Shown here: piece by piece, positions 1 through 64,000 of the stretch
How the letters are laid out: every line of letters starts with the position of its first letter
Position numbering within the stretch: position 1 is the first letter of the stretch
From: a virus
Virus record (IMG/VR): IMGVR_UViG_3300037067_022550
Reading direction: 5' to 3' (one strand)
DNA length: 64,000 nucleotides
Made by a program: the position numbers and the translations under genes
The notes under the pieces: generated by a model
Seen by the model: only the letters and a program-made list of their open reading frames with translations
Database searches by the model: none
Told to the model about the DNA's origin: nothing

Positions 1-434
1 GAGAAATACATATCAGCATATTTTTTTAGATAAGGTTCGGCATACTTCAAAATTGCACTATCTATTGCAGCCCGAACCATTTCATGAAAAACTCTCTCAG
101 TTTGGGCATTGACTTCCAATTTAATCTTTTCCAAGAATTTTTCATTGATTTTAATGGTTTTTTCAGTATCCCAATAACTATTTGACTTTGCCACTGCACC
201 AATTTCCTTCTCAACTTCTTTCTTAATGGCCAATAGACATGCTTCTTTAGCTTCATTGTGGGCTTTTTGTATTAGATTAATTTCTGCCCTGATGTCCTCA
301 AAATTAAGCATGGGACGAATACATTTCTTGGTAAAATTTTCAACAACCCCTTTTTTAATATCAATGACAAATTGCGGATCATCTCTCATTAGTTTTTCAA
401 TGGCATTGCTATCAAGTGATAATTTAATTGACAT
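1..434 (-). CDS. hypothetical protein, partial (C-terminus lies beyond the window start); begins MSIKLSLDSNAIEKLMRDDPQFVID
   Basis: Manual translation of minus strand from ATG (plus 432-434) to position 3 has no in-frame stop. AAGGAG-like RBS precedes start. The provided track misses it because it is edge-truncated. Confidence 0.5.
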   Translation of the reverse strand, partial: MSIKLSLDSNAIEKLMRDDPQFVIDIKKGVVENFTKKCIRPMLNFEDIRAEINLIQKAHNEAKEACLLAIKKEVEKEIGAVAKSNSYWDTEKTIKINEKFLEKIKLEVNAQTERVFHEMVRAAIDSAILKYAEPYLKKYADMYF

Positions 435-460
435 TTTATTTCTCCTTATTATTAATTTTA

Positions 461-688
461 TTAAGTATTACGCAAAAGTTCTTTGGGTAGTACCTGATTT
501 TTGGGTAAGTCGTGCTCTTCATAAATAAACAAAGTTTGAACAATATGCTCATTATCTACAAATTCGTGGCATACATACTTAATATCAATGACCTTACCCC
601 TTTGCTCAAAAGAGTCTAACCATTTTTGAATAATAGATTCACTATCCTGGGGTTTGTTACTAATAGTGTTGAATATTTTAATTTTCAT
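461..688 (-). CDS. hypothetical protein
   Basis: Non-overlapping minus-strand ORF in a co-directional block. Confidence 0.45.
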   Translation of the reverse strand: MKIKIFNTISNKPQDSESIIQKWLDSFEQRGKVIDIKYVCHEFVDNEHIVQTLFIYEEHDLPKNQVLPKELLRNT

Positions 689-756
689 AGTTTTTCCCTT
701 TTCATAAGAAATATATCAAAAAAACAAACAATGTCAAGAATAATTTTTGTTCGCCA

Positions 757-1617
757 TTATGTAATGAAAAAATTATAAGGTATTCCATCCCAATGAAACT
801 TAATTTCCAATAACGAATCAACAATATCTGATGTTATATTTTTACCATTGAGTTTTCTATATAAAAATTGTTTAGCTGTTTTTTTTGCATCTTGAAGTAA
901 AGTTACAAACGAATATGCTCTAATTGATCTTCTTCCAACTTTATGATGACAATGTAAAAACCAATCAACAAAAGATTCTAAGTCTTCTTTATAATATTCA
1001 TCTTTAGATTCTTGAAAATTTAATGCAGCTTTTTCTCCGTATAAATACAAAGCAATTTTATCATAAGCTTTTGCAGCATTTTTTTCGTTTGAAAAAACTT
1101 TTCTGTATCTTTGATTACTCATTGTCTTAAAACTTATTTCTGTGCTATAAGAGTCAGCATGTTTGCTTTTAAAAACTCCTACATATTTCTTGTTTTTATT
1201 CCTTCGTTCCCCTTGCCTAGTTCTAGAAGATCTTTCATAAATAATTTGTTTACTTTCTTTTGTTAAGTTTTTCATTCTTTTTATTTGTGATTTTGAAATT
1301 TTTTCTTTTGTTTCTTCATTAAATATTTTCATATGGTCATCCTGGGCAATCATATTATATCCAATACAAGGATTCATGCTGTCATATTTTTGAATATACT
1401 TATACTCTTTAATAATTAAATCATTTAGACTATTAGCTGTATCTATAACATCAAAAGAAAAATTTTCAAAGCCATATTTAAGAAGAGCACGATGAAAAGC
1501 ATAATTAGTGTATTTATAATTTCTTTTGTGACATTTTATTCGTTCTTGTAGTTCCTTAGTAGACATTCCTATGTATATCTTCCCGTTAGTATTATTAGTG
1601 GCCTTATAAATAATCAT
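757..1617 (-). CDS. GIY-YIG homing endonuclease
   Basis: N-terminal GKIYIGMS...R...H...YGFENF motif typical of the GIY-YIG catalytic domain. Confidence 0.85.
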   Translation of the reverse strand: MIIYKATNNTNGKIYIGMSTKELQERIKCHKRNYKYTNYAFHRALLKYGFENFSFDVIDTANSLNDLIIKEYKYIQKYDSMNPCIGYNMIAQDDHMKIFNEETKEKISKSQIKRMKNLTKESKQIIYERSSRTRQGERRNKNKKYVGVFKSKHADSYSTEISFKTMSNQRYRKVFSNEKNAAKAYDKIALYLYGEKAALNFQESKDEYYKEDLESFVDWFLHCHHKVGRRSIRAYSFVTLLQDAKKTAKQFLYRKLNGKNITSDIVDSLLEIKFHWDGIPYNFFIT

Positions 1618-1675
1618 ATCATTCTCCTTTTATACACCATATTTTACAAAGAATTAAGGAGAACAACCTTCATTT

Positions 1676-2794
1676 TTATTCATTATATTTGAGAGAAAAA
1701 TTAGGATTAATAACTTTAAAACTTACATTGGGATCATCTTTTAAACGTACAACAATCCCTTCTCTCCAAACATCAGGATTCAAAACGCTTTTACCAATAC
1801 TCATGTTTACCAATTCTTTTATAATATCAGGAGTACTGCAATTACAAAGATTAAATGTCCAATTTTTATTAATAACCGGCACCATTTTAAAACCATTTTG
1901 GATGCAAAATATTTCCATTTCTTCAAGGGCATATTTTCTACCGTTATCAATTACATTAAAAACAAGGAAGTCTTGTTCGCCTAATTGATATTTATTCTTT
2001 TGAATTTTTGGTCCAACGCACTCACCTTGTACAACAATGCCAGCTTCTTCTAAATCAAGCAATTTGGCAGCGATATTATATTTTTCAGCCATTGCCCAAT
2101 AACTACTATTGTTAGGTTTACCCAAACGAACATTGCGAGAACAAACCCCAAATATTAGTCTATTAATCCCCCAATGCCTTTTAGTCCCAACAAAGTAAGT
2201 CCCGCTTTGACCATCTACCTTTTCAGTAACATACCATTCGCTTTCAGGACGACTTGTTAGTATTTTAGCACAAGTCTGAATACGTTCTTCATCTGTTTTT
2301 GCAATCCAACTTGGCCATCCTTTGTCTTTTCTGTTCAAATTAAAATAAATAAAACGATACAAAGAAAAATTCATAAGGAATTTATTGATTTTAGATTTAG
2401 AATGAGATTGTTCATCCAATTCCTTTTCTTCTTGCAATTGAGGATCATGCTTCTTAACCCCAAGGATTTCTGTAACATCAGTCCCTTCAACATTCTTGGG
2501 GTTTATAGGAAAATCAGAAGGCAAAATATCCAATGGAAAAACTATTCCCTGAGATATTTGCTTTTTCAATTTGATTGTGCGGATTCTGAACTTACGCTCT
2601 CTAAGAAATTCAAATTCTTGTTTTTCAGGCATAATACTGTCAACTTCACAGTAAACCACAAAATCACCAACCTTAAATTCCCCCTTTTTAGTAACACATT
2701 CCCATCCAAGAACTTGACAAACTTCAATTTTATCCCCCCCTTCAATGGGACGAATACCAATAACCTTTTGGATGCTTGCTAACTTCCTACTCAT
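1676..2794 (-). CDS. ATP-dependent RNA ligase, OB-fold N-terminal domain plus nucleotidyltransferase (Rnl5/DraRnl-like)
   Basis: Motif I TEKVDGQS (KxDG), motif III FLVFNVID, motif IV EGIVVR, motif V SFKVINPNF. N-terminal about 100 aa OB-like domain (MSRKLASIQKV...GDKIEV...GWECVTKKGEFKVGD). Confidence 0.65.
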   Translation of the reverse strand: MSRKLASIQKVIGIRPIEGGDKIEVCQVLGWECVTKKGEFKVGDFVVYCEVDSIMPEKQEFEFLRERKFRIRTIKLKKQISQGIVFPLDILPSDFPINPKNVEGTDVTEILGVKKHDPQLQEEKELDEQSHSKSKINKFLMNFSLYRFIYFNLNRKDKGWPSWIAKTDEERIQTCAKILTSRPESEWYVTEKVDGQSGTYFVGTKRHWGINRLIFGVCSRNVRLGKPNNSSYWAMAEKYNIAAKLLDLEEAGIVVQGECVGPKIQKNKYQLGEQDFLVFNVIDNGRKYALEEMEIFCIQNGFKMVPVINKNWTFNLCNCSTPDIIKELVNMSIGKSVLNPDVWREGIVVRLKDDPNVSFKVINPNFSLKYNE

Positions 2795-2809
2795 TTAGTG
2801 TCTCCTCAT

Positions 2810-3553
2810 TTAAAATGTATATCCAACAGTTATCCCACCATATAACAAATTGTCCTTGAAATATATCTCATTAGCACTATCTCTAATTTGACTATCCCAA
2901 AGCCATGTATAACTTATCCGCAATGATGTATACCAATTGCTATTAATAATATATTTCAATACAGTATCAGCAGCACCGCTATTCAGTGCAGAGTTGTCAG
3001 ATCCAAAATAGTATTTATTAAATCTACTATTCCCATAACCCGTAGAAACAGATGGCGTCAAAATAAGGCTATCCAATAGTTGAATATCCCTATAAAGACT
3101 TGCAACAACATATGCCCCATTTACTTCATCAATATCATAATAAACACCACAAACAGGCGTTATAAAAAAATTAGGATATTTAATTTGCGTAAATACTTCT
3201 CGTGTTTCTTTTAGGGTACAATTAGGATATACATATTCAATTAGTCCAGCATTTATTTCCAAAACTTTTACTGGCAAAGTATATTGCACAGTAAAATCAA
3301 GCTCATTAAAATCCCTATCTTCAGTTATCCTATCAGTAAGATTATAGTTTCCCCAGGCATTTACTGAAAACCCATTTTTGGATATGTTCAGAAACGGTTG
3401 TGCAACAGGTTCATCATTAATCACTTGTCCACGAATAACACAAGCAGACATGAAAGAGACTTCGGTATTTGCTTGGACTTCTGTTGCTTGTAAGCTAAAA
3501 ATCCCCAAGAGAAAAATAAACATTAGAACTGTAAAACAAATTACTTTATTCAT
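2810..3553 (-). CDS. secreted outer-membrane beta-barrel-like protein
   Basis: N-terminal signal peptide (MNKVICFTVLMFIFLLGIFSLQA). Alternating hydrophobic pattern and C-terminal ...GYTF ending in Phe as in OMPs. Confidence 0.5.
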   Translation of the reverse strand: MNKVICFTVLMFIFLLGIFSLQATEVQANTEVSFMSACVIRGQVINDEPVAQPFLNISKNGFSVNAWGNYNLTDRITEDRDFNELDFTVQYTLPVKVLEINAGLIEYVYPNCTLKETREVFTQIKYPNFFITPVCGVYYDIDEVNGAYVVASLYRDIQLLDSLILTPSVSTGYGNSRFNKYYFGSDNSALNSGAADTVLKYIINSNWYTSLRISYTWLWDSQIRDSANEIYFKDNLLYGGITVGYTF

Positions 3554-3582
3554 TTTTTTAATTTTCTTTTTTATTGTTAATA

Positions 3583-4089
3583 TTACTTATCTTTTTCGAA
3601 AAAAGAAGGATCAACAGCTCTAGAAAAAGAATCAGCAACTTCTGGTACTTGTCCTTGAACTACTGGATTGGCCACTGCAGAGTTTTCTTCAATATTATCA
3701 GTTGATGGTTGTTCTGCAACAGGAGGAGTATACCATGTAATCCCTTCAAATTCTTTTTCAATTGCAGGATTATCAAAGACTGGTTTAACAACATCCTTTG
3801 AATCCACAGTTATTTGTGAATTTCTTTCCTTATAATTAGGAATGACCATGAAGTGAACAGTATTGGGACATCTAGCAATACATACAATGGCTATGGGCGT
3901 ACCATTAGCAGTTTTAGTCAAAACCCATTCAGGATTAATAGGCAAAGAATCCTTGCGTTCTTTCTTTTGAATTGGCGTAACTCCAACCATGGGTTTGTCA
4001 CCCACGTTTGTTGCAACAGTTGAAACAGGAACTACAGATGTCGCTACTTTAGGCTTATTTTTAGAACCTTTTGGACGTCCTCTGGGCAT
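3583..4089 (-). CDS. hypothetical protein with N-terminal RGRPKGSKNK AT-hook-like motif
   Basis: MPRGRPKGSKNKPKV N-terminus. Same motif recurs in the small ORF at 29657-29797. Confidence 0.5.
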   Translation of the reverse strand: MPRGRPKGSKNKPKVATSVVPVSTVATNVGDKPMVGVTPIQKKERKDSLPINPEWVLTKTANGTPIAIVCIARCPNTVHFMVIPNYKERNSQITVDSKDVVKPVFDNPAIEKEFEGITWYTPPVAEQPSTDNIEENSAVANPVVQGQVPEVADSFSRAVDPSFFEKDK

Positions 4090-4106
4090 AATAATTCTCC
4101 TTATTG

Positions 4107-4295
4107 TTAAACATTTTGAATCTCAAAACTACCTGGAGCATTACCTTCATCGTCACTTAGAAACCAAATAACCTTCTTACTTTTGTCAGGAAGAGATATT
4201 TGCAAACCAAAAAATCCTTCTCCTTCTTTATCTTGTACTGTACTTTCAATCTTACCGCCAACAATTTTATTTAATACATAGAAATTGTTTTTCAT
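4107..4295 (-). CDS. hypothetical protein
   Basis: Small minus-strand ORF in gene block. Confidence 0.4.
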   Translation of the reverse strand: MKNNFYVLNKIVGGKIESTVQDKEGEGFFGLQISLPDKSKKVIWFLSDDEGNAPGSFEIQNV

Positions 4296-4308
4296 TGTAT
4301 TGCCTTAG

Positions 4309-4599
4309 TCATTTAGATAATGCTTCTGTTCCACATTTACCTTCATGTTCTGGCCATCCACATTCTGAACAAGACTTGGTTTTTAAACTATCTATTTTTA
4401 TAGAACTACCCCCAAAACATTTGGCAACTATTTGTACAACATAAACAACATCATCAAATTGTTGAGGAATTACTTGAGCATCTTTAACTGCATCGTCATA
4501 ACTTGCATAGGATGTAGGAAGAAGAACTCTATCTTGCCCTCTAAAGGAACCATCAATCTTTTCGTAATTATGCTCTTTAATTAAAAAAAATGAGTTCAT
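4309..4599 (-). CDS. hypothetical protein with C-terminal Cys cluster
   Basis: CSECGW...EGKCG zinc-ribbon-like motif. Confidence 0.45.
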   Translation of the reverse strand: MNSFFLIKEHNYEKIDGSFRGQDRVLLPTSYASYDDAVKDAQVIPQQFDDVVYVVQIVAKCFGGSSIKIDSLKTKSCSECGWPEHEGKCGTEALSK

Positions 4600-4799
4600 A
4601 ATAGATCTCTAATAAAATCAGGATGTATTTCTCTAACATGTCCATCCAAAAAATGTAGTAATCCTCTTTCCTTCCCGCATTTACATTTTTGAATTTCAGC
4701 AATAACATTACAACTTCTATCAAAACTAAATAATCCTCCAGAATATGATGCCGTTGCCGGTCTTTTTGATATACTTTTCCAAGTATGCCATAAGTGCAT
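4596..4799 (-). CDS. hypothetical protein
   Basis: Overlapping stop/start with upstream gene. Confidence 0.4.
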   Translation of the reverse strand: MHLWHTWKSISKRPATASYSGGLFSFDRSCNVIAEIQKCKCGKERGLLHFLDGHVREIHPDFIRDLL

Positions 4800-4847
4800 T
4801 TTATTCCCCCTTTGATAAATAAAACTCTACCATAAATGATGTTAATG

Positions 4848-5417
4848 TCAAGATAAATTATTGGCTACAGATACATTTACTAATTGGCGTTCATAATATT
4901 TTGTTTTTCTACGCCATTTTATGTATGCTTTACTAGCAGCTTTAATTTTAAAATTCCATTTATTCATCATTTTTAGACACTTATCTCTTTTCTGCTGAAT
5001 AATTATATTTTTAGGAACTGCATTTATGGAATTCTTAGTTTCTATTTCAAGAGGAAGATCATTAGCCCATAGGTAATGTTGTTTCCAATCTATTTTGTGT
5101 TTATTTGCATAACGTCTATTATAAATTGCATTTTTCATTTGCTTATGCTTAAGACCTTGGGTGTGGCAAAGCTCATGAGCAATCACATAAGCTAATTCAA
5201 CTTTATCAATAGGAACATTCTTTGGGACCTTAATGGTAACTCGTGCAGGCAAACCGTAATATGCGTAACCACCAATATATGTCCCCCTAGAGCTTATACG
5301 TCTATAAATGATTGTGAAAATTCCATCTTTTAAATCAACCATCTCTTTTTTTGCAACTTCTCTAATGAAATTATTTAATTGATCTGATCTTAAATTAGTT
5401 TTATTAATTAATTTCAT
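4848..5417 (-). CDS. putative zinc metallopeptidase (HExxH, SprT-like)
   Basis: AHELCH motif (HExxH) in a 189-aa protein. Confidence 0.5.
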   Translation of the reverse strand: MKLINKTNLRSDQLNNFIREVAKKEMVDLKDGIFTIIYRRISSRGTYIGGYAYYGLPARVTIKVPKNVPIDKVELAYVIAHELCHTQGLKHKQMKNAIYNRRYANKHKIDWKQHYLWANDLPLEIETKNSINAVPKNIIIQQKRDKCLKMMNKWNFKIKAASKAYIKWRRKTKYYERQLVNVSVANNLS

Positions 5418-5438
5418 TTTTAAGATTAATCCAAAGTG

Positions 5439-5639
5439 TTATAAAGTGTTTTTTTCTTTTTCGTCTTGTCTACCGTATTTGTATCCCAACCGATAAGCAT
5501 CATAAATCGCGTCATGCAAAATTTTTCTTAATCCATTTGAATTATAAGGCAATGAAGATGTGTTTGTATGCCTATTTGCTTTATTCATATAAACTTCTTC
5601 AATTTCTTCAATTGTTTCAATTTTTTTAGAATTTTTCAT
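5439..5639 (-). CDS. hypothetical protein
   Basis: Small ORF. Confidence 0.4.
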   Translation of the reverse strand: MKNSKKIETIEEIEEVYMNKANRHTNTSSLPYNSNGLRKILHDAIYDAYRLGYKYGRQDEKEKNTL

Positions 5640-5848
5640 TGTGTTTTTCTCAATTTTTGCAGTGCTTCCGATAGAAACCCTTCCAATTCCCTATTTGTAA
5701 GTGGTCTGGGAATTCCATCAGTCATTATTGCTGGAACTAAACGAGCAACCTGATTGTAATAATCATACTCATCTGGATATAGAACAACATCATCTAAAGT
5801 TATTTTAGGAGAAGAATTAATCTTTGCTTTTTTTGCTTTTTTATTCAT
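5636..5848 (-). CDS. hypothetical protein
   Basis: Small ORF, overlapping start/stop with downstream gene. Confidence 0.4.
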   Translation of the reverse strand: MNKKAKKAKINSSPKITLDDVVLYPDEYDYYNQVARLVPAIMTDGIPRPLTNRELEGFLSEALQKLRKTQ

Positions 5849-5911
5849 TTGTGTTTCCTTATTGATTTAATGACAATATAGCATGTTCATATAAAAAGTC
5901 AACAAGAAAAA

Positions 5912-5993
5912 TGGTGCTCCTGACAGGAATCGAACCTGCATTTTCATTTCCATTATGCACTATCTGTTTAGGAAACAGTGCCAATACAGGAGC
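5912..5993 (-). tRNA. tRNA-like gene, atypical fold (possibly tRNA-Leu(UAA)-like or degenerate)
   Basis: Reverse complement gives a perfect 7-bp acceptor stem (GCTCCTG/CAGGAGC), discriminator A, encoded CCA, and a canonical T arm GCAGG-TTCGATT-CCTGT. The 45-nt middle does not fold into a standard D arm. The best hairpin is TGTTT-CCTAAAC-AGATA extended by GCAC/GTGC, loop triplet TAA. Confidence 0.5.
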
Positions 5994-5994
5994 A

Positions 5995-6216
5995 TTATGT
6001 TGAAGAAATTTCTATTAATTGTCTAATGTCCACAACTGAATTATCTTCTTCAAATGTATATGCTGGCATTCCTGTATTTGGATTTGTAGTTGCACTCTTA
6101 ACTGTGGCAATCCTTATTCCAGATTTAAATGGTTTGCCAGATTTCTTTTTAACTTTAACTATGGTCTTGTAGAAATCTCTATTATCTGTAGCTAAATTTG
6201 GTATTTCTTTTTGCAT
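5995..6216 (-). CDS. hypothetical protein
   Basis: Minus-strand ORF abutting the tRNA-like gene. Plus-strand alternative 5978-6172 looks compositionally worse. Confidence 0.35.
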   Translation of the reverse strand: MQKEIPNLATDNRDFYKTIVKVKKKSGKPFKSGIRIATVKSATTNPNTGMPAYTFEEDNSVVDIRQLIEISST

Positions 6217-6235
6217 TTTAGTTTTATCTTTTTTA

Positions 6236-6598
6236 TTAACAAGAAACTTTCTTTCGATATTTTTGAGGCTTTAATGACCATAAAGGAGGTTGCATACAAG
6301 TCAAAATATAAATAGTGTTATCATTTTTGTCGCAAACAAATAGTACAGAGTTTTTGTATATATAGAAGTATTTCCTTTTATAACCATAAGTATCATAAAA
6401 ATATTGAATTAAATCAGATTTATTTAAAAAACTAGAAGTTTCCTCTGATTCCTTAAAAAGATCCAAAATATTATGTTCTTGATTTTCTGTTGAATTATTG
6501 GCAAATCTTTCAGCAAATCTTTTATTGGCATGTTTTGTGATTACAACAATATATTTGTTAGTACTATTGCAAATATTTATTTTATAGTAACCATTCAT
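6236..6598 (-). CDS. hypothetical protein
   Basis: 120-aa ORF between the two tRNA genes. Confidence 0.5.
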   Translation of the reverse strand: MNGYYKINICNSTNKYIVVITKHANKRFAERFANNSTENQEHNILDLFKESEETSSFLNKSDLIQYFYDTYGYKRKYFYIYKNSVLFVCDKNDNTIYILTCMQPPLWSLKPQKYRKKVSC

Positions 6599-6618
6599 GT
6601 TTTTTACTCTTGTAAAAC

Positions 6619-6695
6619 TGGCGTCCCCGGCAGGATTCGAACCTGCGACCCTGGGATTAGAAATCCCATGCTCTATCCAGCTGAGCTACGGGGAC
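6619..6695 (-). tRNA. tRNA-Arg (anticodon TCT), CCA encoded
   Basis: RC = GTCCCCG TA GCTC AGCTGGATA GAGC A TGGGA TTTCTAA TCCCA GGGTC GCAGG TTCGAAT CCTGC CGGGGAC G CCA. Perfect cloverleaf, anticodon loop TT-TCT-AA. Confidence 0.9.
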
Positions 6696-6715
6696 ATTTA
6701 TCTTGAAATATTTTT

Positions 6716-7807
6716 TCAATAAACACAACCGCTAGAGCTTGGAATATCGGTAGTGTTAGACGTTGATTCAAGTTTTCCGCTATGTTTGATTAAAGGGTCA
6801 ATTAATTCTATCGCTGTTTCAACAGACATTGAGTTATTCTTTACTGATTTAATTATTTCCAATATTTTTTGTTTGTTATTTGTTTTATCCATTTTGGTCT
6901 CCTTAATGTTCATTTCTTGTTTTGTTTGCCACCCATTATAAATTTTACCATCATAATAAAGAACTTGTTTTTTATATTGTTTGGGATTTTCTGGTCTAGG
7001 TCTAAGTTTACTTTGCAATCCACACATTTGCCTAAAATTAACTGGCATACCCATTACAATAGCATCGTGATTACAACCATGTTTAAAGGGATCATCATTA
7101 AGTCCGTATTGATATTTTAGGATTTTTGCTAGATCAACAAATTTATCTTTGTCCATTTTTAATTCTGCAAATCTAACTTTATCTACCCCCAGATTTTTGG
7201 CAAAAAATATATAGTTATATATTTTAATTAAATTGTCAATTTCTCCATTAATACAATTACAATTTAAACGTGTTTTAACCCCCATTTCTTTTAAAAGTTT
7301 AATTGCTTTTGAAAGGGCAAAATAATCTATATTAATACCGGTTATTTCAGAGTTTCTATGCAGATTATAGTGGTGAATAGAGATATTCATTCCATATAGT
7401 GCACAATTTTCTTTAGTAATTTTGTTTTTTGAATTAGTTGCATTGATTGTGGGTGGTGATATTAAGAAAGTTTTTTTGATAAAATCTTCTGTTATAAGGC
7501 TTCCATTGGTTGTTATCCATACAAAACGGTTATGATGGGTCAAAAATAAACAAAGTTGACGTAGATCCTTATAAAGAGTTGGTTCACCTCCAAGCAAAAT
7601 TATATTTTTTTTATTTGTTTCCAAAATAGCTACTGCTATATCTTTCCAGTCAGCATGTTGAGATGGGTGGAATCCATCTTTTTCTATACACCACATACAT
7701 TTCCCATTACATGTATCAATAAGATTAACTTCCAACCAATCTTGAAAATTGCCTCCACAGAAGTTCAAAGGATTGGGAATATCTGCTGTTATATTTTTGC
7801 TAATCAT
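6716..7807 (-). CDS. radical SAM domain protein
   Basis: CNGKCMWC (Cx3Cx2C) near N-terminus followed by GGEPTLY motif. Confidence 0.7.
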   Translation of the reverse strand: MISKNITADIPNPLNFCGGNFQDWLEVNLIDTCNGKCMWCIEKDGFHPSQHADWKDIAVAILETNKKNIILLGGEPTLYKDLRQLCLFLTHHNRFVWITTNGSLITEDFIKKTFLISPPTINATNSKNKITKENCALYGMNISIHHYNLHRNSEITGINIDYFALSKAIKLLKEMGVKTRLNCNCINGEIDNLIKIYNYIFFAKNLGVDKVRFAELKMDKDKFVDLAKILKYQYGLNDDPFKHGCNHDAIVMGMPVNFRQMCGLQSKLRPRPENPKQYKKQVLYYDGKIYNGWQTKQEMNIKETKMDKTNNKQKILEIIKSVKNNSMSVETAIELIDPLIKHSGKLESTSNTTDIPSSSGCVY

Positions 7808-7875
7808 TATTTTAGTCTCATTTGATTCTTATTGTTCCTAAAAACAAAACTAATCTATCATAATATTAATTAAAG

Positions 7876-8517
7876 TCAATAAGTTTGTTTGAAATCTTCT
7901 TCTTTTTCAATAATTTCACCACTAACTCTTTTTTTTATATCTTCAAACAGTTTAATTTCTTTATCCTTTAAATTATATTGGGACAAATTTATCTCCCCAT
8001 TTTTTCTAATAATAGATTCAATGTCTCCAATGTCATAAGAACTTGCCCTACACAACTTTAAAGCCACTAATCCTTCTTTAGTTACTATGGGAACAATACT
8101 TCCACCAAAACCAAAGACATGAGCTGTTTCTATGGCTGCATGAACAATAGCAGGTTCAACCTTAACAAATTCTGGAGTAACAAGGTCTACTTCTACTCCT
8201 GTTTGTCTATGAGTTAAAGCATGGGCTCTGTTGCGCTTAAAAAAAACTTGAGTTAACTTAACAACAGTATCAATTGTATTATCGCTTTCCAAAATTATGT
8301 CTATGTCTTGAGTTCCCCTTGGATTGGAATAAGCTCCTACAGCAAGTCCCCCGCATAATGCCCATTTTATATTATTTTTAAGCAGGTTTGATAAATCTAC
8401 AAGAGTTTTATTAAGAGGTTGATTAGATGCAAATTTACTAAAACCGTGCATTTTTTGTGACAACATATAAACTTCATCTGCAACAGCAATAGTTTTGTCT
8501 ATTTTTAAAATTTTCAT
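7876..8517 (-). CDS. nucleotidyltransferase-fold protein (AbiEii/DUF1814-like or minimal NTase)
   Basis: CGGLAVGAYSNPRGTQDIDIIL resembles the GG..x(n)..R.T.DID NTase signature. Overlaps upstream gene by 4 nt. Confidence 0.4.
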   Translation of the reverse strand: MKILKIDKTIAVADEVYMLSQKMHGFSKFASNQPLNKTLVDLSNLLKNNIKWALCGGLAVGAYSNPRGTQDIDIILESDNTIDTVVKLTQVFFKRNRAHALTHRQTGVEVDLVTPEFVKVEPAIVHAAIETAHVFGFGGSIVPIVTKEGLVALKLCRASSYDIGDIESIIRKNGEINLSQYNLKDKEIKLFEDIKKRVSGEIIEKEEDFKQTY

Positions 8518-9041
8518 TTAAATTGGCTTTTTAACTCTGTTTTGTTTTTATTCACTATTTTATATAATAATCTCTCAGCAACATAACTTTCAGAAAGCCC
8601 CCTTGAACGGGTATCACCATTAATAAAAGAAGTTTCATCCAATAGTTCTTCATCTCCTATCTTAACCTTAACATTCAAAGGTTTATTTGTCCAGCTATAA
8701 TCTCCTGAGCAAACATGAGTTCCTTTACCAGCAGTCTTTGATGATACTATCTGAACAACACCATAAAATAAAGCATTTTCTCCTACGCTAAAACATCCTT
8801 TTAATTGTTCAAGTTGATGTAATATGTCTGCAGGATCAGCAATAAATGCCATCATATTATTATTGCGTATAACGGCTGCTTTATTTAATACTTCTTTCTT
8901 GCGTTTTTCTTCTGCCAATAGATAATCTTTATTGACTTTTACTTTGTCTTCTTCTGTTTTAGCAGCTTCAAAGATCTTTCTATATTGTTGTCTTAATTCA
9001 TTATATCCTTCATTATCAAAACAAGGCTTTTGTAAAATCAT
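8514..9041 (-). CDS. hypothetical protein (upstream partner of NTase-fold gene)
   Basis: 175-aa ORF; ATGA-type overlap with 7876-8517. Confidence 0.5.
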   Translation of the reverse strand: MILQKPCFDNEGYNELRQQYRKIFEAAKTEEDKVKVNKDYLLAEEKRKKEVLNKAAVIRNNNMMAFIADPADILHQLEQLKGCFSVGENALFYGVVQIVSSKTAGKGTHVCSGDYSWTNKPLNVKVKIGDEELLDETSFINGDTRSRGLSESYVAERLLYKIVNKNKTELKSQFK

Positions 9042-9042
9042 A

Positions 9043-9645
9043 TTACTTTACTCCCAACCATTTTTTTGCGGCAGAATAAGCACCTTGTTCCGTATTCCAT
9101 TTTTCTATGTCGTTAATCTTAATTGGTGTTCCATTAATAGTAATATAAAAATGTTTACCTCCTGGCCACCTTTCAACTTTAATCTCATCAAAACTGAATT
9201 GCGGGAACCTATCATTGTTCATGGATTCTAATTCTTCAAAGGTAGAACACCAGGTCATAAAACCACCGTTTATATTAACCAAAATCCTTCCATGTTCATT
9301 TAAATATTTAAGTTTACTTTGACTTACCATCCCTAATTTTTCAATAAAATAGTTTATCGGACTAAATTTCTGACCTTCAGGAAAAGACAAAACACATGCA
9401 TATAAAAATGGATATAATTTATTCCATGGGCTACAATGCTTATTTTCATTTTGTTTTATATTTAAAGAAAATATTTCTTTTACAATATTTGCATAATCTT
9501 TTGATTGTAAAAAATCATTTATGCAATTTGCATTTCTGCTACATTGCATTTCTTCAATTTCCATAAAATCTTCAATAGATCTTATGTCAGCCATCCAAGG
9601 ATATTCAATACCCGTCCTTTTGTCATGTATGCGTATGTATCTCAT
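9043..9645 (-). CDS. hypothetical protein
   Basis: 200-aa ORF. Confidence 0.5.
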   Translation of the reverse strand: MRYIRIHDKRTGIEYPWMADIRSIEDFMEIEEMQCSRNANCINDFLQSKDYANIVKEIFSLNIKQNENKHCSPWNKLYPFLYACVLSFPEGQKFSPINYFIEKLGMVSQSKLKYLNEHGRILVNINGGFMTWCSTFEELESMNNDRFPQFSFDEIKVERWPGGKHFYITINGTPIKINDIEKWNTEQGAYSAAKKWLGVK

Positions 9646-9653
9646 TCTATTCC

Positions 9654-9887
9654 TTATTTATCAAAACATTTTTTAAACTTCGGTTGAGAAAGATATTTTT
9701 CTTCATACCGAAGTTGACGTAGTATCTGAATATAAGAAGCATTTGAACCCAGAACTATACCCTCAAGATTTCGAGCATAAGAACGATCATTTGGATAAAG
9801 AATATTAGCTCTCTTAATAGCATCTTTAACTTCTGTAATACATTTCTCCATCTCCTCACAAACTGTTGTTATAGCAAGCTTTTTCAT
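9654..9887 (-). CDS. hypothetical protein
   Basis: 77-aa ORF. Confidence 0.45.
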   Translation of the reverse strand: MKKLAITTVCEEMEKCITEVKDAIKRANILYPNDRSYARNLEGIVLGSNASYIQILRQLRYEEKYLSQPKFKKCFDK

Positions 9888-9890
9888 GAT

Positions 9891-10382
9891 TTACCCCATA
9901 AAAGATTCAATCCTACTACTTCTTTGTTCCTTTACAAAATATAAAGCCCATTTTTTGAAGTCAGGATCTTTTAATTCTTCAGCCACACCATTAATAACCA
10001 ACCAGAGTAAATCATCACTAACAAACTGAAGAGCCAAATGCTTTAATATCAATTGGACTTCTTTGCTATAAGTTTTTATTTTTACATAATTATCAGGAGG
10101 AGGAATGTTTTTTCTGTCAGTATTCAAACCACAGCAACATCCTTCACCTATATATAAATCTGCTTTATATTTAGCACCAAGTTCTCCAGCAATCTGGCAA
10201 ACCTTACACCAATACCTATTTTTGCCTTCATCCCAAACCAATGCAGGACAAACATCCGCTTTGCCATAAATTTTTACTGATAATAGACACTGAGCTTTTT
10301 TACAGCAAAATCCGCAACCGACGCAAGGTTTGGGAGCAACATCTGAATTTATTACGCTTTTCATAAAACCAATGTAACACAT
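9891..10382 (-). CDS. cysteine-rich hypothetical protein (possible metal/Fe-S binding)
   Basis: CVGCGFCC...C...CPAL...C..C...GCCCG cysteine clusters. Confidence 0.5.
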   Translation of the reverse strand: MCYIGFMKSVINSDVAPKPCVGCGFCCKKAQCLLSVKIYGKADVCPALVWDEGKNRYWCKVCQIAGELGAKYKADLYIGEGCCCGLNTDRKNIPPPDNYVKIKTYSKEVQLILKHLALQFVSDDLLWLVINGVAEELKDPDFKKWALYFVKEQRSSRIESFMG

Positions 10383-10394
10383 ATAAATTAAATG

Positions 10395-10649
10395 TCAAGT
10401 AGTAAATTTCTCAATAAAAACAGGAGATCCTTCTCCTCTCCAAGATCCAATTTGGTTGTAATCCCAAAATTCTTCTGCTTCATCTCTGCTCATATCTTTC
10501 ATTAATATATCTATAACCTTTTCTCTATCATAGGCTACTACAGGATTACTTCCATATCTATAACACATACCAATAATTGCATCATCAAAACCATCCATTA
10601 ATAATGCTTCATCATTGTATTCTGCCACTGCTTTTTTAAAGTTCTTCAT
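10395..10649 (-). CDS. hypothetical protein
   Basis: 84-aa ORF. Confidence 0.45.
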   Translation of the reverse strand: MKNFKKAVAEYNDEALLMDGFDDAIIGMCYRYGSNPVVAYDREKVIDILMKDMSRDEAEEFWDYNQIGSWRGEGSPVFIEKFTT

Positions 10650-11071
10650 AAAATGCCTTTGTGCCTCTGATTCATACCTTCCCTATTCCCCTTGTTATCT
10701 TCTTCTTCATCAATTTCATCAACATAATCAGAAACATCTGCAGCCCTATCAGTCTTTTCAATTACATTTTTATTGGCAACATTATCTATTCTAGTACAAA
10801 ACTTTAACTGATGAAACTTTAAAGGATTCTTTATTTTGCCAATTTTAATAATTGCCTGATATTGTGGATTCCTTGGATGAATTTCTTCCACTAGACCAAA
10901 CTTGCCCATTAAATGACTTTTAGGATCTATAACTTGTACCATGTCACCTATATATATTAAAAGCTTCCTATGTTCTTTTAAAGGTTCACTGGTTCCTTCA
11001 ACAGGAGTGTAATTTATAGGACGACGTTCTATTTTTATAGGAGGACGAGACACATCTCTTGAATCATTCAT
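10646..11071 (-). CDS. hypothetical protein
   Basis: 141-aa ORF, overlapping stop/start. Confidence 0.5.
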   Translation of the reverse strand: MNDSRDVSRPPIKIERRPINYTPVEGTSEPLKEHRKLLIYIGDMVQVIDPKSHLMGKFGLVEEIHPRNPQYQAIIKIGKIKNPLKFHQLKFCTRIDNVANKNVIEKTDRAADVSDYVDEIDEEEDNKGNREGMNQRHKGIL

Positions 11072-11158
11072 AAGTTAATTTCCTTGTTGTTTAATAAATA
11101 ATTTTTAAATACCCAATAATAACTATAATATACAATAACAATTTTAAATAAACCTTTT

Positions 11159-12037
11159 ATGGATAAAATATATTACATACCCACTAATAAAAATATACTG
11201 AGCCTAACTTTTGATGATGGACCAAATAATCCAACAACATCTATTATATTAGATATTTTGAAGTTTTATAATATCAAAGCAACTTTTTTTGTCTTAATGG
11301 AAAATGTCATCAAAAATCCCGAAATATTAAAAAGAGTTATTAATGAAAAACACACAGTTGGATTACATGGCTACGGTCATAAATCATTTAGTAAACACCC
11401 TAAACTTACAATTTATCGTCATATTAAAAAAAGCATAGATATGTTAAAAGAATCTTTTGATGTAAACGTAGAATATTTTAGACCCCCTTATGGAACTCTT
11501 ACTAAAGATACAGAAACTGTAATTAAAGAATTTAATTTAATCCCAGTAGGATGGTCTGTTTTTGAAAAAGATTACCAATCAGGAAGAGTAGAGAAAAGAT
11601 CAGATAGTATCATGAGAAAGTGTTCCCCAGGTCAAATAATAGTTATGCATGATGGCTATAGACAACTTAAACATCAAGGAACTACTATAGAAAATCTAAA
11701 ACAAATTCTGCCCAAATTAATAAACCAAGGTTATTCCTTTGTTTCTATCCCAGAATTAGTTTCTTCCAAATTAACCCAACAATATAAACCTTTTAATAAT
11801 ATACCTTTGATAGGAAATAGAATCGTTAATTTTATAAACCAAAATATTTTATTCTTATATTGGGAAATAAATTTTATTACCAATGAATCATATTTTGAAA
11901 TAAAAATAAACAATAACATCTCTAAAATAAAATACCCTAACCCGAATGCAATGGAAGAATGGCCCCAGAAAATAATTGTTCCAGAATATAATAGTGAAAT
12001 ATTTATTAAAAATAATGGAATATTTTTAAAAATATAA
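11159..12037 (+). CDS. polysaccharide deacetylase (NodB homology domain)
   Basis: LTFDDGPN...ATFFV...HTVGLHGYGH motifs of carbohydrate esterase family 4. Confidence 0.8.
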   Translation: MDKIYYIPTNKNILSLTFDDGPNNPTTSIILDILKFYNIKATFFVLMENVIKNPEILKRVINEKHTVGLHGYGHKSFSKHPKLTIYRHIKKSIDMLKESFDVNVEYFRPPYGTLTKDTETVIKEFNLIPVGWSVFEKDYQSGRVEKRSDSIMRKCSPGQIIVMHDGYRQLKHQGTTIENLKQILPKLINQGYSFVSIPELVSSKLTQQYKPFNNIPLIGNRIVNFINQNILFLYWEINFITNESYFEIKINNNISKIKYPNPNAMEEWPQKIIVPEYNSEIFIKNNGIFLKI

Positions 12038-12095
12038 TTTTATGTTGTATAATGTAATCATCATTCAGTGTATGGAAATATAAAGGAGAAATAAT

Positions 12096-12548
12096 ATGGA
12101 AAATACTACAAACACAATTGCTCAAGAACAAACAACAGTAAATGCAGGAACTCCTTCTCTAGAAATTCTTACAACTGGGACAATAGAAACAATAGACCCT
12201 GCAGTTAAACCTGGTGTAGAAACATCTGAATTCTGGGTTACTTTAATTTCAGCAATAGTTCCTAATCTTGTAACAATATTAGCAATATTTAAAATTGTCC
12301 CTAATGAAGTAGCATCTACATTAAGCTCAGCAGCAGTTGCTCTTATAGGTGGTATTATAACTTTGTTTGTTACATTGAAATATATCAAATCAAGAACTGA
12401 AGTAAAAACAAAAGCCTTGGAAATTGAAGACTTAACTAAAGCTAGAAATATGAGTCAAAAAAATATTGATAGACAGTTTATGTTTAATCTTTTTGAAAAA
12501 GGGATGGTTAAAGAAGAACAGATTAAAAAAGAATTTAAACTAGAATAA
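12096..12548 (+). CDS. membrane protein (two hydrophobic segments; holin-like possibility)
   Basis: GGAG RBS. Hydrophobic stretches FWVTLISAIVPNLVTILAIF and AAVALIGGIITLFVTL. Confidence 0.55.
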   Translation: MENTTNTIAQEQTTVNAGTPSLEILTTGTIETIDPAVKPGVETSEFWVTLISAIVPNLVTILAIFKIVPNEVASTLSSAAVALIGGIITLFVTLKYIKSRTEVKTKALEIEDLTKARNMSQKNIDRQFMFNLFEKGMVKEEQIKKEFKLE

Positions 12549-12554
12549 TTCTTT

Positions 12555-12755
12555 TTATTGTTTTTCCCAAGCTTCTTGATCAACATATTCATCACATTGA
12601 TTGCATCTAAAAGATAATAAAATATCTCCACTAAAACATTCTATTTTTGTATCTGAAGATTCAATGTCTATTTCAATATTTTGATCACATACTGGACATA
12701 TTGCAAATATCTTGTTTATTATCATAACGATATTTTCTTCGCTATGATAATTCAT
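12555..12755 (-). CDS. zinc-ribbon protein
   Basis: CPVCDQ ... CNQCDE. Confidence 0.45.
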   Translation of the reverse strand: MNYHSEENIVMIINKIFAICPVCDQNIEIDIESSDTKIECFSGDILLSFRCNQCDEYVDQEAWEKQ

Positions 12756-12763
12756 TCCTGCAA

Positions 12764-13039
12764 CTAAATTAAATTATTTTGCATTAACCTAATAGTTGCA
12801 CCTATATACTCTAACCTGGAGTCTTTCAGAGATTCCCAATCTTCAGTAGACTTGTGTTCCTTCATCTCTTGTATAGCTTCATTCCTTTTAAGATAATCTT
12901 CTGCACTGGGATAATAACGAAATATCTTAGTCCAAATCTTTTCCTCATCAATAGATTCTCTCCCCAATCTTTGAGCCACTTCTGATATTGATGCTGACTT
13001 TTTAATAGCCCAAAATAATGCTTTCTTGTTAATTTTCAT
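12764..13039 (-). CDS. hypothetical protein
   Basis: 91-aa ORF. Confidence 0.45.
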   Translation of the reverse strand: MKINKKALFWAIKKSASISEVAQRLGRESIDEEKIWTKIFRYYPSAEDYLKRNEAIQEMKEHKSTEDWESLKDSRLEYIGATIRLMQNNLI

Positions 13040-13277
13040 ATTTATTTGGTGTGCTCCTATTTTTTTCTATTTCAAATAGTAATTGATCTATTTCCCTTGT
13101 ATCTACAGGAGTTTCCCCAAGACACATCTCCTCTGCTGGAATATTACTAAAATCATAATTCAGTGTGCCTTTGTTAATTGGGTTAATATTACTGTCTCCT
13201 TCTGAAATAGGATTATTTTTACCAAATAAGTTCTTTGGTTTAGGTTGCTCCCAATCACTAGGAAATATGCTAAACAT
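13029..13277 (-). CDS. hypothetical protein
   Basis: 82-aa ORF. Confidence 0.4.
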   Translation of the reverse strand: MFSIFPSDWEQPKPKNLFGKNNPISEGDSNINPINKGTLNYDFSNIPAEEMCLGETPVDTREIDQLLFEIEKNRSTPNKYEN

Positions 13278-13349
13278 AATTAATCCCCCTTAAACATGCA
13301 ATTCAGTGTCAGTAATATATCACACATAAATGAAATGTCAAGAATATTG

Positions 13350-14543
13350 TTAACCATCATCCAGAGCCCTGTCCACCCTTCCATGTATATCACACTCAAT
13401 TTTATAACATTCAGGTAAAACATTTCCATCAGGACGAACCCTTTTATGAATGTTTTCCCAGAGTTTGTCATATTGCTTCTTAAATAAATTAATTAACAAA
13501 GACATGTTTTCTTTATGATTTTTTTGGCACTCAATAGCAAATTCCTTAATTCCTATCCCCCCAGTATAATCATTGGAACAATTGTTTAATATTTGCTCAT
13601 GTTCTATTTCAACCTGATCATATAAGATGTTATGCATACGGTTTATTACCCCACTCATCTTATCTGTAAATTTCCTGAACTCCTCCGGAACTTGTTGCAA
13701 ATACATTGGTGGTATCTTTTTATCTTTAATGTCCCAAGCTTCCCAAAATGCCAAAGGAGTTAAATTAGAAATTATCTTGTGTATACGAAGATATTCATCT
13801 CCCTTGACCTTTACCTTTAAACCAGTAGCAGGAAAAGTAACAACAAATCCCTCCTTTTGAAAAGGTAATGTCTTGCAGTAAACAGACAACTCATCCAAAG
13901 ATTGAAAAGAATTAGATGCCGCACATTGTACACCCAATTCTTTTGAACATTTATTTAAACCATCCGGACCAAGCTCGCTTCCATCTTTATTGTTAATTAC
14001 CCCAGTTAAAACTAACTCTTTCATCTCCCCATAATCAACTACTATTTTGTTTTCAGGATAAATAATCTCAAATAAATAAGTTAAATTGTTGTCTATTTTA
14101 AGATCATTATTTTGTCCTTTAATGCGTTCTTGTATCCAATCAGTAGCCCAAAGAGCTTGTTCAGATGTAAAAGATCCCTTAGTAGATATACGATATTTAC
14201 CACCATACTTAAATAAAATTCCCATAGAACCATCTAATTTATCTAATACATAAAATAAATTATCATTCAGTGTGGAAATAATATTGGTATATCCAGGTAA
14301 AGAATATAAGTCAATCAACTCATTTAAATTGAAAAACTTCTTCCAAGGACGAGCCACTAGTTCACCAGTAACTTTATTAAAAATAATACCGCGGGCATTC
14401 AGTGTAACATTATCCCAAGCTCTATCATATACACATTCTTGCTTATAATGAAATAATACAAGATCATTCCATTCCACAGCCTTAACATATCTATGAGAAT
14501 AAAATTCAGATATGAAAGGAAGATTGGAAAAATTTTGGTTCAT
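13350..14543 (-). CDS. rnlA: RNA ligase 1 (T4 RnlA-like)
   Basis: RGIIFNKV...KFFNLNE, motif I DKLDGSMG, STKGSFTSEQALWA and EGFVV match T4 Rnl1 blocks (RGIMF..KFFNLNE, KEDGSL, KSKGSIKSEQALMA) recalled from memory. Confidence 0.8.
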   Translation of the reverse strand: MNQNFSNLPFISEFYSHRYVKAVEWNDLVLFHYKQECVYDRAWDNVTLNARGIIFNKVTGELVARPWKKFFNLNELIDLYSLPGYTNIISTLNDNLFYVLDKLDGSMGILFKYGGKYRISTKGSFTSEQALWATDWIQERIKGQNNDLKIDNNLTYLFEIIYPENKIVVDYGEMKELVLTGVINNKDGSELGPDGLNKCSKELGVQCAASNSFQSLDELSVYCKTLPFQKEGFVVTFPATGLKVKVKGDEYLRIHKIISNLTPLAFWEAWDIKDKKIPPMYLQQVPEEFRKFTDKMSGVINRMHNILYDQVEIEHEQILNNCSNDYTGGIGIKEFAIECQKNHKENMSLLINLFKKQYDKLWENIHKRVRPDGNVLPECYKIECDIHGRVDRALDDG

Positions 14544-14623
14544 TCAGTGCTTTCAAATATAAATTAATATATTTAAAATAATTAATTTTTATAATCATGC
14601 CAATTCAGTGAAGCATTATTAAT

Positions 14624-14785
14624 CTATCTGCTTTCATCTTGACTACATTCATAACATATATCTAAATTAGGTGGACATCCTTCCCCACAACAATCACATT
14701 TATTCCCAAAACCAGAGCATTCGCTACATTTACCATCACCAGTGATTAGACCATCTCCAGTTCCATGACAAGCTTCACATTTCAT
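14624..14785 (-). CDS. small (53 aa) DnaJ-type CxxCxGxG zinc-finger protein
   Basis: Manual translation MKCEACHGTGDGLITGDGKCSECSGFGNKCDCCGEGCPPNLDICYECSQDESR. Below the track length cutoff. Confidence 0.4.
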   Translation of the reverse strand: MKCEACHGTGDGLITGDGKCSECSGFGNKCDCCGEGCPPNLDICYECSQDESR

Positions 14786-14801
14786 AGATTATTTCCTTTT
14801 A

Positions 14802-15125
14802 TTATCCTACACCATTCTTGGATTGTTCTGCAATAAGTTGAGCTTCCCTTTCCTTCTCAGCCTTTTGACTATTCTTTATCCTTCTCTTTTCGGCCTTCTT
14901 CCCCTTGCGTGCCAATACTCTCTCATTCTTTGTCTTTAAAAGTTCCTCTTGCTGTTCTAAATGCTTCTTCATCCTAAGAGGCTTTTCTTCATCCTTATAC
15001 TTTTGTAAAGCTTCTTTATAAGCCCTAAAAGCTTCTGCCTTTATTCCTCTTGATTTTGGATTCCTTAAAGGATTACCAATAATAGCTGCTGCATATGCCT
15101 TGCCAAACGATGTCCCCTTACTCAT
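14802..15125 (-). CDS. basic lysine-rich protein (possible nucleic-acid binding)
   Basis: K/R/E-rich 107 aa. Confidence 0.5.
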   Translation of the reverse strand: MSKGTSFGKAYAAAIIGNPLRNPKSRGIKAEAFRAYKEALQKYKDEEKPLRMKKHLEQQEELLKTKNERVLARKGKKAEKRRIKNSQKAEKEREAQLIAEQSKNGVG

Positions 15126-15346
15126 TTCTCTTCTCCTTTATTTTCTTTTTTTGTATTTTCCCCTAACTTTAAACACATAAGATATACTTCTTTAGGACAT
15201 TCAACAAGTAGTTCGCTTAATCTATTGGCCTTCCATTTTAGCCCCCTACCATCTATCCCAAATACACTTCTCATTTCTTTTTCTAATTTATCTAAATTCA
15301 TGATTTTGAACCTTATAAAACTTTTAAAAATACAATAGGTTGACAA
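15122..15346 (-). CDS. hypothetical protein
   Basis: 74-aa ORF with overlapping stop/start. Confidence 0.45.
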   Translation of the reverse strand: MSTYCIFKSFIRFKIMNLDKLEKEMRSVFGIDGRGLKWKANRLSELLVECPKEVYLMCLKLGENTKKENKGEEK

Positions 15347-15396
15347 AATAAACTAATAATAGGGCAACATTAAGGTGCTCTAGAAAGGAGCAATTT

Positions 15397-15468
15397 ATGT
15401 CAATAGATCAATTTATATTAATTATAATGTTTATTTTAATTATAATATGTATTATAGTAGCATTATAA
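15397..15468 (+). CDS. 23-aa hydrophobic micropeptide (MSIDQFILIIMFILIIICIIVAL)
   Basis: Perfect AAAGGAG RBS 8 nt upstream of ATG, in an intergenic gap. Confidence 0.25.
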   Translation: MSIDQFILIIMFILIIICIIVAL

Positions 15469-15483
15469 TATAAAAAACGGAAA

Positions 15484-15521
15484 CAAAAGAGTTAAAATAG
15501 TATTATACATTAACTCTTTTG
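15484..15521 (-). terminator. hairpin (12-bp perfect stem CAAAAGAGTTAA/TTAACTCTTTTG, 14-nt loop) followed on the minus strand by a T6 run
   Basis: Seen directly. Overlaps the stop codon of 15503-16042. Confidence 0.4.
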
Positions 15522-16042
15522 TTCTCCCAACTACAAACATTCTTTTCTTTTACATACCTGGTAACTCTTTGCTTTACTATGCCCATCCTCTTGCGATGCT
15601 GAGTTACAGTAGCTTTATTAGGAACCCCAAGCATAAAAGCTACTTCCTTGTCAGTCTTTGTCCAATCAGCCTTGCCCCATTCATATTTACCACCTTTCCT
15701 GCCATCAATAAATATATAAGGTTTTTTATATTGATCAAGAATATTCCTAATATAAACCTTGGAACATCCCATTTTAACAGCAATTTCATCAAGATCCATA
15801 CTCTCAGTATTTAATTCCAATATTTTACTTAAAGTCAAGAAATTTCTTTTATGAAAATAAGGACTAGGATCTTTACCCAATTCCTTCCTCTTTTGATTAA
15901 CTCTTTGTTTGCTACATCCTAATTTCTTGGCAATAACTATATCCTGATCTAACCAATTAACTTCTTCCCAATTATGTCTTGCTTTCATAGTCTTTTCTCC
16001 TTTTTTTTGAAAGAAGAATAACATAAAAAAAATAAATGTCAA
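15503..16042 (-). CDS. putative DNA-binding protein (two HTH-like repeats)
   Basis: Repeated ...GCSKQRVNQ... / ...GCSKVYIRN... helix-turn-helix-like segments. Likely true start at internal Met (MKARHNW). Confidence 0.5.
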   Translation of the reverse strand: MTFIFFMLFFFQKKGEKTMKARHNWEEVNWLDQDIVIAKKLGCSKQRVNQKRKELGKDPSPYFHKRNFLTLSKILELNTESMDLDEIAVKMGCSKVYIRNILDQYKKPYIFIDGRKGGKYEWGKADWTKTDKEVAFMLGVPNKATVTQHRKRMGIVKQRVTRYVKEKNVCSWENKRVNV

Positions 16043-16050
16043 TAATAATA

Positions 16051-17553
16051 TTATCTATAAAATATAAAACGATATGTCAATGAATTAGTAGCATCCATAT
16101 AAAAAACTTCACGAGAAAGAGTAATACCATCTGTATCCCAACTCTTTAGACTCATAGCCACCTCACCTGCAGATTCTCCTGTCATAAATTGCCAATTGTT
16201 TGTGCTCCAGGTATTGTCCAAAATATAAATTCCATCCTTGTATGCTAGGATCTGATTTTGAGAAGTATCTGGATCAGTTGCCCCTGGCGTAAAAATACGA
16301 ACAGAATTAGGCGTAAAACCAACCCCAGTAACTACTAAATCATTAGTTTGATCAGAATCATTTGTTATAGTAATTAATTTTAAATAACTTCCTCCAAACC
16401 ACGCATTGCTATTTACAGGGTTAAACCATAAGGAGTCCCCATTTGAAACCGGATCATTCGTAATTGTATATATTTTACCACTAAAAGCAATAACCTGATT
16501 CGTAGCTCCTCCACTTCCACTTGTATTATAATCATTAACTGTTCCACCAGGATTAATTGTTAATGTACTACGGTTATACCAACCCCCATAAGTATTAAAT
16601 GTTCCATTGCTGTTTACCACTATATTCCCTCTAACTAAACCACCATAGTTGATAACTGTACCATCTATAGTAAGCGTATTGCCAGGAGCTACTACCCTTG
16701 AACCTGCCCTAAATTGAACTTCAGCATTAGTACCACAATAAATTGATGGTGTTTCAGTGGGAGATTCAAAAATTAAAGAAGGATATATACCAGCCATATA
16801 AGGTAAATTTGTATTATATGAACAAGAATAACTAGTTCCACCAGCTCCTAATGTAAACCCAATAGATACAACCCCACAATTAATAGCAGAAAAATCACCC
16901 CCAACTATAGCAGCTCTACCACTAAAATCTGCAGCAGCTACACAAGTTAAATAAATTCCAAGATAAAAATCACAATCTATAAAATAAGGTACAAAAGTCG
17001 TCATAGTAGAATTGCCTGTAATAACAACAGGTCCATAAACCATAAATCCCTTCATACTAAAAACATACAGATTGCTATTGTTGGTTGTACTTTGCAAAGC
17101 ATTGCCAGAAGGAGGATATAATAAAGATAGACCTTCTGATTTAATTGCCAAATATACAAGATTTGTATTCTCTAAAATTAAATTTTCATAATAAAACCCC
17201 CCCATAACATCAATGACATACTCTCTTTGATTTTCCCACGAATTATCACCATTTGCTATAACTTTATTAATGGCACCCATAATAGTCTTATAGGGATATG
17301 TTATAGAACCATTTTCATTATAACTATTAGTCCTATTTGAATCTACATATATTATGGTTGTAGTATTGGTTAACTCAATAGGCCAATTAGTCCTCATCTC
17401 ATTACCAATTGTAACATTCCCCCCTAAAGTAGTATTACTAGCAACAACTAAATCATTGGAAATAGTAATCTTTTCCTTCTCTACTCTTTCTGCCAATAAA
17501 TTGCTAACTAATAATAACCCAAATAATAATAAGATGTATTTAAAACTTTTCAT
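16051..17553 (-). CDS. secreted G/T/N-rich beta-helix-like protein (tail fiber/adhesin or depolymerase-like)
   Basis: Signal-peptide-like N-terminus MKSFKYILLLFGLLLVSNLLA. Repetitive GxxN/T-rich segments typical of beta-helix. Confidence 0.5.
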   Translation of the reverse strand: MKSFKYILLLFGLLLVSNLLAERVEKEKITISNDLVVASNTTLGGNVTIGNEMRTNWPIELTNTTTIIYVDSNRTNSYNENGSITYPYKTIMGAINKVIANGDNSWENQREYVIDVMGGFYYENLILENTNLVYLAIKSEGLSLLYPPSGNALQSTTNNSNLYVFSMKGFMVYGPVVITGNSTMTTFVPYFIDCDFYLGIYLTCVAAADFSGRAAIVGGDFSAINCGVVSIGFTLGAGGTSYSCSYNTNLPYMAGIYPSLIFESPTETPSIYCGTNAEVQFRAGSRVVAPGNTLTIDGTVINYGGLVRGNIVVNSNGTFNTYGGWYNRSTLTINPGGTVNDYNTSGSGGATNQVIAFSGKIYTITNDPVSNGDSLWFNPVNSNAWFGGSYLKLITITNDSDQTNDLVVTGVGFTPNSVRIFTPGATDPDTSQNQILAYKDGIYILDNTWSTNNWQFMTGESAGEVAMSLKSWDTDGITLSREVFYMDATNSLTYRFIFYR

Positions 17554-17609
17554 AATATCCCTTTCATTTTGTTTAATATATTTCTATTTTTATTGATATT
17601 TACCTTGTT

Positions 17610-18536
17610 TTAGTCTTGACGGTATTTAATCCATTCCCTCATCAAATCTCTTAATTCATTACTAATCCCAATAATCCCCATTTCTATACCAATTCTACGA
17701 ATATCTGTTTTTTTTAATAAACCCGTGTTCCAATGCGTAGCATAACTTACAGCAAATGGCAAAATTTGAGCTTTGGTTGGGGCTACAGATTCACCAATGC
17801 CCCGAAGCATGTTCCAGTAGACTAATGCTAATTTTGACCCATCACCAGCCATTTTAACATTAATTATCCTAGTAGAAGAGTGAATAGGCATATACCCAAA
17901 GAATAATGCCCCATAAAAAGGACTAATAAATATTCTATTATTTTTCACTCTATATAATATTTTATAATTATCTAATACAGTGATTATTTTCTTCAGTGTC
18001 ATTTCTTTTTTACAATAAACCATTAGCCACTGTTCTTTATTAGTATTTATTATACGACAACCAGCAAATAGTCCCCCCAAATATTCATTCCAATTATATG
18101 CCCCATTTTTGACCCCAAATTCCAAAAAAGGACACCCAGTTATATTAACAAATTGATTTCTATATATCTTTGACACCTTAATAGGAAATTTAATATTCTT
18201 AATATCTAATAAAAATTCATTGTGGGCATTTTTATTAAATTTAAAGCAGTGCATCCTAATTTCCTGAAATATACCAGAGTCCCTAATTCCACTGCAAAAA
18301 CTTGGCGTCCATATTCCCAAATCATTATTTATCGACAAATCTCCATTTATTATTTTATTATTTATTTCCTTATATATCCGCCATTCCCTTAATTGCCTAT
18401 TAGAAGGAACTATTCCCCCTTCCAAATAAGGCTTTAATAACCAACTCTTTTTATGTGCCTTTTTGTCATATAATAAATATTCCTTTGCACAACTTTCTAT
18501 TATTTTGTTTTTTATTATTTGGTCTTTTTCATTCAT
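17610..18536 (-). CDS. hypothetical protein
   Basis: 308-aa ORF. Confidence 0.5.
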   Translation of the reverse strand: MNEKDQIIKNKIIESCAKEYLLYDKKAHKKSWLLKPYLEGGIVPSNRQLREWRIYKEINNKIINGDLSINNDLGIWTPSFCSGIRDSGIFQEIRMHCFKFNKNAHNEFLLDIKNIKFPIKVSKIYRNQFVNITGCPFLEFGVKNGAYNWNEYLGGLFAGCRIINTNKEQWLMVYCKKEMTLKKIITVLDNYKILYRVKNNRIFISPFYGALFFGYMPIHSSTRIINVKMAGDGSKLALVYWNMLRGIGESVAPTKAQILPFAVSYATHWNTGLLKKTDIRRIGIEMGIIGISNELRDLMREWIKYRQD

Positions 18537-18853
18537 TATTTATATATTCCTCAATATTCAAATGTAATCCTATTTTGATTTGGTACAAAATAAAATGTCA
18601 CAAAATTATTGGGTCAAACCTTCTTGGGGCAAACTATTGTGTATAAGCTATTAGTGAATATTTATGAGTGTCTACTGGTGAATTTTGGAAATTAAAAAAT
18701 TAGTGAAAATTTGAAATTGCACATGTTCTGGCTTGACAATTTAGTATAAAAATATATTAATTCAGCCACGTATTGTCAATAATAAATTAATGGGGGCTTC
18801 TATCAATTTTCTGTTAATAGGCATGGTTCGTTCTTATTTCATAATTATACAAC

Positions 18854-19192
18854 TTATTTATTATTTTTATGTTTATTAATATGGTCTTTTTGCCAGAGAG
18901 GTTGAAGGTTTAAAAATCTGCAGCACATATATCTTTCTGATTCTTCCTGTAGGTTAAAGAATGATATTGGTATGATATGGTGAATATTCCAATTATTATT
19001 TTTATAACCGTAATTCTTCCAATTCATACCCCTTAGCCATTGTTTTTCTATGTGTAGTTTTAATTCTTTTTGGGAGCACATAAAGTATTTAATATATTGT
19101 TCTTTACATTGCCCTTTCAACATTCTGCCTACTGATTTGCTAAAAACTGTTGATAGTTTACAATTTATCATATGTTTTTTATGTTTGTCCAT
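18854..19192 (-). CDS. HNH homing endonuclease
   Basis: NWNIHHIIP...NLQPLW..N..K HNH signature. Confidence 0.7.
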   Translation of the reverse strand: MDKHKKHMINCKLSTVFSKSVGRMLKGQCKEQYIKYFMCSQKELKLHIEKQWLRGMNWKNYGYKNNNWNIHHIIPISFFNLQEESERYMCCRFLNLQPLWQKDHINKHKNNK

Positions 19193-19326
19193 TTTATTTA
19201 TATGTTTTTAAAAATTGTTTAATATTCCTATATTATAAAGTTTTCATTTTTTATTTATAATTTATTTATAATTTGTATAATCGTTTAACTAATTAGCAAG
19301 GTGATAGAAACAGACAATGGATTATA

Positions 19327-19857
19327 ATGGATTCTAATCGCAAATTTAATAGAGCAGATATTCCTTATTATCAGGAATGGATAAGGAAAGTTTCTGGCAG
19401 GAAGAGAATTAGCGTTTTGCCAACTTCAATTGATGATATGGTTGCTCTATTTCCTTTTTGCAGGGTATATGGGGATGGGGAAACGGATGAAGAAGCTAAA
19501 AAGAGGCATCTGGATTATTTCAAATTTGGAATTGGCTGGGCAGACACAATAGGTAAAAACATATTGCTTAATGTTGAGCGTATTGAAAGACTACAACATG
19601 GAAAAGCTTGCTATGTTAAGGCAATTCTTTTACATGAAGCTGGTCATATAATAAATCCGAGGGATAAACACGGCAAATCTGGTTGTGAATTTATTGCCGA
19701 ATTATATGCTCTAAAAAAAGCTTGTAGGCTTGGTTTGGAAGCTGAGCTTAAGGAAATTAGGTTAAATTCTAGTAGGTGGTATCTTGATTCAATTGGAGTT
19801 AATTCTAAAATGTATAAAATTGCTTTTAGAATGCTCAAGGGTGTTGGGGTTTATTAA
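19327..19857 (+). CDS. putative zinc metallopeptidase (HEAGH motif, ImmA/IrrE-like possibility)
   Basis: LLHEAGHII HExxH motif. -10-like TATAAT at 19276-19281 upstream. Confidence 0.45.
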   Translation: MDSNRKFNRADIPYYQEWIRKVSGRKRISVLPTSIDDMVALFPFCRVYGDGETDEEAKKRHLDYFKFGIGWADTIGKNILLNVERIERLQHGKACYVKAILLHEAGHIINPRDKHGKSGCEFIAELYALKKACRLGLEAELKEIRLNSSRWYLDSIGVNSKMYKIAFRMLKGVGVY

Positions 19858-20003
19858 GCAAATATTAAAACTCTACATCATCTATATCATCTACATCTTA
19901 ATATTGGTTATTTAAACAATTCTATTATTTTTCAAGTATTTGTATAATAAAAGCAAATTATTATATTTAAGATACAAATAATCAAGGATTTAAGGGGTTA
20001 AAA

Positions 20004-20723
20004 ATGAGTTTAATTAGGTTAAATGATTATAAAATAAGTGGTAGGCAAGACAAATATCAAGGGAAAGACTTTGTTGGAAAGCTTGAAGTTTCCAGAGAAT
20101 TACCTGATATAACTAAGGATATTTTTAGAAAGGCTCATTTTGGAATATCAGAAAGATCTTATGATGATCAAGCCATAACCTGTTTAGATGGAGAGGACAG
20201 ATTTTTAGATATAGATGGCATTAATTATTTTAGTGGAGAAAACTTTAAGATAGAATGCAAGGATTTTTCCAGGTTTGGTGCTCATGAAATGATAGGTGTT
20301 CCTAGGCGTTACATACAAGAGAAGGCCATATTTTTTAATTATATCATTTTTATATTTAGATACAATATAAAGGTACTTCAATCTTTTGTTAATTTTCATA
20401 AGTATAGGAATATAGATGATGCCATTCAAGACTCTTTAGATAAGGGTTTTTTGTCTATGAAAGATGGGAAGATATCTTACACTCTTTGGGGTAACAGGCT
20501 TGACATTTTATTAAGGCCGGAGAATAGAATGATAGACAAAGAGGATCAAAAGAATTATGTTTGTTCTGATTTGGGTAGATATAAGGGAGAAAAGCAATAT
20601 CTTTTCAAGATTAATTCTATGCTTTTAATAGATGATTTAATAGAGCAAGAAAAGCATAAGGAACGTTGGCCTAATATTTGGGAAAAGTATTTAATTAATG
20701 ATTATAAACTACCCAACCACTAA
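20004..20723 (+). CDS. hypothetical protein
   Basis: 239-aa ORF. Stop codon lies inside repeat copy A. Confidence 0.55.
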   Translation: MSLIRLNDYKISGRQDKYQGKDFVGKLEVSRELPDITKDIFRKAHFGISERSYDDQAITCLDGEDRFLDIDGINYFSGENFKIECKDFSRFGAHEMIGVPRRYIQEKAIFFNYIIFIFRYNIKVLQSFVNFHKYRNIDDAIQDSLDKGFLSMKDGKISYTLWGNRLDILLRPENRMIDKEDQKNYVCSDLGRYKGEKQYLFKINSMLLIDDLIEQEKHKERWPNIWEKYLINDYKLPNH

Positions 20724-20760
20724 AGATGTCGTGGTTTTACGCTCCCGTAATAAAAAGGGA
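20709..20760. repeat. site-family copy A (intact): ctacccaacc-ACTAAAGATG-tcgtggttt + TTACG/CGTAA hairpin
   Basis: Left half identical over 20 nt to the flank of the tnpB 3' end (37595-37614). Right half matches the flank beyond the tnpB 5' end (38841-38873) and copy B. Confidence 0.7.
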
Positions 20761-21090
20761 TGTCATATTTATCCTTGTGCATCTTTTTTAGTCTTGTCCA
20801 ACGGTGTAAGTGTAACAAGTTCCTTGCTAATAAATTTTGGCATCCAGCACCTACCCTTGAACCAGTGCGTCTCTGTTTCCTTGCAAAAGCTGGAAAACTC
20901 AAACCACCAATTCATATGGCTACGAGCTTGGTTTTCCGTCAACCCGGAGTCGATCAGACTTGCAATTGTGTCACTGACCGCCTTATCACAACAGTACCGT
21001 TTTGTTTTATTTTTTCTCATGTATATGCTTCCGTGCTTGTAAATTTTAGTTACATATTATTTGGAAGTGGCTTACTATTAGGTTATCCCA
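20730..21090. other. GC-elevated island without credible ORF (candidate structured RNA or foreign DNA)
   Basis: About 42-45% GC vs about 28% surroundings. Only atypical overlapping ORFs on both strands. Confidence 0.3.
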
Positions 21091-21735
21091 TTAATTTGTG
21101 GTGCTTTCGGGCAAGAAGGTATTTCTTATGGAATTATCAGGCATATAATAGATATTATAATCACCTGCATCAAGATTAAAGATATTAGGATATTTTTTTC
21201 TTATTTTATTATACATACCGTTATCGCTATAATTAATGAGTTCTTTTATAGTGAATTGGCAGTTAATTTTATTTTGAAATTCAAGATATTTATCTATAAG
21301 GTCAAAAGTAGTATTTGCTGTAACCAAATGAGTTATCCTTATTTTTGTTAGGGCGGACAAATATTTCAGGTATTCCATATCTTCTTGGATTTTATCGCTT
21401 GAGAATACACATTTATTAATTTTATTCCAAAATGAATCTTTTTTCAATTTTTCTCTAGTGTGAACATCTACTATCATGTTTAAGAAATTAGTAATAGTAA
21501 GAAATTTTTCCCACCAAGTATTATAGGTATCGAATTTATATAAACTATCTCCTCCTCCGGAAACAGATACTTTACCCTTATTTTTATTATTAGACAGGAA
21601 CTGTGTCAATTTAACCCAATCTGTGGGCTGATTGACATTTTCTAGTTCGTGACCTTTCCAAATGCAGTACCAGCAATTTGCCCTGCATCCGAAATTAGTA
21701 ATTACTGAAATATTTGGGCTAGCTGTCCGCAGCAT
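21091..21735 (-). CDS. small radical SAM / 4Fe-4S activating-enzyme-like protein
   Basis: FGCRANCWYC (Cx3Cx2C) near N-terminus; 214 aa. Overlaps upstream rSAM gene by 34 nt. Confidence 0.6.
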   Translation of the reverse strand: MLRTASPNISVITNFGCRANCWYCIWKGHELENVNQPTDWVKLTQFLSNNKNKGKVSVSGGGDSLYKFDTYNTWWEKFLTITNFLNMIVDVHTREKLKKDSFWNKINKCVFSSDKIQEDMEYLKYLSALTKIRITHLVTANTTFDLIDKYLEFQNKINCQFTIKELINYSDNGMYNKIRKKYPNIFNLDAGDYNIYYMPDNSIRNTFLPESTTN

Positions 21736-22682
21736 AATCCTGCCTCCTCACATTTAGCAATGGCGTCTACTACTACTGGAATTCCTTCTTTTTTGAATTC
21801 CCTTTCCATAACCAACAAATCTTCATAGTTATTATAATTAGCAAAAGTTTCTAGATTATTGTCTTTACTATTTAAGGTTTGATTAAGGGGTATCAATTTA
21901 ACCGTGAATTTTTCTCCATTGAGCCCCATTTTTTTAAGTTTGTTAACGGAGACTTCTATGCCTTTCATAACTATAAAGTTAAGAGTAACAGTTCTGTTGG
22001 TTATTTTTGTTTTATTAATTTGTTTGATAATGTCTTCAATAAGCATAACTTCTGAATTTCCAAAAAGTCTTTGTCTTTCCATTTCGTCTGTTGAATTACA
22101 GCTTATTTGAAGGTGCAATCTGCCAGTATAAGTCTTTTCTTTTACTTCTATCACTTTATTCAGGACTTCTTCTGGAGTTATATTGCCCATAATTTTTTTA
22201 GGAAGAATGGTATTAAAGCAAGGAAGCCAATTAAAATGTTTACCAAGGTTGAAAGAAATCATAGGCAAATTGATCATAGCTCCAAGAACATTGTCTAAAT
22301 TATGAGATGGTTCTCCCATTCTTGCAAAGCCTATTTTTACTTTATCAGATTGTAAGACATATGGAGTATTGATGATTAGAAGTTCTATTTGTTCTTCTAT
22401 TTGTCTTTGGCTCAAATTTCCCTTAAATGGCAATTGAGCAACATCACAGAAAAGGCAATCATGAACACATCCTAATTGGGTAGAGACAGTTAGCAACCAT
22501 TTCTTTTCATAAGGGACAAGGTGTTTCCATATTACATGAGGATCTTGGGATTGTCTAACTTCTGCGTGCAGTTTGCCATCCACAGCTACGTCTCTCATTT
22601 CTGTACATTCTATCATATATCCGTCTACTTCTACTAAAAAGATTCTTCCGCTTGGCAAATAGCAAACATTTTTAATTTTCAT
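21702..22682 (-). CDS. RlmN/Cfr-family radical SAM RNA methyltransferase
   Basis: LLTVSTQLGCVHDCLFCDVAQ...NL...ARMGEPSHNLDNVLGAM parallels RlmN CVSSQVGCALECKFCSTAQ...MGMGEPLLNLNNVVPAM. Confidence 0.7.
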   Translation of the reverse strand: MKIKNVCYLPSGRIFLVEVDGYMIECTEMRDVAVDGKLHAEVRQSQDPHVIWKHLVPYEKKWLLTVSTQLGCVHDCLFCDVAQLPFKGNLSQRQIEEQIELLIINTPYVLQSDKVKIGFARMGEPSHNLDNVLGAMINLPMISFNLGKHFNWLPCFNTILPKKIMGNITPEEVLNKVIEVKEKTYTGRLHLQISCNSTDEMERQRLFGNSEVMLIEDIIKQINKTKITNRTVTLNFIVMKGIEVSVNKLKKMGLNGEKFTVKLIPLNQTLNSKDNNLETFANYNNYEDLLVMEREFKKEGIPVVVDAIAKCEEAGLCCGQLAQIFQ

Positions 22683-22770
22683 ATAGTATCTCCTTTTTTG
22701 AAATGGACTATAACATCTTTGATTAAATTGTCAAGTATTATTTATTTTTCTTATATTATACAATTTTTAC

Positions 22771-23235
22771 TTGCAAATACTGTATAATTTAGATATGTTT
22801 TCAGAAGAAAGGAATAATATGATAGACAAATTTGATTTAGATTACAGATTTTTGAGCAATTTTTGGTTGTCTCCTGTGGTATTTGAAGGAGAAGTTTATC
22901 CTTCTTCTGAACATGCATTCCAAGCTGCTAAAAGTTTAGATAAATCTGTAAGAGAACAAATCAAGGGATGTAGTACCCCAGGTAAAGCTAAAAGAATGGG
23001 GGCAAGGGTTGAGTTGCGTTCTGATTGGGAAACTATTAAAGATGATGTTATGCTTGACGTATTAAGAGATAAGTTTAAGGACAATGATTTAAGAGAAAGA
23101 CTAATTGCAACTGGAACTAAAGAGCTAATTGAAGGCAATACTTGGGGAGACAAGTATTGGGGGATGGTTGCTGGCGAAGGAAAAAATATGTTAGGAAAGC
23201 TATTAATGCAAGTTAGAAGTGAAATTAACTCTTAA
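22771..23235 (+). CDS. NADAR (YbiA/DUF1768) domain protein
   Basis: YRFLSNFW...SSEHAFQAAK...GNTWGDKYWG hallmark residues. Confidence 0.75.
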   Translation: MQILYNLDMFSEERNNMIDKFDLDYRFLSNFWLSPVVFEGEVYPSSEHAFQAAKSLDKSVREQIKGCSTPGKAKRMGARVELRSDWETIKDDVMLDVLRDKFKDNDLRERLIATGTKELIEGNTWGDKYWGMVAGEGKNMLGKLLMQVRSEINS

Positions 23236-23246
23236 TCATAGTTTTT

Positions 23247-23480
23247 TTATTTGCATTTCTTACAAAAGCAATCTCCGTCAACAGTTTTAGAACATTTTTT
23301 GCAAACTCTTGATCCACAAGCCGTACAGGTATAATCTTCATTATCTGTCATTTTTTTCTTACAAATTTTACAGGAACTAGATGTATCTTTGCTATCAGAT
23401 GCTTGTTTTCTATCAGATTTAATCCAACCTGTTTTTTTACCTATTAATTCCCATTGTGATTTTGACATGGTAAATTTCAT
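23247..23480 (-). CDS. cysteine-rich zinc-binding protein
   Basis: CKICKK...CTACGSRVCKKC...CFCKKCK. Confidence 0.5.
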   Translation of the reverse strand: MKFTMSKSQWELIGKKTGWIKSDRKQASDSKDTSSSCKICKKKMTDNEDYTCTACGSRVCKKCSKTVDGDCFCKKCK

Positions 23481-23571
23481 ATTGTATCTCCTAATATTAT
23501 TTTACTAATATTTCAATAATATATCAAAAATACCTTTAAAAAACTGTATAATGTAAAAAAGGGGTAAAATT

Positions 23572-24123
23572 ATGAATACATTAGTGGTTAATTTATATGG
23601 TGGACCAGGTAGCGGTAAGAGTACAATTATGGCTGGTATATTTTCTGAGCTAAAGTGGATGGGAATTAATTGTGAAATGGGACCAGAATACGCTAAAGAA
23701 AAAGTTTGGGAAGAATCTCTTAAAATATTAAATAATCAAATATATGTTTTTGGTAAACAGCTTCACACTTTAATTAGAGTAGTTGATAAAGTTGATGTTG
23801 TTATAACAGATTCTCCTTTACTATTATCTTTAGTATATGGGGACAACGAATGTGAACATTTCAAGAAATTAGTATTAGATGTTTATGATCGTTTTAATAA
23901 TCTTGACATATTTTTAACTAGAGTAAAAAAATATAATCCTTCTGGTAGATTGCAGACAAAAGAAGAGGCTATTGAAATTGATGTTAAATTAAAGTCTTTA
24001 TTAGTTAAGAATGATATAAATTACACAGAATTTTGTGGATGTAAGGAATCAGTTAAGGATATATGTGATATTATAGTTAGAAAGATTGATAGTTATAAAA
24101 ATATCACAGTAGGTGAGCATTGA
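23572..24123 (+). CDS. P-loop kinase (polynucleotide/nucleoside kinase-like, AAA_28-like)
   Basis: Walker A GGPGSGKST at residues 10-18; 183 aa. Confidence 0.6.
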   Translation: MNTLVVNLYGGPGSGKSTIMAGIFSELKWMGINCEMGPEYAKEKVWEESLKILNNQIYVFGKQLHTLIRVVDKVDVVITDSPLLLSLVYGDNECEHFKKLVLDVYDRFNNLDIFLTRVKKYNPSGRLQTKEEAIEIDVKLKSLLVKNDINYTEFCGCKESVKDICDIIVRKIDSYKNITVGEH

Positions 24124-24185
24124 GCAGCAGAAAATATTTTTAACTAGAAAACAAGATTGGCATTTATTCTATTCCGAACAATTAG

Positions 24186-25124
24186 TTAGGAGACTTCAGG
24201 AATAGTTAATCTTTTTATATTAATTTCTTCCATTTTATTGTCATATATTGTGTTAATGGCTGCTGTTTTATTATAAATATCAGAAAGATATTTTTTAATT
24301 ATTTCATCTGTATATCCATTATCAAACACATCTTTAGAGTCTGCAGTTTCAAAAGAAGATTTGGTTGTTGTTAATGTTTTTTCAAAAAGTACTGGACCAA
24401 CTCCTTCTTTCCATTGCCATAGAGATACTTGTCCTTCATCATCAATTTTTGTAAAAGTATCTATTTGTCTTGCCCAAGTACCTGAATTATAGTGATAGTT
24501 ACCTATATTTCCTGGAGTGTGGGTATGACCGTAAATAACTACATCTATATTATTGTTTTGGCGGTATTTTTCTATAGCCTGTATATTATCACATAGTCTT
24601 GAATTAGATCCTATAGATTTAAGTTCGTCTTCTACTGACAAGTTACCTATAAAAGGTCCATTGGACAGATCTTCCAACATTCCTGCAATGATTGTGGCTA
24701 TTTCTCCTATACCTGGATTGTTTTTATTACAATATGGATCAAACTCGTGACCGTGTAAGAAAGCAAATTTGCGTCCTCCTATTGTTTGCACAAATGGTTT
24801 GCTCATTCTTTTAAAAAATGGGTGAGGCATTTCTATAATATTGTTATCTATATAAACAAAGTTCATTAAGGTATTATCGTGATTTCCCAAAACATAAGTT
24901 GACTGCATAGCGTCGAGTTTATCTAATAGACCATGATACTGATTAATTGAAGAACTGAAATTAACTTGCCACCAATCAAAAAGGTCTCCTAGTATATATA
25001 ATTTAGCTTGTTGTTGTTCTACCCATTTAAGGAAGTCATAGAAGCGTATTTCTCTACCTTTTACATTAAAATTATCACGTGTTCCGCGATCTGCAGCATG
25101 TACATCACTTATGCAATAAATCAT
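24186..25124 (-). CDS. calcineurin-like metallophosphoesterase
   Basis: DVHA...GDLFD...GNHD...GHTHTPG metallophosphatase motifs. Confidence 0.75.
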   Translation of the reverse strand: MIYCISDVHAADRGTRDNFNVKGREIRFYDFLKWVEQQQAKLYILGDLFDWWQVNFSSSINQYHGLLDKLDAMQSTYVLGNHDNTLMNFVYIDNNIIEMPHPFFKRMSKPFVQTIGGRKFAFLHGHEFDPYCNKNNPGIGEIATIIAGMLEDLSNGPFIGNLSVEDELKSIGSNSRLCDNIQAIEKYRQNNNIDVVIYGHTHTPGNIGNYHYNSGTWARQIDTFTKIDDEGQVSLWQWKEGVGPVLFEKTLTTTKSSFETADSKDVFDNGYTDEIIKKYLSDIYNKTAAINTIYDNKMEEINIKRLTIPEVS

Positions 25125-25156
25125 AACATATCCTTTTTTAAATCTTATGTTTTATA

Positions 25157-25360
25157 TTATTTATTATTTTTAATTATTCCTTTTGCCCATTTCTTTATTT
25201 TTGATGACAATAGCAATACTTTTTTCATTTGTTGTTTAGAAATTATTTCATCTGAGAAGTCTTTTAGGGCTGAGTTATCTAAAATTTTTGACATTTTTAT
25301 TATTTCTTTACAATCTTCTATAAGTTTCTGTTCTTGTGTTTTTATGAGTTTTCTTTTCAT
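25157..25360 (-). CDS. hypothetical protein
   Basis: 67-aa ORF. Confidence 0.4.
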   Translation of the reverse strand: MKRKLIKTQEQKLIEDCKEIIKMSKILDNSALKDFSDEIISKQQMKKVLLLSSKIKKWAKGIIKNNK

Positions 25361-25623
25361 TATAATACTATTCCTTCTAATTTTGGATATCTTTCAAGTT
25401 TGGATACAATTGGAGTTGCACATGGTTCTATTGATCCCATCAAGTGGTACATAATTTCGTGCAATGATTTTTTTTCAGGTGGTTCTTCGTTATATTCAGG
25501 AGTATCACAATCATGGTATGTATCTATGTGTTCCTGAATCATAGAAATGGCTTTCAGGATATCATTTACTAGTTCCATAGATGATGTTTGGTATATTTGA
25601 TCTGAGGTTTTTGTTGAAGACAT
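25360..25623 (-). CDS. hypothetical protein
   Basis: 87-aa ORF. Confidence 0.45.
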   Translation of the reverse strand: MSSTKTSDQIYQTSSMELVNDILKAISMIQEHIDTYHDCDTPEYNEEPPEKKSLHEIMYHLMGSIEPCATPIVSKLERYPKLEGIVL

Positions 25624-25644
25624 ATTATTTCCTTTTACTATAAG

Positions 25645-25944
25645 TTAATTGTCCCAAACGATATTATATTTAATAATCAATTCATCTGCTTTTTTAATTA
25701 GTTCTTTTAGATTGCGAAATTGAAATATAGACTGTTCAAATCTTGGAACCCATACACATCCACTTCCATCGGATTGCAACTTTATGTATGGATGTCCTGC
25801 CATATTGTATTCTTCCATAATTACTTCATGGAAAACGTGAATAGAGCTTAATAATTTTTTTATTTTCACATCACTTCGTCCAGAATATAACTTGCTTAAT
25901 TGTTTGCTCATTGTTTTTGTTATTTGATTTTTATTGGTTTTCAT
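25645..25944 (-). CDS. hypothetical protein
   Basis: 99-aa ORF. Confidence 0.45.
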   Translation of the reverse strand: MKTNKNQITKTMSKQLSKLYSGRSDVKIKKLLSSIHVFHEVIMEEYNMAGHPYIKLQSDGSGCVWVPRFEQSIFQFRNLKELIKKADELIIKYNIVWDN

Positions 25945-26812
25945 CCTTGTTCCTCAATATATTTTTTTGATTATTATTTTGAGTAATAGTAAATAATTTA
26001 CTTAATTTTTTTATTTCTTTTTTTCTATATGTTATTTTTTTATTAGATATTTTCTTGATATTTTTTTTAAGGTTATTTTCAAATAATTTTGATACATTAT
26101 ATTTTTCTGGCAATGATTTACCACATTGTCTTTCTATTATTCTTCTTTCTCCAAGTATGGCATTAAGTTCTTCATCTGCAATATCTGAAAAAATGCTTTC
26201 TTCTTTAGCCTTTTCATTTTGGGCAGTATAATATGCTGCATTCTTTATTGATCCATTTAATGACCAAGATATTTTATCTTGAACATATCTGAGTATTTTT
26301 TTAACAGCCAGCATTTTTTGATTATTGGGATCTTCTAATGGAATTTCTCTGGACATATCATTTAATATATTTGTTATTTTTTTATTTTTATAGACATATT
26401 TTGGATTTTTTTCTATTGTTGGGTTATTACCGATAGAAACTTGTATTTTTTTTGAAACAAAATTGTCTAATATTGTTTTTTTATCAAGTTCTTTAATAAT
26501 TAATTCTATGGCTTGGGTTATAATATCTTTAGAACCATTTAAATAATCATTTTTTATATTATTAATTTCTGTTAGTATTGGTCTTGGTTGTCTTTTTAGA
26601 AATTCTATATCTTTTAATCTTTGTTTTTGTAATTCATGGATGTTATATTGATGTGTTTTATTTTTATTTTTTTTATTTTTGCTGCATGGTTTTATTTCTT
26701 TTATTTTCATATTTCTCCTTTTATTATAAGAAATGGGTTTATCTAAATAAATTCTTGTTGGTCCATAACCTAATTTTTCTATTATCATAATTCTCCTTTT
26801 AGAGAACACCAA
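25931..26812 (-). CDS. hypothetical lysine-rich protein
   Basis: 293-aa ORF. Confidence 0.5.
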   Translation of the reverse strand: MVFSKRRIMIIEKLGYGPTRIYLDKPISYNKRRNMKIKEIKPCSKNKKNKNKTHQYNIHELQKQRLKDIEFLKRQPRPILTEINNIKNDYLNGSKDIITQAIELIIKELDKKTILDNFVSKKIQVSIGNNPTIEKNPKYVYKNKKITNILNDMSREIPLEDPNNQKMLAVKKILRYVQDKISWSLNGSIKNAAYYTAQNEKAKEESIFSDIADEELNAILGERRIIERQCGKSLPEKYNVSKLFENNLKKNIKKISNKKITYRKKEIKKLSKLFTITQNNNQKNILRNKDENQ

Positions 26813-27072
26813 GGGTATCCAAATTCACCATCTTTTGAAAGTCTATTAGGAATATTTTTCATGGTATTATAAAACCAAGGCTCTATTATCCATATTGCCA
26901 ATATCCTTTTAAGCAAGGGTAATGATTTAATATAATTTTTAAGTTTAAATAATTGTTCTACTGTTGTTCTTCTTTTAGAAAAAGAATCTCTTAGAGCTAA
27001 TTTAGCCTGTAAATTATTTTCCATTTCTATATGCTTATTTTCATAATTTTCATTTATATATTTTATTTGCAT
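26785..27072 (-). CDS. hypothetical protein
   Basis: 95-aa ORF. Confidence 0.45.
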   Translation of the reverse strand: MQIKYINENYENKHIEMENNLQAKLALRDSFSKRRTTVEQLFKLKNYIKSLPLLKRILAIWIIEPWFYNTMKNIPNRLSKDGEFGYPWCSLKGEL

Positions 27073-27212
27073 AATTATTTTCCTTATTTTACTTTAATTA
27101 TACATTTTTATTTTTTTTATCTATAATATATTTATAAATGAAAAAGTAGTGATGTGAAGATATATAACATGAAAGATAGATTTTTATTTAGATAGGTAGT
27201 TTTTTTAATTTT

Positions 27213-28100
27213 TTGAAATATAAAATTATGAGCATAGTAAACTTATTAATAGCAGAAATATTTGGAAACAAATCTGCAAAATTAAATGGAACAAATTTGT
27301 TTTCCAATGAATATTCCACTCTATCGCAGTACATGTCAATTATTAATCTTTTTGGAAAAGAAGGCAGACCTATTGTTAGAATTCCTGTTCAAGGGAATAC
27401 AATACAACCATTTTTACAGGCTTCAAGAATGGCAAATCAGTCTGGCATTGATGTAATTGCTTGTTTAGATAGTTATGAAAGTGACAGTTCTATGTTAAAC
27501 AGGCTTTCTGCCATAAGATCTTCTGCTAGTTTTATAAAGTATATAGAATTATTTAATGAGCTTCCTAAAATGGGAGATTCATATTTTGGTGAAAAAATAA
27601 CTAGTATAAAACAATTATTGGATATTACTAATAAATATTCTGATTGGGTACATGCAAATATTAATGGTGGGAAAGTAATAACCATGGCTACCTATAATTT
27701 ATTAGATGAGCGTAGTGACGGTTGGAATATTACAAATACAGAAATAACCAAGCAATTAATTCTTTATACTGTAGCAGATATTTGTGCTATTCATCTTTAT
27801 GGTGATTCTTTTGGGAAGAAGCTGCAATTATCAGACTTAGCAGACAATATAAGTAAATGGAATAAGGAAGCAAAATATAAGAAGCCGATTTGGGTTACTG
27901 AGTTAGGAGATGAAAGATGGGGTAATCAAGTTGCTTATTATAATGGCATGGTTAAATTAATAATGAATTTAATTAATCCTGAAAAAATGATTGTTTATAG
28001 ACAATGTGTAAGAAATCCTACTGATTTGGATAACGGATTTGCATTAGAGATTATAAATACTGGTCAAAAATCTCCATTGTATAGTGAATTGATTAGTTAA
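27213..28100 (+). CDS. putative clan GH-A glycoside hydrolase
   Basis: FNELP (acid/base NEP-like) about 105 residues before WVTELG (nucleophile TE(L/F)G-like). Confidence 0.4.
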   Translation: MKYKIMSIVNLLIAEIFGNKSAKLNGTNLFSNEYSTLSQYMSIINLFGKEGRPIVRIPVQGNTIQPFLQASRMANQSGIDVIACLDSYESDSSMLNRLSAIRSSASFIKYIELFNELPKMGDSYFGEKITSIKQLLDITNKYSDWVHANINGGKVITMATYNLLDERSDGWNITNTEITKQLILYTVADICAIHLYGDSFGKKLQLSDLADNISKWNKEAKYKKPIWVTELGDERWGNQVAYYNGMVKLIMNLINPEKMIVYRQCVRNPTDLDNGFALEIINTGQKSPLYSELIS

Positions 28101-28639
28101 TAAGAAAATAGTGTTGGTTCTTCTTTTTGGTATTCTTTGCTTTCAACTGTTACAATGGTATCATTTTTACTTCCCCCATGTGGAACAAGTAATATCTCTA
28201 TCATTTTGAATCCTCTATTAATTCCTATCCCGTTACTTGACCATCCACAAACAATGGCAATTCCGTTTACTTTTAATATTCTTGCAACTTCGTTTTTACA
28301 ATCTCCCCAGTATCCCATATTAGCTACAGATTTTTCTAGTTTATCTTCACCAAATTTATCGTAACACATTGCTGCTTGACTAATTGAATATGGAGGATCA
28401 TAGAGAATAAGATCGGCTGAATTACTTGACATTAATTTTAAAAAAGACAAGCCGTCCAAATGGTAATTAGTGTCAAATTTGGGATTTAAATCGTTTGTTA
28501 TTGTTCCGTATTTGCTTTGATTAGCAAAAGGATCTATAATTACTTGTGAATTTTTTGAATATTTTTCAATTATTCTTTTTATAGGCTTTATTTTAAAAGT
28601 AAATCTACTAGGCATTGCCCATGTTCTATTAATCTCCAT
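28097..28639 (-). CDS. DNA methyltransferase (N6-adenine/N4-cytosine, DPPY motif)
   Basis: IIDPFANQS (motif I-like) then LILYDPPYS (motif IV). Confidence 0.7.
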   Translation of the reverse strand: MEINRTWAMPSRFTFKIKPIKRIIEKYSKNSQVIIDPFANQSKYGTITNDLNPKFDTNYHLDGLSFLKLMSSNSADLILYDPPYSISQAAMCYDKFGEDKLEKSVANMGYWGDCKNEVARILKVNGIAIVCGWSSNGIGINRGFKMIEILLVPHGGSKNDTIVTVESKEYQKEEPTLFSY

Positions 28640-28656
28640 AGTCTGCCTTTAGGTGT

Positions 28657-29106
28657 TCATTTTCTCCATAACTTTCTAACATTTTCCCATTCTTTAATAT
28701 CACATGGTTTACCTAGTGGAGAGCAATGCCTAAGATTGGGTAAATTTTTACAACGGGAATAATCAGAAAAGGCATCATTAACATCATTTCTGATTTGTTT
28801 TTTTGTAATTTCATCAAACAGAAACCAATTATCAATAATATAACGGCATGTATCTGAAACAACAGATGCCGGTTTTTTAAAAGCATATCTAATAGCATTA
28901 ATCAATATCCATTCTGGCATTAATTTTATTCTTGACTCTGAATATATTGGAGTTTTACTAGCACATGAATAAATTAATTTAGATGATTCTCTTAAAACGC
29001 ATTCTATGTGATTTCTCCAATGAGTTTCTGGTTGTTGTCTAAGCCATTCAATATCTTCAGAGATTAATTCGTCATATTTTTCCCTATTTAATTGTATTTC
29101 TGACAT
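28657..29106 (-). CDS. hypothetical protein
   Basis: 149-aa ORF. Confidence 0.5.
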   Translation of the reverse strand: MSEIQLNREKYDELISEDIEWLRQQPETHWRNHIECVLRESSKLIYSCASKTPIYSESRIKLMPEWILINAIRYAFKKPASVVSDTCRYIIDNWFLFDEITKKQIRNDVNDAFSDYSRCKNLPNLRHCSPLGKPCDIKEWENVRKLWRK

Positions 29107-29116
29107 TATTTTATCC

Positions 29117-29320
29117 TTATTTAAATCCAGGGAATAGATTTTTAAAAAAATCTGGCATACTAGTTGAGCTTTTTTGTTTCTGTTCTATTTTTGCCATTTT
29201 ATCTAAAGTTTCATATCTTGATATACATTTATCACAAAGTATTTTTGAGTTTTTACGAATAGAACTCCCAGATTTTATTTCAGCAACGAATTTATTACAG
29301 CCATGACAATATAGTTTCAT
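29117..29320 (-). CDS. zinc-ribbon protein
   Basis: CHGCNK...CDKC. Confidence 0.45.
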   Translation of the reverse strand: MKLYCHGCNKFVAEIKSGSSIRKNSKILCDKCISRYETLDKMAKIEQKQKSSTSMPDFFKNLFPGFK

Positions 29321-29559
29321 TTTATTTCCATAGTTGGCTTTGGAGGTATTGCTATTGAAGGTTTTTTTTGTGGAGGGGATATTTCATGTTCTTCTTTAAA
29401 AGCTTTATTTCTAAGATTCCAATCTGGGCTTGTTATAAAACCTAATTTTTTACCATTTTGGTCTGTAATTCTGATACCTATATTTTCCTCTTTACAAGGA
29501 TATGCAAATGAATCTTCTGGAAATTTTTTTAATTCGTTTATAAGAGAGATAGATTTCAT
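29317..29559 (-). CDS. hypothetical protein
   Basis: 80-aa ORF. Confidence 0.45.
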   Translation of the reverse strand: MKSISLINELKKFPEDSFAYPCKEENIGIRITDQNGKKLGFITSPDWNLRNKAFKEEHEISPPQKKPSIAIPPKPTMEIK

Positions 29560-29598
29560 TTTAGTTCCCTGGATATTTATATATTTTTATAAACAAAT

Positions 29599-29637
29599 CA
29601 ACTAGTACCTAAATATTATATAAATAGGTACTAGTTG
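29599..29637. terminator. 12-bp perfect palindrome (CAACTAGTACCT / AGGTACTAGTTG) with 15-nt AT loop; putative terminator or protein-binding site
   Basis: Seen directly. Lies just downstream (minus strand) of the small ORF 29657-29797. Confidence 0.4.
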
Positions 29638-29656
29638 TTAGATTTAATTGCTGTCC

Positions 29657-29797
29657 TTAAGCTTGTGCAGAATGATCTACAACAGGGGCAGTTTGGGACA
29701 CTACTTTAACTTTATTTTTAGACCCTTTAGGGCGACCTCTACCACGCTTAACTTCTTTGGGGGCTTCTGTTACTACTGTGTTTGTCTGTTCGTTCAT
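29657..29797 (-). CDS. 46-aa AT-hook-like DNA-binding protein (…KRGRGRPKGSKNKVKV…)
   Basis: AAAGGAG RBS. RGRPKGSKNK shared with N-terminus of 3583-4089. Confidence 0.45.
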   Translation of the reverse strand: MNEQTNTVVTEAPKEVKRGRGRPKGSKNKVKVVSQTAPVVDHSAQA

Positions 29798-29865
29798 TAT
29801 TTTTTCTCCTTTGTTTTGTTGACTACTTTCCAACATTATACATTATTTTAATAAAATTTAATTAT

Positions 29866-30123
29866 TTATTTTCTACCTTTGAAAATTACTATATTTAAAA
29901 AAACATCAGTTGTTTTTTTAATTTTATCTATATTTTTCTCAATAAAATTTAAAACAGAGAAATATAAAGTAATTGGCCATATCGTTAAAAATACTATATA
30001 AAGAAAAATTAATCCAATAGTGATGTCTTTTTTACATAAATGACGAATAATCAAAGACATTATTGAAATTATTATTCCTATTATAAAATATAACCAAATA
30101 TAAAGTTGGAAGTTAATATCCAT
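29866..30123 (-). CDS. small membrane protein
   Basis: Three hydrophobic segments in 85 aa. Confidence 0.5.
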   Translation of the reverse strand: MDINFQLYIWLYFIIGIIISIMSLIIRHLCKKDITIGLIFLYIVFLTIWPITLYFSVLNFIEKNIDKIKKTTDVFLNIVIFKGRK

Positions 30124-30142
30124 AGGTATTTTATATATTTTC

Positions 30143-30469
30143 TTATTTTTCTTTTGTTGTTTTCCAATCGCGTTGATTCCAAATTCTTATTCCTCTAGCT
30201 TTTCTTTCTGCATGGGCTAATTTCCAAGCTTCATCTGAAAGTTTGCACCAATGTGTGCTAACACTATATTTTGCATCAAGACCAGTTATATATTTACTTG
30301 CAATTCTTCCAAACTCTATAAATCCTTCTTTATTCCATTTTTCAGCTATTTTATTATCTTCTTCATTCATATGCTTGACATCAATTTTACCCCATTTATC
30401 TACAGAGCAATTTTCAAAAAATAGCAACAAACTTCTTTCGTTTTTTGTCATTGTTTCTAGTGTTTTCAC
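30143..30469 (-). CDS. hypothetical protein
   Basis: 108-aa ORF. Confidence 0.5.
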   Translation of the reverse strand: MKTLETMTKNERSLLLFFENCSVDKWGKIDVKHMNEEDNKIAEKWNKEGFIEFGRIASKYITGLDAKYSVSTHWCKLSDEAWKLAHAERKARGIRIWNQRDWKTTKEK

Positions 30470-30480
30470 AGTTTTATTCC

Positions 30481-30690
30481 TTATTTTAAGACTTGTTTAG
30501 CTTCTTTTTCTGTGCATATTTCATAATCAAATTTTTTCCAAAATTCTGGCTCTGAATTGCCTCCATTCCATTGTTTCCCGTTTTTAGAAAACCAAATAGG
30601 ATAATGATTTTTTTCAAAACAAGCTACTATGCCTATTTCATTATCTTTCAACCATGGGTGTTCTTTTTTAACTTTTATCCATGTTTTCAT
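30481..30690 (-). CDS. hypothetical protein
   Basis: 69-aa ORF. Confidence 0.45.
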   Translation of the reverse strand: MKTWIKVKKEHPWLKDNEIGIVACFEKNHYPIWFSKNGKQWNGGNSEPEFWKKFDYEICTEKEAKQVLK

Positions 30691-30705
30691 AATTTAAAAT
30701 TATAA

Positions 30706-30924
30706 TCACCAAATTACAAATACATCAATAACTTTATTTGATTTCTTATTTTTATTTCCTTCACCATAATATTCCCACATTTCTTTTGTTCTGGGGTCAA
30801 TTTCAGCAGGTTCTTTAGATACACTTTGGACTTTGTTATATGAATGATCTGAACCTGTAGTTACGATTGCTACATTATCTGGAACCCCTTCAAGTTCTTT
30901 TTTAAGTTGTCCGACAGTTATCAT
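30706..30924 (-). CDS. hypothetical protein
   Basis: 72-aa ORF. Confidence 0.45.
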   Translation of the reverse strand: MITVGQLKKELEGVPDNVAIVTTGSDHSYNKVQSVSKEPAEIDPRTKEMWEYYGEGNKNKKSNKVIDVFVIW

Positions 30925-31205
30925 GTCTTTACTCCTTTATGAATTCTTTTCCTCTCTGCCTTCCATGATTTCCAAGCCCTCTTATTTGTATTTCCTGTGA
31001 ATTTACTTTTACAACAACATGACTGCCAATCTCCCACTACTCCACATTCAATATTAGAACAAACAACTCTAGATTTATCTCCCATACATCCTATTTGTTG
31101 TTTTGATTCTATTGTCATAGGGGATTTACAACGGGGGCATAATAGCCTATCATTTATTTGTAAATGATTAGTAAAATTAATTATCTTTTCTTTTTTAGTT
31201 TCCAT
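30921..31205 (-). CDS. cysteine-rich zinc-binding protein
   Basis: CPRCKS...CMGD...CSNIEC...CCCKS. Confidence 0.5.
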   Translation of the reverse strand: METKKEKIINFTNHLQINDRLLCPRCKSPMTIESKQQIGCMGDKSRVVCSNIECGVVGDWQSCCCKSKFTGNTNKRAWKSWKAERKRIHKGVKT

Positions 31206-31209
31206 AAAA

Positions 31210-32322
31210 TTAGCAAGCTTCCCGTAATATATTTAAGTATTCCAATACCTTTTCATAGCTCCAAGCATGAATGTAATTGTCGCCTTGCGTTACATTTTCT
31301 TTTGAAAAATCTGGATTTAAAATGGTTTTTAAATTGCTCCAATCAATATTTACAACTCTTTTTCTCCATCCGATTTTTATTGTTCCAAATTGAGTTATAA
31401 ATTTATACCAAGGAGAACATTCTATACATTCACAATATTCGTTTTTTACAGGCAAAACACTTTTAATTATGAAATCTGCTTTGTGGAATATTTCGTTGAA
31501 TTTCTCTAAAATTTCATGTTCGTTTTTTAATTTATAGCAATTCTTATGAAAATATTGACTTGTGTGAAACAATAGTTTATCTCCTTCTTCCATTGGATCA
31601 GCCAAAGAACATTTAACCCATCCATGTTCATTGGATGGCTGTTTTCTCATTATTTCATCTTTTTCCCAAGCAGGATCTGGCTTCAAATCAATATATTTTT
31701 TGTTTTGTAAACTATAATCTGCTAAAAGATAAAATGATTTAAAACTATAGGTTTTACCATCAACAACAATACCATCACAAATACTGTTTCTTTTTGCAGC
31801 ATTAACAAATACTGATCTTGGTTTTCCTATAAAATCTTGAGATGGTGTAAGTTTTTCATAATCATTTTTGCATATAATATCGTGACAATTTTTAATATTC
31901 CATCCAGACTTGCAAAAAGGACATAAAAATTTTGATTTTGGTAGCCAACATGGAGAATAACTAATTGTAGTTTGCCCCACTATTTTTGCGGAAATATTGT
32001 TTTGTATTTCTTTGATTGTTAATGCATTTTGTTCCATTTTTTCATCATAATCTTTAATATATTCCCATAATTTTGACATAGAAATTACGGCAGGAAGATC
32101 TGGTATTTTTTCTATAGGTATAAATGGTTCATTAAATTTCATCAAATTACCGCAAGTGTCTAAAACAAATCTACCCAAAACGCAATACTCAGACAAGCTT
32201 TCTCTACGGTCATATCCAGCTTTGTGACGCTCATCCATCAACATAACGAAACTATCCAAATCTTTAAGATTTGCCAGTATTCTATCAATATCATCGTACC
32301 AAACAGGATTAATAATTTTCAT
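31210..32322 (-). CDS. hypothetical protein
   Basis: 370-aa ORF with several CxxC pairs. Confidence 0.55.
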   Translation of the reverse strand: MKIINPVWYDDIDRILANLKDLDSFVMLMDERHKAGYDRRESLSEYCVLGRFVLDTCGNLMKFNEPFIPIEKIPDLPAVISMSKLWEYIKDYDEKMEQNALTIKEIQNNISAKIVGQTTISYSPCWLPKSKFLCPFCKSGWNIKNCHDIICKNDYEKLTPSQDFIGKPRSVFVNAAKRNSICDGIVVDGKTYSFKSFYLLADYSLQNKKYIDLKPDPAWEKDEIMRKQPSNEHGWVKCSLADPMEEGDKLLFHTSQYFHKNCYKLKNEHEILEKFNEIFHKADFIIKSVLPVKNEYCECIECSPWYKFITQFGTIKIGWRKRVVNIDWSNLKTILNPDFSKENVTQGDNYIHAWSYEKVLEYLNILREAC

Positions 32323-32398
32323 ATTTATACTCTGTAGTCAATAAAATCCTAACATTTTTAGTGGCTGGTTAATTTAGTAACTTTACCAATTGATTCAA

Positions 32399-32626
32399 CT
32401 ATAATTGTTTTTCCAAAAATTCTATGTAACAATCTTTGCAAATGGAGTCGCCAATGTTGTAACGATGCCCAAAATTATGAAAAAAATCAACAAAATTTTT
32501 GTCCATACCGTACGTAAGAGACTTTCTCCCCTTATTGTCTTCTACTTCGCTCTGCATAATGCTTGCTTTGCCTTTATAAACTTTGCAAACAACACATTTT
32601 TTCTTTGCTGAATTTTTCATAATCAT
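32399..32626 (-). CDS. zinc-ribbon protein
   Basis: CVVCKV...CKDC. Confidence 0.45.
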   Translation of the reverse strand: MIMKNSAKKKCVVCKVYKGKASIMQSEVEDNKGRKSLTYGMDKNFVDFFHNFGHRYNIGDSICKDCYIEFLEKQL

Positions 32627-32656
32627 CCTAGCATCTTTAGTAGCTGAATAGTTTAT

Positions 32657-33490
32657 TTAAATAAAAACAGCATTTTTTTCTTTGTGAATAACTAAATCTT
32701 CTGTAAGCATATTGTGCCATTCTTTTGCTGTAACTTTAAAGGAAGCAAAAGTTGTTGCGTTATTTTCTGCCCAAGAACATAATCCTTCCAATGAAGAAAA
32801 TACTGGAGATATTGGAGATCCTTCGCTGGTATTTTCCCAAAGCTGGAAACCCTTGCCTTTTGGAGGTTCTTCCCTTTGCCATTTTTCGTGAAGTTTTCTT
32901 ATTTCTTCTGATTGCCAAATTTCTCCCTCACCTTTACAATACTTACATTTACCATAAACTCCCAGCCTTTTAGCCCTAGTTTCAATGCATATCCAGGAAT
33001 TAATAGAATCGTGTCCCATTCCACCAGATATACTCCATTTATTAACTTCTTCTGCTGTGGGGTGATACGGGGGATTTTTTTCTTGCCAACCTTTTGTCTT
33101 ATCCCAAATATGTGTAAAATCAATTAACCTATTATTTTTTACTAAAGCATCTACTTCGTCTTGGGTAAGATGATGACTCCAAGCCTTGTTATTATATCTA
33201 TATTTTGGACTCACCTGTATCCATTCTACTTCATCATTAGAAAAACCGTACCAATTATCAGACAATTTTTTGGTAGCTGGGTTTAGACCAGTATTGCCAC
33301 ATGATTTGCATTCTTGGGAGTTATAAGGGTTTATATAACCCTTCCATACTTGATTTAAAGGCCAATCAAAATTCATAGGAACTCTTTTTAATTGTCTACC
33401 CATATTATTTTTTATCCTTAATAAGATATTTTGTGCATAATTTTTCTTTTCAATAAAACAAACAATGGCATAAAAAATATATAAAGTCAA
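32657..33490 (-). CDS. hypothetical protein
   Basis: 277-aa ORF with CKSCGN / CKYCKG pairs. Last gene of the minus-strand block. Confidence 0.55.
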   Translation of the reverse strand: MTLYIFYAIVCFIEKKNYAQNILLRIKNNMGRQLKRVPMNFDWPLNQVWKGYINPYNSQECKSCGNTGLNPATKKLSDNWYGFSNDEVEWIQVSPKYRYNNKAWSHHLTQDEVDALVKNNRLIDFTHIWDKTKGWQEKNPPYHPTAEEVNKWSISGGMGHDSINSWICIETRAKRLGVYGKCKYCKGEGEIWQSEEIRKLHEKWQREEPPKGKGFQLWENTSEGSPISPVFSSLEGLCSWAENNATTFASFKVTAKEWHNMLTEDLVIHKEKNAVFI

Positions 33491-33534
33491 GTATTATTTT
33501 GTTTTAAATTATCAACTTTTTAACGGAATGTCTC

Positions 33535-33562
33535 TTGAAACGAAAGTAATCTACAATAAAAT
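33535..33562 (+). promoter_or_regulatory. sigma70-like promoter (TTGAAA-16nt-TAAAAT) in divergent intergenic region
   Basis: Seen directly upstream of the plus-strand paralog array. Confidence 0.35.
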
Positions 33563-33630
33563 TATTGATTAGTCAAATAAATAATTATTTATTTTGAAGT
33601 ATTTTTTTCATTTTAACAGAATAATAATAG

Positions 33631-34959
33631 ATGCAAATAATAAGAATATCTTCCAATTTAATGAATCCAATATTAATGACTAGTAAACTTTTTAGAGACA
33701 TTTTTAAAAAGCTTGGTACGAAGCAACCCTATAATGAAGAACTTTACAATTCTAAGATCCAGAAATTTTTGGATAAAAATAATTTTGTAATAAACACAAT
33801 TCGTGCTAATTGGCTATATATTCTATCCTTTAGTCCTTTTGCTTATCAATATATTTATCCAAAATACTTAAAAAAAGAAGAAGAAACAATTAATGAAACC
33901 AAAAAGCAAACAATTGCAGCTTATGTCTCTGGAAACATAAATATTATTTCAAGAGTTTATAATGACAAAGAGATCATGGAGTTGTTTGCTAATGATAAGC
34001 AAAAGACAACTGAATTATATAATGCATTTATTTATTCTATACATTTTCTTAAAAATATATTAAATAATTATTCTACTTATTGCCCTTCAGTGATTAAAAA
34101 TACAGAAAATTTATTAAAGTTCAAAGATATAGCAAGGGAAGAAGTAGTAAAAATGGTTAGTTTCTTTACTATTAATGTTCCTGATATTTCTAGTTTTGGT
34201 TCTGTTATTTCTACTTTTGAAAATTTACCTGAGGAACTTAAAACTCCAAAAGCTGAAAAGATTTTAATAGAAAGGATATGTTCTGCTCTTGAATCAGATC
34301 CTACCTATTATTCAAAAAAACTAATAGATGAAGATAAATTTAAGAAGTTTAGATTTTTGCCTCAAATAATTGAAGCTACAAAAGTTGGTTGGATAAAACT
34401 GCTTGAAAATCTTATGAGCAAACCAACGGATATAGGAGACAATGGTTCTACAATAATTACAATATTCCCTGGTTTTTTAGAATATACTTGTATTCCTCCA
34501 GAATTTAAAACAGACCCAAGGATTATGGCTATTAGAGAAAGGGTTAAAAAACAGATGGTGACTTTTCTTAATAATAATTTTAAAAATGTATTTAATACAA
34601 CTTTTGGTGATTCCGCAATTCTTACTCCACAACAAAAACAAGAATTAGAAATTTTAATAAATGAATTTAGAGATGAAGATTTTATGGTATCTCTTTATTG
34701 GAAAGAAAAAGAAAAATTAAAAGAATATCTTCCGCTAAAAGAAAAAATGAGTGGTAATGTAACAATTAAATTTATTCAAGATTATTCTGCTATAATTACT
34801 GGGCAGGACGGCCAAATAAAAGAACCTAAAAATTTTGCTGCCGGAGATATAGAGAGCGTTTATGTTCTTAAAGATATGATGAATTATATACGTGTTGAAC
34901 TTAAAGACGGTTCTATAATTGATTTATTAGACAAGAGTTCTTTTGAGATATTACCATGA
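33631..34959 (+). CDS. paralog-family protein 1 (DEDFMVS / IPPEFKT motifs)
   Basis: Shares LINEFRDEDFMVSLYWKEK and IPPEFKTD with the next gene. Confidence 0.6.
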   Translation: MQIIRISSNLMNPILMTSKLFRDIFKKLGTKQPYNEELYNSKIQKFLDKNNFVINTIRANWLYILSFSPFAYQYIYPKYLKKEEETINETKKQTIAAYVSGNINIISRVYNDKEIMELFANDKQKTTELYNAFIYSIHFLKNILNNYSTYCPSVIKNTENLLKFKDIAREEVVKMVSFFTINVPDISSFGSVISTFENLPEELKTPKAEKILIERICSALESDPTYYSKKLIDEDKFKKFRFLPQIIEATKVGWIKLLENLMSKPTDIGDNGSTIITIFPGFLEYTCIPPEFKTDPRIMAIRERVKKQMVTFLNNNFKNVFNTTFGDSAILTPQQKQELEILINEFRDEDFMVSLYWKEKEKLKEYLPLKEKMSGNVTIKFIQDYSAIITGQDGQIKEPKNFAAGDIESVYVLKDMMNYIRVELKDGSIIDLLDKSSFEILP

Positions 34960-35936
34960 AAATAATTAAAATAGCACAAATAAGCCAACAAGATGATGAA
35001 ATGTCCCTAAGAAATGTCTTTGAAGAAATAAAAGGGCAAGTTTCTCATTATAATGATGTATCTTTAAATAATGATTTTTATGTCAGTATTTTAAAATTAA
35101 GAGAAATATGTAAAAGAAGACCAGATTTAATTTTATTTCCAATAAAGAAATTATGGTTAGATTTAATAAGAGATAATAAGTCATATTTATACAAATTTAT
35201 AATCCCTGAAAGTCTTAAAAATGAGCAAGATATAAAGAATCTAGTAAGAAATGAAATTTTAGAAGAGTATGAAAATTATCTACAAACTGCCATAGAACTA
35301 ATGATTAGATATGATGAAACCGAAAAAATATTTATAGAAAATGATTTACATTTAACGGGGGCTTTTTCAGAATATATTATAAAATATCCGGAAAACTATA
35401 AAAAGCACAGACCAAAGGCTTTAACTGCCCATTATTTGGACAACACTTTTTTTTGGGAAGCTCTGTCTAATTTTACCAAAAAATTTAATTTATCTAATTA
35501 TCCAGATGCACTACTTGCACTACTGACTTATAAAACCATCCCACCAGAATTTAAAACAGAACATGTTATAAAACACATAGAAAAATTCTTGATAAGTCTG
35601 TTTTTAAGAGAGCCGTATCTTTATGAAAAAGAGTGTCCTCTTGATTTTAAAAAAAATGGAGAAATATTAAAAAGTAGAAAAACAGGTTGGATAAATCTTT
35701 TAGATCAAAAAAGCCCCCTTTTATATGGTAGTTTGCCAAAAGATTTAAAACAAGATGAAGACTTTTTTAGGTACAGAGAACCAGCTAAAAAGGCTTTAAT
35801 GGGGAAATTATTACATCCCAAAGAAGAAAAAGATCCTTCTATTCAAGTCTATGTTGATTTATTATTAGAAGAATTTAAGGACGAAGATTTTATGGTTTCT
35901 GCATTTTGGAAAAACAAACATAATGAAAATAATTAA
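34956..35936 (+). CDS. paralog-family protein 2
   Basis: MKIIKIAQ N-terminus, IPPEFKTE, EFKDEDFMVSAFWKNK; ATGA overlap with gene 1. Confidence 0.6.
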   Translation: MKIIKIAQISQQDDEMSLRNVFEEIKGQVSHYNDVSLNNDFYVSILKLREICKRRPDLILFPIKKLWLDLIRDNKSYLYKFIIPESLKNEQDIKNLVRNEILEEYENYLQTAIELMIRYDETEKIFIENDLHLTGAFSEYIIKYPENYKKHRPKALTAHYLDNTFFWEALSNFTKKFNLSNYPDALLALLTYKTIPPEFKTEHVIKHIEKFLISLFLREPYLYEKECPLDFKKNGEILKSRKTGWINLLDQKSPLLYGSLPKDLKQDEDFFRYREPAKKALMGKLLHPKEEKDPSIQVYVDLLLEEFKDEDFMVSAFWKNKHNENN

Positions 35937-36612
35937 AATTACACAAAAAAATAATTCTAATGATTGGATAAAGCAAGGATTTGTTGTTGCCAAAACTATA
36001 GAAGCAATAAATGAAATTTTCAAGCCATTTTTTAGTGGAACCGGCGTATCAAATATTCAAAGTTTTAGAATAATTGTAGATAAAATAAAACATATTCCAT
36101 TAGAAGAATTACAAAACAAAACAGTTCTTGGGGTATTAAAAGAATATTATTTAGAGGTAATTAAAAAATACACTTTAATATATCTAGATTATTTATTTTA
36201 TGACGAAATTTATCCTGAATCTCTCAAAAAAGATCCCTATATTTTAAAAGAAATTAAAAAAGTTGTTTTAAAATCTTATAATGAATATGCTTATAAGAGT
36301 TATGAACTCAACAATAAGATATTTAAAATGCTTAAACGTTTTAAAAATGATGATTTTATTATGAGTATTTTGTATAAAAAAATGTATAATAAAATGGGGC
36401 AAGAAAATAAAGATTTGATGAAAATAATTGAAGAAATAAAAATAGAAAAAGAAAGATCTAAAAAAATACACAGAATATTAGAGTTCTATTCTCTTACTCA
36501 CGAAAACCCTTCGGCCTATGAGATGGATATAATAACTAAAGATTTAGGGCAAAAGAATAATGGAGAAATAAATAACTACATAGATAAATATGTAGTTAAG
36601 TGGGGAAAATAA
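35923..36612 (+). CDS. paralog-family protein 3
   Basis: MKIIKITQ N-terminus, RFKNDDFIMSILYKK; 14-nt overlap with gene 2. Confidence 0.6.
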   Translation: MKIIKITQKNNSNDWIKQGFVVAKTIEAINEIFKPFFSGTGVSNIQSFRIIVDKIKHIPLEELQNKTVLGVLKEYYLEVIKKYTLIYLDYLFYDEIYPESLKKDPYILKEIKKVVLKSYNEYAYKSYELNNKIFKMLKRFKNDDFIMSILYKKMYNKMGQENKDLMKIIEEIKIEKERSKKIHRILEFYSLTHENPSAYEMDIITKDLGQKNNGEINNYIDKYVVKWGK

Positions 36613-36657
36613 AATATCCAATGACTAAAGATGTTGTGGTTTCCTTAACTACGGAAA
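36612..36657. repeat. site-family copy B: aaatatccaatg-ACTAAAGATG-ttgtggtttcc + TTTCC/GGAAA hairpin
   Basis: Right half aligns with copy D (ACTAAAGATGTYGKRGTTTCCTT..CTACGGA). Left half differs from A/C. Confidence 0.65.
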
Positions 36658-36867
36658 ATGAAAATTAAAAAAATAGCAGGAAAAATTATTAATAAAGATG
36701 ATGCCATTATGTATATTTTTAATGGTTGTAATGGTGAAGTTTTATTAAAGCTAATACCAGCAGAATATGAAGTCTTATTAAATAAATATAATGAAATAAT
36801 GATGGAAAGAAATAAACCCAAAGACTTGCCCGGACAATTAACTTTTTTTGATGATATTAAAACTTAA
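36658..36867 (+). CDS. hypothetical protein
   Basis: 69-aa ORF starting immediately after copy B. Confidence 0.45.
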   Translation: MKIKKIAGKIINKDDAIMYIFNGCNGEVLLKLIPAEYEVLLNKYNEIMMERNKPKDLPGQLTFFDDIKT

Positions 36868-37531
36868 TTTCTTTTGAAAAAACACTTATATGCACTGCTG
36901 TTCTGTTTCTGGAATAAGAATAAATATTATGGGTAGAAGAAAATCTATCTTGAGCCCATTTAACGGTGTTTTCTACATCAAATATACCGTATAATCTATT
37001 GTGAACTTCCATGCTTGTCCCCAGTGATTTTCTTATTATATCTTCAGAAGGATTGTGATTAAAAATGAAACGCTCTGCTCCTTCGGTATCAATTTTTATA
37101 AATAGCCCATTACAATCTATTTTGTATTTTTCAATTATGTTATTTAGCAAAAGAGATTGGCATTTTTCATTTTCGCTTTCATTTCCGTTTGAATCTGGAG
37201 AAAATTTATGGGTTACTGAAAATTTACCTTTGTTTTTAACAACTTCTTTACCGTTGCCTAGTGCCAAATTGTAGACTTCTACATCCAAATTTTCAGTGTT
37301 TTTTTTGAGCATATCAAAATTAGATTTGTCTGGTTCAATAGCTATTATCCTAGCATTAGGCTGAAAGAATCTGAAAGGGACTGAATAAAAACCTATGTTG
37401 GCTCCCAAATCTAATATTGTCTTAATACTATTTAGCGGGAACAATCTCATGCCATACATATCTGTATAGGGGGTTCCTTTTGTTCTTAATTCTTTAAGCA
37501 ATATGCGTCTTGAATCTCTATTAATTTCCAT
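36857..37531 (-). CDS. FkbM-family methyltransferase
   Basis: ILDLGANIGFYS motif (D[IV]GAN[IV]G) of FkbM/Methyltransf_21. Confidence 0.7.
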   Translation of the reverse strand: MEINRDSRRILLKELRTKGTPYTDMYGMRLFPLNSIKTILDLGANIGFYSVPFRFFQPNARIIAIEPDKSNFDMLKKNTENLDVEVYNLALGNGKEVVKNKGKFSVTHKFSPDSNGNESENEKCQSLLLNNIIEKYKIDCNGLFIKIDTEGAERFIFNHNPSEDIIRKSLGTSMEVHNRLYGIFDVENTVKWAQDRFSSTHNIYSYSRNRTAVHISVFSKEIKF

Positions 37532-37579
37532 TACTATGAATCTCCACTAATTTTATAATAAATATTTCAATAAAAATAA

Positions 37580-37760
37580 TTAAAAACCTGTCAACTACCC
37601 AACCACTAAAGATGGTTAGGCTTGCTCAACCAACGAACTGGGAGCAATAGGTGGATTGACTGCCGCCCGACTTGGATGGCCTGTAGCGTCCAAGTAGTTT
37701 TTAAGTATGTTGCGAGAAGCATTAAGATCAGCATGGATGCAAAGTCCACAGTGACCACAA
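37580..37760 (-). ncRNA. putative TnpB omega-RNA/reRNA region (3' end of tnpB through the right end)
   Basis: Inference from IS200/IS605 biology. GC-richer 3' segment of tnpB with hairpin CTTGGA/TCCAAG at 37671-37694. Confidence 0.3.
37595..37614. repeat. site-family half C: ctacccaacc-ACTAAAGATG abutting the tnpB stop codon
   Basis: 20/20 identity to 20709-20728. Confidence 0.7.
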
Positions 37761-38850
37761 ACATAGACAGATTGAGACTTGCGGTTGGACTTGAGAACTA
37801 CTCCGCACTTGCTACACTTTTGGGAAGTGTAACGAGCTGGAACATACTCAACCCCTATTCCCTTTGCTTTGGCTTTGTAGGAAAGAAACTGTTCAAACTG
37901 GAAGAAGTTCCATTTGTTCAAGTCCTTCCTTTGAGCCTTTCTCAATCTGGAGTTTCTGATTCCTGTGAGTTTCTCCAGTATGACCGTGCTTCCTGCTTCA
38001 AGCGAATTGACTATCTTCTTGGCAATGCAGTGGTTAACATCTCGTCTAAACCGTCTCTCTTTAGAACTTACTTTTCTAAAGTGTCTTTTGCCGGAATGTT
38101 TTTTCGCCTGAAGACTACTTCTGAGTTTTTCATACCTTTTGCTAACCTGCTTAATCCTCCTTCCGTTAAAGAACTTGTTTTCGGACGTTACTGCAAGATT
38201 GTTGATTCCCCTGTCTATTCCGACGTACTTGCTGGAATGAGGAATATCGTTTATTTCTTTCTCAAACACAACATGCAAAAAAACCTTGCCTTTCTTGACA
38301 AACAAATCAGCCGAAGCGTGTTTCCAGTCCAAATACCTTTCAAAGTATTTCGGAATAATAAGGTTGAACTTCTTTCTTCCTTCCGTAGTTTTGATGGAGA
38401 CGGTTCTGGACTCAAGGAAGAGAGTGTAAGAGTTGACATCATAACGAATAGATGTTTGCTTGGATTGCGGAAGAGAACCTTTCTTGCCTTTGTTCGTAAT
38501 TTCTTTAACAGATTTCAGGGTTTCAGTAGCCTTCATTCTAGCAGAAATAGCAAGTTGGGATGGTAGAGTAGTTCGGCAAGTGTTGTATGTTTTGTGATGG
38601 AGAGAGACACCGTTGGTATCTTTAGACTCAAATCCTACTTTACAGATGTAGTTGAAAGCATCCGTATAAGCTTTAATGGTTGGAAGAAACTCCTTGTCGG
38701 AGCAGTCAACAACCAGTTTTGCTGTTTGAGTCAGTTTCATATATTTAATTCATTCTGCAATTATTTTTCATTCCCTTCTTTTATTTTCAACTATTTTTCA
38801 ACAATGCAAACAGAAAGTGGAACGGCAATTCATCCCCGACACTAAAGATG
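37605..38850 (-). mobile_element. TnpB-only IS200/IS605-family (IS1341-like) element inserted into a site-family copy; ACTAAAGATG present at both junctions
   Basis: tnpB ORF plus about 100 nt of 5' leader, bounded by direct 10-mers at 37605-37614 and 38841-38850. No tnpA. Confidence 0.6.
37616..38740 (-). CDS. tnpB: TnpB (OrfB) RNA-guided nuclease, IS200/IS605 family
   Basis: RuvC-I GIDRGINN, RuvC-II ...ILEKLTGI, zinc finger CSKCG...CGHCG, RuvC-III IHADLNASRNI. Confidence 0.9.
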   Translation of the reverse strand: MKLTQTAKLVVDCSDKEFLPTIKAYTDAFNYICKVGFESKDTNGVSLHHKTYNTCRTTLPSQLAISARMKATETLKSVKEITNKGKKGSLPQSKQTSIRYDVNSYTLFLESRTVSIKTTEGRKKFNLIIPKYFERYLDWKHASADLFVKKGKVFLHVVFEKEINDIPHSSKYVGIDRGINNLAVTSENKFFNGRRIKQVSKRYEKLRSSLQAKKHSGKRHFRKVSSKERRFRRDVNHCIAKKIVNSLEAGSTVILEKLTGIRNSRLRKAQRKDLNKWNFFQFEQFLSYKAKAKGIGVEYVPARYTSQKCSKCGVVLKSNRKSQSVYVCGHCGLCIHADLNASRNILKNYLDATGHPSRAAVNPPIAPSSLVEQA

Positions 38851-38873
38851 TCGGAGTTTCCTTGCCTACGGAT
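38841..38873. repeat. site-family half D: ACTAAAGATG-tcggagtttccttgcctacgga
   Basis: Aligns with right halves of copies A and B. Confidence 0.65.
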
Positions 38874-38894
38874 ATATGAAATGCTAATGATTGC

Positions 38895-39212
38895 CTATTT
38901 ATATTTTGGCTCTTTCCAAGATTTTTTATTGTGTTTATTTTTAAAAACATTATACCATTTAACTTTTAATTTTTGTTGTATAAGATCTTCTTGTTTTTTC
39001 TTATCGTCTTGTTGTCTTAATATTTCTTGTTCTCTTAAATGCAATTTTATTTCTTCAATTTCAGATTTTGTTTTAGCAGTTTTAACATCTTCTCCAACAA
39101 TAATAAATTTTACAGAAGTATTAGGATTCATAACTATTTTTTGGGTGGGTTTGAAAAGGGGTAATGTTGAATCTCTATTGTAAAAATTAGCGATCATGCT
39201 TTTTTCTTTCAA
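38895..39212 (-). CDS. hypothetical K/E-rich protein
   Basis: Minus-strand ORF preferred over the antisense 38848-39183 ORF on composition. Confidence 0.5.
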   Translation of the reverse strand: MKEKSMIANFYNRDSTLPLFKPTQKIVMNPNTSVKFIIVGEDVKTAKTKSEIEEIKLHLREQEILRQQDDKKKQEDLIQQKLKVKWYNVFKNKHNKKSWKEPKYK

Positions 39213-39582
39213 TCATTTTATAAACATCTGATGGTTGCAAACCCCCTTTTTCAGCACCTTTTAAATTAGACATTCCTATTACTCGCAACACAAATTGAAC
39301 ATTATTAGTTCCACTAATAATTTCTTCTTCTATTTTTTCTGGGAATATTTTTGTTTCAAGAAATACCGCTTTTTCAAGTTGTAATTGAACAAGTTTAAAA
39401 CACGCCTTCATTTTTCGATAACAGTAGCCACAACCATCTATGATTTCATATATTTTATTATCATACATAATTCCGCAGTGGTTGTATTTTCCAACTATCA
39501 TCTCTCCTTTCCTTTTTGGAAGGAAGAATATGGTGGCAATAGTTGATTTGTCAGATTCTTGGTCTTTTTTATATTTATTCAT
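39187..39582 (-). CDS. hypothetical protein
   Basis: 131-aa ORF. Confidence 0.5.
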   Translation of the reverse strand: MNKYKKDQESDKSTIATIFFLPKRKGEMIVGKYNHCGIMYDNKIYEIIDGCGYCYRKMKACFKLVQLQLEKAVFLETKIFPEKIEEEIISGTNNVQFVLRVIGMSNLKGAEKGGLQPSDVYKMIERKKHDR

Positions 39583-40259
39583 TATTGGTTTTTAATTTTG
39601 TGAGAATCTATAACCATGTTGAAATATTTACATAGATTTGCCATAAGATTGTTAAAAAAATTTATTGGAAGTAATGGAGTAATTTGAACATGGCTGTTCC
39701 AATAAACTATAGATTTTGCCATATTATTAATATACTCAATTAATTCATCCTTATTTTTATCTTCTAGTTTGGGATCTGTTCCGCCAACTAGCTTAAGAAT
39801 ATTTCTAGCTTCTGTTTCTGGTGGCATGGGTGATTCAGTTTCGTCAGGAAAAGCATTGATGGATATTATTTCCCAAGGAAGATCTGTACTTTGTTCATTG
39901 TTTTCTTGGAGAACTTCGTGAGAATAGAGAACAACTTCTACAAACTTTGCTCTAACTTTATTGCCTGCATATATACTTTGGATATATGGTTGTTCTCCTT
40001 CTCGTCTTGGTTTATAAACAGAAATGAATTTGTCGTTTTCTTGCAATTTAACAATGGAAGAAAAGAATCTTTCAGGAGGAACTTTTACCAAAACAACTCC
40101 TTTTCGATAACCTTTTCGCACTGTAGTTGTCCAGGCTGTTTCTACTATTGATGCTAATTCATCCCAAGTTCCTTCAAAATGGCCATATTTAGAATTTGCC
40201 GTTTGACGTTTAACAAATTTGTTAATGCCTATTTGATTACTTTTAATAAATTTATCCAT
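39582..40259 (-). CDS. hypothetical protein
   Basis: 225-aa ORF. Confidence 0.55.
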   Translation of the reverse strand: MDKFIKSNQIGINKFVKRQTANSKYGHFEGTWDELASIVETAWTTTVRKGYRKGVVLVKVPPERFFSSIVKLQENDKFISVYKPRREGEQPYIQSIYAGNKVRAKFVEVVLYSHEVLQENNEQSTDLPWEIISINAFPDETESPMPPETEARNILKLVGGTDPKLEDKNKDELIEYINNMAKSIVYWNSHVQITPLLPINFFNNLMANLCKYFNMVIDSHKIKNQ

Positions 40260-40346
40260 TTTAACCTTTTCATTGTTTTTTTTAAATTACGATAGGAAAC
40301 ATACAAATTTATAATTAAAATGTCAAGAAGAAAATGTATCAACGCT

Positions 40347-40380
40347 AAAATAGCCTCTTTTTGGGAGAGGCTATTTTTAT
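40347..40380. terminator. rho-independent terminator-like hairpin (AAAATAGCCTCT...AGAGGCTATTTT) followed by T run
   Basis: Up to 12-bp stem, 7-nt loop, TTTTTAT on plus strand; downstream of 40404-40700 (minus). Confidence 0.5.
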
Positions 40381-40403
40381 AGTAATTAATATAAAACTAT
40401 TGA

Positions 40404-40700
40404 TTATTCTGCTGGTGGAGTATAATCAAAAATGCCGTCATTATCTTCCATTTCTTGTTTTAGAACCTTTAGAATGGAAGCAGCAAGCAAGACATACATT
40501 TGAGGATCTTTATTTCCAGATTTAAGTTTTTCTATCAATGACATAAGTTCTTCGTCTTTGTATAGTTCAATTACAACATGCACCGTATCTTTGATTTTGC
40601 CATAATTATCCATAACTGCATTAACCTTATCAATTATAGATGCAAGTGTATCCTTAATTGACTTTTCTTCTGCCAAAGCTGCTCTTGATTTTCTTCCCAT
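40404..40700 (-). CDS. hypothetical protein
   Basis: 98-aa ORF. Confidence 0.5.
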   Translation of the reverse strand: MGRKSRAALAEEKSIKDTLASIIDKVNAVMDNYGKIKDTVHVVIELYKDEELMSLIEKLKSGNKDPQMYVLLAASILKVLKQEMEDNDGIFDYTPPAE

Positions 40701-40776
40701 AATTTTGCTCCTTTAATATAATTGTTTATATTACCTATTATACAATAAAAAAATATTTATTTAAAATTATTTTTTA

Positions 40777-40804
40777 TTGACATTTATTAATAATTTGATA
40801 TAAA
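40777..40804 (+). promoter_or_regulatory. sigma70-like promoter (TTGACA-16nt-TATAAA)
   Basis: Consensus -35 with good -10, followed by AAAAGGAG RBS for 40829. Confidence 0.45.
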
Positions 40805-40828
40805 GGAAGAAAAGGAGAAAATAAACAA

Positions 40829-41563
40829 ATGGATAAACAAGATGTATTAAAGCAATGTAAGATTGATGGAATGATAGTGCGACTTCCAAATATACAATTG
40901 GACAGAGATTTGTATATGCAAGTGGCAAAAGATTTAAACCTTATTGGTGGTAAATGGGAAAGAAAGTCAAAAGGTTTTGTTTTCTTAGAAGATCCAAAAG
41001 AACTGCTATCTCAAATAGTAAGCGGTGAAAAGAGAAATTTAAAAAAAGAGTTCCAATTTTTTGCGACTCCTAGCGTAGTAGCAGACCGTCTAGTAGAACT
41101 TGCTGACATACATGATGATAATACCATTTTAGAGCCTTCAGCAGGACAAGGGGCTATTATAAACGCCATTAACAATAAACATCCAGACAAAATAGTTGAT
41201 TGTTTTGAATTAATGCCAGTCAATAGAACCATATTAGAAAAGATGGCAACGGCTAACATTATCGGTTCTGATTTTCTTTTAGAAACTTGCCCCAATAAAT
41301 ATGATAGAATAATTGCCAATCCTCCATTTGCCAAAAATGCAGATATAAATCATATTCTTAAAATGTGGGAATGTTTAAATAATAGTGGAAAGATAGTAAC
41401 TATTGCATCAAAGCATTGGAAACATTGCAATAATAAAAAAGAGACGGCCTTTAGAGAATGGCTGGCAGGCAAATGCGTACATGAGCATGAAATTAAAGAT
41501 GGGGCATTTAAGGAAAGTGGCACAATGATAAGTGCTGTTATTTTAGTTATTTGTAAAAATTAG
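40829..41563 (+). CDS. DNA N6-adenine methyltransferase (gamma-like order)
   Basis: Motif I EPSAGQGAI and motif IV NPPF. Confidence 0.75.
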   Translation: MDKQDVLKQCKIDGMIVRLPNIQLDRDLYMQVAKDLNLIGGKWERKSKGFVFLEDPKELLSQIVSGEKRNLKKEFQFFATPSVVADRLVELADIHDDNTILEPSAGQGAIINAINNKHPDKIVDCFELMPVNRTILEKMATANIIGSDFLLETCPNKYDRIIANPPFAKNADINHILKMWECLNNSGKIVTIASKHWKHCNNKKETAFREWLAGKCVHEHEIKDGAFKESGTMISAVILVICKN

Positions 41564-41602
41564 CATTCATTAACAATAAGTAGTATTATAAATGTTTTTT
41601 AA

Positions 41603-41782
41603 ATGAATACTGATAAATATAGACCTGAATATGGTAAAATTTGTCAATCCTGTTATAGAAGAACTGAATCAAGAATATATTATAGACCCACAATAGGAAT
41701 GCGAGGTAAAAGATCGCACTTAACTTTATGGAGAAGACTATGTATAAATTGTTGGAAAATGGCAGAGGAAAAGAAGATATAA
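41603..41782 (+). CDS. 59-aa zinc-ribbon protein
   Basis: Manual ORF below track cutoff: CQSCY...CINCW. Confidence 0.4.
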   Translation: MNTDKYRPEYGKICQSCYRRTESRIYYRPTIGMRGKRSHLTLWRRLCINCWKMAEEKKI

Positions 41783-41783
41783 A

Positions 41784-42335
41784 ATGATTAAAGAAATTTT
41801 AGTTTTAAGCAGATTAGAAGCTGAACTCTTGTGCTATGGAGTTGGAAAAACCCCTAAAAAAAATAAATGGCTATTAATTTCTATTTGTTCTCCACAGGAT
41901 GAAATGATCAGGAGCGATTATGTTAAGGGGCAACTATCTAATTGGGGATGCAAGAACTGGGTTTCTTTAATTTTTGATGATATTACAAAGAAAGTTTATG
42001 AAAACATTAAAAAGATATATCCCCATAGCAATAAAATGAACAAAATTAAATTGTTTTCTAATAAAAATGCTCAAACAATAATTAACTTTATTGATAAATA
42101 TAAAAATGATAAAGAAGATTTTATTTTAATAATTCACTGCAAAGCTGGAGTTAGTAGATCTGGAGCTGTCGGGTGGTTTACTTGTAAGTATTTAGGATTG
42201 GATCAAAATAAGTTTTTGGAAAATAATAAAAATATTTATCCAAATAAATATGTCCTTATGTTACTTGAATCTTTAGCAAAAATGGATATTACTACAGAAG
42301 AAGAACATAAGAACATGTTTCTTCTTGACTTTTAA
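41784..42335 (+). CDS. dual-specificity/tyrosine protein phosphatase (CX5R)
   Basis: IIHCKAGVSRSG P-loop. Confidence 0.7.
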   Translation: MIKEILVLSRLEAELLCYGVGKTPKKNKWLLISICSPQDEMIRSDYVKGQLSNWGCKNWVSLIFDDITKKVYENIKKIYPHSNKMNKIKLFSNKNAQTIINFIDKYKNDKEDFILIIHCKAGVSRSGAVGWFTCKYLGLDQNKFLENNKNIYPNKYVLMLLESLAKMDITTEEEHKNMFLLDF

Positions 42336-42384
42336 ATTCAATATGTTATGCTTTTTTTAAAAAAGAAAAAATAGGAGATATAAA

Positions 42385-42678
42385 ATGAAAATAAAAGTTC
42401 CAAGTAAAACAATTGAAGTTTGCGATTTTTGTAAAAGGGACGGTCACGGTTGTCTAACTAGATGTGTAATTTGCGGTAAAGATTATTGTCACAGTTGCGA
42501 AGCTATGATTTGCGGATGTATTCATCAACCAGAAATATGTAAGTCTTGTGGAGAAAATGAAGGTGTTAAAGATGTTATACTAATCTTTGCTGGTAAATTA
42601 AAAAAACTGTTGCATAAAAGAGATTACGCTATGAGATTGAAATTTTTGAAGAGTGAGATAAATAATGAAAACAAATGA
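42385..42678 (+). CDS. cysteine-rich zinc-finger protein
   Basis: Multiple CxxC pairs. Confidence 0.5.
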   Translation: MKIKVPSKTIEVCDFCKRDGHGCLTRCVICGKDYCHSCEAMICGCIHQPEICKSCGENEGVKDVILIFAGKLKKLLHKRDYAMRLKFLKSEINNENK

Positions 42679-42880
42679 AAAATGGCTTAGTGAAACTCCT
42701 CCATGTTGTGAAATTTGTGGGAAACTATTTAATTCTACTGATAATTTTTTCTACGATTTTAAAACATGGAACGGTTCTTGGGGAATTGGATGTGAAACAT
42801 GCTTTAAAGAAAATGAAGGCCAACTCGGGAGCGGTTGTGGTCAAAAATATGATTTAAAAACATTGGAGAAAATATTATGA
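42665..42880 (+). CDS. cysteine-rich zinc-finger protein
   Basis: CCEICGK...CETCF...GCGQ. Confidence 0.45.
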   Translation: MKTNEKWLSETPPCCEICGKLFNSTDNFFYDFKTWNGSWGIGCETCFKENEGQLGSGCGQKYDLKTLEKIL

Positions 42881-43653
42881 AAAATATGATTGATAGAATA
42901 TCTTTATGGATTGCAGAAAAGGTTATTAGTTCTAAATGTAAGGGTGTTTTATACGGACTTAGCGGCGGAATTGACTCTGCAGTAGTGGCTGCTCTTTGTA
43001 GCAAAAGTTTAAGAAGGAACCAACATTTAGGAGTTATAATGCCATGCGGTTCTCAAAAAGAAGACCAGGAAGATGCCATTTTAGTTGCAAGTCATTTAAA
43101 TATTCAAACAGATGTTTTTGATCTTGGAAATACTTACGAAAGTTTATCTCCCAAAAGCTTGTTAAAGTATAACAATCAATTAGCAAATGCCAACCTGAAA
43201 GCAAGATTAAGAATGGCAACCCTATATTATTTTGCCAATACTCTTTCTTATATGGTTGTTGGAACTGGCAACAAATCAGAAATAATGGTGGGTTATGGCA
43301 CTAAATATGGTGATGAAGGTGTTGATATTCAACCTATTGGCGATCTTTACAAAACTCAAGTTTTTGAAATGGCAAAAGTTCTTAATCTTCCAGACAAGAT
43401 TATTAACAAAATTCCATCAGCTGGTCTTTGGCCAGGTCAGAGCGATGAAGAAGAAATGGGAATAACCTATAAAGAACTAGACAGAATTCTGATGGCAATT
43501 GAAAAAAATCACGGATGGGCAATAAATGACAATGAGGCTTCATTTTGTATAGATGAAAAAATATCATTAGAAGATTACCGCAAAGTTAGGAAAATGGTTG
43601 ATAATTCAGATCACAAGAGAAAAATGCCACCAATCTATCATATATGGTCATAA
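42877..43653 (+). CDS. nadE: NH3-dependent NAD+ synthetase
   Basis: SGGIDS PP-loop; GYGTKYGDEGVDIQPIGDLYKTQV and PSAGLWPGQSDEEEMGITYKELD parallel E. coli NadE blocks. Confidence 0.85.
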   Translation: MKNMIDRISLWIAEKVISSKCKGVLYGLSGGIDSAVVAALCSKSLRRNQHLGVIMPCGSQKEDQEDAILVASHLNIQTDVFDLGNTYESLSPKSLLKYNNQLANANLKARLRMATLYYFANTLSYMVVGTGNKSEIMVGYGTKYGDEGVDIQPIGDLYKTQVFEMAKVLNLPDKIINKIPSAGLWPGQSDEEEMGITYKELDRILMAIEKNHGWAINDNEASFCIDEKISLEDYRKVRKMVDNSDHKRKMPPIYHIWS

Positions 43654-43984
43654 AATGAAAAAAATTAAAATATTAGCACAGGAAAATGATAGAGGAGAAT
43701 TAATTGTTGATTCAGACAAAAGAATTAGTGTTTGGCTAGTTTGGTCACTTGCAGAATATCAAAACGGTATGCCGATGCTTGATTTAAGGGCTATTGCAAC
43801 ATCTTTAAAACAAGCAGAAAAGTATAAAGATTTATTGGAAAAAGATTTCTTGAAAGACAAAGATATGCTGCGTTCTTATAAACTTAAAGAAGACATAAAA
43901 ATAAATATAGAAGAAAGAATAACTAATCATTGTTATAGTTTATCTATGTCCTTGTTAGATCATATTTTATATCCCGAAAGGTAA
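43598..43984 (+). CDS. hypothetical protein (probable true start at 43655, MKKIKILAQ)
   Basis: Track ORF overlaps nadE 3' end; internal ATG right after nadE stop. Confidence 0.45.
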   Translation: MIIQITREKCHQSIIYGHKMKKIKILAQENDRGELIVDSDKRISVWLVWSLAEYQNGMPMLDLRAIATSLKQAEKYKDLLEKDFLKDKDMLRSYKLKEDIKINIEERITNHCYSLSMSLLDHILYPER

Positions 43985-43985
43985 A

Positions 43986-44255
43986 ATGAAGTATCCCGAA
44001 CATTGTAAAAGATCAAAGGAAAAGTTTGGAAAGAATTGGGAAGTTGTGCATAGATGGCTTGATAAGTTTGCTAGACAAGATTTGACCAATCATCGTAGAG
44101 CTAGACATCACAAGGAAGGCGTAGAAGAAGTAAGAAAAAAATGGGGAGAAGAAGCAGCTTTGGTTGCCGAACAGCACATAATGGACGATATGGGGGGATT
44201 TGTCCCTGACGCCGATTGGTATAACAAGAATTGGATAGAACATAAGAACTATTAA
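43986..44255 (+). CDS. hypothetical protein
   Basis: 89-aa ORF. Confidence 0.5.
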   Translation: MKYPEHCKRSKEKFGKNWEVVHRWLDKFARQDLTNHRRARHHKEGVEEVRKKWGEEAALVAEQHIMDDMGGFVPDADWYNKNWIEHKNY

Positions 44256-44263
44256 GGATAATC

Positions 44264-44893
44264 ATGAAAAAAATATGCATAACTGGTGGAATTGCTTGTG
44301 GTAAAAGTGAAGTTGGAAAAATGATAGAAAGTTACGGATTTCCTGTTTTAGACACAGATGTTGTTGCTCATAGAATATTGGAATCTGATTTAATGTTGAC
44401 CAGAGTTTTGTTTTCTGAATTTGGGAAGAGAATAATAGATCAAAAAAACGGTTCTATAAACAGAAAAGAACTTAGTAAGATTGTATTTGAGAATAAGAAA
44501 TCTTTGGATTTATTAAACGGTTTAATTCATCCAAAAATACTTTGTTATACCCATCTATGGACTAACTTAATGGAAAAAATTTATCCCAAACAGCTTTTTT
44601 GTTTTTGTATAATTCCGTTAGTGTTTGAAACCAAAGATCAAGATAAATGGGATAGAATAATTTGTGTTTATTCAAATAAATCAATTCAAAAAAGTAGAAT
44701 TAAAATGAGAGGTTTAAACGATGAAGAAATAGCACAAAGGATAAATTCCCAAATAGATATTGAAGAAAAAGTAAAAAACTCTCACTTAATTATAGAAAAT
44801 AATAATGGGACAATTGAAGATTTAGACAAAAAAGTTATTGATGTAATTAATATATTAAAACAATGGCATGACTGTAATTATATGGATTATTAA
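44264..44893 (+). CDS. coaE: dephospho-CoA kinase
   Basis: MKKICITGGIACGKSEVGK...VLDTD matches CoaE N-terminus (GxxGSGKS + D-x-D). Confidence 0.8.
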   Translation: MKKICITGGIACGKSEVGKMIESYGFPVLDTDVVAHRILESDLMLTRVLFSEFGKRIIDQKNGSINRKELSKIVFENKKSLDLLNGLIHPKILCYTHLWTNLMEKIYPKQLFCFCIIPLVFETKDQDKWDRIICVYSNKSIQKSRIKMRGLNDEEIAQRINSQIDIEEKVKNSHLIIENNNGTIEDLDKKVIDVINILKQWHDCNYMDY

Positions 44894-44901
44894 AAATTAA
44901 A

Positions 44902-45399
44902 ATGAAAACAAATATTCAAAAAGCAATTGATTTTTTGTGGAAAAATAGAGAAGAATATAGAGACAAAATTCGTAATGGAGAAGAAATAATATTCGTTTCT
45001 CCAAAATATGCTAACTTGCCAGAAGAAATATTAAGAAATTTAACAGAAGAAGAAATTGATGCAATTCGCGGTTTGTGGGCAGAATTTCTTGGATGGGATG
45101 TTGAAACGGGTTGTGCTGTCATTAATTTTGAAAACAAAAAGACATATTATTCGTCTATTAAAAAATATATTAAAAGATCAAGAAAGGAAGAAGTTATTCT
45201 TGGTGATTTTCTTGCATGGGCATTAAAAAACAAATGGTGGATACGTGGTTTTCAATCTATAATTAGAACCAAAAATGGATACGGTCAAGACGGATGGAGT
45301 TTTGTTTGGACTACTCAATGCGGTTTTGTAACTGATGATGATATCAGAAAAGTAATACCCAATAAAACAACTAAACAATGGGAATGTTGGGGAAGATAA
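44902..45399 (+). CDS. hypothetical protein
   Basis: 165-aa ORF. Confidence 0.5.
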   Translation: MKTNIQKAIDFLWKNREEYRDKIRNGEEIIFVSPKYANLPEEILRNLTEEEIDAIRGLWAEFLGWDVETGCAVINFENKKTYYSSIKKYIKRSRKEEVILGDFLAWALKNKWWIRGFQSIIRTKNGYGQDGWSFVWTTQCGFVTDDDIRKVIPNKTTKQWECWGR

Positions 45400-45474
45400 T
45401 TCTTTAAAAATAACTTGACTTTTTAATTTATTTTGATAGTCTAAAGGAAATAAATCAAAAGAAAGATACTACAA

Positions 45475-45678
45475 ATGGGAAATAAAGAACAAAAAGACTC
45501 TAAAACTCCTATAGAGTTGAATGTTAAATTAATGTCTGATGATGAATTATTTGAGCAGTTAAAATGTCTTGTTAATCAATCCAGATTTAATGGTTTTTAT
45601 AACAAGAAACTTGCTGTAGCTGTGGGAAAAGAATGTAACGCAAGAAAATGGTTTTTAAATAAAAGGAAACAAATGTGA
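45475..45678 (+). CDS. hypothetical protein
   Basis: 67-aa ORF. Confidence 0.45.
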   Translation: MGNKEQKDSKTPIELNVKLMSDDELFEQLKCLVNQSRFNGFYNKKLAVAVGKECNARKWFLNKRKQM

Positions 45679-46712
45679 CTATTTCTGTAAACAATTTAAT
45701 AAATCATATAAATATGTCCACCTACAACGTTTCTTTTGCCTTTGATGATAAGATTGGCAACGGAATTGATCTAATTAAAGCACGGGAAATATTAGCACAT
45801 GGAATGATTAGCTTAATTCAAAATTATGAACAAACAGAATTATCAAATATAATTTCGCATATAGAACATGATAAAGATTTCGATATAAATTTTTCTATGG
45901 AAAAAAGTTCTAAAAAAATATATCTTATTCCTTCCTTTAATTCCACATCTATCTCTGCCCTTAAATCAGAATTTACTTGTTTAATTGCCAACATCAGTGG
46001 AAAATTTCATCCTCACGGAATAGTTATAATAACAGATAAAGCTAGAAGATCAGCCTTAATTGGAGTGAGGATAGAAAAAGAAAAAGAAAAAGTGCCTGGA
46101 AAGATAATAAGAGATGTTGATGATGTTGAATCTGTTGCTTATTTTTCAGGAATAATAGCTGCCAACGGAAAAATAAAATTCTATCCTAGGGAATATACAA
46201 GGAGAGGAGAAAAAATGGTTTCTAAAAGAGGAAAGGGGGAATCTTTTAAAACAACAACCACATTTGAATTGGTTGATGAAGTTGTTTTAGACAAGAAGGA
46301 AATAAGAAATAAGTTTCTTCCTTATTTTACTCCTCAAGCATCTGAAGATAAACAAATTATGTCATGCAAGTCTAATTTTTTGTTATCTTGGAAATCTGAA
46401 TGTGCTTCTTTATCTAACAGCATTGGTTTGGGAGAAGATTTTCAAAAACTACTGGACAGGACAGAAGCATATGAAAGGGCACAAGAAGCTTTGCCTCCAG
46501 AAAAACGAAACCAATCCAGTTCTATATTTGTCATGGAAATGAAAGAATTTAAGGATAAAATAAAAGAAAAAATCATAATGTCTCCTGAACTTAATCAAAT
46601 AATAAAAGATGAATATTCTATAAAATTTAACACTAATCTGACCAGAAATGAATCAGAAAGTATTTTACAAGAGTATTTTCAAAAAGGACTAAAAGGGGAA
46701 AAAATAACCTAA
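45675..46712 (+). CDS. hypothetical protein
   Basis: 345-aa ORF. Confidence 0.55.
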   Translation: MTISVNNLINHINMSTYNVSFAFDDKIGNGIDLIKAREILAHGMISLIQNYEQTELSNIISHIEHDKDFDINFSMEKSSKKIYLIPSFNSTSISALKSEFTCLIANISGKFHPHGIVIITDKARRSALIGVRIEKEKEKVPGKIIRDVDDVESVAYFSGIIAANGKIKFYPREYTRRGEKMVSKRGKGESFKTTTTFELVDEVVLDKKEIRNKFLPYFTPQASEDKQIMSCKSNFLLSWKSECASLSNSIGLGEDFQKLLDRTEAYERAQEALPPEKRNQSSSIFVMEMKEFKDKIKEKIIMSPELNQIIKDEYSIKFNTNLTRNESESILQEYFQKGLKGEKIT

Positions 46713-46714
46713 AA

Positions 46715-46906
46715 TTGGAATATTATATGTTAATTAAAACTAAAAATGTATTGGAATTGAATTTTAAGATTTCAGAACTAGAAGAAAGAATTTCTTATTT
46801 GGAAGATGAAAACAAAAAATTTCACAATCAATTAAAAAAAATTATAAAATTAAAACAATCCCAATACAAACATAAACCTTATTGTCAGTTGAAAGATAGG
46901 AAATAA
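46715..46906 (+). CDS. hypothetical coiled-coil protein
   Basis: 63-aa ORF. Confidence 0.4.
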   Translation: MEYYMLIKTKNVLELNFKISELEERISYLEDENKKFHNQLKKIIKLKQSQYKHKPYCQLKDRK

Positions 46907-46924
46907 TAATTATAAGGAGAAAAA

Positions 46925-47137
46925 ATGGTAATTTGTGTAAAATGTAAAATTGAAATGAAACCAGATAAAAATGGGGTTGGAGCAGATTATGGCAATGGTC
47001 ATGTCTATGTTGGGGATAGATATAAATGTTCTATTTGTGGCAATATGGTTTTACAAACAAATTCTGCACCAATTTATGATGCAAATTATGATTCCCAGCA
47101 AGAATATTTAAAAATGAGCGTTTTTACCAGAATTTGA
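46925..47137 (+). CDS. zinc-ribbon protein
   Basis: AAGGAG RBS; CVKCK...CSICG. Confidence 0.5.
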   Translation: MVICVKCKIEMKPDKNGVGADYGNGHVYVGDRYKCSICGNMVLQTNSAPIYDANYDSQQEYLKMSVFTRI

Positions 47138-47198
47138 TTGAGAATATAAAAAACGTTAAAATAGATCTTAATAAAACTTAGAAAGGATATAAATAGTA

Positions 47199-47537
47199 AT
47201 GATTAAAAAGTTTACGGTAACAAAAGATCATTTAAAATTACTGAGAAGAATGTATGTGGATTGGGATTATTGTGAGTTTGGAGCACCAGCTATTGATCCC
47301 AAAAGACCTTATGGTAATAGTTCTGTTTTAAATGATATACATGAAATTATTACTGGTGAAGAGATAGGAATGGTAGATAGTAAACGCGACGAGTTAACAG
47401 AATGTGAAGAAGAAAGATATTTAAAATTGCATAAGGAAACAAAAACAGCTTTGCAAATTGTTCTTGCGGTTGGAAAATTTGAAATTGGTGATTACGAAGC
47501 AGACAACTATGATATAAAGTGGAAAAAATGTAAATAA
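47199..47537 (+). CDS. hypothetical protein
   Basis: 112-aa ORF. Confidence 0.5.
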   Translation: MIKKFTVTKDHLKLLRRMYVDWDYCEFGAPAIDPKRPYGNSSVLNDIHEIITGEEIGMVDSKRDELTECEEERYLKLHKETKTALQIVLAVGKFEIGDYEADNYDIKWKKCK

Positions 47538-47549
47538 GGATGTAAAATT

Positions 47550-47783
47550 ATGTCTATAGAAGTAACATGTTTTTTTTGCAAAACAGATATGGATAAAACG
47601 GGAGCAGTGTTATGGTCTCCCCCTTTCGATCCACCCATATTTACTCCTTATAAGTCTGGGGAAACGCCCATTACTTGTGATAAATTTCATATTTGTAGAA
47701 AATGTTTCAAAGAAATAATGAAAAAAAATGTAAGAAAAATAATAGAAAGAGGAGTAAAAAATTATGTCATTAAAAAAAGTTAA
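47550..47783 (+). CDS. zinc-ribbon protein
   Basis: CFFCK...CRKCF. Confidence 0.45.
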   Translation: MSIEVTCFFCKTDMDKTGAVLWSPPFDPPIFTPYKSGETPITCDKFHICRKCFKEIMKKNVRKIIERGVKNYVIKKS

Positions 47784-48495
47784 GGTTGGCAGTAATATGT
47801 ACCAGGATTGGATAACGCACGTTCACACCCATCTCGGTGGAGAATGTAGCCACAAATGTATATATTGCTATGTTAAGGGTCCATCCATGAAGAAAAAGCC
47901 TTGCATTGCAGAAAGATATTCTGGAAAATTAAGACTTATTGAAAAAGAGTTTGATGTCAACTATGGCAGGGGAAAGACCATCTTTATGGAACATTGTAAC
48001 GATTTATTTGCAAAAGATGTTCCTGACGAGTTTATATGCAGAATTATTAATCATTGCTCTATGTTTCCCGAAAACACTTATGTATTTCAAACAAAGAACC
48101 CAGCAAGATTTTATGGGTTCTTGCATCTGATGCCCAGAAATACTACCAATGCAATTCTTGGAGCTACCATAGAAACCAATAGAGATATGTCTGAAGTTAG
48201 TAAGGCTCCTCCTGCTCAAAAAAGATATGAAGCAATGAAAAATTTATCTTGCAGAAAATTCATTACGGTGGAACCAATATTGCGATTCGATCTAAAAATT
48301 CTAGCAAAATGGATTGGGGAAATAAAACCAGAATTCGTAAACATCGGAGCTGATTCTAAAGGTCATAATCTTATTGAGCCAACCTATGGAGAAATAGTTG
48401 CTTTAGCAGAAGAATTAAGAAATAAATACGGCATTAAAATAATAGAAAAGCACAACATGCAAAGATTAATTGATAAGGAAAAAATCAATGGATAA
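47764..48495 (+). CDS. phage Gp37/Gp68-like radical-SAM-type protein
   Basis: GGECSHKCIYCYV (C-S-H-x-C-x-Y-C-Y) signature. Confidence 0.55.
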   Translation: MSLKKVKVGSNMYQDWITHVHTHLGGECSHKCIYCYVKGPSMKKKPCIAERYSGKLRLIEKEFDVNYGRGKTIFMEHCNDLFAKDVPDEFICRIINHCSMFPENTYVFQTKNPARFYGFLHLMPRNTTNAILGATIETNRDMSEVSKAPPAQKRYEAMKNLSCRKFITVEPILRFDLKILAKWIGEIKPEFVNIGADSKGHNLIEPTYGEIVALAEELRNKYGIKIIEKHNMQRLIDKEKING

Positions 48496-48784
48496 AATTA
48501 CAAAAAAAAATTTAGAAGAAATGGGATTTTTACAATTAGGTAGTAGCTTTAATCCCACGTATTTTATAAATGATGAAATAAAAAAATTATTTGGTTTTAT
48601 GGTTGGGCAAACAAAATACAAGAAATGGTTTATTTATAAATGTTATAATGGAGATTGTGCCAACAAACTAAAAGAAGTAACTTGCATTAGGGAAGTTGTT
48701 CAAGAATTAATTTGGACATCAATTAATTATGGTAAGAACATAAGATCTAATGAAATAAAAAAACTTCTTTTGTCCAATGATTAG
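48470..48784 (+). CDS. hypothetical protein
   Basis: 104-aa ORF. Confidence 0.45.
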   Translation: MIRKKSMDKITKKNLEEMGFLQLGSSFNPTYFINDEIKKLFGFMVGQTKYKKWFIYKCYNGDCANKLKEVTCIREVVQELIWTSINYGKNIRSNEIKKLLLSND

Positions 48785-48977
48785 CAACAAGGAGAAAAAC
48801 ATGAAAATGAAAATGAAAATATCTGAAATTAAACACGATTTTCAAGAATGGGCATCGTTTGCAATTGGAGTGTCTCCTTTGTTGGGTTCACTAGTGTCCT
48901 ATACCAAAGAAAGCCCAAGTCTGATTTCGGTTATAATGGCGCTGGAAAAAACTGGATATGAAATAGAATATGCTTAA
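48777..48977 (+). CDS. hypothetical protein
   Basis: 66-aa ORF. Confidence 0.4.
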   Translation: MISNKEKNMKMKMKISEIKHDFQEWASFAIGVSPLLGSLVSYTKESPSLISVIMALEKTGYEIEYA

Positions 48978-49000
48978 ACTTATAAAAATTAGGGGAAATA

Positions 49001-49210
49001 ATGCCAATTCAACATAATAAAAATTTTGGAGTTTATCATTGGGACACCTTTGACAATGAAACATTACTTGTAGGTGAAGCAAATACACTTAATGAAGCAG
49101 AAGAAATAGTCCAAAAAAAATATAAGGGGCGTATAAGTGGACAAGGAGCAGACCAAGTTGATATTGTGGACAAAAAGGGGAGCATTGTTGCGAAGTTTCA
49201 TGTGATGTAA
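49001..49210 (+). CDS. hypothetical protein
   Basis: 69-aa ORF. Confidence 0.45.
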   Translation: MPIQHNKNFGVYHWDTFDNETLLVGEANTLNEAEEIVQKKYKGRISGQGADQVDIVDKKGSIVAKFHVM

Positions 49211-49211
49211 T

Positions 49212-49421
49212 ATGAAAACAAAAATTAAAACCGGAATGAAAGACGATAATGGCGATGCTATTTATATTGGCAATGTTCTTCAAAGCATAAACGGATATAA
49301 AGTTGTTGTTCAGATTGGAGATGATGGCAAGTTTGAAGGAAAATTAGTGTGCAAAAAATCACACCCATGCGCCAATATTCCTTATCACCTAAATAACGGA
49401 AAAGACCACATTATTGCTTAA
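49212..49421 (+). CDS. hypothetical protein
   Basis: 69-aa ORF. Confidence 0.45.
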   Translation: MKTKIKTGMKDDNGDAIYIGNVLQSINGYKVVVQIGDDGKFEGKLVCKKSHPCANIPYHLNNGKDHIIA

Positions 49422-49431
49422 AGGAGAATGA

Positions 49432-49701
49432 ATGCACAAATCATATTTAACAAAATTAATTAAAGACATTCCGGATAATGCAGATATAGTAATTAGTAAG
49501 TGCTTTGTACTTGATGAAAAAAAAGAGATAACAGGCATTCTGGATATTCCGATTGTTGGAACTGCTTTTAATAAAGATAATAATGAATTTCGTTTCATGT
49601 TACTTTTGAAAGATGTTGATGGTAGCTTCCCGCCAAAAGATTTAAAGTTTTTTAAGAAAAGTAAAAAAAGAAGTGAAAACAAAAAGAAGAAAACTATGTA
49701 A
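49432..49701 (+). CDS. hypothetical protein
   Basis: AAGGAG RBS; 89 aa. Confidence 0.45.
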   Translation: MHKSYLTKLIKDIPDNADIVISKCFVLDEKKEITGILDIPIVGTAFNKDNNEFRFMLLLKDVDGSFPPKDLKFFKKSKKRSENKKKKTM

Positions 49702-49919
49702 AGCTGTTTGCAGAAGTGCTGCAATTGCTCCATGCTCACTGAATAAGGGACACCACGGGGACCATGTTTCTTGGATTTATTCATGGAGAAGAAGGAAAGA
49801 AATAAAGCCTAATGGCATAAAACTGGCAAAGAAAAGAAAAAAATAATTAAAATAATAGTTGCCCACCTTACGGACGACTTGCGTAGAAAGCCAAATAATT
49901 AAAAAGCAAGGAGTAAGAC

Positions 49920-50243
49920 ATGAGTTTAACCCTTAATAGACCAAAAACCAATCCATCTGTTACTGTTTCTTTTCATGGGTATTTTGCTAAAGACGTTGTT
50001 CATGTTTATGCCCATAAAACAGCAGATTTAGATATTGACCTTCAAGATTGGTTGGATGCCACGCTTTATATATTAGCTAATACTAATCTTGAACCTAATG
50101 ATTCTCGTCTTGAATTTATCCGTAAAGTAAAATCAATGAAGAAAATAAACGGATGGAATGGTAACAAAGACGGTTCTCAACGATTAAAAGTAAATAGGAA
50201 ATCCCTAAAAAAAGACAAACTCGGAGTGGGATTTGTTTTTTAA
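49920..50243 (+). CDS. hypothetical protein
   Basis: AAGGAG RBS; 107 aa. Confidence 0.5.
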   Translation: MSLTLNRPKTNPSVTVSFHGYFAKDVVHVYAHKTADLDIDLQDWLDATLYILANTNLEPNDSRLEFIRKVKSMKKINGWNGNKDGSQRLKVNRKSLKKDKLGVGFVF

Positions 50244-50257
50244 AAAAGGTAGATTAT

Positions 50258-50527
50258 ATGAAAAATCACCCCATGCAACCGTTAGAAAAAGATGAAGATG
50301 GAACAATACGATTTAAAAGAAATAAAATTGTAAGTTTTTTAAAAGATACCAGCAAGTACAATCTAAATGAACTTTCTCTTATGCCGTTCGATAAAGAAGA
50401 CTGGGAACAATTTGCTCAACTTATAGGCTATTCTTTGGACGGTTTTGGTGAATTGAGTTATGTAAATGAAAAAACTTATAAAAAAGCTTATGAAAAATAT
50501 TTTAATAAAAAATTAAAGGAGGAATAA
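50258..50527 (+). CDS. hypothetical protein
   Basis: 89-aa ORF. Confidence 0.5.
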   Translation: MKNHPMQPLEKDEDGTIRFKRNKIVSFLKDTSKYNLNELSLMPFDKEDWEQFAQLIGYSLDGFGELSYVNEKTYKKAYEKYFNKKLKEE

Positions 50528-50528
50528 A

Positions 50529-50996
50529 ATGGGATTAGACACTTCTCACGATTGTTGGCATGGGGCATATAGTGCATTTATGAGATGGAGAGAAAAAATT
50601 GCCGATGCTGCAGGACTGCCCCCTTTGCAGTTAATGGAGGGATTTTATGAGCCATTATTTCATTCTAATATTAAAAACACGGAATTTCCAACTCTATTTC
50701 ACGGAATACATGATGGAAAAGATGAATATCTAAAGAAAATTGATTCTCAGCTTCCAATAAAATGGGAATGTCTCAAGCCTTCCCCTTTATTTTTTTTACT
50801 TCATCATTCTGATTGTGATGGCAATATACCCTGGAGCAAATGTAGAAAAATAGCTAATGAGCTTGAAAAGCTAATATCAAAATTGCCTGATGAAGATGAT
50901 GGTGGTCACATAGGAAACTGGAGAGAAAAAACTCAAAAATTTGTGAATGGTCTTCGTTTAGCATATAGCAAAAAGGAAAATGTTAGATTTTTCTAG
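50529..50996 (+). CDS. hypothetical protein
   Basis: AAGGAGG RBS; 155 aa. Confidence 0.5.
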   Translation: MGLDTSHDCWHGAYSAFMRWREKIADAAGLPPLQLMEGFYEPLFHSNIKNTEFPTLFHGIHDGKDEYLKKIDSQLPIKWECLKPSPLFFLLHHSDCDGNIPWSKCRKIANELEKLISKLPDEDDGGHIGNWREKTQKFVNGLRLAYSKKENVRFF

Positions 50997-51007
50997 TTGA
51001 GGACGCC

Positions 51008-51292
51008 ATGCAAATGAAAGAAGAAGAACTTAAAGAATGGTTTAAATAATCAAAGCATGTTTGTATCACTAGCGGTGAATATGATGAGAACGGCAACTAT
51101 TGGTCAGAGTCTATCTATGAACATAATGATAAACTTTATTCCATTGTTTTTTGTAACGGAAAACCCCTTGAAAAATCTGTAGAAAAAGGTTATGTTCGTG
51201 GAGTTTATGAGCCTCGAGAAGTTATTAGAAAAATAGAAATATTTGAAAGAGTGTATTACGAACCCAAGGAACCCAACAGTGAAAAAATCTAG
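51008..51292 (+). pseudogene. ORF interrupted by a single in-frame TAA (51047-51049): MQMKEEELKEWFK*SKHVCITSGEYDENGNYW...EPNSEKI
   Basis: Manual translation. Downstream 81 codons have no Met in frame, so the track does not list it. Confidence 0.3.
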
Positions 51293-51575
51293 AAAAGTAC
51301 GCATAATGGGTCAAGATATGAGATTTTTTATTGACAATAACGCTCCTGACTATCAAGATGGAGGAACATTTACTAAAGTTATTCTTTATGGGGAAAATAC
51401 AGAAAGATGGCATTGGAATGTTGACCATAATTACCAAAGATTAGATAAAAAACCAAGAATAATTCATAACACTATGCCTCAATGCAAAAGTAAAAAAACA
51501 AAATTCAATAAATTAATTTCTGCAAGTGATGTTAAAAAAGCATTTATGGAAAGAAAATTTAGAAAAGCACAATAA
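51243..51575 (+). CDS. hypothetical protein (start uncertain; possible start at 51306 MGQDMRFF)
   Basis: 110-aa ORF overlapping the interrupted ORF. Confidence 0.4.
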   Translation: MKECITNPRNPTVKKSRKVRIMGQDMRFFIDNNAPDYQDGGTFTKVILYGENTERWHWNVDHNYQRLDKKPRIIHNTMPQCKSKKTKFNKLISASDVKKAFMERKFRKAQ

Positions 51576-52335
51576 AAGGAGAAATCAGATGTATAAGAAA
51601 GAAGAATATATTTTGAAAAAAAGCATTGGTGAAGAAATTTTTGATCTTTTCTGTAAATATAATTGTTTAATTGCTGGTGGAGCTATCACTAGTATTTTTA
51701 GTGGTAATATTATTAAGGATTATGATGTTTATTTTCACGATAAAGAGTCTTTAGAAAAACTTAAAAAACATATGATAAGTTTGTCAGAAAACCAGATGAA
51801 CCCTAAAATAGGTAAAGTTATTATATCAATAACAACTCCTAACTCCTTTAATTTTTCAGTTGGTAATAAAATTTTTCAACTAATTCTCTTGGATGATTTA
51901 ATACAAACAGATACAAAAAAAATTATTGAACAATTTGATTTTACTGTTTGTATGGGGGCATATGATTTTCAAACTAATTCTTTTGTTTTTGATAAAGATT
52001 TTTTCAATCATCTTTCTCAAAGATCTTTAGTTTATAATATCAATTCACAATATCCATTTGCATCACTATATAGAGTGATTAAATATATTAAAAAGGGTTT
52101 TAAAATATCTGGAATTGAGATGATTAAATTGGGTTTAAAATGCAATAATATTAAAATAAATAATTATCAAGAATTAAGGAAACAATTATTGGGAATTGAT
52201 ACTTTGTTTTTAAAAGATTTAACAGACAAATTTAATTCTTCTGAAATGGCAGAAAAAGAATATGATTTTAATTATTTTTTAGGTTTAATGGATGATTACC
52301 TGTCAAAAATTAGTGAATTTAATATGAATGAATAA
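51526..52335 (+). CDS. nucleotidyltransferase-fold protein (probable start 51589, MYKKEEYIL after AAAGGAG)
   Basis: AGGAITSIFSGNIIKDYDVYF fits hG[GS]-x(9-13)-DhDh pol-beta NTase signature. Confidence 0.45.
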   Translation: MMLKKHLWKENLEKHNKRRNQMYKKEEYILKKSIGEEIFDLFCKYNCLIAGGAITSIFSGNIIKDYDVYFHDKESLEKLKKHMISLSENQMNPKIGKVIISITTPNSFNFSVGNKIFQLILLDDLIQTDTKKIIEQFDFTVCMGAYDFQTNSFVFDKDFFNHLSQRSLVYNINSQYPFASLYRVIKYIKKGFKISGIEMIKLGLKCNNIKINNYQELRKQLLGIDTLFLKDLTDKFNSSEMAEKEYDFNYFLGLMDDYLSKISEFNMNE

Positions 52336-52400
52336 TAAAGCTTGACAATTAAAAACTTTTTATATATTTTATAAATAGCAAATATATTAAGGTAAAAATA

Positions 52401-52643
52401 ATGAATGATGATTATAAAAAAGCAAAAGAGTTAAATACAATTAAAAAAGATAGATGGGAAAATGGAATAAAACATCATCCCATGTCTTTAAGATTAATGG
52501 AATTTTTAGAAGAACATGACTTCAATGACTATGATGATTACTTTTGTTGGAAAATGGGTGGAGATGGTGATAACGGCGAACAACTAATGTTTGAAATGGA
52601 TCCATTTTTTGAAATGCTAGATTTATTAAATAAATCTAAATAA
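52401..52643 (+). CDS. hypothetical acidic protein
   Basis: 80-aa ORF. Confidence 0.45.
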   Translation: MNDDYKKAKELNTIKKDRWENGIKHHPMSLRLMEFLEEHDFNDYDDYFCWKMGGDGDNGEQLMFEMDPFFEMLDLLNKSK

Positions 52644-52650
52644 CATAGAT

Positions 52651-52929
52651 ATGAAAACAATATACAAATATGAATTAGAAATAACAGACAAACAAGAAAT
52701 TACAATACAAAAGGGATACAAAAACCTACATGTTGGCTATGATGGTAGAAATAAATTATGCCTGTGGTCTATGGTTGATAATCAAGCTCCTAAAACAAAA
52801 TGTACCATATATATTGTAGGAACTGGAAATAAAATGCCTGATTGCAAAGTAGAATACATAGGAAGTGTTAATGATAATGTGACAAATATGAATTTAACTT
52901 TTATTTGGCATATTTTTGCTGAAAAATAA
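52651..52929 (+). CDS. hypothetical protein
   Basis: 92-aa ORF. Confidence 0.45.
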   Translation: MKTIYKYELEITDKQEITIQKGYKNLHVGYDGRNKLCLWSMVDNQAPKTKCTIYIVGTGNKMPDCKVEYIGSVNDNVTNMNLTFIWHIFAEK

Positions 52930-52946
52930 TTAGGTCGCGATAAACA

Positions 52947-53675
52947 ATGAAACCTATAAAAATAAACAATCCATTAATAGTTGGATATAAAGGCGAAATA
53001 GGCTCTTTTATACTTAACGGCCTTTTAAAAATAATGCCTAAAGCATTAAACATATGGTGCGTTGATGTTAATGAGACTGAACCAGAAATAATAGAAAGGA
53101 TACAAAAATCAGATACTATTTTTCTTTGCGTCCCCATGAAAAATACTGTAGAATGGATGATAAATTATCACTTGCTTCTTAAAAACAAAATAATTATTGA
53201 ACAAACATCCCTGAAAGGATGGCTCACTGACAAAAAGTGGTTATCAGATAAAAGATTAAGAGAATTGGACGTTAGGTCTATGCATATATTGTTTAGGCCG
53301 TCTCAAACTCCAAATATTTGCGACAGAAAGGTTGCCTTAATAACCGGACAAACAAATTGTACAAATGTTGCCGAAATTGAAGCTATAACTCAATCAAGCA
53401 TAGTATGGTTTAATAGTATAGAAGAACACGATAAGGAAATGGCAATTCAGCAAGCATTGGTTCACAGAACTTTGCTTGTTCTTGGCAAAGCGTTAGAAAA
53501 TTGTCATAGTTCAACATATGTTTCTCAAAAAGTTTTAGATCTTTGTGAAAGAATTAAAAAGGGAAATTTGGATTTATATAAGGTAATCCAAGAAAACAAA
53601 AATTTGGATGCTCCATTAAATAAGTTCATTGATGATTTTGAAAACTTTAAAATAGAATATTTCTGGAAAAAATAA
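52947..53675 (+). CDS. NAD(P)-binding Rossmann-fold protein (dehydrogenase/reductase-like)
   Basis: N-terminal VGYKGEIGSFIL GxxGxxG-type dinucleotide-binding motif. Confidence 0.45.
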   Translation: MKPIKINNPLIVGYKGEIGSFILNGLLKIMPKALNIWCVDVNETEPEIIERIQKSDTIFLCVPMKNTVEWMINYHLLLKNKIIIEQTSLKGWLTDKKWLSDKRLRELDVRSMHILFRPSQTPNICDRKVALITGQTNCTNVAEIEAITQSSIVWFNSIEEHDKEMAIQQALVHRTLLVLGKALENCHSSTYVSQKVLDLCERIKKGNLDLYKVIQENKNLDAPLNKFIDDFENFKIEYFWKK

Positions 53676-53689
53676 GGAAAAAATTATAA

Positions 53690-54127
53690 ATGAAAAAGAT
53701 AAAATACTTTTATGTTGCGTTCTCTGGATTGGAAGGATTAGATCATAATTGTGTAGGTGTTTTTACAGAAAAGAAAGATGCTATAGAAGCTTCTAAATTA
53801 AACGGTAATAATAATGCAGATGTTAAGAGAATAACTATTAACCCTAAACTTCCTAAACATCCCAAAGGAAAATATTTATTTAAGGTTTATGTTAATTTTA
53901 ACGACATGGCGATGGCATTACGATGCAATCCAAAATTTTACAAAAAAATACAGCAAAAAATAGTTATTAATAACTATGTGTATCTTTGGGCTAAAAGTCA
54001 TAATGAAGCTGAAAAAATTGCCAGAAATATTGCAAAAGAATATTTTAGTAATAAATCGCTTTTACCAGATCCAGAATCGTCTTCATCAGGAGACACTTCT
54101 GATTCCACAAATGATGGCCTGGATTAA
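53690..54127 (+). CDS. hypothetical protein
   Basis: 145-aa ORF. Confidence 0.5.
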   Translation: MKKIKYFYVAFSGLEGLDHNCVGVFTEKKDAIEASKLNGNNNADVKRITINPKLPKHPKGKYLFKVYVNFNDMAMALRCNPKFYKKIQQKIVINNYVYLWAKSHNEAEKIARNIAKEYFSNKSLLPDPESSSSGDTSDSTNDGLD

Positions 54128-54231
54128 TATTGACTTTTACAAATTCATTGTTGGATTAATTGAAAACAGGCAGATAATAAAACGAAATTCACTAAAATAG
54201 TAAAAGTTCCAACTACAGAAATTGGTAAATA

Positions 54232-54513
54232 ATGAAGAATATTAATAAAAAACAATATATTGAATATGTAGTTTTTGTAGATGGAATGGATGGAGATATA
54301 TATTATGGATTAGATGAGATGAACCATGCAGTTTCAAAAGCTTTTACAAACCATGCCAGAGAAGTTATTATTAAATTTTATTCTCCCAAATTAGAAACTC
54401 CAAGTTCAGTTAGAAAAAAACTATTGCCAAAAGTAAATTGTGTCAAAACAAAAATAATAATTGATAAGCAGGTAGAAGGTTGGATTAAAGTTATTAGAAT
54501 TCTAAAAAAATAG
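54232..54513 (+). CDS. hypothetical protein
   Basis: 93-aa ORF. Confidence 0.45.
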   Translation: MKNINKKQYIEYVVFVDGMDGDIYYGLDEMNHAVSKAFTNHAREVIIKFYSPKLETPSSVRKKLLPKVNCVKTKIIIDKQVEGWIKVIRILKK

Positions 54514-54541
54514 AGTAAACATTTTATAAGGGAACAAGTTT

Positions 54542-54862
54542 ATGAGCAAAATAAAGTATTTAGGAGAAATGGTTTTCCCACAAGAAAGCACTCCTTACTG
54601 CAGGTATGATAAAATTGGTTTGGCTACATATTACGCTTTCAGATATGGTCAAATTGATGGATCACATCACAAACAATGGGTTATTGATCAAATGGTCAGA
54701 ATACTTCTTGGAACCCCCGTTATTTTTTCTCTAGCTAAATGGGATGACGGTCAATCAGAATGGAGACTAAAAACAGATAAGCCATCTCAAGAATACTTGG
54801 ATTTTGTTAAAGATTATAAAAATGATGGTAATTATAACTATGATAAAGGAATTGCTCCTTAA
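54542..54862 (+). CDS. hypothetical protein
   Basis: 106-aa ORF. Confidence 0.5.
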   Translation: MSKIKYLGEMVFPQESTPYCRYDKIGLATYYAFRYGQIDGSHHKQWVIDQMVRILLGTPVIFSLAKWDDGQSEWRLKTDKPSQEYLDFVKDYKNDGNYNYDKGIAP

Positions 54863-54867
54863 AAAAA

Positions 54868-55008
54868 ATGAATATTATTTTTATTTTTATTGGTTTTTTT
54901 GTTGGCTATATAGGTGCTGATTTGTTCCCTAAAAGTTTTAAATGTTGGCAATGGTGGGCTTTTGTTATTGTTATAGGCTTGTTTTTTTATTTTTTTATTG
55001 ACATTTAA
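54868..55008 (+). CDS. 46-aa hydrophobic membrane micropeptide
   Basis: Manual ORF MNIIFIFIGFFVGYIGADLFPKSFKCWQWWAFVIVIGLFFYFFIDI. Confidence 0.3.
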   Translation: MNIIFIFIGFFVGYIGADLFPKSFKCWQWWAFVIVIGLFFYFFIDI

Positions 55009-55025
55009 TATTTTTATGCTATATT
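54998..55025 (+). promoter_or_regulatory. sigma70-like promoter (TTGACA-16nt-TATATT)
   Basis: Seen directly; followed by AAGGGGG RBS of 55050. Confidence 0.35.
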
Positions 55026-55049
55026 TCTTATAAACAAGGGGGATAAAAA

Positions 55050-55286
55050 ATGAGTAAATGCCACGAAATTGATTTTGATTTTAGAGAAGATAAAACATTG
55101 CCCTGTAGAATTGCAGAAGGCTGGGATAAAGCCGGAAGAACTGGACAATATTTTGGAAATATTATGGTTAATGATACGTGCTGGGCTATAGTTTTGTGGG
55201 ATGGAGAAGAAGACCCAGACATGCACAAAATTACAGGAATTGAAATAAACAAACCGCATTGGGTAAAAGCAGAAAATATTGATTAA
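55050..55286 (+). CDS. hypothetical protein
   Basis: 78-aa ORF. Confidence 0.5.
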   Translation: MSKCHEIDFDFREDKTLPCRIAEGWDKAGRTGQYFGNIMVNDTCWAIVLWDGEEDPDMHKITGIEINKPHWVKAENID

Positions 55287-55463
55287 ATGAAAAGATTAAT
55301 AAATATTATTTTAGCTTATATATCACCAAAAAAAGAAAGAAAATGTGAATGGTGCAAAAAAACTAGTTATTTTAGAAGAAAACATATCTGGTGCGAAGTA
55401 GATCGTATTGGTAAAATATATTCTGTATGTGATGATTGTATAAAAACATGTAAAAAAAGTTAA
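55287..55463 (+). CDS. 58-aa zinc-ribbon protein
   Basis: Manual ORF: CEWCKK...CDDCIKTC. Confidence 0.4.
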   Translation: MKRLINIILAYISPKKERKCEWCKKTSYFRRKHIWCEVDRIGKIYSVCDDCIKTCKKS

Positions 55464-55475
55464 GGAAAGAATATT

Positions 55476-56738
55476 ATGCAAGTAATTCAATCAAATAAAC
55501 CAAACAAAGTAATCTACTCTTGGTGCCCAAATATTGATCAAAATGCTCTTGACCAAGCCAAGCTACTTGTTGAACAACTCTTTGTTTTTAGGCACATGTC
55601 TCTTATGCCAGATACACATAAGGGGACAGTAATGCCAATTGGAGGGGTATTAGCCACTAAAGATGTTATTCTTCCTTTTTGCGTCGGTTCAGATGGAGGC
55701 TGTGGAATGTGTGCTGTAAAAACTTCTTTGAAGATTGAAGACTTCAGAGAAGGACAGAAGGAAGAACTTTTGCATAGTATGGAAAGAAGCGTTCCTGTAG
55801 GTTTTCAGCATAATGACGAAAAAAGAATGGGGGAAATAAGGCAAAAATATATTCAAAAAATTGAGTATTTGCTTAAAAAAAACGAAGCAGTGTTAAGAGC
55901 TTCAACACGAATATTTCAAAACGTGCCAAAAACTATTGAAGAACAGGTTGGAACCCTTGGTGGAGGCAACCATTTCTGTGAGATACAATATGATCAAGAT
56001 GAAAACATTTGGATAATGATTCACTCAGGATCTAGAAATATAGGAACTAAAATTTGCGATACTTTCAATGATATCGCAATTGATTTAAATAAGAAATATT
56101 ATTCTCAAGTTCCAGAATCAATCCCATTTCTTCCTACCAACACAATGGAAGCAAAAGAATATCTTGCTTATATGAATTTTGCGTTAGACTTTGCTTTTCT
56201 TAACAGGCAAATTATGATGGATTATATTAAAAAGGATATTTCTTTTTCATTCAAACATATGCAAGTTGATTTTGAAAAAATGATTAATATTCACCACAAT
56301 TATGCTTCTCTTGAAAACCATTTCGGAGAAAACGTATGGATTCATCGTAAGGGGGCAACACTAGCCACTAAAGGAACCATTGGGATCATACCTGGGGCAG
56401 CTGATAAAAATTCAGCTTCATATATAGTTCGGGGGAAGGGTAATCCTGACTCTTATAATTCTTGTTCTCATGGTGCTGGCAGAGTAATGGGTAGAAAAGC
56501 GTTTAACCAAATATATAATACTCCAGAAAAAATGAGGGAAATTGTATCTTCCCTAGACGGAATTACTCATAGCAAGTTTAAGAAAGAACAATCTTACAAG
56601 AAAAATAAAGAAACGGGATTGCTTGATGTTTCTGAAGCTGGTGCTGCATATAAAAATGTTTTCTCAGTTATGAAGAACCAGGAAGATTTAGTTGAAATTG
56701 TTACAACCCTTAAAACCTATATTAATATGAAGGGTTAA
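55476..56738 (+). CDS. rtcB: RtcB RNA ligase (3'-phosphate/5'-OH)
   Basis: MPDTHKGTVMPIGGVLATKDVILPFCVGSDGGCGM and downstream His-rich blocks typical of RtcB. Confidence 0.9.
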   Translation: MQVIQSNKPNKVIYSWCPNIDQNALDQAKLLVEQLFVFRHMSLMPDTHKGTVMPIGGVLATKDVILPFCVGSDGGCGMCAVKTSLKIEDFREGQKEELLHSMERSVPVGFQHNDEKRMGEIRQKYIQKIEYLLKKNEAVLRASTRIFQNVPKTIEEQVGTLGGGNHFCEIQYDQDENIWIMIHSGSRNIGTKICDTFNDIAIDLNKKYYSQVPESIPFLPTNTMEAKEYLAYMNFALDFAFLNRQIMMDYIKKDISFSFKHMQVDFEKMINIHHNYASLENHFGENVWIHRKGATLATKGTIGIIPGAADKNSASYIVRGKGNPDSYNSCSHGAGRVMGRKAFNQIYNTPEKMREIVSSLDGITHSKFKKEQSYKKNKETGLLDVSEAGAAYKNVFSVMKNQEDLVEIVTTLKTYINMKG

Positions 56739-56744
56739 CTATCT

Positions 56745-57224
56745 ATGATTTCTGACGCCGTAATAAACGCTTTTATGAAAAAGCTTAAAAGAGGATGGGA
56801 TCAATGGTCTAGAATGTATTGGGCCATTGACCTCCACGACGTTATCATTCCGGGTACATACACATTAAACAACGATGGTAAATATCCGTTTCCATATGCT
56901 GTAGAAGTTTTACAGTGGCTTACAAATCGCAAAGACATGGCCATTATTCTTTTTACTTCAGGGCATTTTGATCCAACTCTTAATATAAGAAAGTGGCTGT
57001 CAGAAGAATATGGAATTAGTTTTGACTTCGTTAATGAAAATCCAGAATGCCCAGACAATGAGCTTTGTTGTTTTGAAAGTAAATTTTATTTTGACGTTAT
57101 GCTTGAAGATAAGGCTGGCTTTAATGGTATGTCAGATTGGAAAAAAATTAAGGATTCTTTGATTGAATTAGGAGAATGGAATAAAAAGATTTCTCACGAA
57201 CAACAAATAATAAGTAAGGGATAA
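56745..57224 (+). CDS. hypothetical protein
   Basis: 159-aa ORF directly after rtcB. Confidence 0.5.
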   Translation: MISDAVINAFMKKLKRGWDQWSRMYWAIDLHDVIIPGTYTLNNDGKYPFPYAVEVLQWLTNRKDMAIILFTSGHFDPTLNIRKWLSEEYGISFDFVNENPECPDNELCCFESKFYFDVMLEDKAGFNGMSDWKKIKDSLIELGEWNKKISHEQQIISKG

Positions 57225-57228
57225 TATT

Positions 57229-57585
57229 ATGAAAATATATAATTATGGAAAATTTCCAAAAGATTGCACTTATAAATATGGAAATATTGCCTCACTTGAA
57301 GACTCTGAAATTGAAATATTAAAGAATATGGGAATTTCTAATATTTATTATTGGTATGCTTCTGGAAATTTTGAGGGATCTGGTAAAATGTTGTGCAAAA
57401 AAGATAATTTATGGCATATTCATGATATGTCGCATTGTTCTTGTTATGACTGTATAGAAAATATAAACTTATCTCCTTATGGTGGCTATTCTTCATTAAA
57501 AGAATTAAAATTAAAATGCACAGATGAATTGTTTAAAGAAATAGAACCATTATTTAATAAAGCTAAAAAGGATAAACACAAATAA
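57229..57585 (+). CDS. hypothetical protein
   Basis: 118-aa ORF. Confidence 0.5.
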   Translation: MKIYNYGKFPKDCTYKYGNIASLEDSEIEILKNMGISNIYYWYASGNFEGSGKMLCKKDNLWHIHDMSHCSCYDCIENINLSPYGGYSSLKELKLKCTDELFKEIEPLFNKAKKDKHK

Positions 57586-57606
57586 AAGAAGATGATAGGG
57601 AATTGA

Positions 57607-58008
57607 TTGTTTTTATTACTCAACATAAAAATTTTGGACAAAGGGGATAAAATGAAAAAAAAGACAAACTTAACAAATAGCAAGTCTCCATCTTGTTTGG
57701 GGGATTGCCTTATAATATTACAAAAAACACTATCTCCAGAAATAATTAATGATTTTAAAAACATAACAGAAGAAATGGTTATAAAATATCATCATGGGTT
57801 GGGAACTTCCATAAGAAATGGTTTTGGTTTGTGGGGAAGAAAAACAGAAATTGCCAAGTGGTTCTCCAAAAAAGGAGTCTTGCATCCGGATGACATGTCT
57901 GGAATTGTTTTGCATTCTCTTTGGAGGAAGTTGCACAAAAAACCAATTAATTTTAAAGAACAGGTTAAATATTACCAAGATTATTGGAAAACAAATGGTT
58001 TTTTGTAA
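57607..58008 (+). CDS. hypothetical protein (probable start 57652 after GGGG RBS)
   Basis: 133-aa track ORF; internal MKKKTNL start has RBS. Confidence 0.5.
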   Translation: MFLLLNIKILDKGDKMKKKTNLTNSKSPSCLGDCLIILQKTLSPEIINDFKNITEEMVIKYHHGLGTSIRNGFGLWGRKTEIAKWFSKKGVLHPDDMSGIVLHSLWRKLHKKPINFKEQVKYYQDYWKTNGFL

Positions 58009-58076
58009 TATCATTAGGACAGAATGTAAAGTAATCTGTTTAATGCCCGTTAAAACTATTAAAAAAGGATATAATT

Positions 58077-58250
58077 ATGCTTGCTTGTATATGCTGTGGA
58101 ATAGTTGAAACAGGAGTGGTTTTGATTATTATTTCATTATTTAGACCAATTTATCGTTTTATTAATTGGATTTGTATTCGTTTGGGATGTAAATGCAAAT
58201 GTCATCACGAAAAAACAGAAGAAAAAGAGCAACAAAAGGAACAAAAATGA
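58077..58250 (+). CDS. 57-aa membrane/Cys-rich micropeptide
   Basis: Manual ORF MLACICCGIVETGVVLIIISLFRPIYRFINWICIRLGCKCKCHH... Confidence 0.3.
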   Translation: MLACICCGIVETGVVLIIISLFRPIYRFINWICIRLGCKCKCHHEKTEEKEQQKEQK

Positions 58251-58558
58251 TTATTGTTAATAGGTGTCCAGAAGATAGTATGCCTATCAGCACTTTAACT
58301 GACAAACATGTTTATGATTTAGTCAACAAGGGATTAACTCTTGAAAAAATAGCGACAGAAGTAACAAAAGATAATGCAAATCTTCATACTTTTAATCCAT
58401 TACTTCTTAACTTTTTTGAAGACGAATATGCAATAAATAATTTTGTTATTTTTAAAAATGGAAAGTTTTTAAAATTATTTGAAAATGATAAAATCAAATA
58501 TAAATTAAAATCAATGGGTCCAGGAGAAGTTGTTGCAGATACAGAAGGAGTTTTATAA
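58193..58558 (+). CDS. hypothetical protein (start uncertain, possibly 58247 MIIVNRCPE)
   Basis: 121-aa track ORF overlapping the micropeptide ORF. Confidence 0.45.
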   Translation: MQMSSRKNRRKRATKGTKMIIVNRCPEDSMPISTLTDKHVYDLVNKGLTLEKIATEVTKDNANLHTFNPLLLNFFEDEYAINNFVIFKNGKFLKLFENDKIKYKLKSMGPGEVVADTEGVL

Positions 58559-58585
58559 AACATTAATTTTAAGGTGTAAAAATAT

Positions 58586-59008
58586 ATGTTTGACACAATT
58601 GTAAATCATCAAAAAGAATATGTTCCATATACAAAAAAAGTGGAAATTACTGAAAAAAAAGCTCCCACTGATCAAAGTATTGAAATTCTTAAAGAAATGG
58701 AAGAAAAAATATTAAGTAGAATAGTTAAAAATATTATAACGGACAATAACATTCTTTCTGTATCAGTAACTTTTATACAAGATCATATTGGCTACAATGC
58801 TCAAATAATTTCTAAAATTAAACTCAATAATATAGATTATGTTTTTACATATAATTATGTATTTTTTAAAAATATTGATGAAAATATGAAATGTTTTATT
58901 GAAGAACTGTCTGTGTTTATTGCACAAAAAATATTCAATAAAATGTTTCAACAAGAAAATCAAGATTTTATTAATGCAATGAAAATTTTGAGCCGTAAAC
59001 AAAATTAA
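58586..59008 (+). CDS. hypothetical protein
   Basis: 140-aa ORF. Confidence 0.5.
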   Translation: MFDTIVNHQKEYVPYTKKVEITEKKAPTDQSIEILKEMEEKILSRIVKNIITDNNILSVSVTFIQDHIGYNAQIISKIKLNNIDYVFTYNYVFFKNIDENMKCFIEELSVFIAQKIFNKMFQQENQDFINAMKILSRKQN

Positions 59009-59031
59009 TTGCATTAAACAAGGCAATTATT

Positions 59032-59907
59032 ATGAGTTACATGCATATAAATCAACTTTATAAAAGCAGAGAAATAATGCTATTTAAAGAGTGCTATGCT
59101 CTTGAAAAAATACATGGAACTAGTAGCCACACATCTTACAAGAATGGTAAAATTTCATATTTTTCTGGTGGTGAAAGTTATGAAAATTTTATTAAAATTT
59201 TCGATGAAAAGATTTTGTTGCCAGCTTTTTGGAAAATAGGAATAAATGATATAACTGTTTACGGCGAAGCTTATGGTGGATCTCAACAGGGTATGTCGCA
59301 TACATATGGAAAAGAAACAAGATTTATAGTTTTTGACATAAAAATTTATGAACATTTTATTTCTGTTCCGGAAGCAGAAGCAATAGCTAAAGAATTGGGG
59401 CTTGAATTTGTTCACTACAGAAAGATTCCAACAACTATAGAAGCACTTGATGCAGAGATGTATTTACCATCAGTTCAAGCAGAAAGAAACGGCTGTGGAA
59501 TTGATAAAAAAAGAGAGGGAATCGTTCTTCGTCCATTAGTAGAAATGATTAAAAGTACTGGGGAAAGAATTATTTCTAAACACAAAAGACCAGATTTTAA
59601 AGAAACTAAAAATGAAAGAAAATTAAATGTTGATCCTGAAAAGTTAAAGATTTTGGAAGACGCAGAAGCAATAGCTGTTGAATGGGTCACTCCCATGCGT
59701 TTGGAACATATCTTACAAAAATTTCCAGACAAAAAAATAGAACAATGTGGAGAAATTGCAAAAGCTATGATTGAAGATGTTATTAGAGAAGGAAAAGGAG
59801 AAATAGTTGATTCAAAAGAAGCAAGAAAAGCCATCAGTAAAAAAGCCATTGAACTTTTCAAAGAGAAGATAAATAATCCATTGAAACAAAAGGAAATTGT
59901 CAGATGA
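59032..59907 (+). CDS. RNA ligase 2 family (T4 Rnl2-like adenylyltransferase domain)
   Basis: Motif I LEKIHGTSS (T4 Rnl2 REKIHGTN), motif IV EGIVLRP (EGYVLKP), motif V RIISKHKR. Confidence 0.85.
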   Translation: MSYMHINQLYKSREIMLFKECYALEKIHGTSSHTSYKNGKISYFSGGESYENFIKIFDEKILLPAFWKIGINDITVYGEAYGGSQQGMSHTYGKETRFIVFDIKIYEHFISVPEAEAIAKELGLEFVHYRKIPTTIEALDAEMYLPSVQAERNGCGIDKKREGIVLRPLVEMIKSTGERIISKHKRPDFKETKNERKLNVDPEKLKILEDAEAIAVEWVTPMRLEHILQKFPDKKIEQCGEIAKAMIEDVIREGKGEIVDSKEARKAISKKAIELFKEKINNPLKQKEIVR

Positions 59908-60104
59908 TTAAAAAAATGGTGATGTTTAGGATTTCCCCTGAATTGAATGACGGAGATCACTATGGAGTATGCAAAACTAAAGAACAGCTTATTGAAGCAG
60001 TTTCTAATTGGGCAGATAATGCCGTTGATGGGCATCCAGATGAATGTTCAATTGAAACAATAGAAATGACAGAAGAAGAGTTTAACGCAATTCCAGAATC
60101 ATAG
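59904..60104 (+). CDS. hypothetical protein
   Basis: 66-aa ORF overlapping rnl2 stop. Confidence 0.45.
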   Translation: MIKKMVMFRISPELNDGDHYGVCKTKEQLIEAVSNWADNAVDGHPDECSIETIEMTEEEFNAIPES

Positions 60105-60367
60105 TCTCAACCATAAAAAAAGAATGGCAAAATAGCACAAATTTTTATGTTTTTGCAGTTGTCATCTTTACGGATAGTTGGTTAAAGCAACATCCGGACA
60201 AAATGTCCGTATAATTGTCCAGATATTGCTTTTTTGACAATAATATTAAAATTTGCACAGTACAAGCTTGTATTGTATTGTGAAAATTTTTTGATTAAAT
60301 AACCATATGTTTCTTGTAAGCTTTGTGGTGGATATGGAGAAGTTCCAAAAGGATCTATAACTAAAAA

Positions 60368-60919
60368 ATGAAAAAAATTAAAGTAAAAGATGCTCATAAT
60401 TTTTATCATCCCCCTCTTCTACCAATGCCTGATATCCCCTGTTGTCTACATCACGGTTCGTTTTTTTCTAAAAGAAAATTTGATGTTCATACTGGAGTTG
60501 ATCTTTATGCAAAAGTTGGATCAAAAGTATATGCTATAGAAGAAGGAGAAGTAGTTAAGGTAAGATATTTTACTGGCAAAGAAATTGGATGCCCTCATTG
60601 GAATACTACTTGGGCTGTTGATATAGAAAGCTATAGTGGTATTTTTTGTTATGGAGAAATACTACCAATTAAAGGATTGGAAACTGGAAATAAAGTTATG
60701 GCCGGAGAAGTTATTGGTACTGTAATGGAAGTCCTTAAAGAAAACAAAGGAAAACCGACCAGCATGTTGCACTTTGCAATCCATACTCATGGTTGGAAAT
60801 ATCTGGTTGGAGATCAGGAAGATTCAACTCAAGAAAGTTTCTATGACCTACAAATAGATCCTACTATGTTATTAATACAATTAAAAAATAAATCTGACGC
60901 AATAATTAATAATTTTTAA
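60368..60919 (+). CDS. M23 family metallopeptidase (LytM-like; candidate lysin)
   Basis: HTGVDL (HxxxD) and HFAIH (HxH) motifs. Confidence 0.7.
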   Translation: MKKIKVKDAHNFYHPPLLPMPDIPCCLHHGSFFSKRKFDVHTGVDLYAKVGSKVYAIEEGEVVKVRYFTGKEIGCPHWNTTWAVDIESYSGIFCYGEILPIKGLETGNKVMAGEVIGTVMEVLKENKGKPTSMLHFAIHTHGWKYLVGDQEDSTQESFYDLQIDPTMLLIQLKNKSDAIINNF

Positions 60920-61070
60920 ACTTGACTTATATAAAACTAATTGCTACCTTCTTTTTATTGAAAGGAAAAATATATTAATAAATGAAACCTATAATCCAAA
61001 GCCTATTAGATAATGACACATATAAATAATGACAATAACATAAATAGATAAAGGTATTTTTTATTTTCTT

Positions 61071-61787
61071 TTGAATGATAATCAAAGGAGAATAAAAATG
61101 GGGTGTATATACGGATTTGTAGATAAAGATGATAAGATTTTTTATGTTGGACAAGCAAAAAATATTAAAACAAGAATGTATGGACATGTGTTTGAAGTAA
61201 GGCACGGCAACAAGTTATATCTATACAATAAACTTAGGAAAATTATTTCTGAAAACGAATGTTCTGTTTCTTCTCTTGCAATAGTAATTGAAGATAATAT
61301 AGACGAAGAAAAAATGGATGAAAGAGAAATATTTCATATAAAGCGATTAAGGGTAGATGGGTGTAAACTAACAAATATTTTAGACGGAGGAAGAAGATGG
61401 CTAAATGGTCCATCAGAAGAACAAAGAAATAAAATTAGAATAGCTCATTTAGGAAAAAAAAGAAGTTTAGAAACAAGAAGGCGAATGAGTGAATCACAAA
61501 CTGGTAGAAAATTTTCTCAAGAACATAAAAAAAAGTTAAGTATTGCTAGACGAAAAAGAGTAACAACAGACGAAACCAGAAGAAAGTTGAGTTTATCAAG
61601 GAAGGGTAAAGTTAATATTAAGAAATATATTTTAATAGACCCTAATGGCATAGAGTATGTTACTACTGAAGGAATGACGAAGTTTTGTGAAGACCATGGT
61701 TTATCTACTCCAAACATACATAAGGTTTTAACTGGAGAAAGAAAAAACCATAAAGGCTGGAAAATTAGAGAATACTGCCAAAGTTAA
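61071..61787 (+). CDS. GIY-YIG homing endonuclease with NUMOD3-like repeats (I-TevI-like)
   Basis: GCIYGFVDKDDKIFYVGQAKN...R...H; repeated ...IARRKRVTT.ETRRKLSLSRKGK DNA-binding modules. Confidence 0.85.
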   Translation: MNDNQRRIKMGCIYGFVDKDDKIFYVGQAKNIKTRMYGHVFEVRHGNKLYLYNKLRKIISENECSVSSLAIVIEDNIDEEKMDEREIFHIKRLRVDGCKLTNILDGGRRWLNGPSEEQRNKIRIAHLGKKRSLETRRRMSESQTGRKFSQEHKKKLSIARRKRVTTDETRRKLSLSRKGKVNIKKYILIDPNGIEYVTTEGMTKFCEDHGLSTPNIHKVLTGERKNHKGWKIREYCQS

Positions 61788-61802
61788 TATCTAAGGAAAA
61801 CA

Positions 61803-62972
61803 ATGAATCAAATACCTCAAAGTTTATTAGACACAGACCTTTACACCTTTAGTGTTCAAAATGCCATTCTTGACCATTTCTATGATGCCAGGGCTGAATA
61901 TAGATTTGTCAATAGAGGTTATCATAAAATAACCCCCCAACTTATAGAAGCCCTTAAGTTTCAAGTATATAATGTTTTTCCGTCAATTTATTTAACAGAT
62001 TACGAATACCACTGGCTAAAATCCACCTGCAAACATCTTAAACCATGGTACTTTGAATATTTAAAAAACTATAGGTTTAATCCAGAAGAGGTAAAAATAG
62101 AACAAGATGGAAATGAAACAAAAATAAGTGTTATTGGTCCTTGGCACTCCACTATTATGTGGGAGGTCCCTTTGCTTTATACCATCTCGCAATTATATCA
62201 TGAAATCGTTGATAATAATTGGTCAATGGAAGGTCAAGTTGAAAAAATAAATTTAAAGGGGAAAAAACTTTCTAATAATGATTGTTTTACAGCAGATATG
62301 TCTACTCGCAGACGCAGAAATTTTAATTCTCAAAAGATAGTAGTAGAAGAATTAAAAAAATACCCTTGTTTTAATGGAACATCAAATACTTATCTTGCTA
62401 TGTTAAACAGCGTAAAACCAATTGGGACAATGAGTCACCAGTGGATATCTGCTATGCAAGCTCTTAGAAGTATCCGTTATTGCAATCATTATGCCATGGA
62501 CTATTGGGTTAAGACTTTTGGAACATCTTTAGGGATTATGCTGACTGATACAGTAACTAGTGATTGCTTCTTAAAAAGTTTCAGTCCCTATTTTGCTAAT
62601 CTTTTTAGTGGCACAAGATGTGATTCTGGAATAGAACTTGAATATGTTGATAAAATGATAAAACATTATAAATCTCTTAATATAAACCCCAATCACAAAT
62701 GTATAATTTTTAGCAACTCCTTAAATGTAGATAAGGCAATAAAAATTAGGAAATATTGCGAAGGAAAAATAGGATGTTCTTTTGGCATTGGCAATCACTT
62801 GGGAAATGATTTTGAAAACAGTCCTGCCCCAAACATGGTAATTAAGTTGTGGTCTATTAATGGAATTCCAGTTGTTAAATTATCTGACGACCTTGGTAAA
62901 TTAATTGGGGATAAAGATGCTGTCAAAGTTACAAAATGGGAGTGTTGTGGGACTACTATAGAAGTAGATTAG
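61803..62972 (+). CDS. pncB: nicotinate phosphoribosyltransferase
   Basis: N-terminal SLLDTDLYTFSVQNAILDHFYD matches E. coli PncB [21 protein letters not shown]. Confidence 0.8.
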   Translation: MNQIPQSLLDTDLYTFSVQNAILDHFYDARAEYRFVNRGYHKITPQLIEALKFQVYNVFPSIYLTDYEYHWLKSTCKHLKPWYFEYLKNYRFNPEEVKIEQDGNETKISVIGPWHSTIMWEVPLLYTISQLYHEIVDNNWSMEGQVEKINLKGKKLSNNDCFTADMSTRRRRNFNSQKIVVEELKKYPCFNGTSNTYLAMLNSVKPIGTMSHQWISAMQALRSIRYCNHYAMDYWVKTFGTSLGIMLTDTVTSDCFLKSFSPYFANLFSGTRCDSGIELEYVDKMIKHYKSLNINPNHKCIIFSNSLNVDKAIKIRKYCEGKIGCSFGIGNHLGNDFENSPAPNMVIKLWSINGIPVVKLSDDLGKLIGDKDAVKVTKWECCGTTIEVD

Positions 62973-62984
62973 GGAACTAAAACA

Positions 62985-63206
62985 ATGAAAAAATTAAACG
63001 ATAAAATATATAAACTTTTAAAAGTCAAATATAATAAAAAAGACAAATTAGATATTGAAGAATTAGAATCAATAAGTAAAGATGCAACTGAAGGTCTTAG
63101 AACTATTAACGGAGATACTGCAACAGTAGAAATTTCTGTTCGTCAATTTATACTTTTGTTACAAGAATGGTACAAATGCAACATAAATAATATTAAGGAG
63201 AAATAA
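62985..63206 (+). CDS. hypothetical protein
   Basis: 73-aa ORF between pncB and pncA. Confidence 0.45.
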   Translation: MKKLNDKIYKLLKVKYNKKDKLDIEELESISKDATEGLRTINGDTATVEISVRQFILLLQEWYKCNINNIKEK

Positions 63207-63207
63207 A

Positions 63208-63777
63208 ATGAGTAAGGCATTGATTATAGTAGATATGCAAAAAGATTTTGTTGACGGTTCACTTCCAGTACCAAAGGCAATAGAAATAATACCAGTTATT
63301 TATTGGATTGTTGGTAATGTAAAGTATGATTGTATAATAGAAACGCTTGATTGGCATCCTGAAAATCATATTAGTTTTAAACAGTGGGGAGTACACTGTT
63401 TGCAAAATTTTTCGGGGGCAAAATCTGTTTTAAATTTCAAATTTGAAGATTGTTCTTCCTATTATTCTACTTATAGAGGGGTTATTCGCAAGGGAACTAA
63501 CGTTGATGTAGATTCTTATTCTGGATTTTTTGATAACCTTTATATTTCAGGAACTGGTTTAGAAGAAAAATTGAGAATGGCAGATGAAGGAAGAATAAAT
63601 GAAATTGATATAGTTGGTTTAGCAACAGATTATTGTGTTAAATTTACGGCAATAGATGCAGCCAAATTAGGATACAAAACCAATGTAATTTCTTTTGCTT
63701 GCAGAGGAGTAGATTTAACAACTACAGCTAAAGCAATTGAAGAAATGAAAAATAAATACAACATTAATGTTATATAA
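63208..63777 (+). CDS. pncA: nicotinamidase/isochorismatase-family hydrolase
   Basis: ALIIVDMQKDFVDGSLPV N-terminal block and catalytic-Cys block GLATDYCVKFTAIDA. Confidence 0.8.
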   Translation: MSKALIIVDMQKDFVDGSLPVPKAIEIIPVIYWIVGNVKYDCIIETLDWHPENHISFKQWGVHCLQNFSGAKSVLNFKFEDCSSYYSTYRGVIRKGTNVDVDSYSGFFDNLYISGTGLEEKLRMADEGRINEIDIVGLATDYCVKFTAIDAAKLGYKTNVISFACRGVDLTTTAKAIEEMKNKYNINVI

Positions 63778-63825
63778 TTATAAAATGGTGAAAATGTGTT
63801 CGACAAAATAAATTTAAAAGTCTTG

Positions 63826-64000
63826 ATGAAAAAAAAATATTTTGTCGTATTTTGTATTGGAATTGCAATAGCTTTGGTTATTTATTGTGTTTTTTTTTCT
63901 TGGTTCTTTGGTTCTCCCAATGCCCCTTCGTGGACATCAGTAATAGTAACTTTTTTGGCGGTTATTGTAGCTCTTTTTAATGAGACAATTAAAAATCTTA
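63826..64000 (+). CDS. membrane protein, partial (continues beyond window end)
   Basis: MKKKYFVVFCIGIAIALVIYCVFFSWFFGS... has no stop through position 64000. Confidence 0.4.
   Translation, partial: MKKKYFVVFCIGIAIALVIYCVFFSWFFGSPNAPSWTSVIVTFLAVIVALFNETIKNL

Follow-up and report, generated by a model that had tools for sequence, protein, structure and literature searches.

An orphan NADAR-family protein of a large AT-rich phage, a candidate eraser of base-linked ADP-ribose

A stretch of 64,000 nucleotides (64 kb; hereafter the window) from a large AT-rich phage, recognizable as phage DNA by its phage-type gene content and PHROG matches, encodes a NADAR-family protein that stands alone, with no cognate toxin in the window. 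We propose, with a probability of roughly 55%, that this protein is an orphan phage NADAR that hydrolyses base-linked ADP-ribose on nucleic acids, as a counter-defence against toxins of the DarT1 type. We infer the enzymatic activity, the substrate (DNA or RNA, guanine or cytosine) and the counter-defence role of the window protein from its sequence and from its characterised relatives.

The gene and its upstream elements

The gene, its putative expression signals and the divergent element that faces away from it are as follows.

22819–23235, plus strand: NADAR-family protein gene, 138 amino acids plus stop (corrected coordinates)
22781–22788, plus strand: extended −10 promoter-like element TGTATAAT, 30 nt upstream of the ATG and conserved in the sister phage
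22807–22813, plus strand: Shine–Dalgarno-like GAAAGGA, 5 nt before ATG 22819, with an AAGGAA core retained in the sister phage
22755–22762, minus strand: TGTATAAT element in divergent orientation, directed towards the radical-SAM operon (listed for context)

The preliminary description had placed the gene at 22771–23235. The plus-strand open reading frame of that extent and its stop codon are real, but the frame opens with a TTG, and the start at 22771 is an upstream extension. The true start is almost certainly ATG 22819. An identical protein in a public gene call (P0001) is 138 amino acids long, the 79% identical protein of the sister phage likewise begins MIDKF, and the 16 codons preceding the ATG are not conserved in that phage, where indels and a stop codon interrupt them. 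The same start is indicated by the Shine–Dalgarno-like sequence in front of the ATG and by the position of TTG 22771 directly upstream of the conserved TGTATAAT element. Compared with the sister phage, the dN/dS of the gene is 0.31; the gene is under purifying selection, that is, it is maintained.

The window contains 16 copies of the TGTATAAT motif, a number reached in none of 100 shuffles and to be compared with an expectation of 6.6 ± 2.5; eight of the copies sit, correctly oriented, 19–72 nt upstream of start codons. We infer that the motif acts as a promoter. Such putative promoters stand back to back in the intergenic region 22683–22818, and the one in front of the NADAR gene has its motif in common with neighbouring accessory genes; the NADAR gene may be expressed early.

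Fold, active site and known relatives

Profile searches bear out, far beyond chance, the NADAR/YbiA-like domain noticed at the outset: the protein matches Pfam PF08719 (NADAR, DUF1768) with E = 8.2e-27 (94.9 bits against a gathering cutoff of 35.1) over 129 of its 138 residues, and phrog_1017 with E = 4.8e-43. All three motifs quoted for the domain are found in the 138-residue product (YRFLSNFW at residues 9–16, SSEHAFQAAK at 29–38 and GNTWGDKYWG at 106–115). Sequence searches of the PDB returned 2B3W (YbiA, E = 3.3e-26) and 8BAU (NADAR, E = 5e-9). The structure-based check of homology that had been suggested gave the same answer, as a Foldseek search with the AlphaFold (AF2) model (pLDDT 97.2) matched 2B3W, E. 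coli YbiA, with a TM-score of 0.87 and 8BAU, the ADP-ribose-bound Phytophthora nicotianae NADAR (PnNADAR), with 0.81, and found no fold other than NADAR/YbiA-like below E = 0.001. The model has the alpha-helical core with small beta-hairpins at the flanks that is seen in YbiA.

The residues expected to form the active site are encoded at these positions.

22909–22911, plus strand: codon of the catalytic Glu E31 (PnNADAR E43, AdfN^T4 E36)
22930–22932, plus strand: codon of K38 (PnNADAR K50, AdfN^T4 K43)
23131–23133, plus strand: codon of E105, the subfamily signature residue (PnNADAR E125, SCO5665 E167)
23149–23160, plus strand: codons of D111-K-Y-W114 in the GDKYWG motif (PnNADAR D130 and W133)

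E31, K38, E105, D111 and W114 align with PnNADAR E43, K50, E125, D130 and W133, respectively; 95 homologues show no variation at the first four, and at least 90% of them retain W114. Every catalytic residue is present and, at the level of sequence, the active site is intact. Both the E36A and the K43A variants of AdfN^T4 are inactive (PMC11257639), and D130 and W133 of PnNADAR contact the pyrophosphate of ADP-ribose (PMC11543638). The position of E105, whose roles have been described (PMC11543638, PMC12945103), is occupied by Asp in DarG1 and by His in T4-type AdfN (alignment A1).

NADAR is a common phage accessory gene, with homologues in 744 phage records and 151 IMG/VR stretches. Neutralisation of a DarT-type toxin has been published for three phage NADARs, T4 gp30.3 (AdfN), AdfN^Bas32 and AdfN^Bas60 (PMC11825919). 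AdfN^Bas32 (bas33_0070, QXV80081.1), which neutralises DarT1 and rescues DarTG1-sensitive phages (PMC11257639, PMC11825919), comes from the T5-like phages Bas32/Bas33 and is 54% identical to the window protein over its full length (E = 3e-48). The two fall in one clade of a neighbour-joining tree, with E. coli YbiA, PnNADAR and T4 gp30.3 outside it. Like the window protein, AdfN^Bas32 is a stand-alone phage NADAR (about 140–150 amino acids) without a cognate toxin and with a Glu-type active site. It belongs, however, to another phage lineage, where the Bas33 gene sits among nucleotide-metabolism genes, and it carries a four-residue insertion before the catalytic Glu, a C-terminal tail and a pI of 9.0 against 5.9.

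The two proteins also differ in their match to TIGR02464 (ribofla_fusion; riboflavin biosynthesis intermediates N-glycosidase): with a cutoff of 73.7 bits, the window protein (89.2), its sister-phage counterpart (87.9) and UCB24 (90.6) score above it, whereas AdfN^Bas32 (66.8) falls below. This bears on the earlier proposal that the gene neutralises a DarT-like toxin. The proposal has published precedent among phage NADARs and a close homologue in AdfN^Bas32, but efficacy against DarT1 in vivo cannot be assumed, because the window protein lies on the other side of the TIGR02464 cutoff from AdfN^Bas32 and because YbiA fails to rescue cells.

E. coli YbiA (2B3W; COG3236/TIGR02464) is the best structural match, 42–46% identical, and shares with the window protein the minimal core fold without extension and the same catalytic Glu, Lys, Glu, Asp and Trp. 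It is active in vitro, yet does not rescue DarT1 toxicity in cells (PMC11125620). YbiA, however, is encoded by a chromosomal housekeeping/SOS-operon gene linked to hydrolysis of riboflavin intermediates, whereas the window protein is phage-borne and stand-alone, has no riboflavin context and groups with AdfN^Bas32. The window protein shows neither fusion to nor proximity of ribA or ribD, nor a housekeeping chromosomal setting.

AdfN^T4 (T4 gp30.3), with a proven anti-DarTG1 role (PMC11257639), is likewise an orphan phage NADAR consisting of the core domain only, with the catalytic Glu and Lys conserved. It is, however, only 22% identical to the window protein, has no TIGR02464 match and carries His at the signature position (LKH) in place of E105 (LIEGN), so that the window protein falls outside the T4-type 'phage NADAR' clade, which is defined by this His. 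The in vivo activity of AdfN^T4 is linked to the modified DNA of T-even phages, and the enzyme cannot remove cytosine-linked ADP-ribose (C-ADPr; PMC12945103). DarG1 (BC4488 clade; 8BAT) is of the same superfamily, and its reaction, hydrolysis of guanine-N2-ADP-ribose, is the one predicted for the window protein. In contrast to the window protein, with its Glu and no DarT in the window, DarG1 carries Asp as its signature residue and is encoded beside DarT1. An N-terminal beta-beta-alpha extension of DarG1 has been proposed to bind single-stranded DNA (PMC11543638); the window protein begins at the core fold, without this basic extension, and its TM-score to 8BAT is only 0.49. It thus shows neither the DarT1 neighbour nor the Asp and N-terminal extension that characterise DarG1. 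PnNADAR resembles the window protein in being Glu-type and stand-alone, with all ADP-ribose-contacting residues aligned, but is eukaryotic, about 29% identical, and has fold extensions and an insertion absent from the window protein. Against the model of the DS-32 NADAR anti-phage protein (NF053876) the window protein scores 47.1 bits, with a cutoff of 240. By these comparisons it is a phage NADAR without an adjacent DarT or ART and with clear homology to a validated AdfN.

The window protein is mildly acidic, with a pI of 5.9 against about 9 for AdfNs and YbiA. We considered this as an argument against nucleic-acid binding and discarded it as uninformative: acidic members make up 35% of the clade, and the pI of the sister protein is 8.5.

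Genomic neighbourhood

The genes flanking the NADAR gene are the following.

21091–21735 (214 amino acids) and 21702–22682 (326 amino acids, weakly RlmN/Cfr-like), minus strand: two overlapping radical-SAM genes, divergent from the NADAR gene
23247–23480, minus strand: Cys-rich gene, 77 amino acids with four CxxC motifs, zinc-ribbon-like, convergent with the NADAR gene
23572–24123, plus strand: AAA_28 P-loop nucleoside/nucleotide-kinase-like gene, missing from the sister phage
24186–25124, minus strand: calcineurin-like metallophosphoesterase

The gene had been correctly located between the radical-SAM genes and the kinase/phosphoesterase pair, although the 77-residue Cys-rich gene also intervenes. 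It is monocistronic, with its own putative promoter and opposite-strand genes on both flanks. When 16 window proteins were compared by tblastn with 85 NADAR-bearing loci, the radical-SAM pair, the Cys-rich gene and the phosphoesterase proved to be neighbours shared with the sister phage (L003–L005) alone, and none of the window neighbours recurred beside NADAR in 80 other viral contigs. We therefore rejected a NADAR/radical-SAM/kinase module, since synteny is limited to the sister phage, where the kinase is lacking. The nearest radical-SAM homologue from a cultured phage, that of Bacteroides phage Versailles, has no NADAR close by. The Cys-rich gene adjoins NADAR in the sister phage too (85% identity in L004/L005); we found no evidence of functional coupling between the two. 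Thymidylate kinase, deoxynucleoside kinases and the NadR kinase domain fit the kinase model (pLDDT 92.7) comparably well, with TM-scores of at most 0.67, and PDB sequence searches with the kinase and the phosphoesterase were uninformative on substrate.

The NADAR gene is an orphan, without a cognate toxin in the 64-kb window. A Pfam scan of its approximately 123 open reading frames revealed no DarT (DUF4433), ART, Macro or Nudix domain, and PADLOC, run on NADAR and nine neighbours, gave no match to DarT or DarG. Its sole match was a weak one to the candidate system PDC-M42C, and we discarded a phage-borne DarTG-like system on this result. The 'anti-defence neighbourhood' of the preliminary description was an assumption, because neither PADLOC nor Pfam shows a known defence or anti-defence partner nearby.

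Searches beyond these genes gave little on the origin of the DNA. A GC-rich insertion (20724–21090) had no significant match in Rfam or the PDB, and a megablast of positions 12000–36000 against 50,697 phage records returned no match, i.e. no closely related annotated phage. The TnpB/IS605 gene (37616–38740) found only distant relatives (32–56% identity) among 185,579 species genomes, in archaeal, actinobacterial and planctomycete MAGs, from which we infer no host.

As a separate observation, RNA ligases and NAD+ salvage genes are unusually numerous in the window.

1676–2794, 13350–14543, 59032–59907 and 55476–56738 (RtcB): four RNA ligases, 8–36 kb from the NADAR gene, in other transcription units
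42877–43653 (NadE), 61803–62972 (PncB) and 63208–63777 (PncA-like isochorismatase): NAD+ salvage genes, 20–40 kb from the NADAR gene, in a block transcribed from the plus strand

Proposed function and alternatives

All NADARs assayed to date, which cover all four families, remove guanine-linked ADP-ribose (G-ADPr) from DNA and RNA in vitro, and those of the Glu type additionally remove C-ADPr (PMC11125620, PMC11833690, PMC12945103). By analogy, the window protein would act as a minimal single-domain NADAR-fold N-glycohydrolase, made by a large AT-rich phage without a cognate toxin, and its gene would have a sigma70-like extended −10 promoter of its own. The protein would bind ADP-ribose that a nucleobase carries on its exocyclic amine, namely on guanine N2 and possibly also on cytosine, the latter because the protein is of the Glu type. 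E31, K38, E105 and D111 would hydrolyse the bond between ribose and base while W114 and basic residues hold the pyrophosphate, and the products would be free ADP-ribose and the restored, unmodified base. In this way the enzyme would clear phage nucleic acid of the ADP-ribosylation introduced by a DarT1-like ADP-ribosyltransferase toxin of the host, and replication and transcription could then continue.

An RNA-directed enzyme, which would mainly remove G- or C-linked ADP-ribose from tRNA, rRNA or mRNA in response to an RNA-targeting ART defence instead of DarT1, and would belong to an unusually large set of RNA-repair tools of the phage, appears unlikely. NADARs do reverse G-ADPr on RNA, E. 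coli YbiA seemingly acts more efficiently on G-ADPr in RNA than in DNA, and more efficiently on cytidine (PMC11833690, PMC12945103), and the window protein is both Glu-type and positive with the YbiA model. The cited literature, however, names no natural anti-phage system with G or C in RNA as its ADP-ribosylation target, and CmdT modifies adenine. The genomic evidence is similarly divided. An association of NADAR with RNA repair has been noted by Iyer et al. (PMC9503650), the window itself holds the four RNA ligases, the radical-SAM RlmN/Cfr-like genes and the kinase/phosphoesterase pair, and, of 82 viral loci, 11 carry genes for RNA ligase, AAA_33 kinase and metallophosphoesterase no more than 4 kb from a member of this NADAR clade; but these recurring neighbours stem mostly from one phage lineage (L032, L049, L051, L053), and the RNA ligases of the window are distant and separately transcribed. 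A bolder form of the idea, in which the protein specialises in erasing ADP-ribosylation from RNA bases (G and/or C, in tRNA or rRNA), is not an anti-DarT1 DNA enzyme, and works with the four RNA ligases, the kinase/phosphoesterase pair and NAD+ salvage against an undescribed host defence that ADP-ribosylates RNA and consumes NAD+, seems to us slightly more doubtful still.

A small-molecule N-glycosidase is also improbable. The protein would then either hydrolyse reactive intermediates of the riboflavin pathway, in the manner of YbiA/COG3236 from E. coli and plants, or process a soluble ADP-ribose- or NAD-derived metabolite, and so either serve the NAD+ salvage of the phage or break down an immune signal derived from ADPr. 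The TIGR02464 score above the cutoff and the best structural match to YbiA favour such an activity, but YbiA also hydrolyses G/C-ADPr (PMC11125620, PMC12945103), so that the TIGR02464 match is compatible with activity on nucleic acids, and the Pfam scan of the approximately 123 window open reading frames found no riboflavin-pathway gene (ribA, ribD and others). As for soluble metabolites, low-molecular-weight ADPr substrates have been proposed for phage NADARs by Iyer et al. (PMC9503650), NadE, PncB and a PncA-like isochorismatase are encoded in the window, and 6 of the 82 viral loci have NadE and Nampt genes no farther than 4 kb from a NADAR of this clade. The NAD genes of the window, however, are far from NADAR in their plus-strand block, and NADAR action on a soluble ADPr-derived signal has not been demonstrated in the cited literature. 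The same holds for the preliminary suggestion that the enzyme tidies ADP-ribose metabolites, for which no NADAR in that literature offers experimental precedent.

Self-immunity, with the NADAR shielding nucleic acids of phage or host from a phage-encoded ADP-ribosyltransferase, is very improbable: a YbiA-type NADAR does serve as antitoxin to the ART YarT in myxobacteria (PMC11125620), 30.3 and alt of T4 are no more than about 3 kb apart, and co-expression of NADAR with ARTs in T4-like phages has been reported by Iyer et al. (PMC9503650), but no ART-family domain was found in the approximately 123 open reading frames of the 64-kb window or, by PADLOC, among NADAR and its nine neighbours, and the adjacent conserved gene encodes the zinc-ribbon-like protein, with no ART fold by sequence.

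Counter-defence against toxins of the DarT1 type remains our preferred reading. It has recently been established that orphan phage NADARs form a class of counter-defence enzymes, which reverse the ADP-ribosylation of DNA by DarT1, and the window gene adds an ordinary member to the known class of phage NADAR enzymes. This new member comes from an uncharacterised lineage of large AT-rich phages with no close relative in phage databases; otherwise NADAR is an expected accessory gene and opens no new question. The window protein, however, is intermediate in sequence between the validated AdfN^Bas32 and the housekeeping YbiA, and so makes a reasonable test case for what distinguishes NADARs that counter DarT1 in vivo from NADARs whose activity is limited to in vitro assays. 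It may also serve as a test case for whether Glu-type phage NADARs act on cytosine- or RNA-linked ADP-ribose.

Start codon, fold and active site

The open reading frame described earlier at 22771..23235 (+), with the three motifs quoted for it, is present in the sequence. Its strand and its end at 23235 stand, but the start has to be moved from TTG 22771 to ATG 22819. The true start is almost certainly this ATG, giving a product of 138 amino acids, because five lines point there: an identical public protein (P0001) is called from ATG 22819; the counterpart protein, 79% identical, of the sister phage (a syntenic relative) likewise opens MIDKF; the 48 nt 5′ of the ATG contain indels and a stop codon in the sister phage; a GAAAGGA motif lies 5 nt ahead of the ATG; and TTG 22771, merely the earliest permissible start codon in the open frame, stands 2 nt before a TGTATAAT extended -10 element that is conserved (22781-22788).

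The assignment to the NADAR/YbiA-like domain proved robust, with matches to Pfam NADAR PF08719 (94.9 bits, E=8.2e-27, cutoff 35.1), phrog_1017 (E=4.8e-43) and NCBIfam TIGR02464 (89.2 bits, cutoff 73.7), and, among PDB sequences, to both solved stand-alone NADARs, that of Escherichia coli, YbiA (2B3W, E=3.3e-26), and that of Phytophthora (8BAU, E=5e-9). An AlphaFold2 model, built from an alignment of 95 homologues, is of very high confidence, with a mean pLDDT of 97.2 and a pTM of 0.90. The structure-based check proposed in the preliminary description, a Foldseek search of the PDB, returned significant matches exclusively to NADARs: YbiA scored TM 0.87 at 42% identity, the ADP-ribose-bound PnNADAR TM 0.81, and the Geobacter NADAR associated with DarT1 a weaker TM of 0.49. 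The protein is a bare core domain without the N-terminal extension of DarG1, a proposed ssDNA-binding surface (Schuller et al., PMC11543638).

In alignments with characterised members, E31, K38, E105, D111 and W114 correspond to PnNADAR E43, K50, E125, D130 and W133, which touch the distal ribose and pyrophosphate of ADP-ribose (PMC11543638). The first four are invariant among the 95 sequences, and W114 is found in at least 90%. T4 AdfN requires its counterparts of E31 and K38 (PMC11257639); the counterpart of E105 is essential in SCO5665 and also in E. coli C7 DarG1, where it is Asp (PMC11543638, PMC12945103). According to published work, the residue at position 105 tells the subfamilies apart: the "NADAR" and "YbiA" families have Glu there, DarG1 has Asp and T4-type phage NADARs have His. 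The window protein is of the Glu type.

Genomic setting

The window appears to belong to a large AT-rich phage (about 30% GC). Its coding density is 92% and most ORFs are small; homing endonucleases, tRNA genes and PHROG-specific families are present. No close relative was found in INPHARED; a kinase identical to the one neighbouring the NADAR gene also lies on a contig of up to 263,965 bp.

Features of the window
757..1617 (-), 18854..19192 (-) and a GIY-YIG/NUMOD ORF in 40-64 kb: homing-endonuclease-type genes
1676..2794 (-): RNA ligase, PHA02142-OB + RNA_ligase type (phrog_968, E=4e-69)
5915..5993 and 6619..6695 (-): tRNA-Arg(TCT) and a second, marginal tRNA-like match
6716..7807: radical-SAM gene directly upstream of the tRNA region
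13350..14543 (-): RNA ligase, T4 Rnl1-like (PF09511)
20769..21020 (-): 83-aa ORF inside segment 20724..21090
21091..21735 and 21702..22682 (-): radical-SAM pair, overlapping by 34 nt; the larger is phrog_24834
23247..23480 (-): Cys77, 77 aa, four CxxC pairs, zinc-ribbon-like, weak C1/RING matches
37616..38740 (-): TnpB/IS605 OrfB-like gene (PF07282 + PF01385)
42877..43653 (+): NadE (E=1.5e-80)
44264..44893 (+): CoaE dephospho-CoA kinase
55476..56738 (+): RtcB (E=5e-94)
59032..59907 (+): RNA ligase, Rnl2-like (phrog_548)
61803..62972 (+): PncB/NAPRTase (E=3e-55)
63208..63777 (+): PncA-like isochorismatase (E=1.6e-15)
TGTATAAT octamer matches (examples of 16): 12046, 19274, 19941, 22755(-), 22781, 23545, 27097(-), 40737(-)

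Four RNA ligase genes in a 64-kb window are an unusually heavy investment in RNA end sealing. NadE, PncB and the PncA-like protein are NAD+ salvage genes of the Preiss-Handler route, and no NadD was recognised within the window; the published phage pathways NARP1-3 take other routes, but pncB-nadD-nadE clusters are described from gut jumbo phages (PMC11662467). The homing-endonuclease types scattered over the window are GIY-YIG, HNH-like and NUMOD3/I-HmuI-like. tRNA-Arg(TCT) was called by both ARAGORN and Rfam, the second match by Rfam alone (32.1 bits, gathering score 29). Among 185,579 species genomes, the nearest TnpB relatives, in archaeal, actinobacterial and planctomycete MAGs, share only 32-56% identity, and the phage host was not identifiable through them.

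The NADAR gene is a single-gene unit, with the upstream radical-SAM pair divergent and the downstream Cys77 convergent. The sister phage has the order rSAM214-rSAM326 (the radical-SAM pair), NADAR, Cys77, phosphoesterase. In it (L004/L005) Cys77 is followed directly by the phosphoesterase, without the AAA_28 P-loop kinase present here (23572..24123, +), which carries a separate TGTATAAT element. The modelled structure of this kinase is about as close to thymidylate kinase as to deoxynucleoside kinases and the NadR kinase domain; the automatic JGI name of the protein is nicotinamide riboside kinase. Compared with the sister phage, the NADAR gene is under purifying selection (dN/dS 0.31) slightly more relaxed than that on its neighbours (0.12-0.23), which include the radical-SAM pair (83-88% identity, dN/dS 0.12-0.14, strong purifying selection) and Cys77 (85%, 0.23); the latter adjoins NADAR in both phages and is absent from the other loci examined. 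Between orf239 and the radical-SAM operon lie about 370 bp (20724..21090), versus about 90 bp in the sister phage; this segment has 43% GC against a background of about 30% and no match in Rfam or PDB sequences.

Conservation of gene order is shallow: none of the radical-SAM, Cys77, kinase or phosphoesterase neighbours occurs within 10 kb of NADAR in 80 other viral contigs. Synteny and domain searches lend no support to an "anti-defence neighbourhood", or to coupling of NADAR to the radical-SAM or kinase/phosphoesterase genes. The "RNA-modification" label given to the radical-SAM genes depends on a weak similarity of the larger one to RlmN/Cfr (67 bits, cutoff 290). Among cultured phages, homologues of the pair were found only in two, Bacteroides phage Versailles (29% identity) and Vibrio phage D479 (27%).

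The window contains 16 copies of the TGTATAAT octamer, where 6.6±2.5 would be expected; 0 of 100 shuffles had that many. Half of the copies (8/16) sit 19-72 nt 5′ of a start codon in the correct orientation, and the genes behind them include NADAR, the radical-SAM operon, the kinase, orf176 and orf239. This excess and placement suggest that the accessory genes probably share one sigma70-like promoter class, and we infer that they are expressed early.

Relatives among phage NADARs

By tblastn, NADAR homologues were found in 744 of 50,697 phage records, every one below 60% identity, from phages of Staphylococcus, Streptomyces, Vibrio, Salmonella, Bacillus and Escherichia; in IMG/VR, at least 151 more stretches carry one. 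T5-like phages are among the top matches (54% identity), including gene bas33_0070 of Escherichia phage HildyBeyeler (Bas33), which we equate with AdfN^Bas32, since record MZ501074 has only one NADAR-like place. AdfN^Bas32, identical in Bas32 and Bas33, neutralises DarT1 in E. coli and rescues replication of DarTG1-sensitive, not DarTG2-sensitive, phages (Johannesman et al., PMC11257639, PMC11825919).

A simple neighbour-joining tree without bootstrap unites the window protein, metagenomic relatives and AdfN^Bas32 in one clade that leaves out E. coli YbiA, PnNADAR and T4 gp30.3. Unlike the window protein, AdfN^Bas32 falls below the TIGR02464 cutoff (66.8 bits) and T4 gp30.3 has no match to this model at all. 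In sequence the window protein is intermediate between YbiA and AdfN^Bas32; it resembles YbiA-type NADARs in sequence but not in genomic context. DarG1 identity is ruled out by the lack of a DarT, Glu instead of Asp and the missing extension, T4-type AdfN identity by Glu instead of His, and membership of the DS-32 defence NADARs by a score of 47 bits on their model (cutoff 240). Pfam scans of about 123 window ORFs detected no ADP-ribosyltransferase, DarT (DUF4433), macrodomain or Nudix, and neither DarT nor DarG turned up when PADLOC was run on ten neighbours, which makes the gene an orphan as Johannesman et al. use the term. By testable criteria, the protein belongs with orphan phage NADARs (AdfN in the broad sense), of the AdfN^Bas32 type.

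Predicted function and alternatives

The best-supported reading, with a probability of roughly 0.55, is a nucleic-acid base de-ADP-ribosylase that would serve as counter-defence against a DarT1-like ART toxin specific for guanine. The enzyme would hydrolyse the N-glycosidic bond that links ribose C1″ to the exocyclic amine of guanine, a chemistry predicted because the active site is conserved and all NADARs tested, from all four families, act thus on DNA and RNA (PMC11125620, PMC11833690, PMC12945103). Activity on cytosine-ADPr is also plausible, because the protein is of the Glu type. Homology and literature back both the DarT hypothesis and the proposed connection with removal of ADP-ribose from nucleic acids. 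Specificity in vivo is the chief reservation: cells were not rescued from DarT1 toxicity by YbiA or, in one study, by T4 gp30.3, although both are active in vitro (PMC11125620), and the sequence of the window protein lies between YbiA and AdfN^Bas32.

An RNA-directed role would fit the remarkable RNA-repair gene content of the window and the apparent preference of YbiA for RNA and cytidine (PMC12945103), but is improbable. The RNA ligase genes are distant from NADAR, and NADARs are inactive on the phosphate-end ADP-ribosylation linked to Tpt1-type repair (PMC11833690). A similarly doubtful alternative is action on metabolites (riboflavin intermediates, ADPr-derived molecules or support of NAD+ salvage): the TIGR02464 score and the NadE, PncB and PncA-like genes agree with it, but no riboflavin genes were found in the window, the NAD+ genes are not linked to NADAR, and we found no literature precedent for soluble ADPr substrates of NADARs. 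Self-immunity against a phage-encoded ART has a precedent in YarT-YbiA (PMC11125620) but is very improbable, no such enzyme having been found by Pfam or PADLOC in the ORFs scanned.

Among genes within 4 kb of a NADAR-clade member at 82 viral loci, no dominant partner emerged. RNA ligase, AAA_33 kinase, metallophosphoesterase, NadE and Nampt-like genes occur at 4-6 loci each, and at least one of them at 12/82, mainly in one lineage. Such scattered partners fit a loose "guild" association (Iyer et al., PMC9503650), not a functional module. The counter-defence role first proposed for this gene is in essence what has already been published for the family, and would not surprise a specialist.

Follow-up and report, generated by a model that had tools for sequence, protein, structure and literature searches.

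Elements that carry tnpB only (the IS1341 type) and palindrome-associated transposable elements (PATEs) are reportedly found in, for example, Haloquadratum walsbyi. The described PATEs are typically hundreds of base pairs long and have an LE (left end) that is separate from the RE (right end). The locus studied here resembles these systems, because a tnpB-only element has short gene-less derivatives that share its terminal palindromes. PATEs often encode omega-RNA (PMC10055086), whereas the short units described below leave no room for a scaffold, and their LE and RE are fused at one loop.

A closely similar group is that of ISGst2 to ISGst5, the IS200/IS605-family elements of Geobacillus stearothermophilus (Meers et al. 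2023, PMC10055086). In both cases, a pentamer transposon-adjacent motif (TAM; TTCAT or TTTAT) abuts LE (PMC10055086), the end motif at RE (TTCAC in ISGst, TTGAC here) departs from the TAM in its third and fifth positions, and the short DNA guides next to the hairpins change together with TAM and end motif. Many of the ISGst copies have no tnpA and rely on TnpA acting in trans, minimal PATE-like elements without genes occur alongside them, and the omega-RNA guide is the RE flank. The likeness is one of ends and motifs. The two systems differ in that the host is a bacterial chromosome there and a phage genome here, that the end motif is TTGAC and no cognate tnpA was found in the window here, and that the miniatures here are far shorter (36-55 nt) with a single chimeric hairpin.

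Another close system is ISDra2 of Deinococcus radiodurans, whose TnpB is an RNA-guided nuclease and whose ~150-nt reRNA (omega-RNA) comes from the 3' end of tnpB together with RE (Karvelis et al. 2021, PMC8612924). The present element resembles ISDra2 in its guide of ~16 nt from flanking DNA and in its insertion 3' of a pentamer without duplication, and TnpB activity is predicted for it as well. ISDra2 has a tnpA and the TAM TTGAT, whereas the element here has TTCAT and no tnpA.

The window, that is, the whole 64-kb stretch of DNA analyzed, is part of a jumbo phage genome (source contig ~264 kb). We conclude, with a probability of roughly 0.9, that the segment listed first in Table 1 is a TnpB-only, non-autonomous insertion sequence of the IS200/IS605 family that lies 3' of TTCAT without a target duplication, and that the short copies elsewhere in the window are gene-less miniature derivatives of this kind of element. 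The tnpB element of this phage is thus an ordinary TnpB-only IS200/IS605 transposon, a new copy of a known type, accompanied by miniature relatives.

Table 1. Positions of the element, its parts and the short copies in the window.
Feature	Position	Strand	Description
Complete TnpB-only IS200/IS605-family element	37590..38875	-	1286 bp; from empty-site alignment and related-element junctions
TTCAT target site (TAM)	38876..38880	-	abuts LE, outside element
Left end (LE)	38741..38875	-	contains hairpin 38824-38866
LE hairpin GGCAA-ggaaa-CTCCGACA-tctttag-TGTCGGGG-atgaa-TTGCC	38824-38866	-	DNA fold and conservation in relatives
Putative DNA guide for TAM, GAAA	38857-38860	-	complementary to TTCAT
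tnpB, 374 aa, apparently intact	37616..38740	-	PF01385 and PF07282, PHROG 506; stop codon 37616-37618
Right end (RE), minimal conserved part of predicted omega-RNA scaffold	37590..37694	-	four co-varying helices; overlaps tnpB 3' end
Putative DNA guide for end motif, CAAG	37621-37624	-	complementary to TTGAC
Terminal RE hairpin CCTAACCA-tctttag-TGGTTGGG	37598..37620	-	helix 4 of scaffold; holds the 10-mer at 37605-37614 and the 20-mer of the sequence-only reading
TTGAC, transposon-encoded motif (TEM)	37590..37594	-	last 5 nt of element
Predicted omega-RNA guide (16-20 nt), AGGTTTTTAATTATTTTTAT	37570..37589	-	flanking phage DNA after TTGAC
Short copy B, 49-nt miniature ending TTTAT	36609..36657	-	5' part of LE, then loop, then 3' part resembling RE; nhmmer E = 3e-10
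Window-specific block, 335 nt, 41.5% GC	20704..21038	-	not in colinear sister-phage contigs L158-L160
Site A, 3'-terminal 46-53 nt of block	20704-20756	-	form TTTAT/tacgggagcgtaaaaccacga-CATCTTTAGT-GGTTGGGTAGTTTAT
83-aa ORF in site-A block	20769-21020	-	no known family
Degenerate short copy, 55 nt	32323..32377	+	3' of TTCAT (32318-32322); nhmmer E = 5e-10
Degenerate LE-truncated short copy, 36 nt, ending TTTAT	32621..32656	+	3' of TTCAT (32616-32620); nhmmer E = 2e-7

An earlier sequence-only reading of this DNA had recognized the tnpB gene, with its stop codon, and had assigned it to a TnpB-only IS200/IS605 element, and both points held. Pfam matched the protein to OrfB_IS605 (E = 5e-14) and to Cas12f1-like_TNB (E = 5e-22). 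In the alignment with homologues, the RuvC triad (D176/E256/D338) and the four Cys of the zinc finger (CxxC..CxxC) were invariant. A Y1 (HUH) TnpA (PF01797) was not among the 25 listed of the 43 Pfam families that 95 window ORFs matched, all 25 with E <= 2e-7. Since no Y1 TnpA in cis appeared among the listed families of these 64 kb, the element is classed as non-autonomous, and any present-day mobility is putative. The element would be moved by a Y1 TnpA acting in trans, as is the case for IS608 and ISGst elements. Pfam also reported two GIY-YIG ORFs in the window, which a regular expression for the GIY-YIG motif did not find.

The element lies in a 77-nt spacer between a gene of 105 aa on one side and an FkbM methyltransferase gene on the other. 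The homologous locus is unoccupied in a sister phage (L153, L154 and L155), whose FkbM is 88% identical to that of the window. When 37590-38875 was removed from the window, the alignment with this locus was gap-free (window ...ttagcatTTCAT/AGGTTTTTAATT vs sister phage ...ttagcatCTTAT/AGGATTTTTACT, where the slash marks the junction), and the comparison of the occupied with the empty site gave zero duplicated bases at the target. The boundary is ambiguous by 1 nt because an A follows both boundaries. At the position of the TAM the sister phage reads CTTAT, not TTCAT, so that the TTCAT of the ancestral site is deduced from the family. The GC content of the element is 39-47%, vs ~30% in the flanks.

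The same boundaries were obtained when we compared ~45 related tnpB elements, with 25 LE junctions and 33 RE junctions. TTCAT was present at all 25 independent LE junctions, and positions -6 to -10 were not conserved; this pentamer is an experimentally shown TAM in ISGst elements (PMC10055086). The 33 independent RE junctions had the form hairpin-GG(G)TA(A/G)TTGAC, and TTGAC or TTGAT was found in 33/33, with unrelated sequence directly after it. Two other contigs, L008 and L009, gave no boundary information because they are the same locus at 100% identity. A megablast search of 33000-43000 against INPHARED phages gave no match, IMG/VR scans with the FkbM and DUF3228 proteins gave no relatives, and an exact-protein look-up of the 105-aa neighbour gave no record.

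The sequence-only reading had drawn the element differently. It took two plus-strand copies of the 10-mer ACTAAAGATG, at 37605 and 38841, as the junctions, and proposed that a tnpB core had entered a native site of ~45 bp belonging to a repeated family, with a 10-bp target duplication or an element end mimicking its target. The 20 nt CATCTTTAGTGGTTGGGTAG was taken as the omega-RNA guide, and a related site, site A, as the target of TnpB cleavage and homing. Both copies of the 10-mer are present, the 20-mer CTACCCAACCACTAAAGATG is indeed exact at 37595-37614 and at 20709-20728 in site A, and the short copies indeed look like the two ends fused at this 10-mer. The joined outer flanks were also said to be nearly identical to site A, which is right for 22 nt on the RE side and wrong on the other side, where ~11 of 25 positions agree (gap-free alignment, manual count). 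We regard this model as almost certainly wrong. The inserted DNA includes both supposed outer flanks, and these accompany tnpB in ~45 unrelated contexts. The search for an unoccupied site in related phages, which the sequence-only reading had proposed, found the empty locus of L153-L155 with neither ACTAAAGATG nor a short copy, and this contradicts insertion into a site family. Moreover, IS200/IS605 elements form no target duplication (PMC8612924).

The distribution of the two oligomers points the same way. ACTAAAGATG is exact at six window sites (20719+, 32632-, 36624+, 37605+, 38841+ and 55656+), and with at most one mismatch it has 26 matches vs 7.8 expected; it is therefore a family motif and not a junction pair. 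Its occurrence within 55652-55667 was rejected as a further copy, being a chance 10-mer inside the rtcB gene according to an nhmmer profile of the short copies. Beyond its two sites, CTACCCAACCACTAAAGATG had no match in the window even at <=3 mismatches (0 expected). It was exact in 54 other viral contigs of IMG/VR, mostly at the right ends of distant tnpB elements.

The 10-mer is seen twice on the plus strand because the LE and RE hairpins have the same loop, CATCTTTAGT on the tnpB strand. Both ends carry subterminal imperfect palindromes in place of terminal inverted repeats, and both show compensatory changes across relatives, which speaks against duplication or mimicry. The LE hairpin has a DNA fold of -9.6 kcal/mol (z = -2.3), and the hairpin and the motif GGCAGGAAAC are conserved among relatives; its inner helix is 90% paired across them, with 3 pairs changed on both sides. 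The terminal RE hairpin is identical or compensated in 33 elements. Reading the hairpins as terminators or promoters was rejected, since they accompany tnpB in unrelated genomes and are missing from the sister phage.

In line with the IS608/ISGst rule, a putative short DNA guide that could pair with the TAM or with the end motif is present 5' of each hairpin. GAAA in LE is complementary to TTCAT in the window element. At RE, a CAA on the 5' side of the hairpin is the pairing partner of TTGAC in 31/33 elements, and CAAG with TTGAC occurs in 30/33. The pairing motifs co-vary with the cleavage motifs, as CAAG/TTGAC, GAAG/TTCAC, GAAT/TTCAA and GAAA/TTCAT, the last three in the distant set. By analogy with IS608/ISGst, GAAA in LE would select the TAM TTCAT and CAAG in RE the end motif TTGAC.

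The tnpB 3' end and RE probably encode a structured omega-RNA scaffold, whose last stem-loop would be the 20-mer. In an alignment of 26 elements (A4), the 19 pairs of this scaffold were paired in 97.6% of cells, vs 26-49% in slid controls. Thirteen pairs were changed on both sides, and the covariation was 0.586 vs 0.19, with 0/500 shuffles reaching 0.586. The single-sequence fold gave the same helices, and strand-specific G-U pairs fit an RNA or a top-strand structure. At gathering level, Rfam gave two tRNAs elsewhere in the window and nothing over the element, and a permissive scan of 37400-39000 gave noise (best E = 0.24).

The scaffold stops at TTGAC, and the sequence after it is variable. 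The sequence-only reading had itself named, as an outcome that would speak against it, an omega-RNA model that places the guide elsewhere, and the covariation does place it elsewhere. The proposed guide is base-paired and forms helix 4 of a co-varying scaffold. In 33 independent elements this scaffold stops with conserved TTGAC, and unrelated flanks come after it. Taken from the RE boundary, with the ~16 nt next to RE serving as guide according to the family rule (PMC8612924), the predicted guide is AGGTTTTTAATTATTTTTAT. In the window this sequence had only its self-match and no second target, and at <=3 mismatches 13 hits were obtained vs 11.6 expected. Since the guide would be the 16-20 nt of phage DNA after TTGAC, TnpB would cut the resealed empty site only, predicted as TTCAT followed by AGGTTTTTAATTATTT, and neither site A nor the sister-phage site, where CTTAT is followed by 20 nt with 5 mismatches. 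Such cutting would favour retention of the element. Site A also has CACGA, not TTCAT, 5' of the match, and the sister phage lacks the insertion to which it belongs.

Site A and the three other short copies are gene-less miniatures that consist of the LE 5' part, the loop and the RE 3' part. Over the LE part of copy B, 26/31 positions agree with the IS LE (manual count). This copy, 3' of TTCAT (36658-36662), occupies the entire spacer between two genes and provides the stop codon of the upstream gene; the CAT of that pentamer serves as the start codon of the plus-strand ORF 36658-36867. In comparison with L153-L155 it is a clean 49-bp insertion, the empty site there being attTTCAT/TTTCCCC. At the position of the 335-nt block, the sister-phage junction in L158-L160 is TTCAT/AGTCATT. 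In these alignments copy B and the block ending in site A, at least, have inserted at TTCAT sites. The 83-aa ORF of the block had no Pfam or PHROG family. The empty-site comparison covered copy B and the site-A block; for the copies at 32.3-32.6 kb, homologues of the adjacent 370-aa gene (31210-32322, minus strand), whose start codon is the CAT of TTCAT at 32318-32322, are at most 35% identical. The nhmmer profile found no further copies in the window. Like PATE/MITE-type units, the short copies are gene-less, share ends with tnpB elements and show presence or absence at a target motif. In place of separate LE and RE hairpins for a TnpA dimer, no unit has more than a single, chimeric hairpin.

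How the short copies arose can be considered as follows. They may be scars, left when recombination or slippage at the identical 11-nt loops CATCTTTAGTG of LE and RE removed the interior of a full-length element, much as a solo LTR is formed. The architecture of all the short copies is the product that such a deletion predicts, and the resident element has the needed direct repeats, 1.2 kb apart. Among the four copies only site A still folds well, and the other three, 32323..32377 and 32621..32656 among them, have no significant fold. TnpA dimers, as in IS608, use a two-hairpin substrate, from which a single hairpin differs, and this too counts for a scar. On the other hand, the window copies end with TTTAT (3/4) or TTTAG (1/4), vs TTGAC or TTGAT in 33/33 full-length relatives; because they end with TTTAT and not TTGAC, the miniatures are not direct descendants of the resident element. 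Site-A-type units of 50-53 nt also recur in unrelated viral genomes (86-92% identity in L131, L099 and L121), which fits the spread of a miniature better than repeated independent deletions, and AAAA, the only pairing motif of these units, fits the TTTAT at either side. We consider an origin as scars possible, though doubtful.

We also considered, as a less likely suggestion, that the 36-55-nt units form a class of their own, namely IS200/IS605 derivatives with a single hairpin that are carried by phages, in which one chimeric hairpin and one adjacent pairing motif serve both ends. Mobility with a single hairpin would require a near-identical TAM and end motif, and the units do have TTTAT or TTCAT at either side. 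Their geometry also fits, with the TAM ~25 nt 5' of the hairpin and the end motif ~7 nt 3' of it.

It is very unlikely that the short hairpin units are primarily regulatory elements of the phage (5'-UTR, terminator or RNA-stability elements) placed before start codons, with their likeness to an IS being secondary. It is true that an ATG on the opposite strand abuts 3/4 of the short copies and 18/25 of the full-length elements, and that copy B fills an intergenic spacer and supplies a stop codon. The start-codon association is, however, modest by this crude measure (72% vs 41% background, p = 0.002), and it is explicable by TTCAT and ATGAA being reverse complements of each other, together with selection against elements that land inside a gene. 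In the sister phage, the same genes are intact and lack copy B and the site-A block. Furthermore, the units have IS-specific TAM, end-motif and pairing features, and their structure has decayed in most cases.

The present findings are mainly a correction. Without comparative data, two hairpin loops of the IS605 type mimic a target duplication, and a conserved terminal scaffold hairpin mimics a guide with a second genomic target. With the correct boundaries, TTCAT as the TAM, TTGAC as the end motif and the guide become testable for a clade of compact, 374-aa phage-borne TnpB, and a pair of occupied and empty sites is now documented for both the full element and a 49-bp miniature. If the units did move with a single hairpin, they would be the smallest mobile DNA of the IS200/IS605 family. 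As ATGAA reads TTCAT on the opposite strand, their insertions would then fall precisely on start codons, and phage genes would have their 5' UTRs and stop codons rewritten.

The ORF of 374 amino acids on the minus strand (37616-38740) matched the OrfB_IS605 and Cas12f1-like zinc-ribbon domains of Pfam as well as PHROG 506, and its RuvC triad (D176/E256/D338) and CxxC..CxxC motif are intact. On these matches we identify the ORF as TnpB. The sequence-only reading named the element correctly and placed both the ORF and the 10-mer ACTAAAGATG (37605 and 38841) accurately, but it mis-drew the architecture of the element. The GC content of the element is 39-47%, against a background of about 30%. The Pfam families that were listed for 95 ORFs of the window did not include a Y1 TnpA, and the element is therefore non-autonomous as far as visible. 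The window itself (30% GC) carries RNA ligases, RtcB, NAPRTase, NAD synthase and two tRNAs, and exact-protein look-ups assigned it to a contig about 264 kb long, by which the phage is a jumbo phage; no near relative of the window was found among deposited phages. The 95 scanned ORFs also included two with GIY-YIG domains and one with NUMOD3; a simple regex for such motifs failed to place them in the window. These are probably homing endonucleases, so that other selfish elements would be present in the same window.

Related tnpB loci (53-72% protein identity) were taken from IMG/VR and metagenomes, and more distant loci from genomes. On the 3' side of tnpB, 33 independent elements have in common the right-end (RE) pattern caag-stem-(t)ctttag-stem'-ta(a/g)TTGAC, and the sequences directly past TTGAC are unrelated among them. 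The junction in the window reads caagCCTAACCAtctttagTGGTTGGGtagTTGAC^aggttttt (the caret marks the junction), and an identical ccaaccatctttagtggttgggtagttgac occurs in two relatives, L013 and L015, in unrelated contexts. At the left end (LE), TTCAT is invariant across 25 independent junctions and is followed, after 9-10 nt, by GGCAGGAAAC, with no conservation 5' of TTCAT; the junction of the window is TTCAT^atatccgtaGGCAAGGAAACtccgaCATCTTTAGTgtcgggg. These patterns indicate that the two "outer flanks" joined in the sequence-only reading belong to the mobile element and are conserved. The joined flanks do resemble site A, a short gene-less relative of the element, on the 22-nt right-hand side, but on the other side they agree at only about 11 of 25 positions by our own count.

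Through an FkbM homologue with 88% identity we arrived at three sister-phage contigs, in which the gene order is the same as in the window (DUF3228, gp131, gp100, FkbM), tnpB is absent, and the spacer is 77 nt. The window minus exactly 37590-38875 aligned with this spacer without gaps (...ttagcatTTCAT^AGGTTTTTAATTATTTT versus ...ttagcatCTTAT^AGGATTTTTACTATTTT), and the empty site contains neither ACTAAAGATG nor ctacccaacc nor tcggagtttcc. The comparison defines an element of 1286 bp, 3' of the pentamer and without target duplication. The element therefore did not enter a pre-existing member of a repeated site family, as had been proposed, because the empty site holds no such sequence; nor did the occupied site show the suggested 10-bp duplication relative to the empty one.

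The 10-mer is the loop of two hairpins, one per element end. The LE hairpin (38824-38866) folds at -9.6 kcal/mol as GGCAA-ggaaa-CTCCGACA-tctttag-TGTCGGGG-atgaa-TTGCC; among relatives its inner helix is 90% paired, and compensatory changes are found in L015 (CCATACA/TGTATGG) and L012 (GGCTA/TAGCC). The RE hairpin (37598-37620) is CCTAACCA-tctttag-TGGTTGGG. Six exact occurrences in the window make the 10-mer a motif of the family rather than a mark of two junctions.

For the predicted omega-RNA scaffold, an alignment was made of 26 non-redundant elements over their final 230 nt. The consensus structure has four helices, which were reproduced by the window's own RNA fold; 97.6% of cells were paired, compared with 26-49% when the partners were slid, 13 of 19 pairs had changed on both sides, and the covariation score was 0.586, which 0 of 500 shuffles reached, versus 0.19. 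No Rfam family matches the scaffold. The 20-mer CTACCCAACCACTAAAGATG, previously taken for the guide, is indeed shared exactly between 37595-37614 and 20709-20728 and occurs nowhere else in the window at up to three mismatches, but it forms the loop and 3' arm of helix 4, and precedes the conserved TTGAC. Exact copies are found in 54 IMG/VR stretches, for the most part REs of tnpB elements with proteins only about 25% identical, and such REs end with GGGTAGTTCA(C/A/T). The 20-mer CATCTTTAGTGGTTGGGTAG is kept base for base in these REs (L099-L152). This deep conservation marks the 20-mer as part of the scaffold or of the element end, one terminal hairpin under unusually strong constraint, and its identity with site A is thus uninformative on targeting. 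The omega-RNA guide is about 16 nt of flanking DNA past the RE (PMC8612924), and this rule gives AGGTTTTTAATTATTTTTAT (37570-37589, minus strand) as the predicted guide, which matches only itself in the window. In the empty site of the sister phage (L153:2217-2293), CTTAT stands where the window (38876-38880) has TTCAT, and five mismatches with the predicted 20-nt guide were counted on the alignment; in a co-infection, this TnpB-omega-RNA would probably fail to cut the site. RNAalifold, applied to the alignment of the 26 elements over the tnpB 3' end and RE, paired columns 33-36 with 286-289; here an invariant CAAY lies some 190 nt upstream of its partner (G/A)TTG, which overlaps the terminal TTGAC (window, about 37784-37787 with 37591-37594). 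These columns do not co-vary, which leaves the predicted pairing unsupported; it may close the scaffold in the manner of a pseudoknot or have arisen by chance.

A profile search of the window found four short copies apart from the two ends of the element. They align without gaps as TT(C/T)AT, an LE-like part, CATCTTTAGT, and an RE-like part ending TTTA(T/G).

Short copies, their start-codon targets and tRNA genes in the window
Feature	Coordinates	Strand	Basis or remark
Site A	20704-20756	-	profile search; terminus of 335-nt block
Copy B	36609-36657	-	profile search
Third copy	32323-32377	+	profile search
Fourth copy	32621-32656	+	profile search
TTCAT, CAT as opposite-strand start codon	32318-32322		short copy
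TTCAT, CAT as opposite-strand start codon	32616-32620		short copy
TTCAT, CAT as opposite-strand start codon	36658-36662		short copy
tRNA gene 1	5915-5993	-	Rfam, only 32 bits, just over gathering threshold
tRNA gene 2	6622-6695	-	Rfam

Against the sister phage, whose site is attTTCAT^TTTCCCC, copy B stands out as a clean insertion of 49 bp. Two neighbouring genes of the sister phage overlap by an ATGA that holds the stop codon of the first and the start codon of the second; the miniature sets these two genes apart in the window and gives a new TAA stop. Site A ends a 335-nt block (20704-21038, minus strand, 41.5% GC) that is missing from the colinear sister contigs, where the junction is TTCAT^AGTCATT, and similar units without tnpB (86-92% identity over 50-53 nt) are found in unrelated viral contigs. 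Site A is thus a miniature that derives from the IS and was itself inserted. Its 20-mer match, moreover, has no TTCAT on the 5' side, and the proposed role of site A as a homing target is not sustained. The rest of the block contains, upstream of site A, an ORF of 83 amino acids (20769-21020, minus strand) that matched no family in Pfam or PHROG. A resemblance to the beginning of the miniature's LE is seen again at the outer 5' end of the block (aagcaCGGAAGCatatac); the block is possibly a non-autonomous element that is composite or carries cargo. A site-A-like unit (85% identity over 39 nt) also lies about 1.2 kb downstream of a tnpB element in an unrelated metagenome contig (L011:2366-2403), so that full-length and miniature copies coexist elsewhere too.

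The miniatures may transpose as units, as suggested by their recurrence across genomes and by their shared TTTAT ends, compared with TTGAC in all full-length relatives. Each miniature has a single hairpin, often decayed, and the resident element holds the 11-nt direct repeats needed for loop-to-loop deletion of a full-length copy; we nevertheless think it rather unlikely that the miniatures are scars of such deletions. The element belongs to a well-described kind, with PATE-like miniatures alongside.

In ISGst elements the target motifs (TAMs) are TTCAT and TTTAT and the end motif (TEM) is TTCAC; TAM and TEM are unlike at positions 3 and 5, and both change in step with short DNA guides next to the hairpins (Meers et al., PMC10055086). 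Exactly these two positions also distinguish TTCAT from TTGAC in the window element. The four nucleotides 5' of the RE hairpin follow the end motif, being CAAG with TTGAC in 30 of 33 members of the window's clade and, in the distant set, GAAG with TTCAC (15), GAAT with TTCAA (5) and GAAA with TTCAT (2); in the LE of the window element, GAAA accompanies the TAM TTCAT. The arrangement of pairing motifs thus equals the IS608/ISGst recognition logic, which implies that the element would be mobilised by a Y1 TnpA.

In 18 of 25 full-length elements and in three of the four short copies, the last three bases of the target TTCAT (CAT) are the start codon of an opposite-strand gene. CAT is so often a start codon because ATGAA is the reverse complement of TTCAT. 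Start-codon sites made up 72% of the targets of full-length elements, against 41% when every TTCAT of these loci is counted (p = 0.002), a crude measure of background. Insertions at such sites replace the 5' UTR of the gene.

Follow-up and report, generated by a model that had tools for sequence, protein, structure and literature searches.

The window, meaning the whole 64,000-nucleotide stretch of DNA analysed here, is part of a 264-kb, 30% GC, phage-like contig. The genes for NadE, CoaE, PncB and PncA (Table 1) belong to a co-directional block on the + strand that spans 40.8 to 64 kb; all four are intact and lie exactly where a sequence-only reading of the DNA had placed them.

Table 1 Features discussed in the text, with positions in the window
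Feature	Position	Strand	Basis or remark
NADAR-domain protein (ADP-ribose-processing family)	22771–23235	+	PF08719 E 1.1e-26, 94.5 bits vs 35.1; phrog_1017 E 1.9e-43
NadE, single-domain ammonia-dependent NAD+ synthetase (NaAD to NAD+; predicted)	42877–43653	+	258 aa; HMMs and P-loop
DUF6915 small protein between NadE and CoaE	43986–44255	+	PF21866 E 3e-10
CoaE, dephospho-CoA kinase (predicted)	44264–44893	+	TIGR00152, PF01121, Walker A
Gad2-like gene, candidate anti-defence	51526–52335		
GIY-YIG/NUMOD homing endonuclease	61071–61787	+	Pfam GIY-YIG, NUMOD3, I-HmuI NUMOD-like; ends 15 bp 5' of pncB
PncB, ATP-coupled nicotinate phosphoribosyltransferase (nicotinate + PRPP to NaMN; predicted)	61803–62972	+	HMMs, PDB matches, motifs
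orf73, 73-aa ORF between pncB and pncA	62985–63206	+	Packed between neighbours
PncA, nicotinamidase (nicotinamide to nicotinate + NH3; predicted)	63208–63777	+	PF00857, PDB matches, catalytic residues

NadE, which has no glutaminase domain, matches PF02540 (E 1.5e-80), NCBIfam NF010587 (281 bits against a cut-off of 255), TIGR00552 (267 bits) and phrog_11189 'NAD synthetase' (E 2.8e-57); its top PDB matches are 2E18, 3P52, 1XNG and 3FIU, and the SGGxDS ATP-pyrophosphatase loop is found as SGGIDS at residues 29–34. Two genes away, as the sequence-only reading had it, lies CoaE (TIGR00152, 143 bits against 65.6; PF01121, E 3.1e-38; Walker A motif GGIACGKS at residues 8–15), with homologues in the huge phages LR756500, LR756501, LR756502 and LR745206. 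Dephospho-CoA kinase catalyses the final step of CoA synthesis. The block of NadE, a small ORF, DUF6915 and CoaE is kept in a relative with 78% NadE identity (L068, L069; L-numbers label related loci), the first three genes are retained in one with 67% identity, and L032 has a DUF6915 homologue 3 kb downstream of its PncB-NadE-PncA operon. Further CoA genes lie beyond the window end: CoaB (PF04127, E 9.6e-30) and CoaC (PF02441, E 4e-34) follow 2 to 3 genes on, two genes past PncA on the same contig. CoaA and CoaD were not found in the window or the next 9 kb, and in L020, L028 and L059 a CoaB-domain gene sits between PncB and NadE.

At the other end of the block, PncB matches both PF04095 and PF17767 and scores 365 bits with TIGR01514 (cut-off 269.6) and 402 with NF003704 (cut-off 379). 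All six of its PDB matches are nicotinate phosphoribosyltransferases, and H212, the phospho-histidine equivalent, and TRRRR at 168–172 are invariant in a 30-homologue alignment. Since it passes the TIGR01514 equivalog cut-off, matches only nicotinate phosphoribosyltransferases in PDB and is accompanied by no PRPS-like Adps gene, PncB is, judged by its sequence, a true nicotinate phosphoribosyltransferase and not of the Namat or Nampt type; the two doubts first raised about it, lost catalytic residues and a different substrate, found no backing. Curated HMM cut-offs are thus exceeded by NadE, CoaE and PncB, bearing out the names first given to them. The name of PncA is borne out as well: it passes only the Pfam cut-off (58 bits against 27) and falls below the NCBIfam PncA equivalog cut-off (NF008623, 137 bits against 174), but keeps the triad D9/K95/C143 and the metal site D48/H50/H54/H63. 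The best 9 of 11 PDB matches of PncA, aligned over residues 3–183, are nicotinamidases or pyrazinamidases (one with a generic fold name only).

The genes pncB, orf73 and pncA follow closely on one another, separated by 12 bp and 1 bp on the two sides of orf73, which has no family match and does not resemble the equally long ORF found after pncB in L008. Homologues of the homing endonuclease are also found directly upstream of pncB in L016, L021, L028, L042, L047 and L048, with a remnant in L064. The distance from NadE to PncB and PncA is 18 kb, and the enzymes are therefore not encoded in one operon; scans for promoters and terminators gave results no better than shuffled sequence. That distance and the sub-threshold equivalog score of PncA both count against reading the genes as a salvage module.

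Search for an adenylyltransferase

In the 73 kb visible (the window and 9 kb past it), three of the four Preiss-Handler enzymes are present, PncA, PncB and NadE, and NadD is missing. NadD, the NaMN adenylyltransferase, carries the motifs GxFxPxHxGH and ISSTxxR. None of the 124 called ORFs has an N-terminal (H/T)xGH motif, PF01467 gave no match in Pfam scans of the window ORFs, and an HMM built from seven phage NadDs, which does pick up untrained NadDs elsewhere, returned nothing when run on the window and the next 9 kb translated in six frames (best E 0.64), in agreement with the sequence-only reading, which had recognised no NadD or NMNAT. NMNAT, NadR, PnuC, Nampt and Adps are likewise absent from these 73 kb of the contig. 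The AAA_28 protein at 23572–24123 is not taken for NadR, as its PHROG match is to a phage 'thymidylate kinase' and the NadR HMM does not hit it. The absence of NadD from the visible DNA leaves the pathway incomplete as seen, a further point against a salvage module.

Recurrence of the gene set and comparison with known systems

To place the genes in context, we compared 43 non-redundant PncB-bearing viral lineages from IMG/VR contigs. Within 10 kb of PncB, NadE occurs in 22 of the 43, PncA in 15 and both in 10. As 27 of these 43 independent lineages have at least one of the two within that distance, the association is not due to chance. Half of the lineages with both (5 of 10) carry the trio with no adenylyltransferase nearby; L032 has a contiguous PncB-NadE-PncA operon. 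L003 and L048 to L052 combine the trio with a NadR-like NMNAT, with no NadD nearby. Among named phages, the cultured Sinorhizobium jumbo phage Phosso (PV764938) has an annotated cluster of NadE, PncB, Nudix and NMNAT with a PncA-like hydrolase, an 8-kb stretch of the 735-kb phage LR756501 holds PncB, NadE, PnuC, PncA and a NadR-like gene, and phage Atu_ph07 has annotated PncB and NadE genes. The gene set is not an oddity, and similar sets are known in jumbo phages. Phosso and LR756501 resemble the window in that NadE and PncB of a jumbo or huge phage are clustered with a PncA-type hydrolase; they differ in encoding their own adenylyltransferase (NMNAT and NadR-like, respectively), of which the window has none, and in the extra Nudix and PnuC genes, respectively, and protein identity to the window proteins is low (25–39%).

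Preiss-Handler genes of jumbo phages were described in 2024 (PMC11662467), for example as the pncB-nadD-nadE cluster of Kuafu_71, with phage pncA also mentioned; the phages carrying them also encode many NAD-consuming enzymes. With Phosso and Atu_ph07 carrying such genes as well, the novelty that the sequence-only reading saw in this enzyme set was overstated, and the window set is a further case of those already described. That study defines a 'NAD-jumbo phage' as a jumbo phage encoding all genes of at least one NAD+ pathway; the genome must exceed 200 kb and the pathway must be complete, and the contig has 263,965 bp and lacks NadD in the 73 kb visible. The jumbo setting and the PncB and NadE of the deamidated route are common to both, whereas here PncA is tightly linked to PncB, no NadD is seen, and NadE sits 18 kb off, beside CoaE instead of PncB.

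Three other phage routes restore NAD+. NARP2 (Nampt and Nmnat) has been tested experimentally and makes NAD+ from nicotinamide and PRPP (Osterman et al., bioRxiv 10.1101/2024.02.11.579819), the same starting compounds as the window route; it is an amidated, self-contained route of two steps via NMN, whereas the window route would be deamidated and of four steps, one of them borrowed. The sole phosphoribosyltransferase in the window is of the nicotinate type, and no HxGH nucleotidyltransferase accompanies it. NARP1 (Adps and Namat) re-joins ADPR-PP and nicotinamide, and NARP3 (PnuC and NadR) imports nicotinamide riboside (PMC13464706). Like the window set, both are phage-encoded, but none of their four proteins occurs in the window: Pfam scans of the window ORFs found no PRPS-type family, the phosphoribosyltransferase is a PncB equivalog, and searches of the six-frame translation for PnuC (phmmer) and NadR (HMM) gave nothing below E 0.4.

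A putative NAD+ salvage module and its possible roles

We consider it probable, with moderate confidence, that the genes form an auxiliary Preiss-Handler NAD+ salvage module of an uncultured jumbo phage, with NadD supplied by the host or by phage DNA not yet seen. PncA would deamidate nicotinamide to nicotinate, PncB would convert this with PRPP and ATP to nicotinate mononucleotide (NaMN), an adenylyltransferase outside the visible 73 kb, either the essential NadD of the host or a phage copy elsewhere in the 264 kb, would make NaAD, and the ammonia-dependent NadE would amidate NaAD to NAD+. The phage would thereby add copies of the two salvage-specific steps and of the last step of the pathway.

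What such a module is for is less clear-cut. The trio might chiefly rebuild NAD+ from nicotinamide freed by SIR2, TIR, SEFIR and RES NADase effectors, a fourth NAD+ reconstitution route that would allow escape from abortive infection; we regard this as a plausible but tentative and rather unlikely main role, and as unproven. NARP1, NARP2 and NARP3 set a precedent, in that phage NAD+ resynthesis defeats NADase defences, PncA is sensible only with nicotinamide as input, in LR756501 the NARP3 pair, PnuC and a NadR-like gene, belongs to the same cluster as the set, and a role in counter-defence against NAD depletion has been proposed on bioinformatic grounds (PMC11662467). The window is also rich in candidate anti-defence genes: besides the Gad2-like gene there are RtcB with three RNA ligases, DNA methyltransferases and the NADAR-domain protein, which had been counted in the 42877–63777 set and is real, but lies about 20 kb outside it. 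These neighbours (Gad2-like, NADAR, RNA repair and methyltransferases) fit dedicated immune evasion equally well. Were the proposal true, a route from nicotinamide, PRPP and ATP would work whatever the fate of the ADP-ribose half, such as the ADPR-1''-phosphate of aRES. As it takes four steps, costs more ATP and has to borrow NadD, however, it would be slower than NARP1 to NARP3 and less self-contained, the linked CoA genes have no known immune target, and the literature searched ties no nicotinamidase or Preiss-Handler enzyme to a tested anti-phage counter-defence. In closer relatives, moreover, PncB adjoins FtsH, NAD-dependent DNA ligase and an ABC transporter, not anti-defence genes; this setting and the interleaving of CoA genes agree no less well with a general provision of cofactors than with counter-defence.

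Doubtful at best is a Francisella-type route, in which NadE would be an NMN synthetase (NaMN to NMN) and NAD+ would be completed by a NadR/NadM-type NMN adenylyltransferase instead of NadD. The window NadE belongs to a short NadE clade with the F. tularensis enzyme (3FIU, 146 bits, against 164 bits for the best match), and the NadR-like NMNAT of L003 and L048 to L052 points the same way, as, given the specificity of NadR, its pairing with the trio leaves the pathway incomplete unless NadE accepts NaMN. Its best matches, however, are ordinary NAD+ synthetases, it passes the NF010587 'NAD+ synthase' cut-off, and the visible 73 kb contain no NMNAT.

Still less credible is a non-viral origin, in which the DNA would come from a cell or a plasmid and the enzymes would be ordinary housekeeping genes. 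In its favour, no capsid, portal, terminase or tail gene was found in the 64 kb, the contig is absent from IMG/VR, and the named NadE homologues closest to the window NadE are bacterial (50–55% identity). Against it, the 124 ORFs have a median of 118 aa, a coding density of 93% and long co-directional blocks, more than 20 PHROG families are matched (among them T4-type ligases, Rnl1 and Rnl2, and several families of homing endonuclease), ribosomal and core cellular genes were not found in the window, and the nearest relatives of PncB come from IMG/VR contigs 90 to 548 kb long and from huge phages of 460 to 735 kb. On gene content and relatives, the contig is probably viral.

We return to the salvage module, which we read as part of a cofactor-supply programme because the NAD genes sit with CoA genes (CoaE near NadE; CoaB and CoaC past PncA). 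Abortive infection based on NADases would be blunted, too, if nicotinamide were recycled more quickly, likely as a side benefit and not as a demonstrated dedicated function. A parallel comes from the jumbo phage PA5oct, during whose infection the host pncA-pncB1-nadE operon is the most strongly up-regulated (PMC7318152). This P. aeruginosa operon (PA4918-4920) encodes exactly the same three enzymes, likewise without nadD; it is host-encoded and host-regulated, whereas here the genes are phage-carried and split over two places. A boost of the trio thus accompanies jumbo-phage infection in that case, and the module described here may similarly keep NAD+, and CoA, available through a long and demanding infection.

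NAD and CoA enzymes on a probable jumbo-phage fragment

Open reading frames (ORFs) lie exactly where the sequence-only reading had placed NAD synthetase (NadE), CoaE, nicotinate phosphoribosyltransferase (PncB) and nicotinamidase (PncA), all on the plus strand. Profile searches confirmed the three NAD enzymes, which we refer to as the trio, to different degrees: NadE and PncB exceed their NCBIfam cut-offs, whereas PncA exceeds the Pfam isochorismatase cut-off but stays under that of the NCBIfam equivalog. NadE is a single-domain, ammonia-type enzyme with its SGGIDS loop at residues 29-34. The PDB relatives of PncB are nicotinate phosphoribosyltransferases only, which together with the equivalog scores rules out its being a Namat or Nampt, and neither its phospho-histidine equivalent H212 nor its TRRRR motif varies among 30 homologues. 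For PncA, the best nine of 11 PDB matches are nicotinamidases or pyrazinamidases (one bearing only a generic fold name), with residues 3-183 aligned, and the protein keeps both the Asp9-Lys95-Cys143 triad and the Asp48/His50/His54/His63 metal site.

Features of the window and of the overlapping contig L001
Feature	Coordinates	Strand	Support
RNA-repair kit	1676-2794	-	
tRNA-Arg(TCT) gene	6619-6695	-	
RNA-repair kit	13350-14543	-	
NADAR protein	22771-23235		PF08719, E 1.1e-26
AAA_28 P-loop protein	23572-24123		phrog_2107 'thymidylate kinase'
RNA-repair kit	23572-25124		
370-aa protein	31210-32322	-	
Transposase-like gene	37616-38740	-	phrog_506 and phrog_12300
NadE, 258 aa	42877-43653	+	PF02540 E 1.5e-80; NF010587 equivalog 281 bits (cut-off 255)
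DUF6915 protein	43986-44255	+	
CoaE	44264-44893	+	TIGR00152 143 bits (cut-off 65.6)
269-aa protein	51526-52335	+	PF26128 (precomputed)
RNA-repair kit	55476-56738	+	
RNA-repair kit	59032-59907	+	
GIY-YIG/NUMOD homing endonuclease	61071-61787	+	
PncB	61803-62972	+	TIGR01514 365 bits (269.6); NF003704 402 bits (379)
PncA	63208-63777	+	NCBIfam PncA equivalog 137 bits (174)
CoaB and CoaC	L001 13582-14948		PF04127 and PF02441

The genes fall into two groups within one co-directional block: pncB, a 73-aa ORF and pncA are tightly spaced (gaps of 12 and 1 bp), and NadE lies 18 kb upstream, two small ORFs from CoaE, one of them encoding the DUF6915 protein. The 73-aa ORF was considered as a conserved partner and dropped, showing no similarity to an ORF of equal length in the comparison contig L008. 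Promoter and terminator scans of both groups returned counts equal to those of shuffled sequence and were uninformative. A NADAR protein that had been listed with the set is real, but lies outside the interval assigned to it. Two genes after PncA, about 3.6 to 5 kb beyond the end of the window, L001 (a 74.8-kb ENA contig supplying 9 kb beyond the window) encodes CoaB and CoaC, so that with CoaE three of the five CoA steps are encoded; CoaA and CoaD were not seen in the window and the 9 kb beyond. In parallel to the NAD route, the step for which this region shows no gene in the CoA route is an HxGH adenylyltransferase (CoaD). A literature search found no description of CoA genes in jumbo phages.

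The DNA itself very probably derives from a jumbo phage. It has a GC content of 30% and a coding density of 93%, with 124 ORFs (median 118 aa) in long co-directional blocks, and matches more than 20 PHROG families, among them those of T4-type RNA ligases, of several homing endonucleases and of DNA methyltransferases. The window further encodes RtcB, a Gad2-like nucleotidyltransferase and a single tRNA. Proteins identical to PncB and NadE are recorded on a 263,965-bp contig, and the nearest PncB relatives belong to IMG/VR contigs 90 to 548 kb long and to huge phages of 460 to 735 kb. The window holds no structural genes, and searches by megablast (24 kb) and blastn (2 kb) gave no DNA-level match to known phages.

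Several neighbouring genes deserve mention in their own right. An unusually dense RNA-repair kit comprises RtcB and three RNA ligases, one Rnl1-like (phrog_562), one matching PHA02142/phrog_968 and one Rnl2-like; in addition, the AAA_28 P-loop kinase and a calcineurin-like phosphoesterase adjoin NADAR and are a possible Pnkp-like pair for end healing. The 269-aa protein has a precomputed Pfam match to the Gad2 anti-Gabija family, for which our local Pfam copy gave no match, and strong matches to PHROGs without an assigned function and to one nucleotidyltransferase PHROG. The homing endonuclease stops 15 bp before pncB, and six further viral lineages (L016, L021, L028, L042, L047 and L048) have homologues of 30-47% identity at this position, immediately 5' of pncB and on the same strand, with a remnant at the same site in a seventh lineage (L064). 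The PncB proteins of these lineages are merely 34-47% identical to that of the window. On this arrangement pncB appears to be a conserved site of homing, and homing there could aid the spread of the gene among huge phages.

The missing adenylyltransferase step

The sequence-only reading had recognized no NadD or NMNAT, and this was borne out for the window and L001 by three kinds of search. The N-terminal (H/T)xGH motif is absent from all window ORFs, Pfam scans of the same ORFs returned no member of the cytidylyltransferase-like family, and an HMM of seven phage NadDs, run against the window and L001 translated in six frames, gave no significant match (best E 0.64). As a control, this HMM recovered NadDs outside its training set in five other contigs (L004, L023, L024, L044 and L058). 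NadR, PnuC, Nampt and PRPS-like Adps were likewise not found in the region seen. The AAA_28 protein was rejected as a NadR-type ribosylnicotinamide kinase: it matches a thymidylate kinase family, reaches only E 1.1 with the NadR HMM and lacks any PDB match. An all-against-all search revealed no conserved gene near PncB to take the place of NadD, yielding only the homing endonuclease, DUF6915 and a domain adjacent to CoaB. Attempts to extend the sequence towards the full contig gave a 6.7-kb contig at the left end and, in a metagenome scan with a protein from the right end of L001, no match. From the region seen, NadD would be supplied by the host or by the remaining roughly 190 kb of the phage genome. 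The enzyme serves de novo as well as salvage NAD routes, a dual use that would account for how often phages leave it to the host. A 420-aa metagenomic protein (P0188), 51% identical to the window NadE, carries PF01467 together with PF02540 and is thus a NadD-NadE fusion, indicating that the last two steps can be physically coupled.

Recurrence of the trio among huge phages

An exact-peptide scan of IMG/VR with the window PncB gave no match, the contig being absent from that database; an alignment-based scan recovered 56 PncB loci in 43 non-redundant lineages, for which partners were counted within 10 kb of PncB. NadE was found in 22/43 lineages, PncA in 15/43 and both in 10/43, five of which, like the window, have no nearby adenylyltransferase; NadD accompanies PncB in 9/43 lineages, and NadR-like and CoaB-domain genes in 3/43 each. 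Little weight is given to 'UNVERIFIED Bacteriophage sp.' fecal records and 'Acinetobacter phage MD-2021a' records, which may be bacterial, and a 189-aa ORF of L008 was rejected as PncA for lack of similarity. The comparison shows the trio in many lineages of huge phages, in many cases as one contiguous operon and in many cases with no NadD. Contig L032 carries a contiguous PncB-NadE-PncA operon, L060 a pncB-nadD-nadE operon of overlapping genes with NADAR 5 kb away, and in Phosso, a cultured jumbo phage of Sinorhizobium, genes annotated as NadE, PncB, MutT and NMNAT lie between structural genes together with that of a PncA-like 'hydrolase'. The 735-kb phage LR756501 encodes PncB, NadE, a TonB-dependent receptor, PnuC, a NadR-like NMNAT/kinase and PncA within 8 kb (423-431 kb); the published account gives this phage nadD alone and no complete pathway (PMC11662467).

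Among the nearest relatives of the window phage, the block of NadE, small ORF, DUF6915 and CoaE is kept, and PncB lies either in the vicinity of FtsH, NAD-dependent DNA ligase, a VWA protein, OmpA and an ABC transporter or next to a phage CRISPR-Cas system. The latter occurs in L002 (140 kb; PncB 68% identical to the window's), where a Cas3-HD, Cas3, Cas7fv-like and Cas6-type set (1380-7049) adjoins PncB, as do large Ser/Thr kinase-TPR proteins. The DUF6915 protein accompanies NadE in relatives with 78% and 67% NadE identity (L068, L069 and L070), and also lies 3 kb downstream of the operon in L032, an unrelated contig of 341 kb. Three lineages (L020, L028 and L059) have a CoaB-domain gene between PncB and NadE; the ORF directly 5' of it is 40-43% identical to a C-terminal domain of about 100 aa (residues 264-366), without family match, in the 370-aa protein of the window.

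The sequence-only reading set this enzyme composition apart from the described phage routes, and as a claim of novelty this was overstated: Preiss-Handler sets in jumbo phages are already published, with 174 of 668 gut jumbo phages encoding complete salvage or Preiss-Handler pathways (PMC11662467, Microbiome 2024). That study shows a pncB-nadD-nadE cluster, mentions phage pncA and proposes, without experiments, a counter-defence against NAD+ depletion (PMC11662467). Compared with those sets, the window has PncA, no adenylyltransferase in the part of the phage seen, and a split arrangement in which NadE is linked to CoaE. Its composition mirrors a bacterial salvage operon: the host operon most strongly up-regulated by jumbo phage PA5oct is pncA-pncB1-nadE (PMC7318152), the same three enzymes and likewise without nadD. 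The experimentally proven phage NAD+ reconstitution routes, NARP1 (Adps and Namat), NARP2 (Nampt and Nmnat) and NARP3 (PnuC and NadR), do not include a Preiss-Handler route. Our literature search found no tested anti-defence effect tied to nicotinamidase or the Preiss-Handler route.

What the trio may do for the phage

By the established enzymology of these families, PncA would convert nicotinamide to nicotinate, PncB would use PRPP and ATP to turn nicotinate into NaMN, NadD, not seen here, would form NaAD, and NadE would complete NAD+ with NH3 and ATP. We favour cofactor provisioning as the probable role, because CoA genes are intermingled with the NAD genes (CoaE two genes from NadE; CoaB and CoaC after PncA), and because a CoaB-domain gene recurs between PncB and NadE in three lineages and CoaE in other huge phages. 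To our knowledge, no defence targets CoA. It is also plausible that the trio counters NADase defence: PncA implies nicotinamide as the substrate, candidate anti-defence genes are abundant around the trio, and the route would work whatever the fate of ADP-ribose.

The stronger proposal, that the trio acts through host NadD as a genuine fourth phage NAD+ reconstitution route defeating SIR2, TIR and RES NADase defences, seems to us doubtful. Such a route would need only nicotinamide, PRPP and ATP, and would therefore be insensitive to host spoiling of the ADP-ribose half (aRES, for instance). If it were true, the absence of an adenylyltransferase in five of ten trio lineages and the CoaD-less CoA linkage would suggest that the phage relies on host HxGH adenylyltransferases by design, or has an unrecognized substitute of its own. 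An unlikely alternative makes NadE an NMN synthetase of the Francisella type; it falls in the same short clade as that enzyme, and some phages carry NadR instead of NadD beside the trio.

The observation is confirmed and its interpretation upheld in part: the biochemistry predicted for the trio is sound, the immune role a hypothesis. Since both the gene sets and the idea had been published before, the value of the finding is confirmatory rather than conceptual. Phages and bacteria contend centrally over NAD+, and the window offers a clean example of PncA, PncB and NadE together. Its genes, with the cultured phages Phosso and Atu_ph07, form a concrete test set for distinguishing a counter to NADase immunity from the feeding of an NAD-hungry jumbo phage, and their importance would grow if the deamidated route proved protective against NADase immunity.
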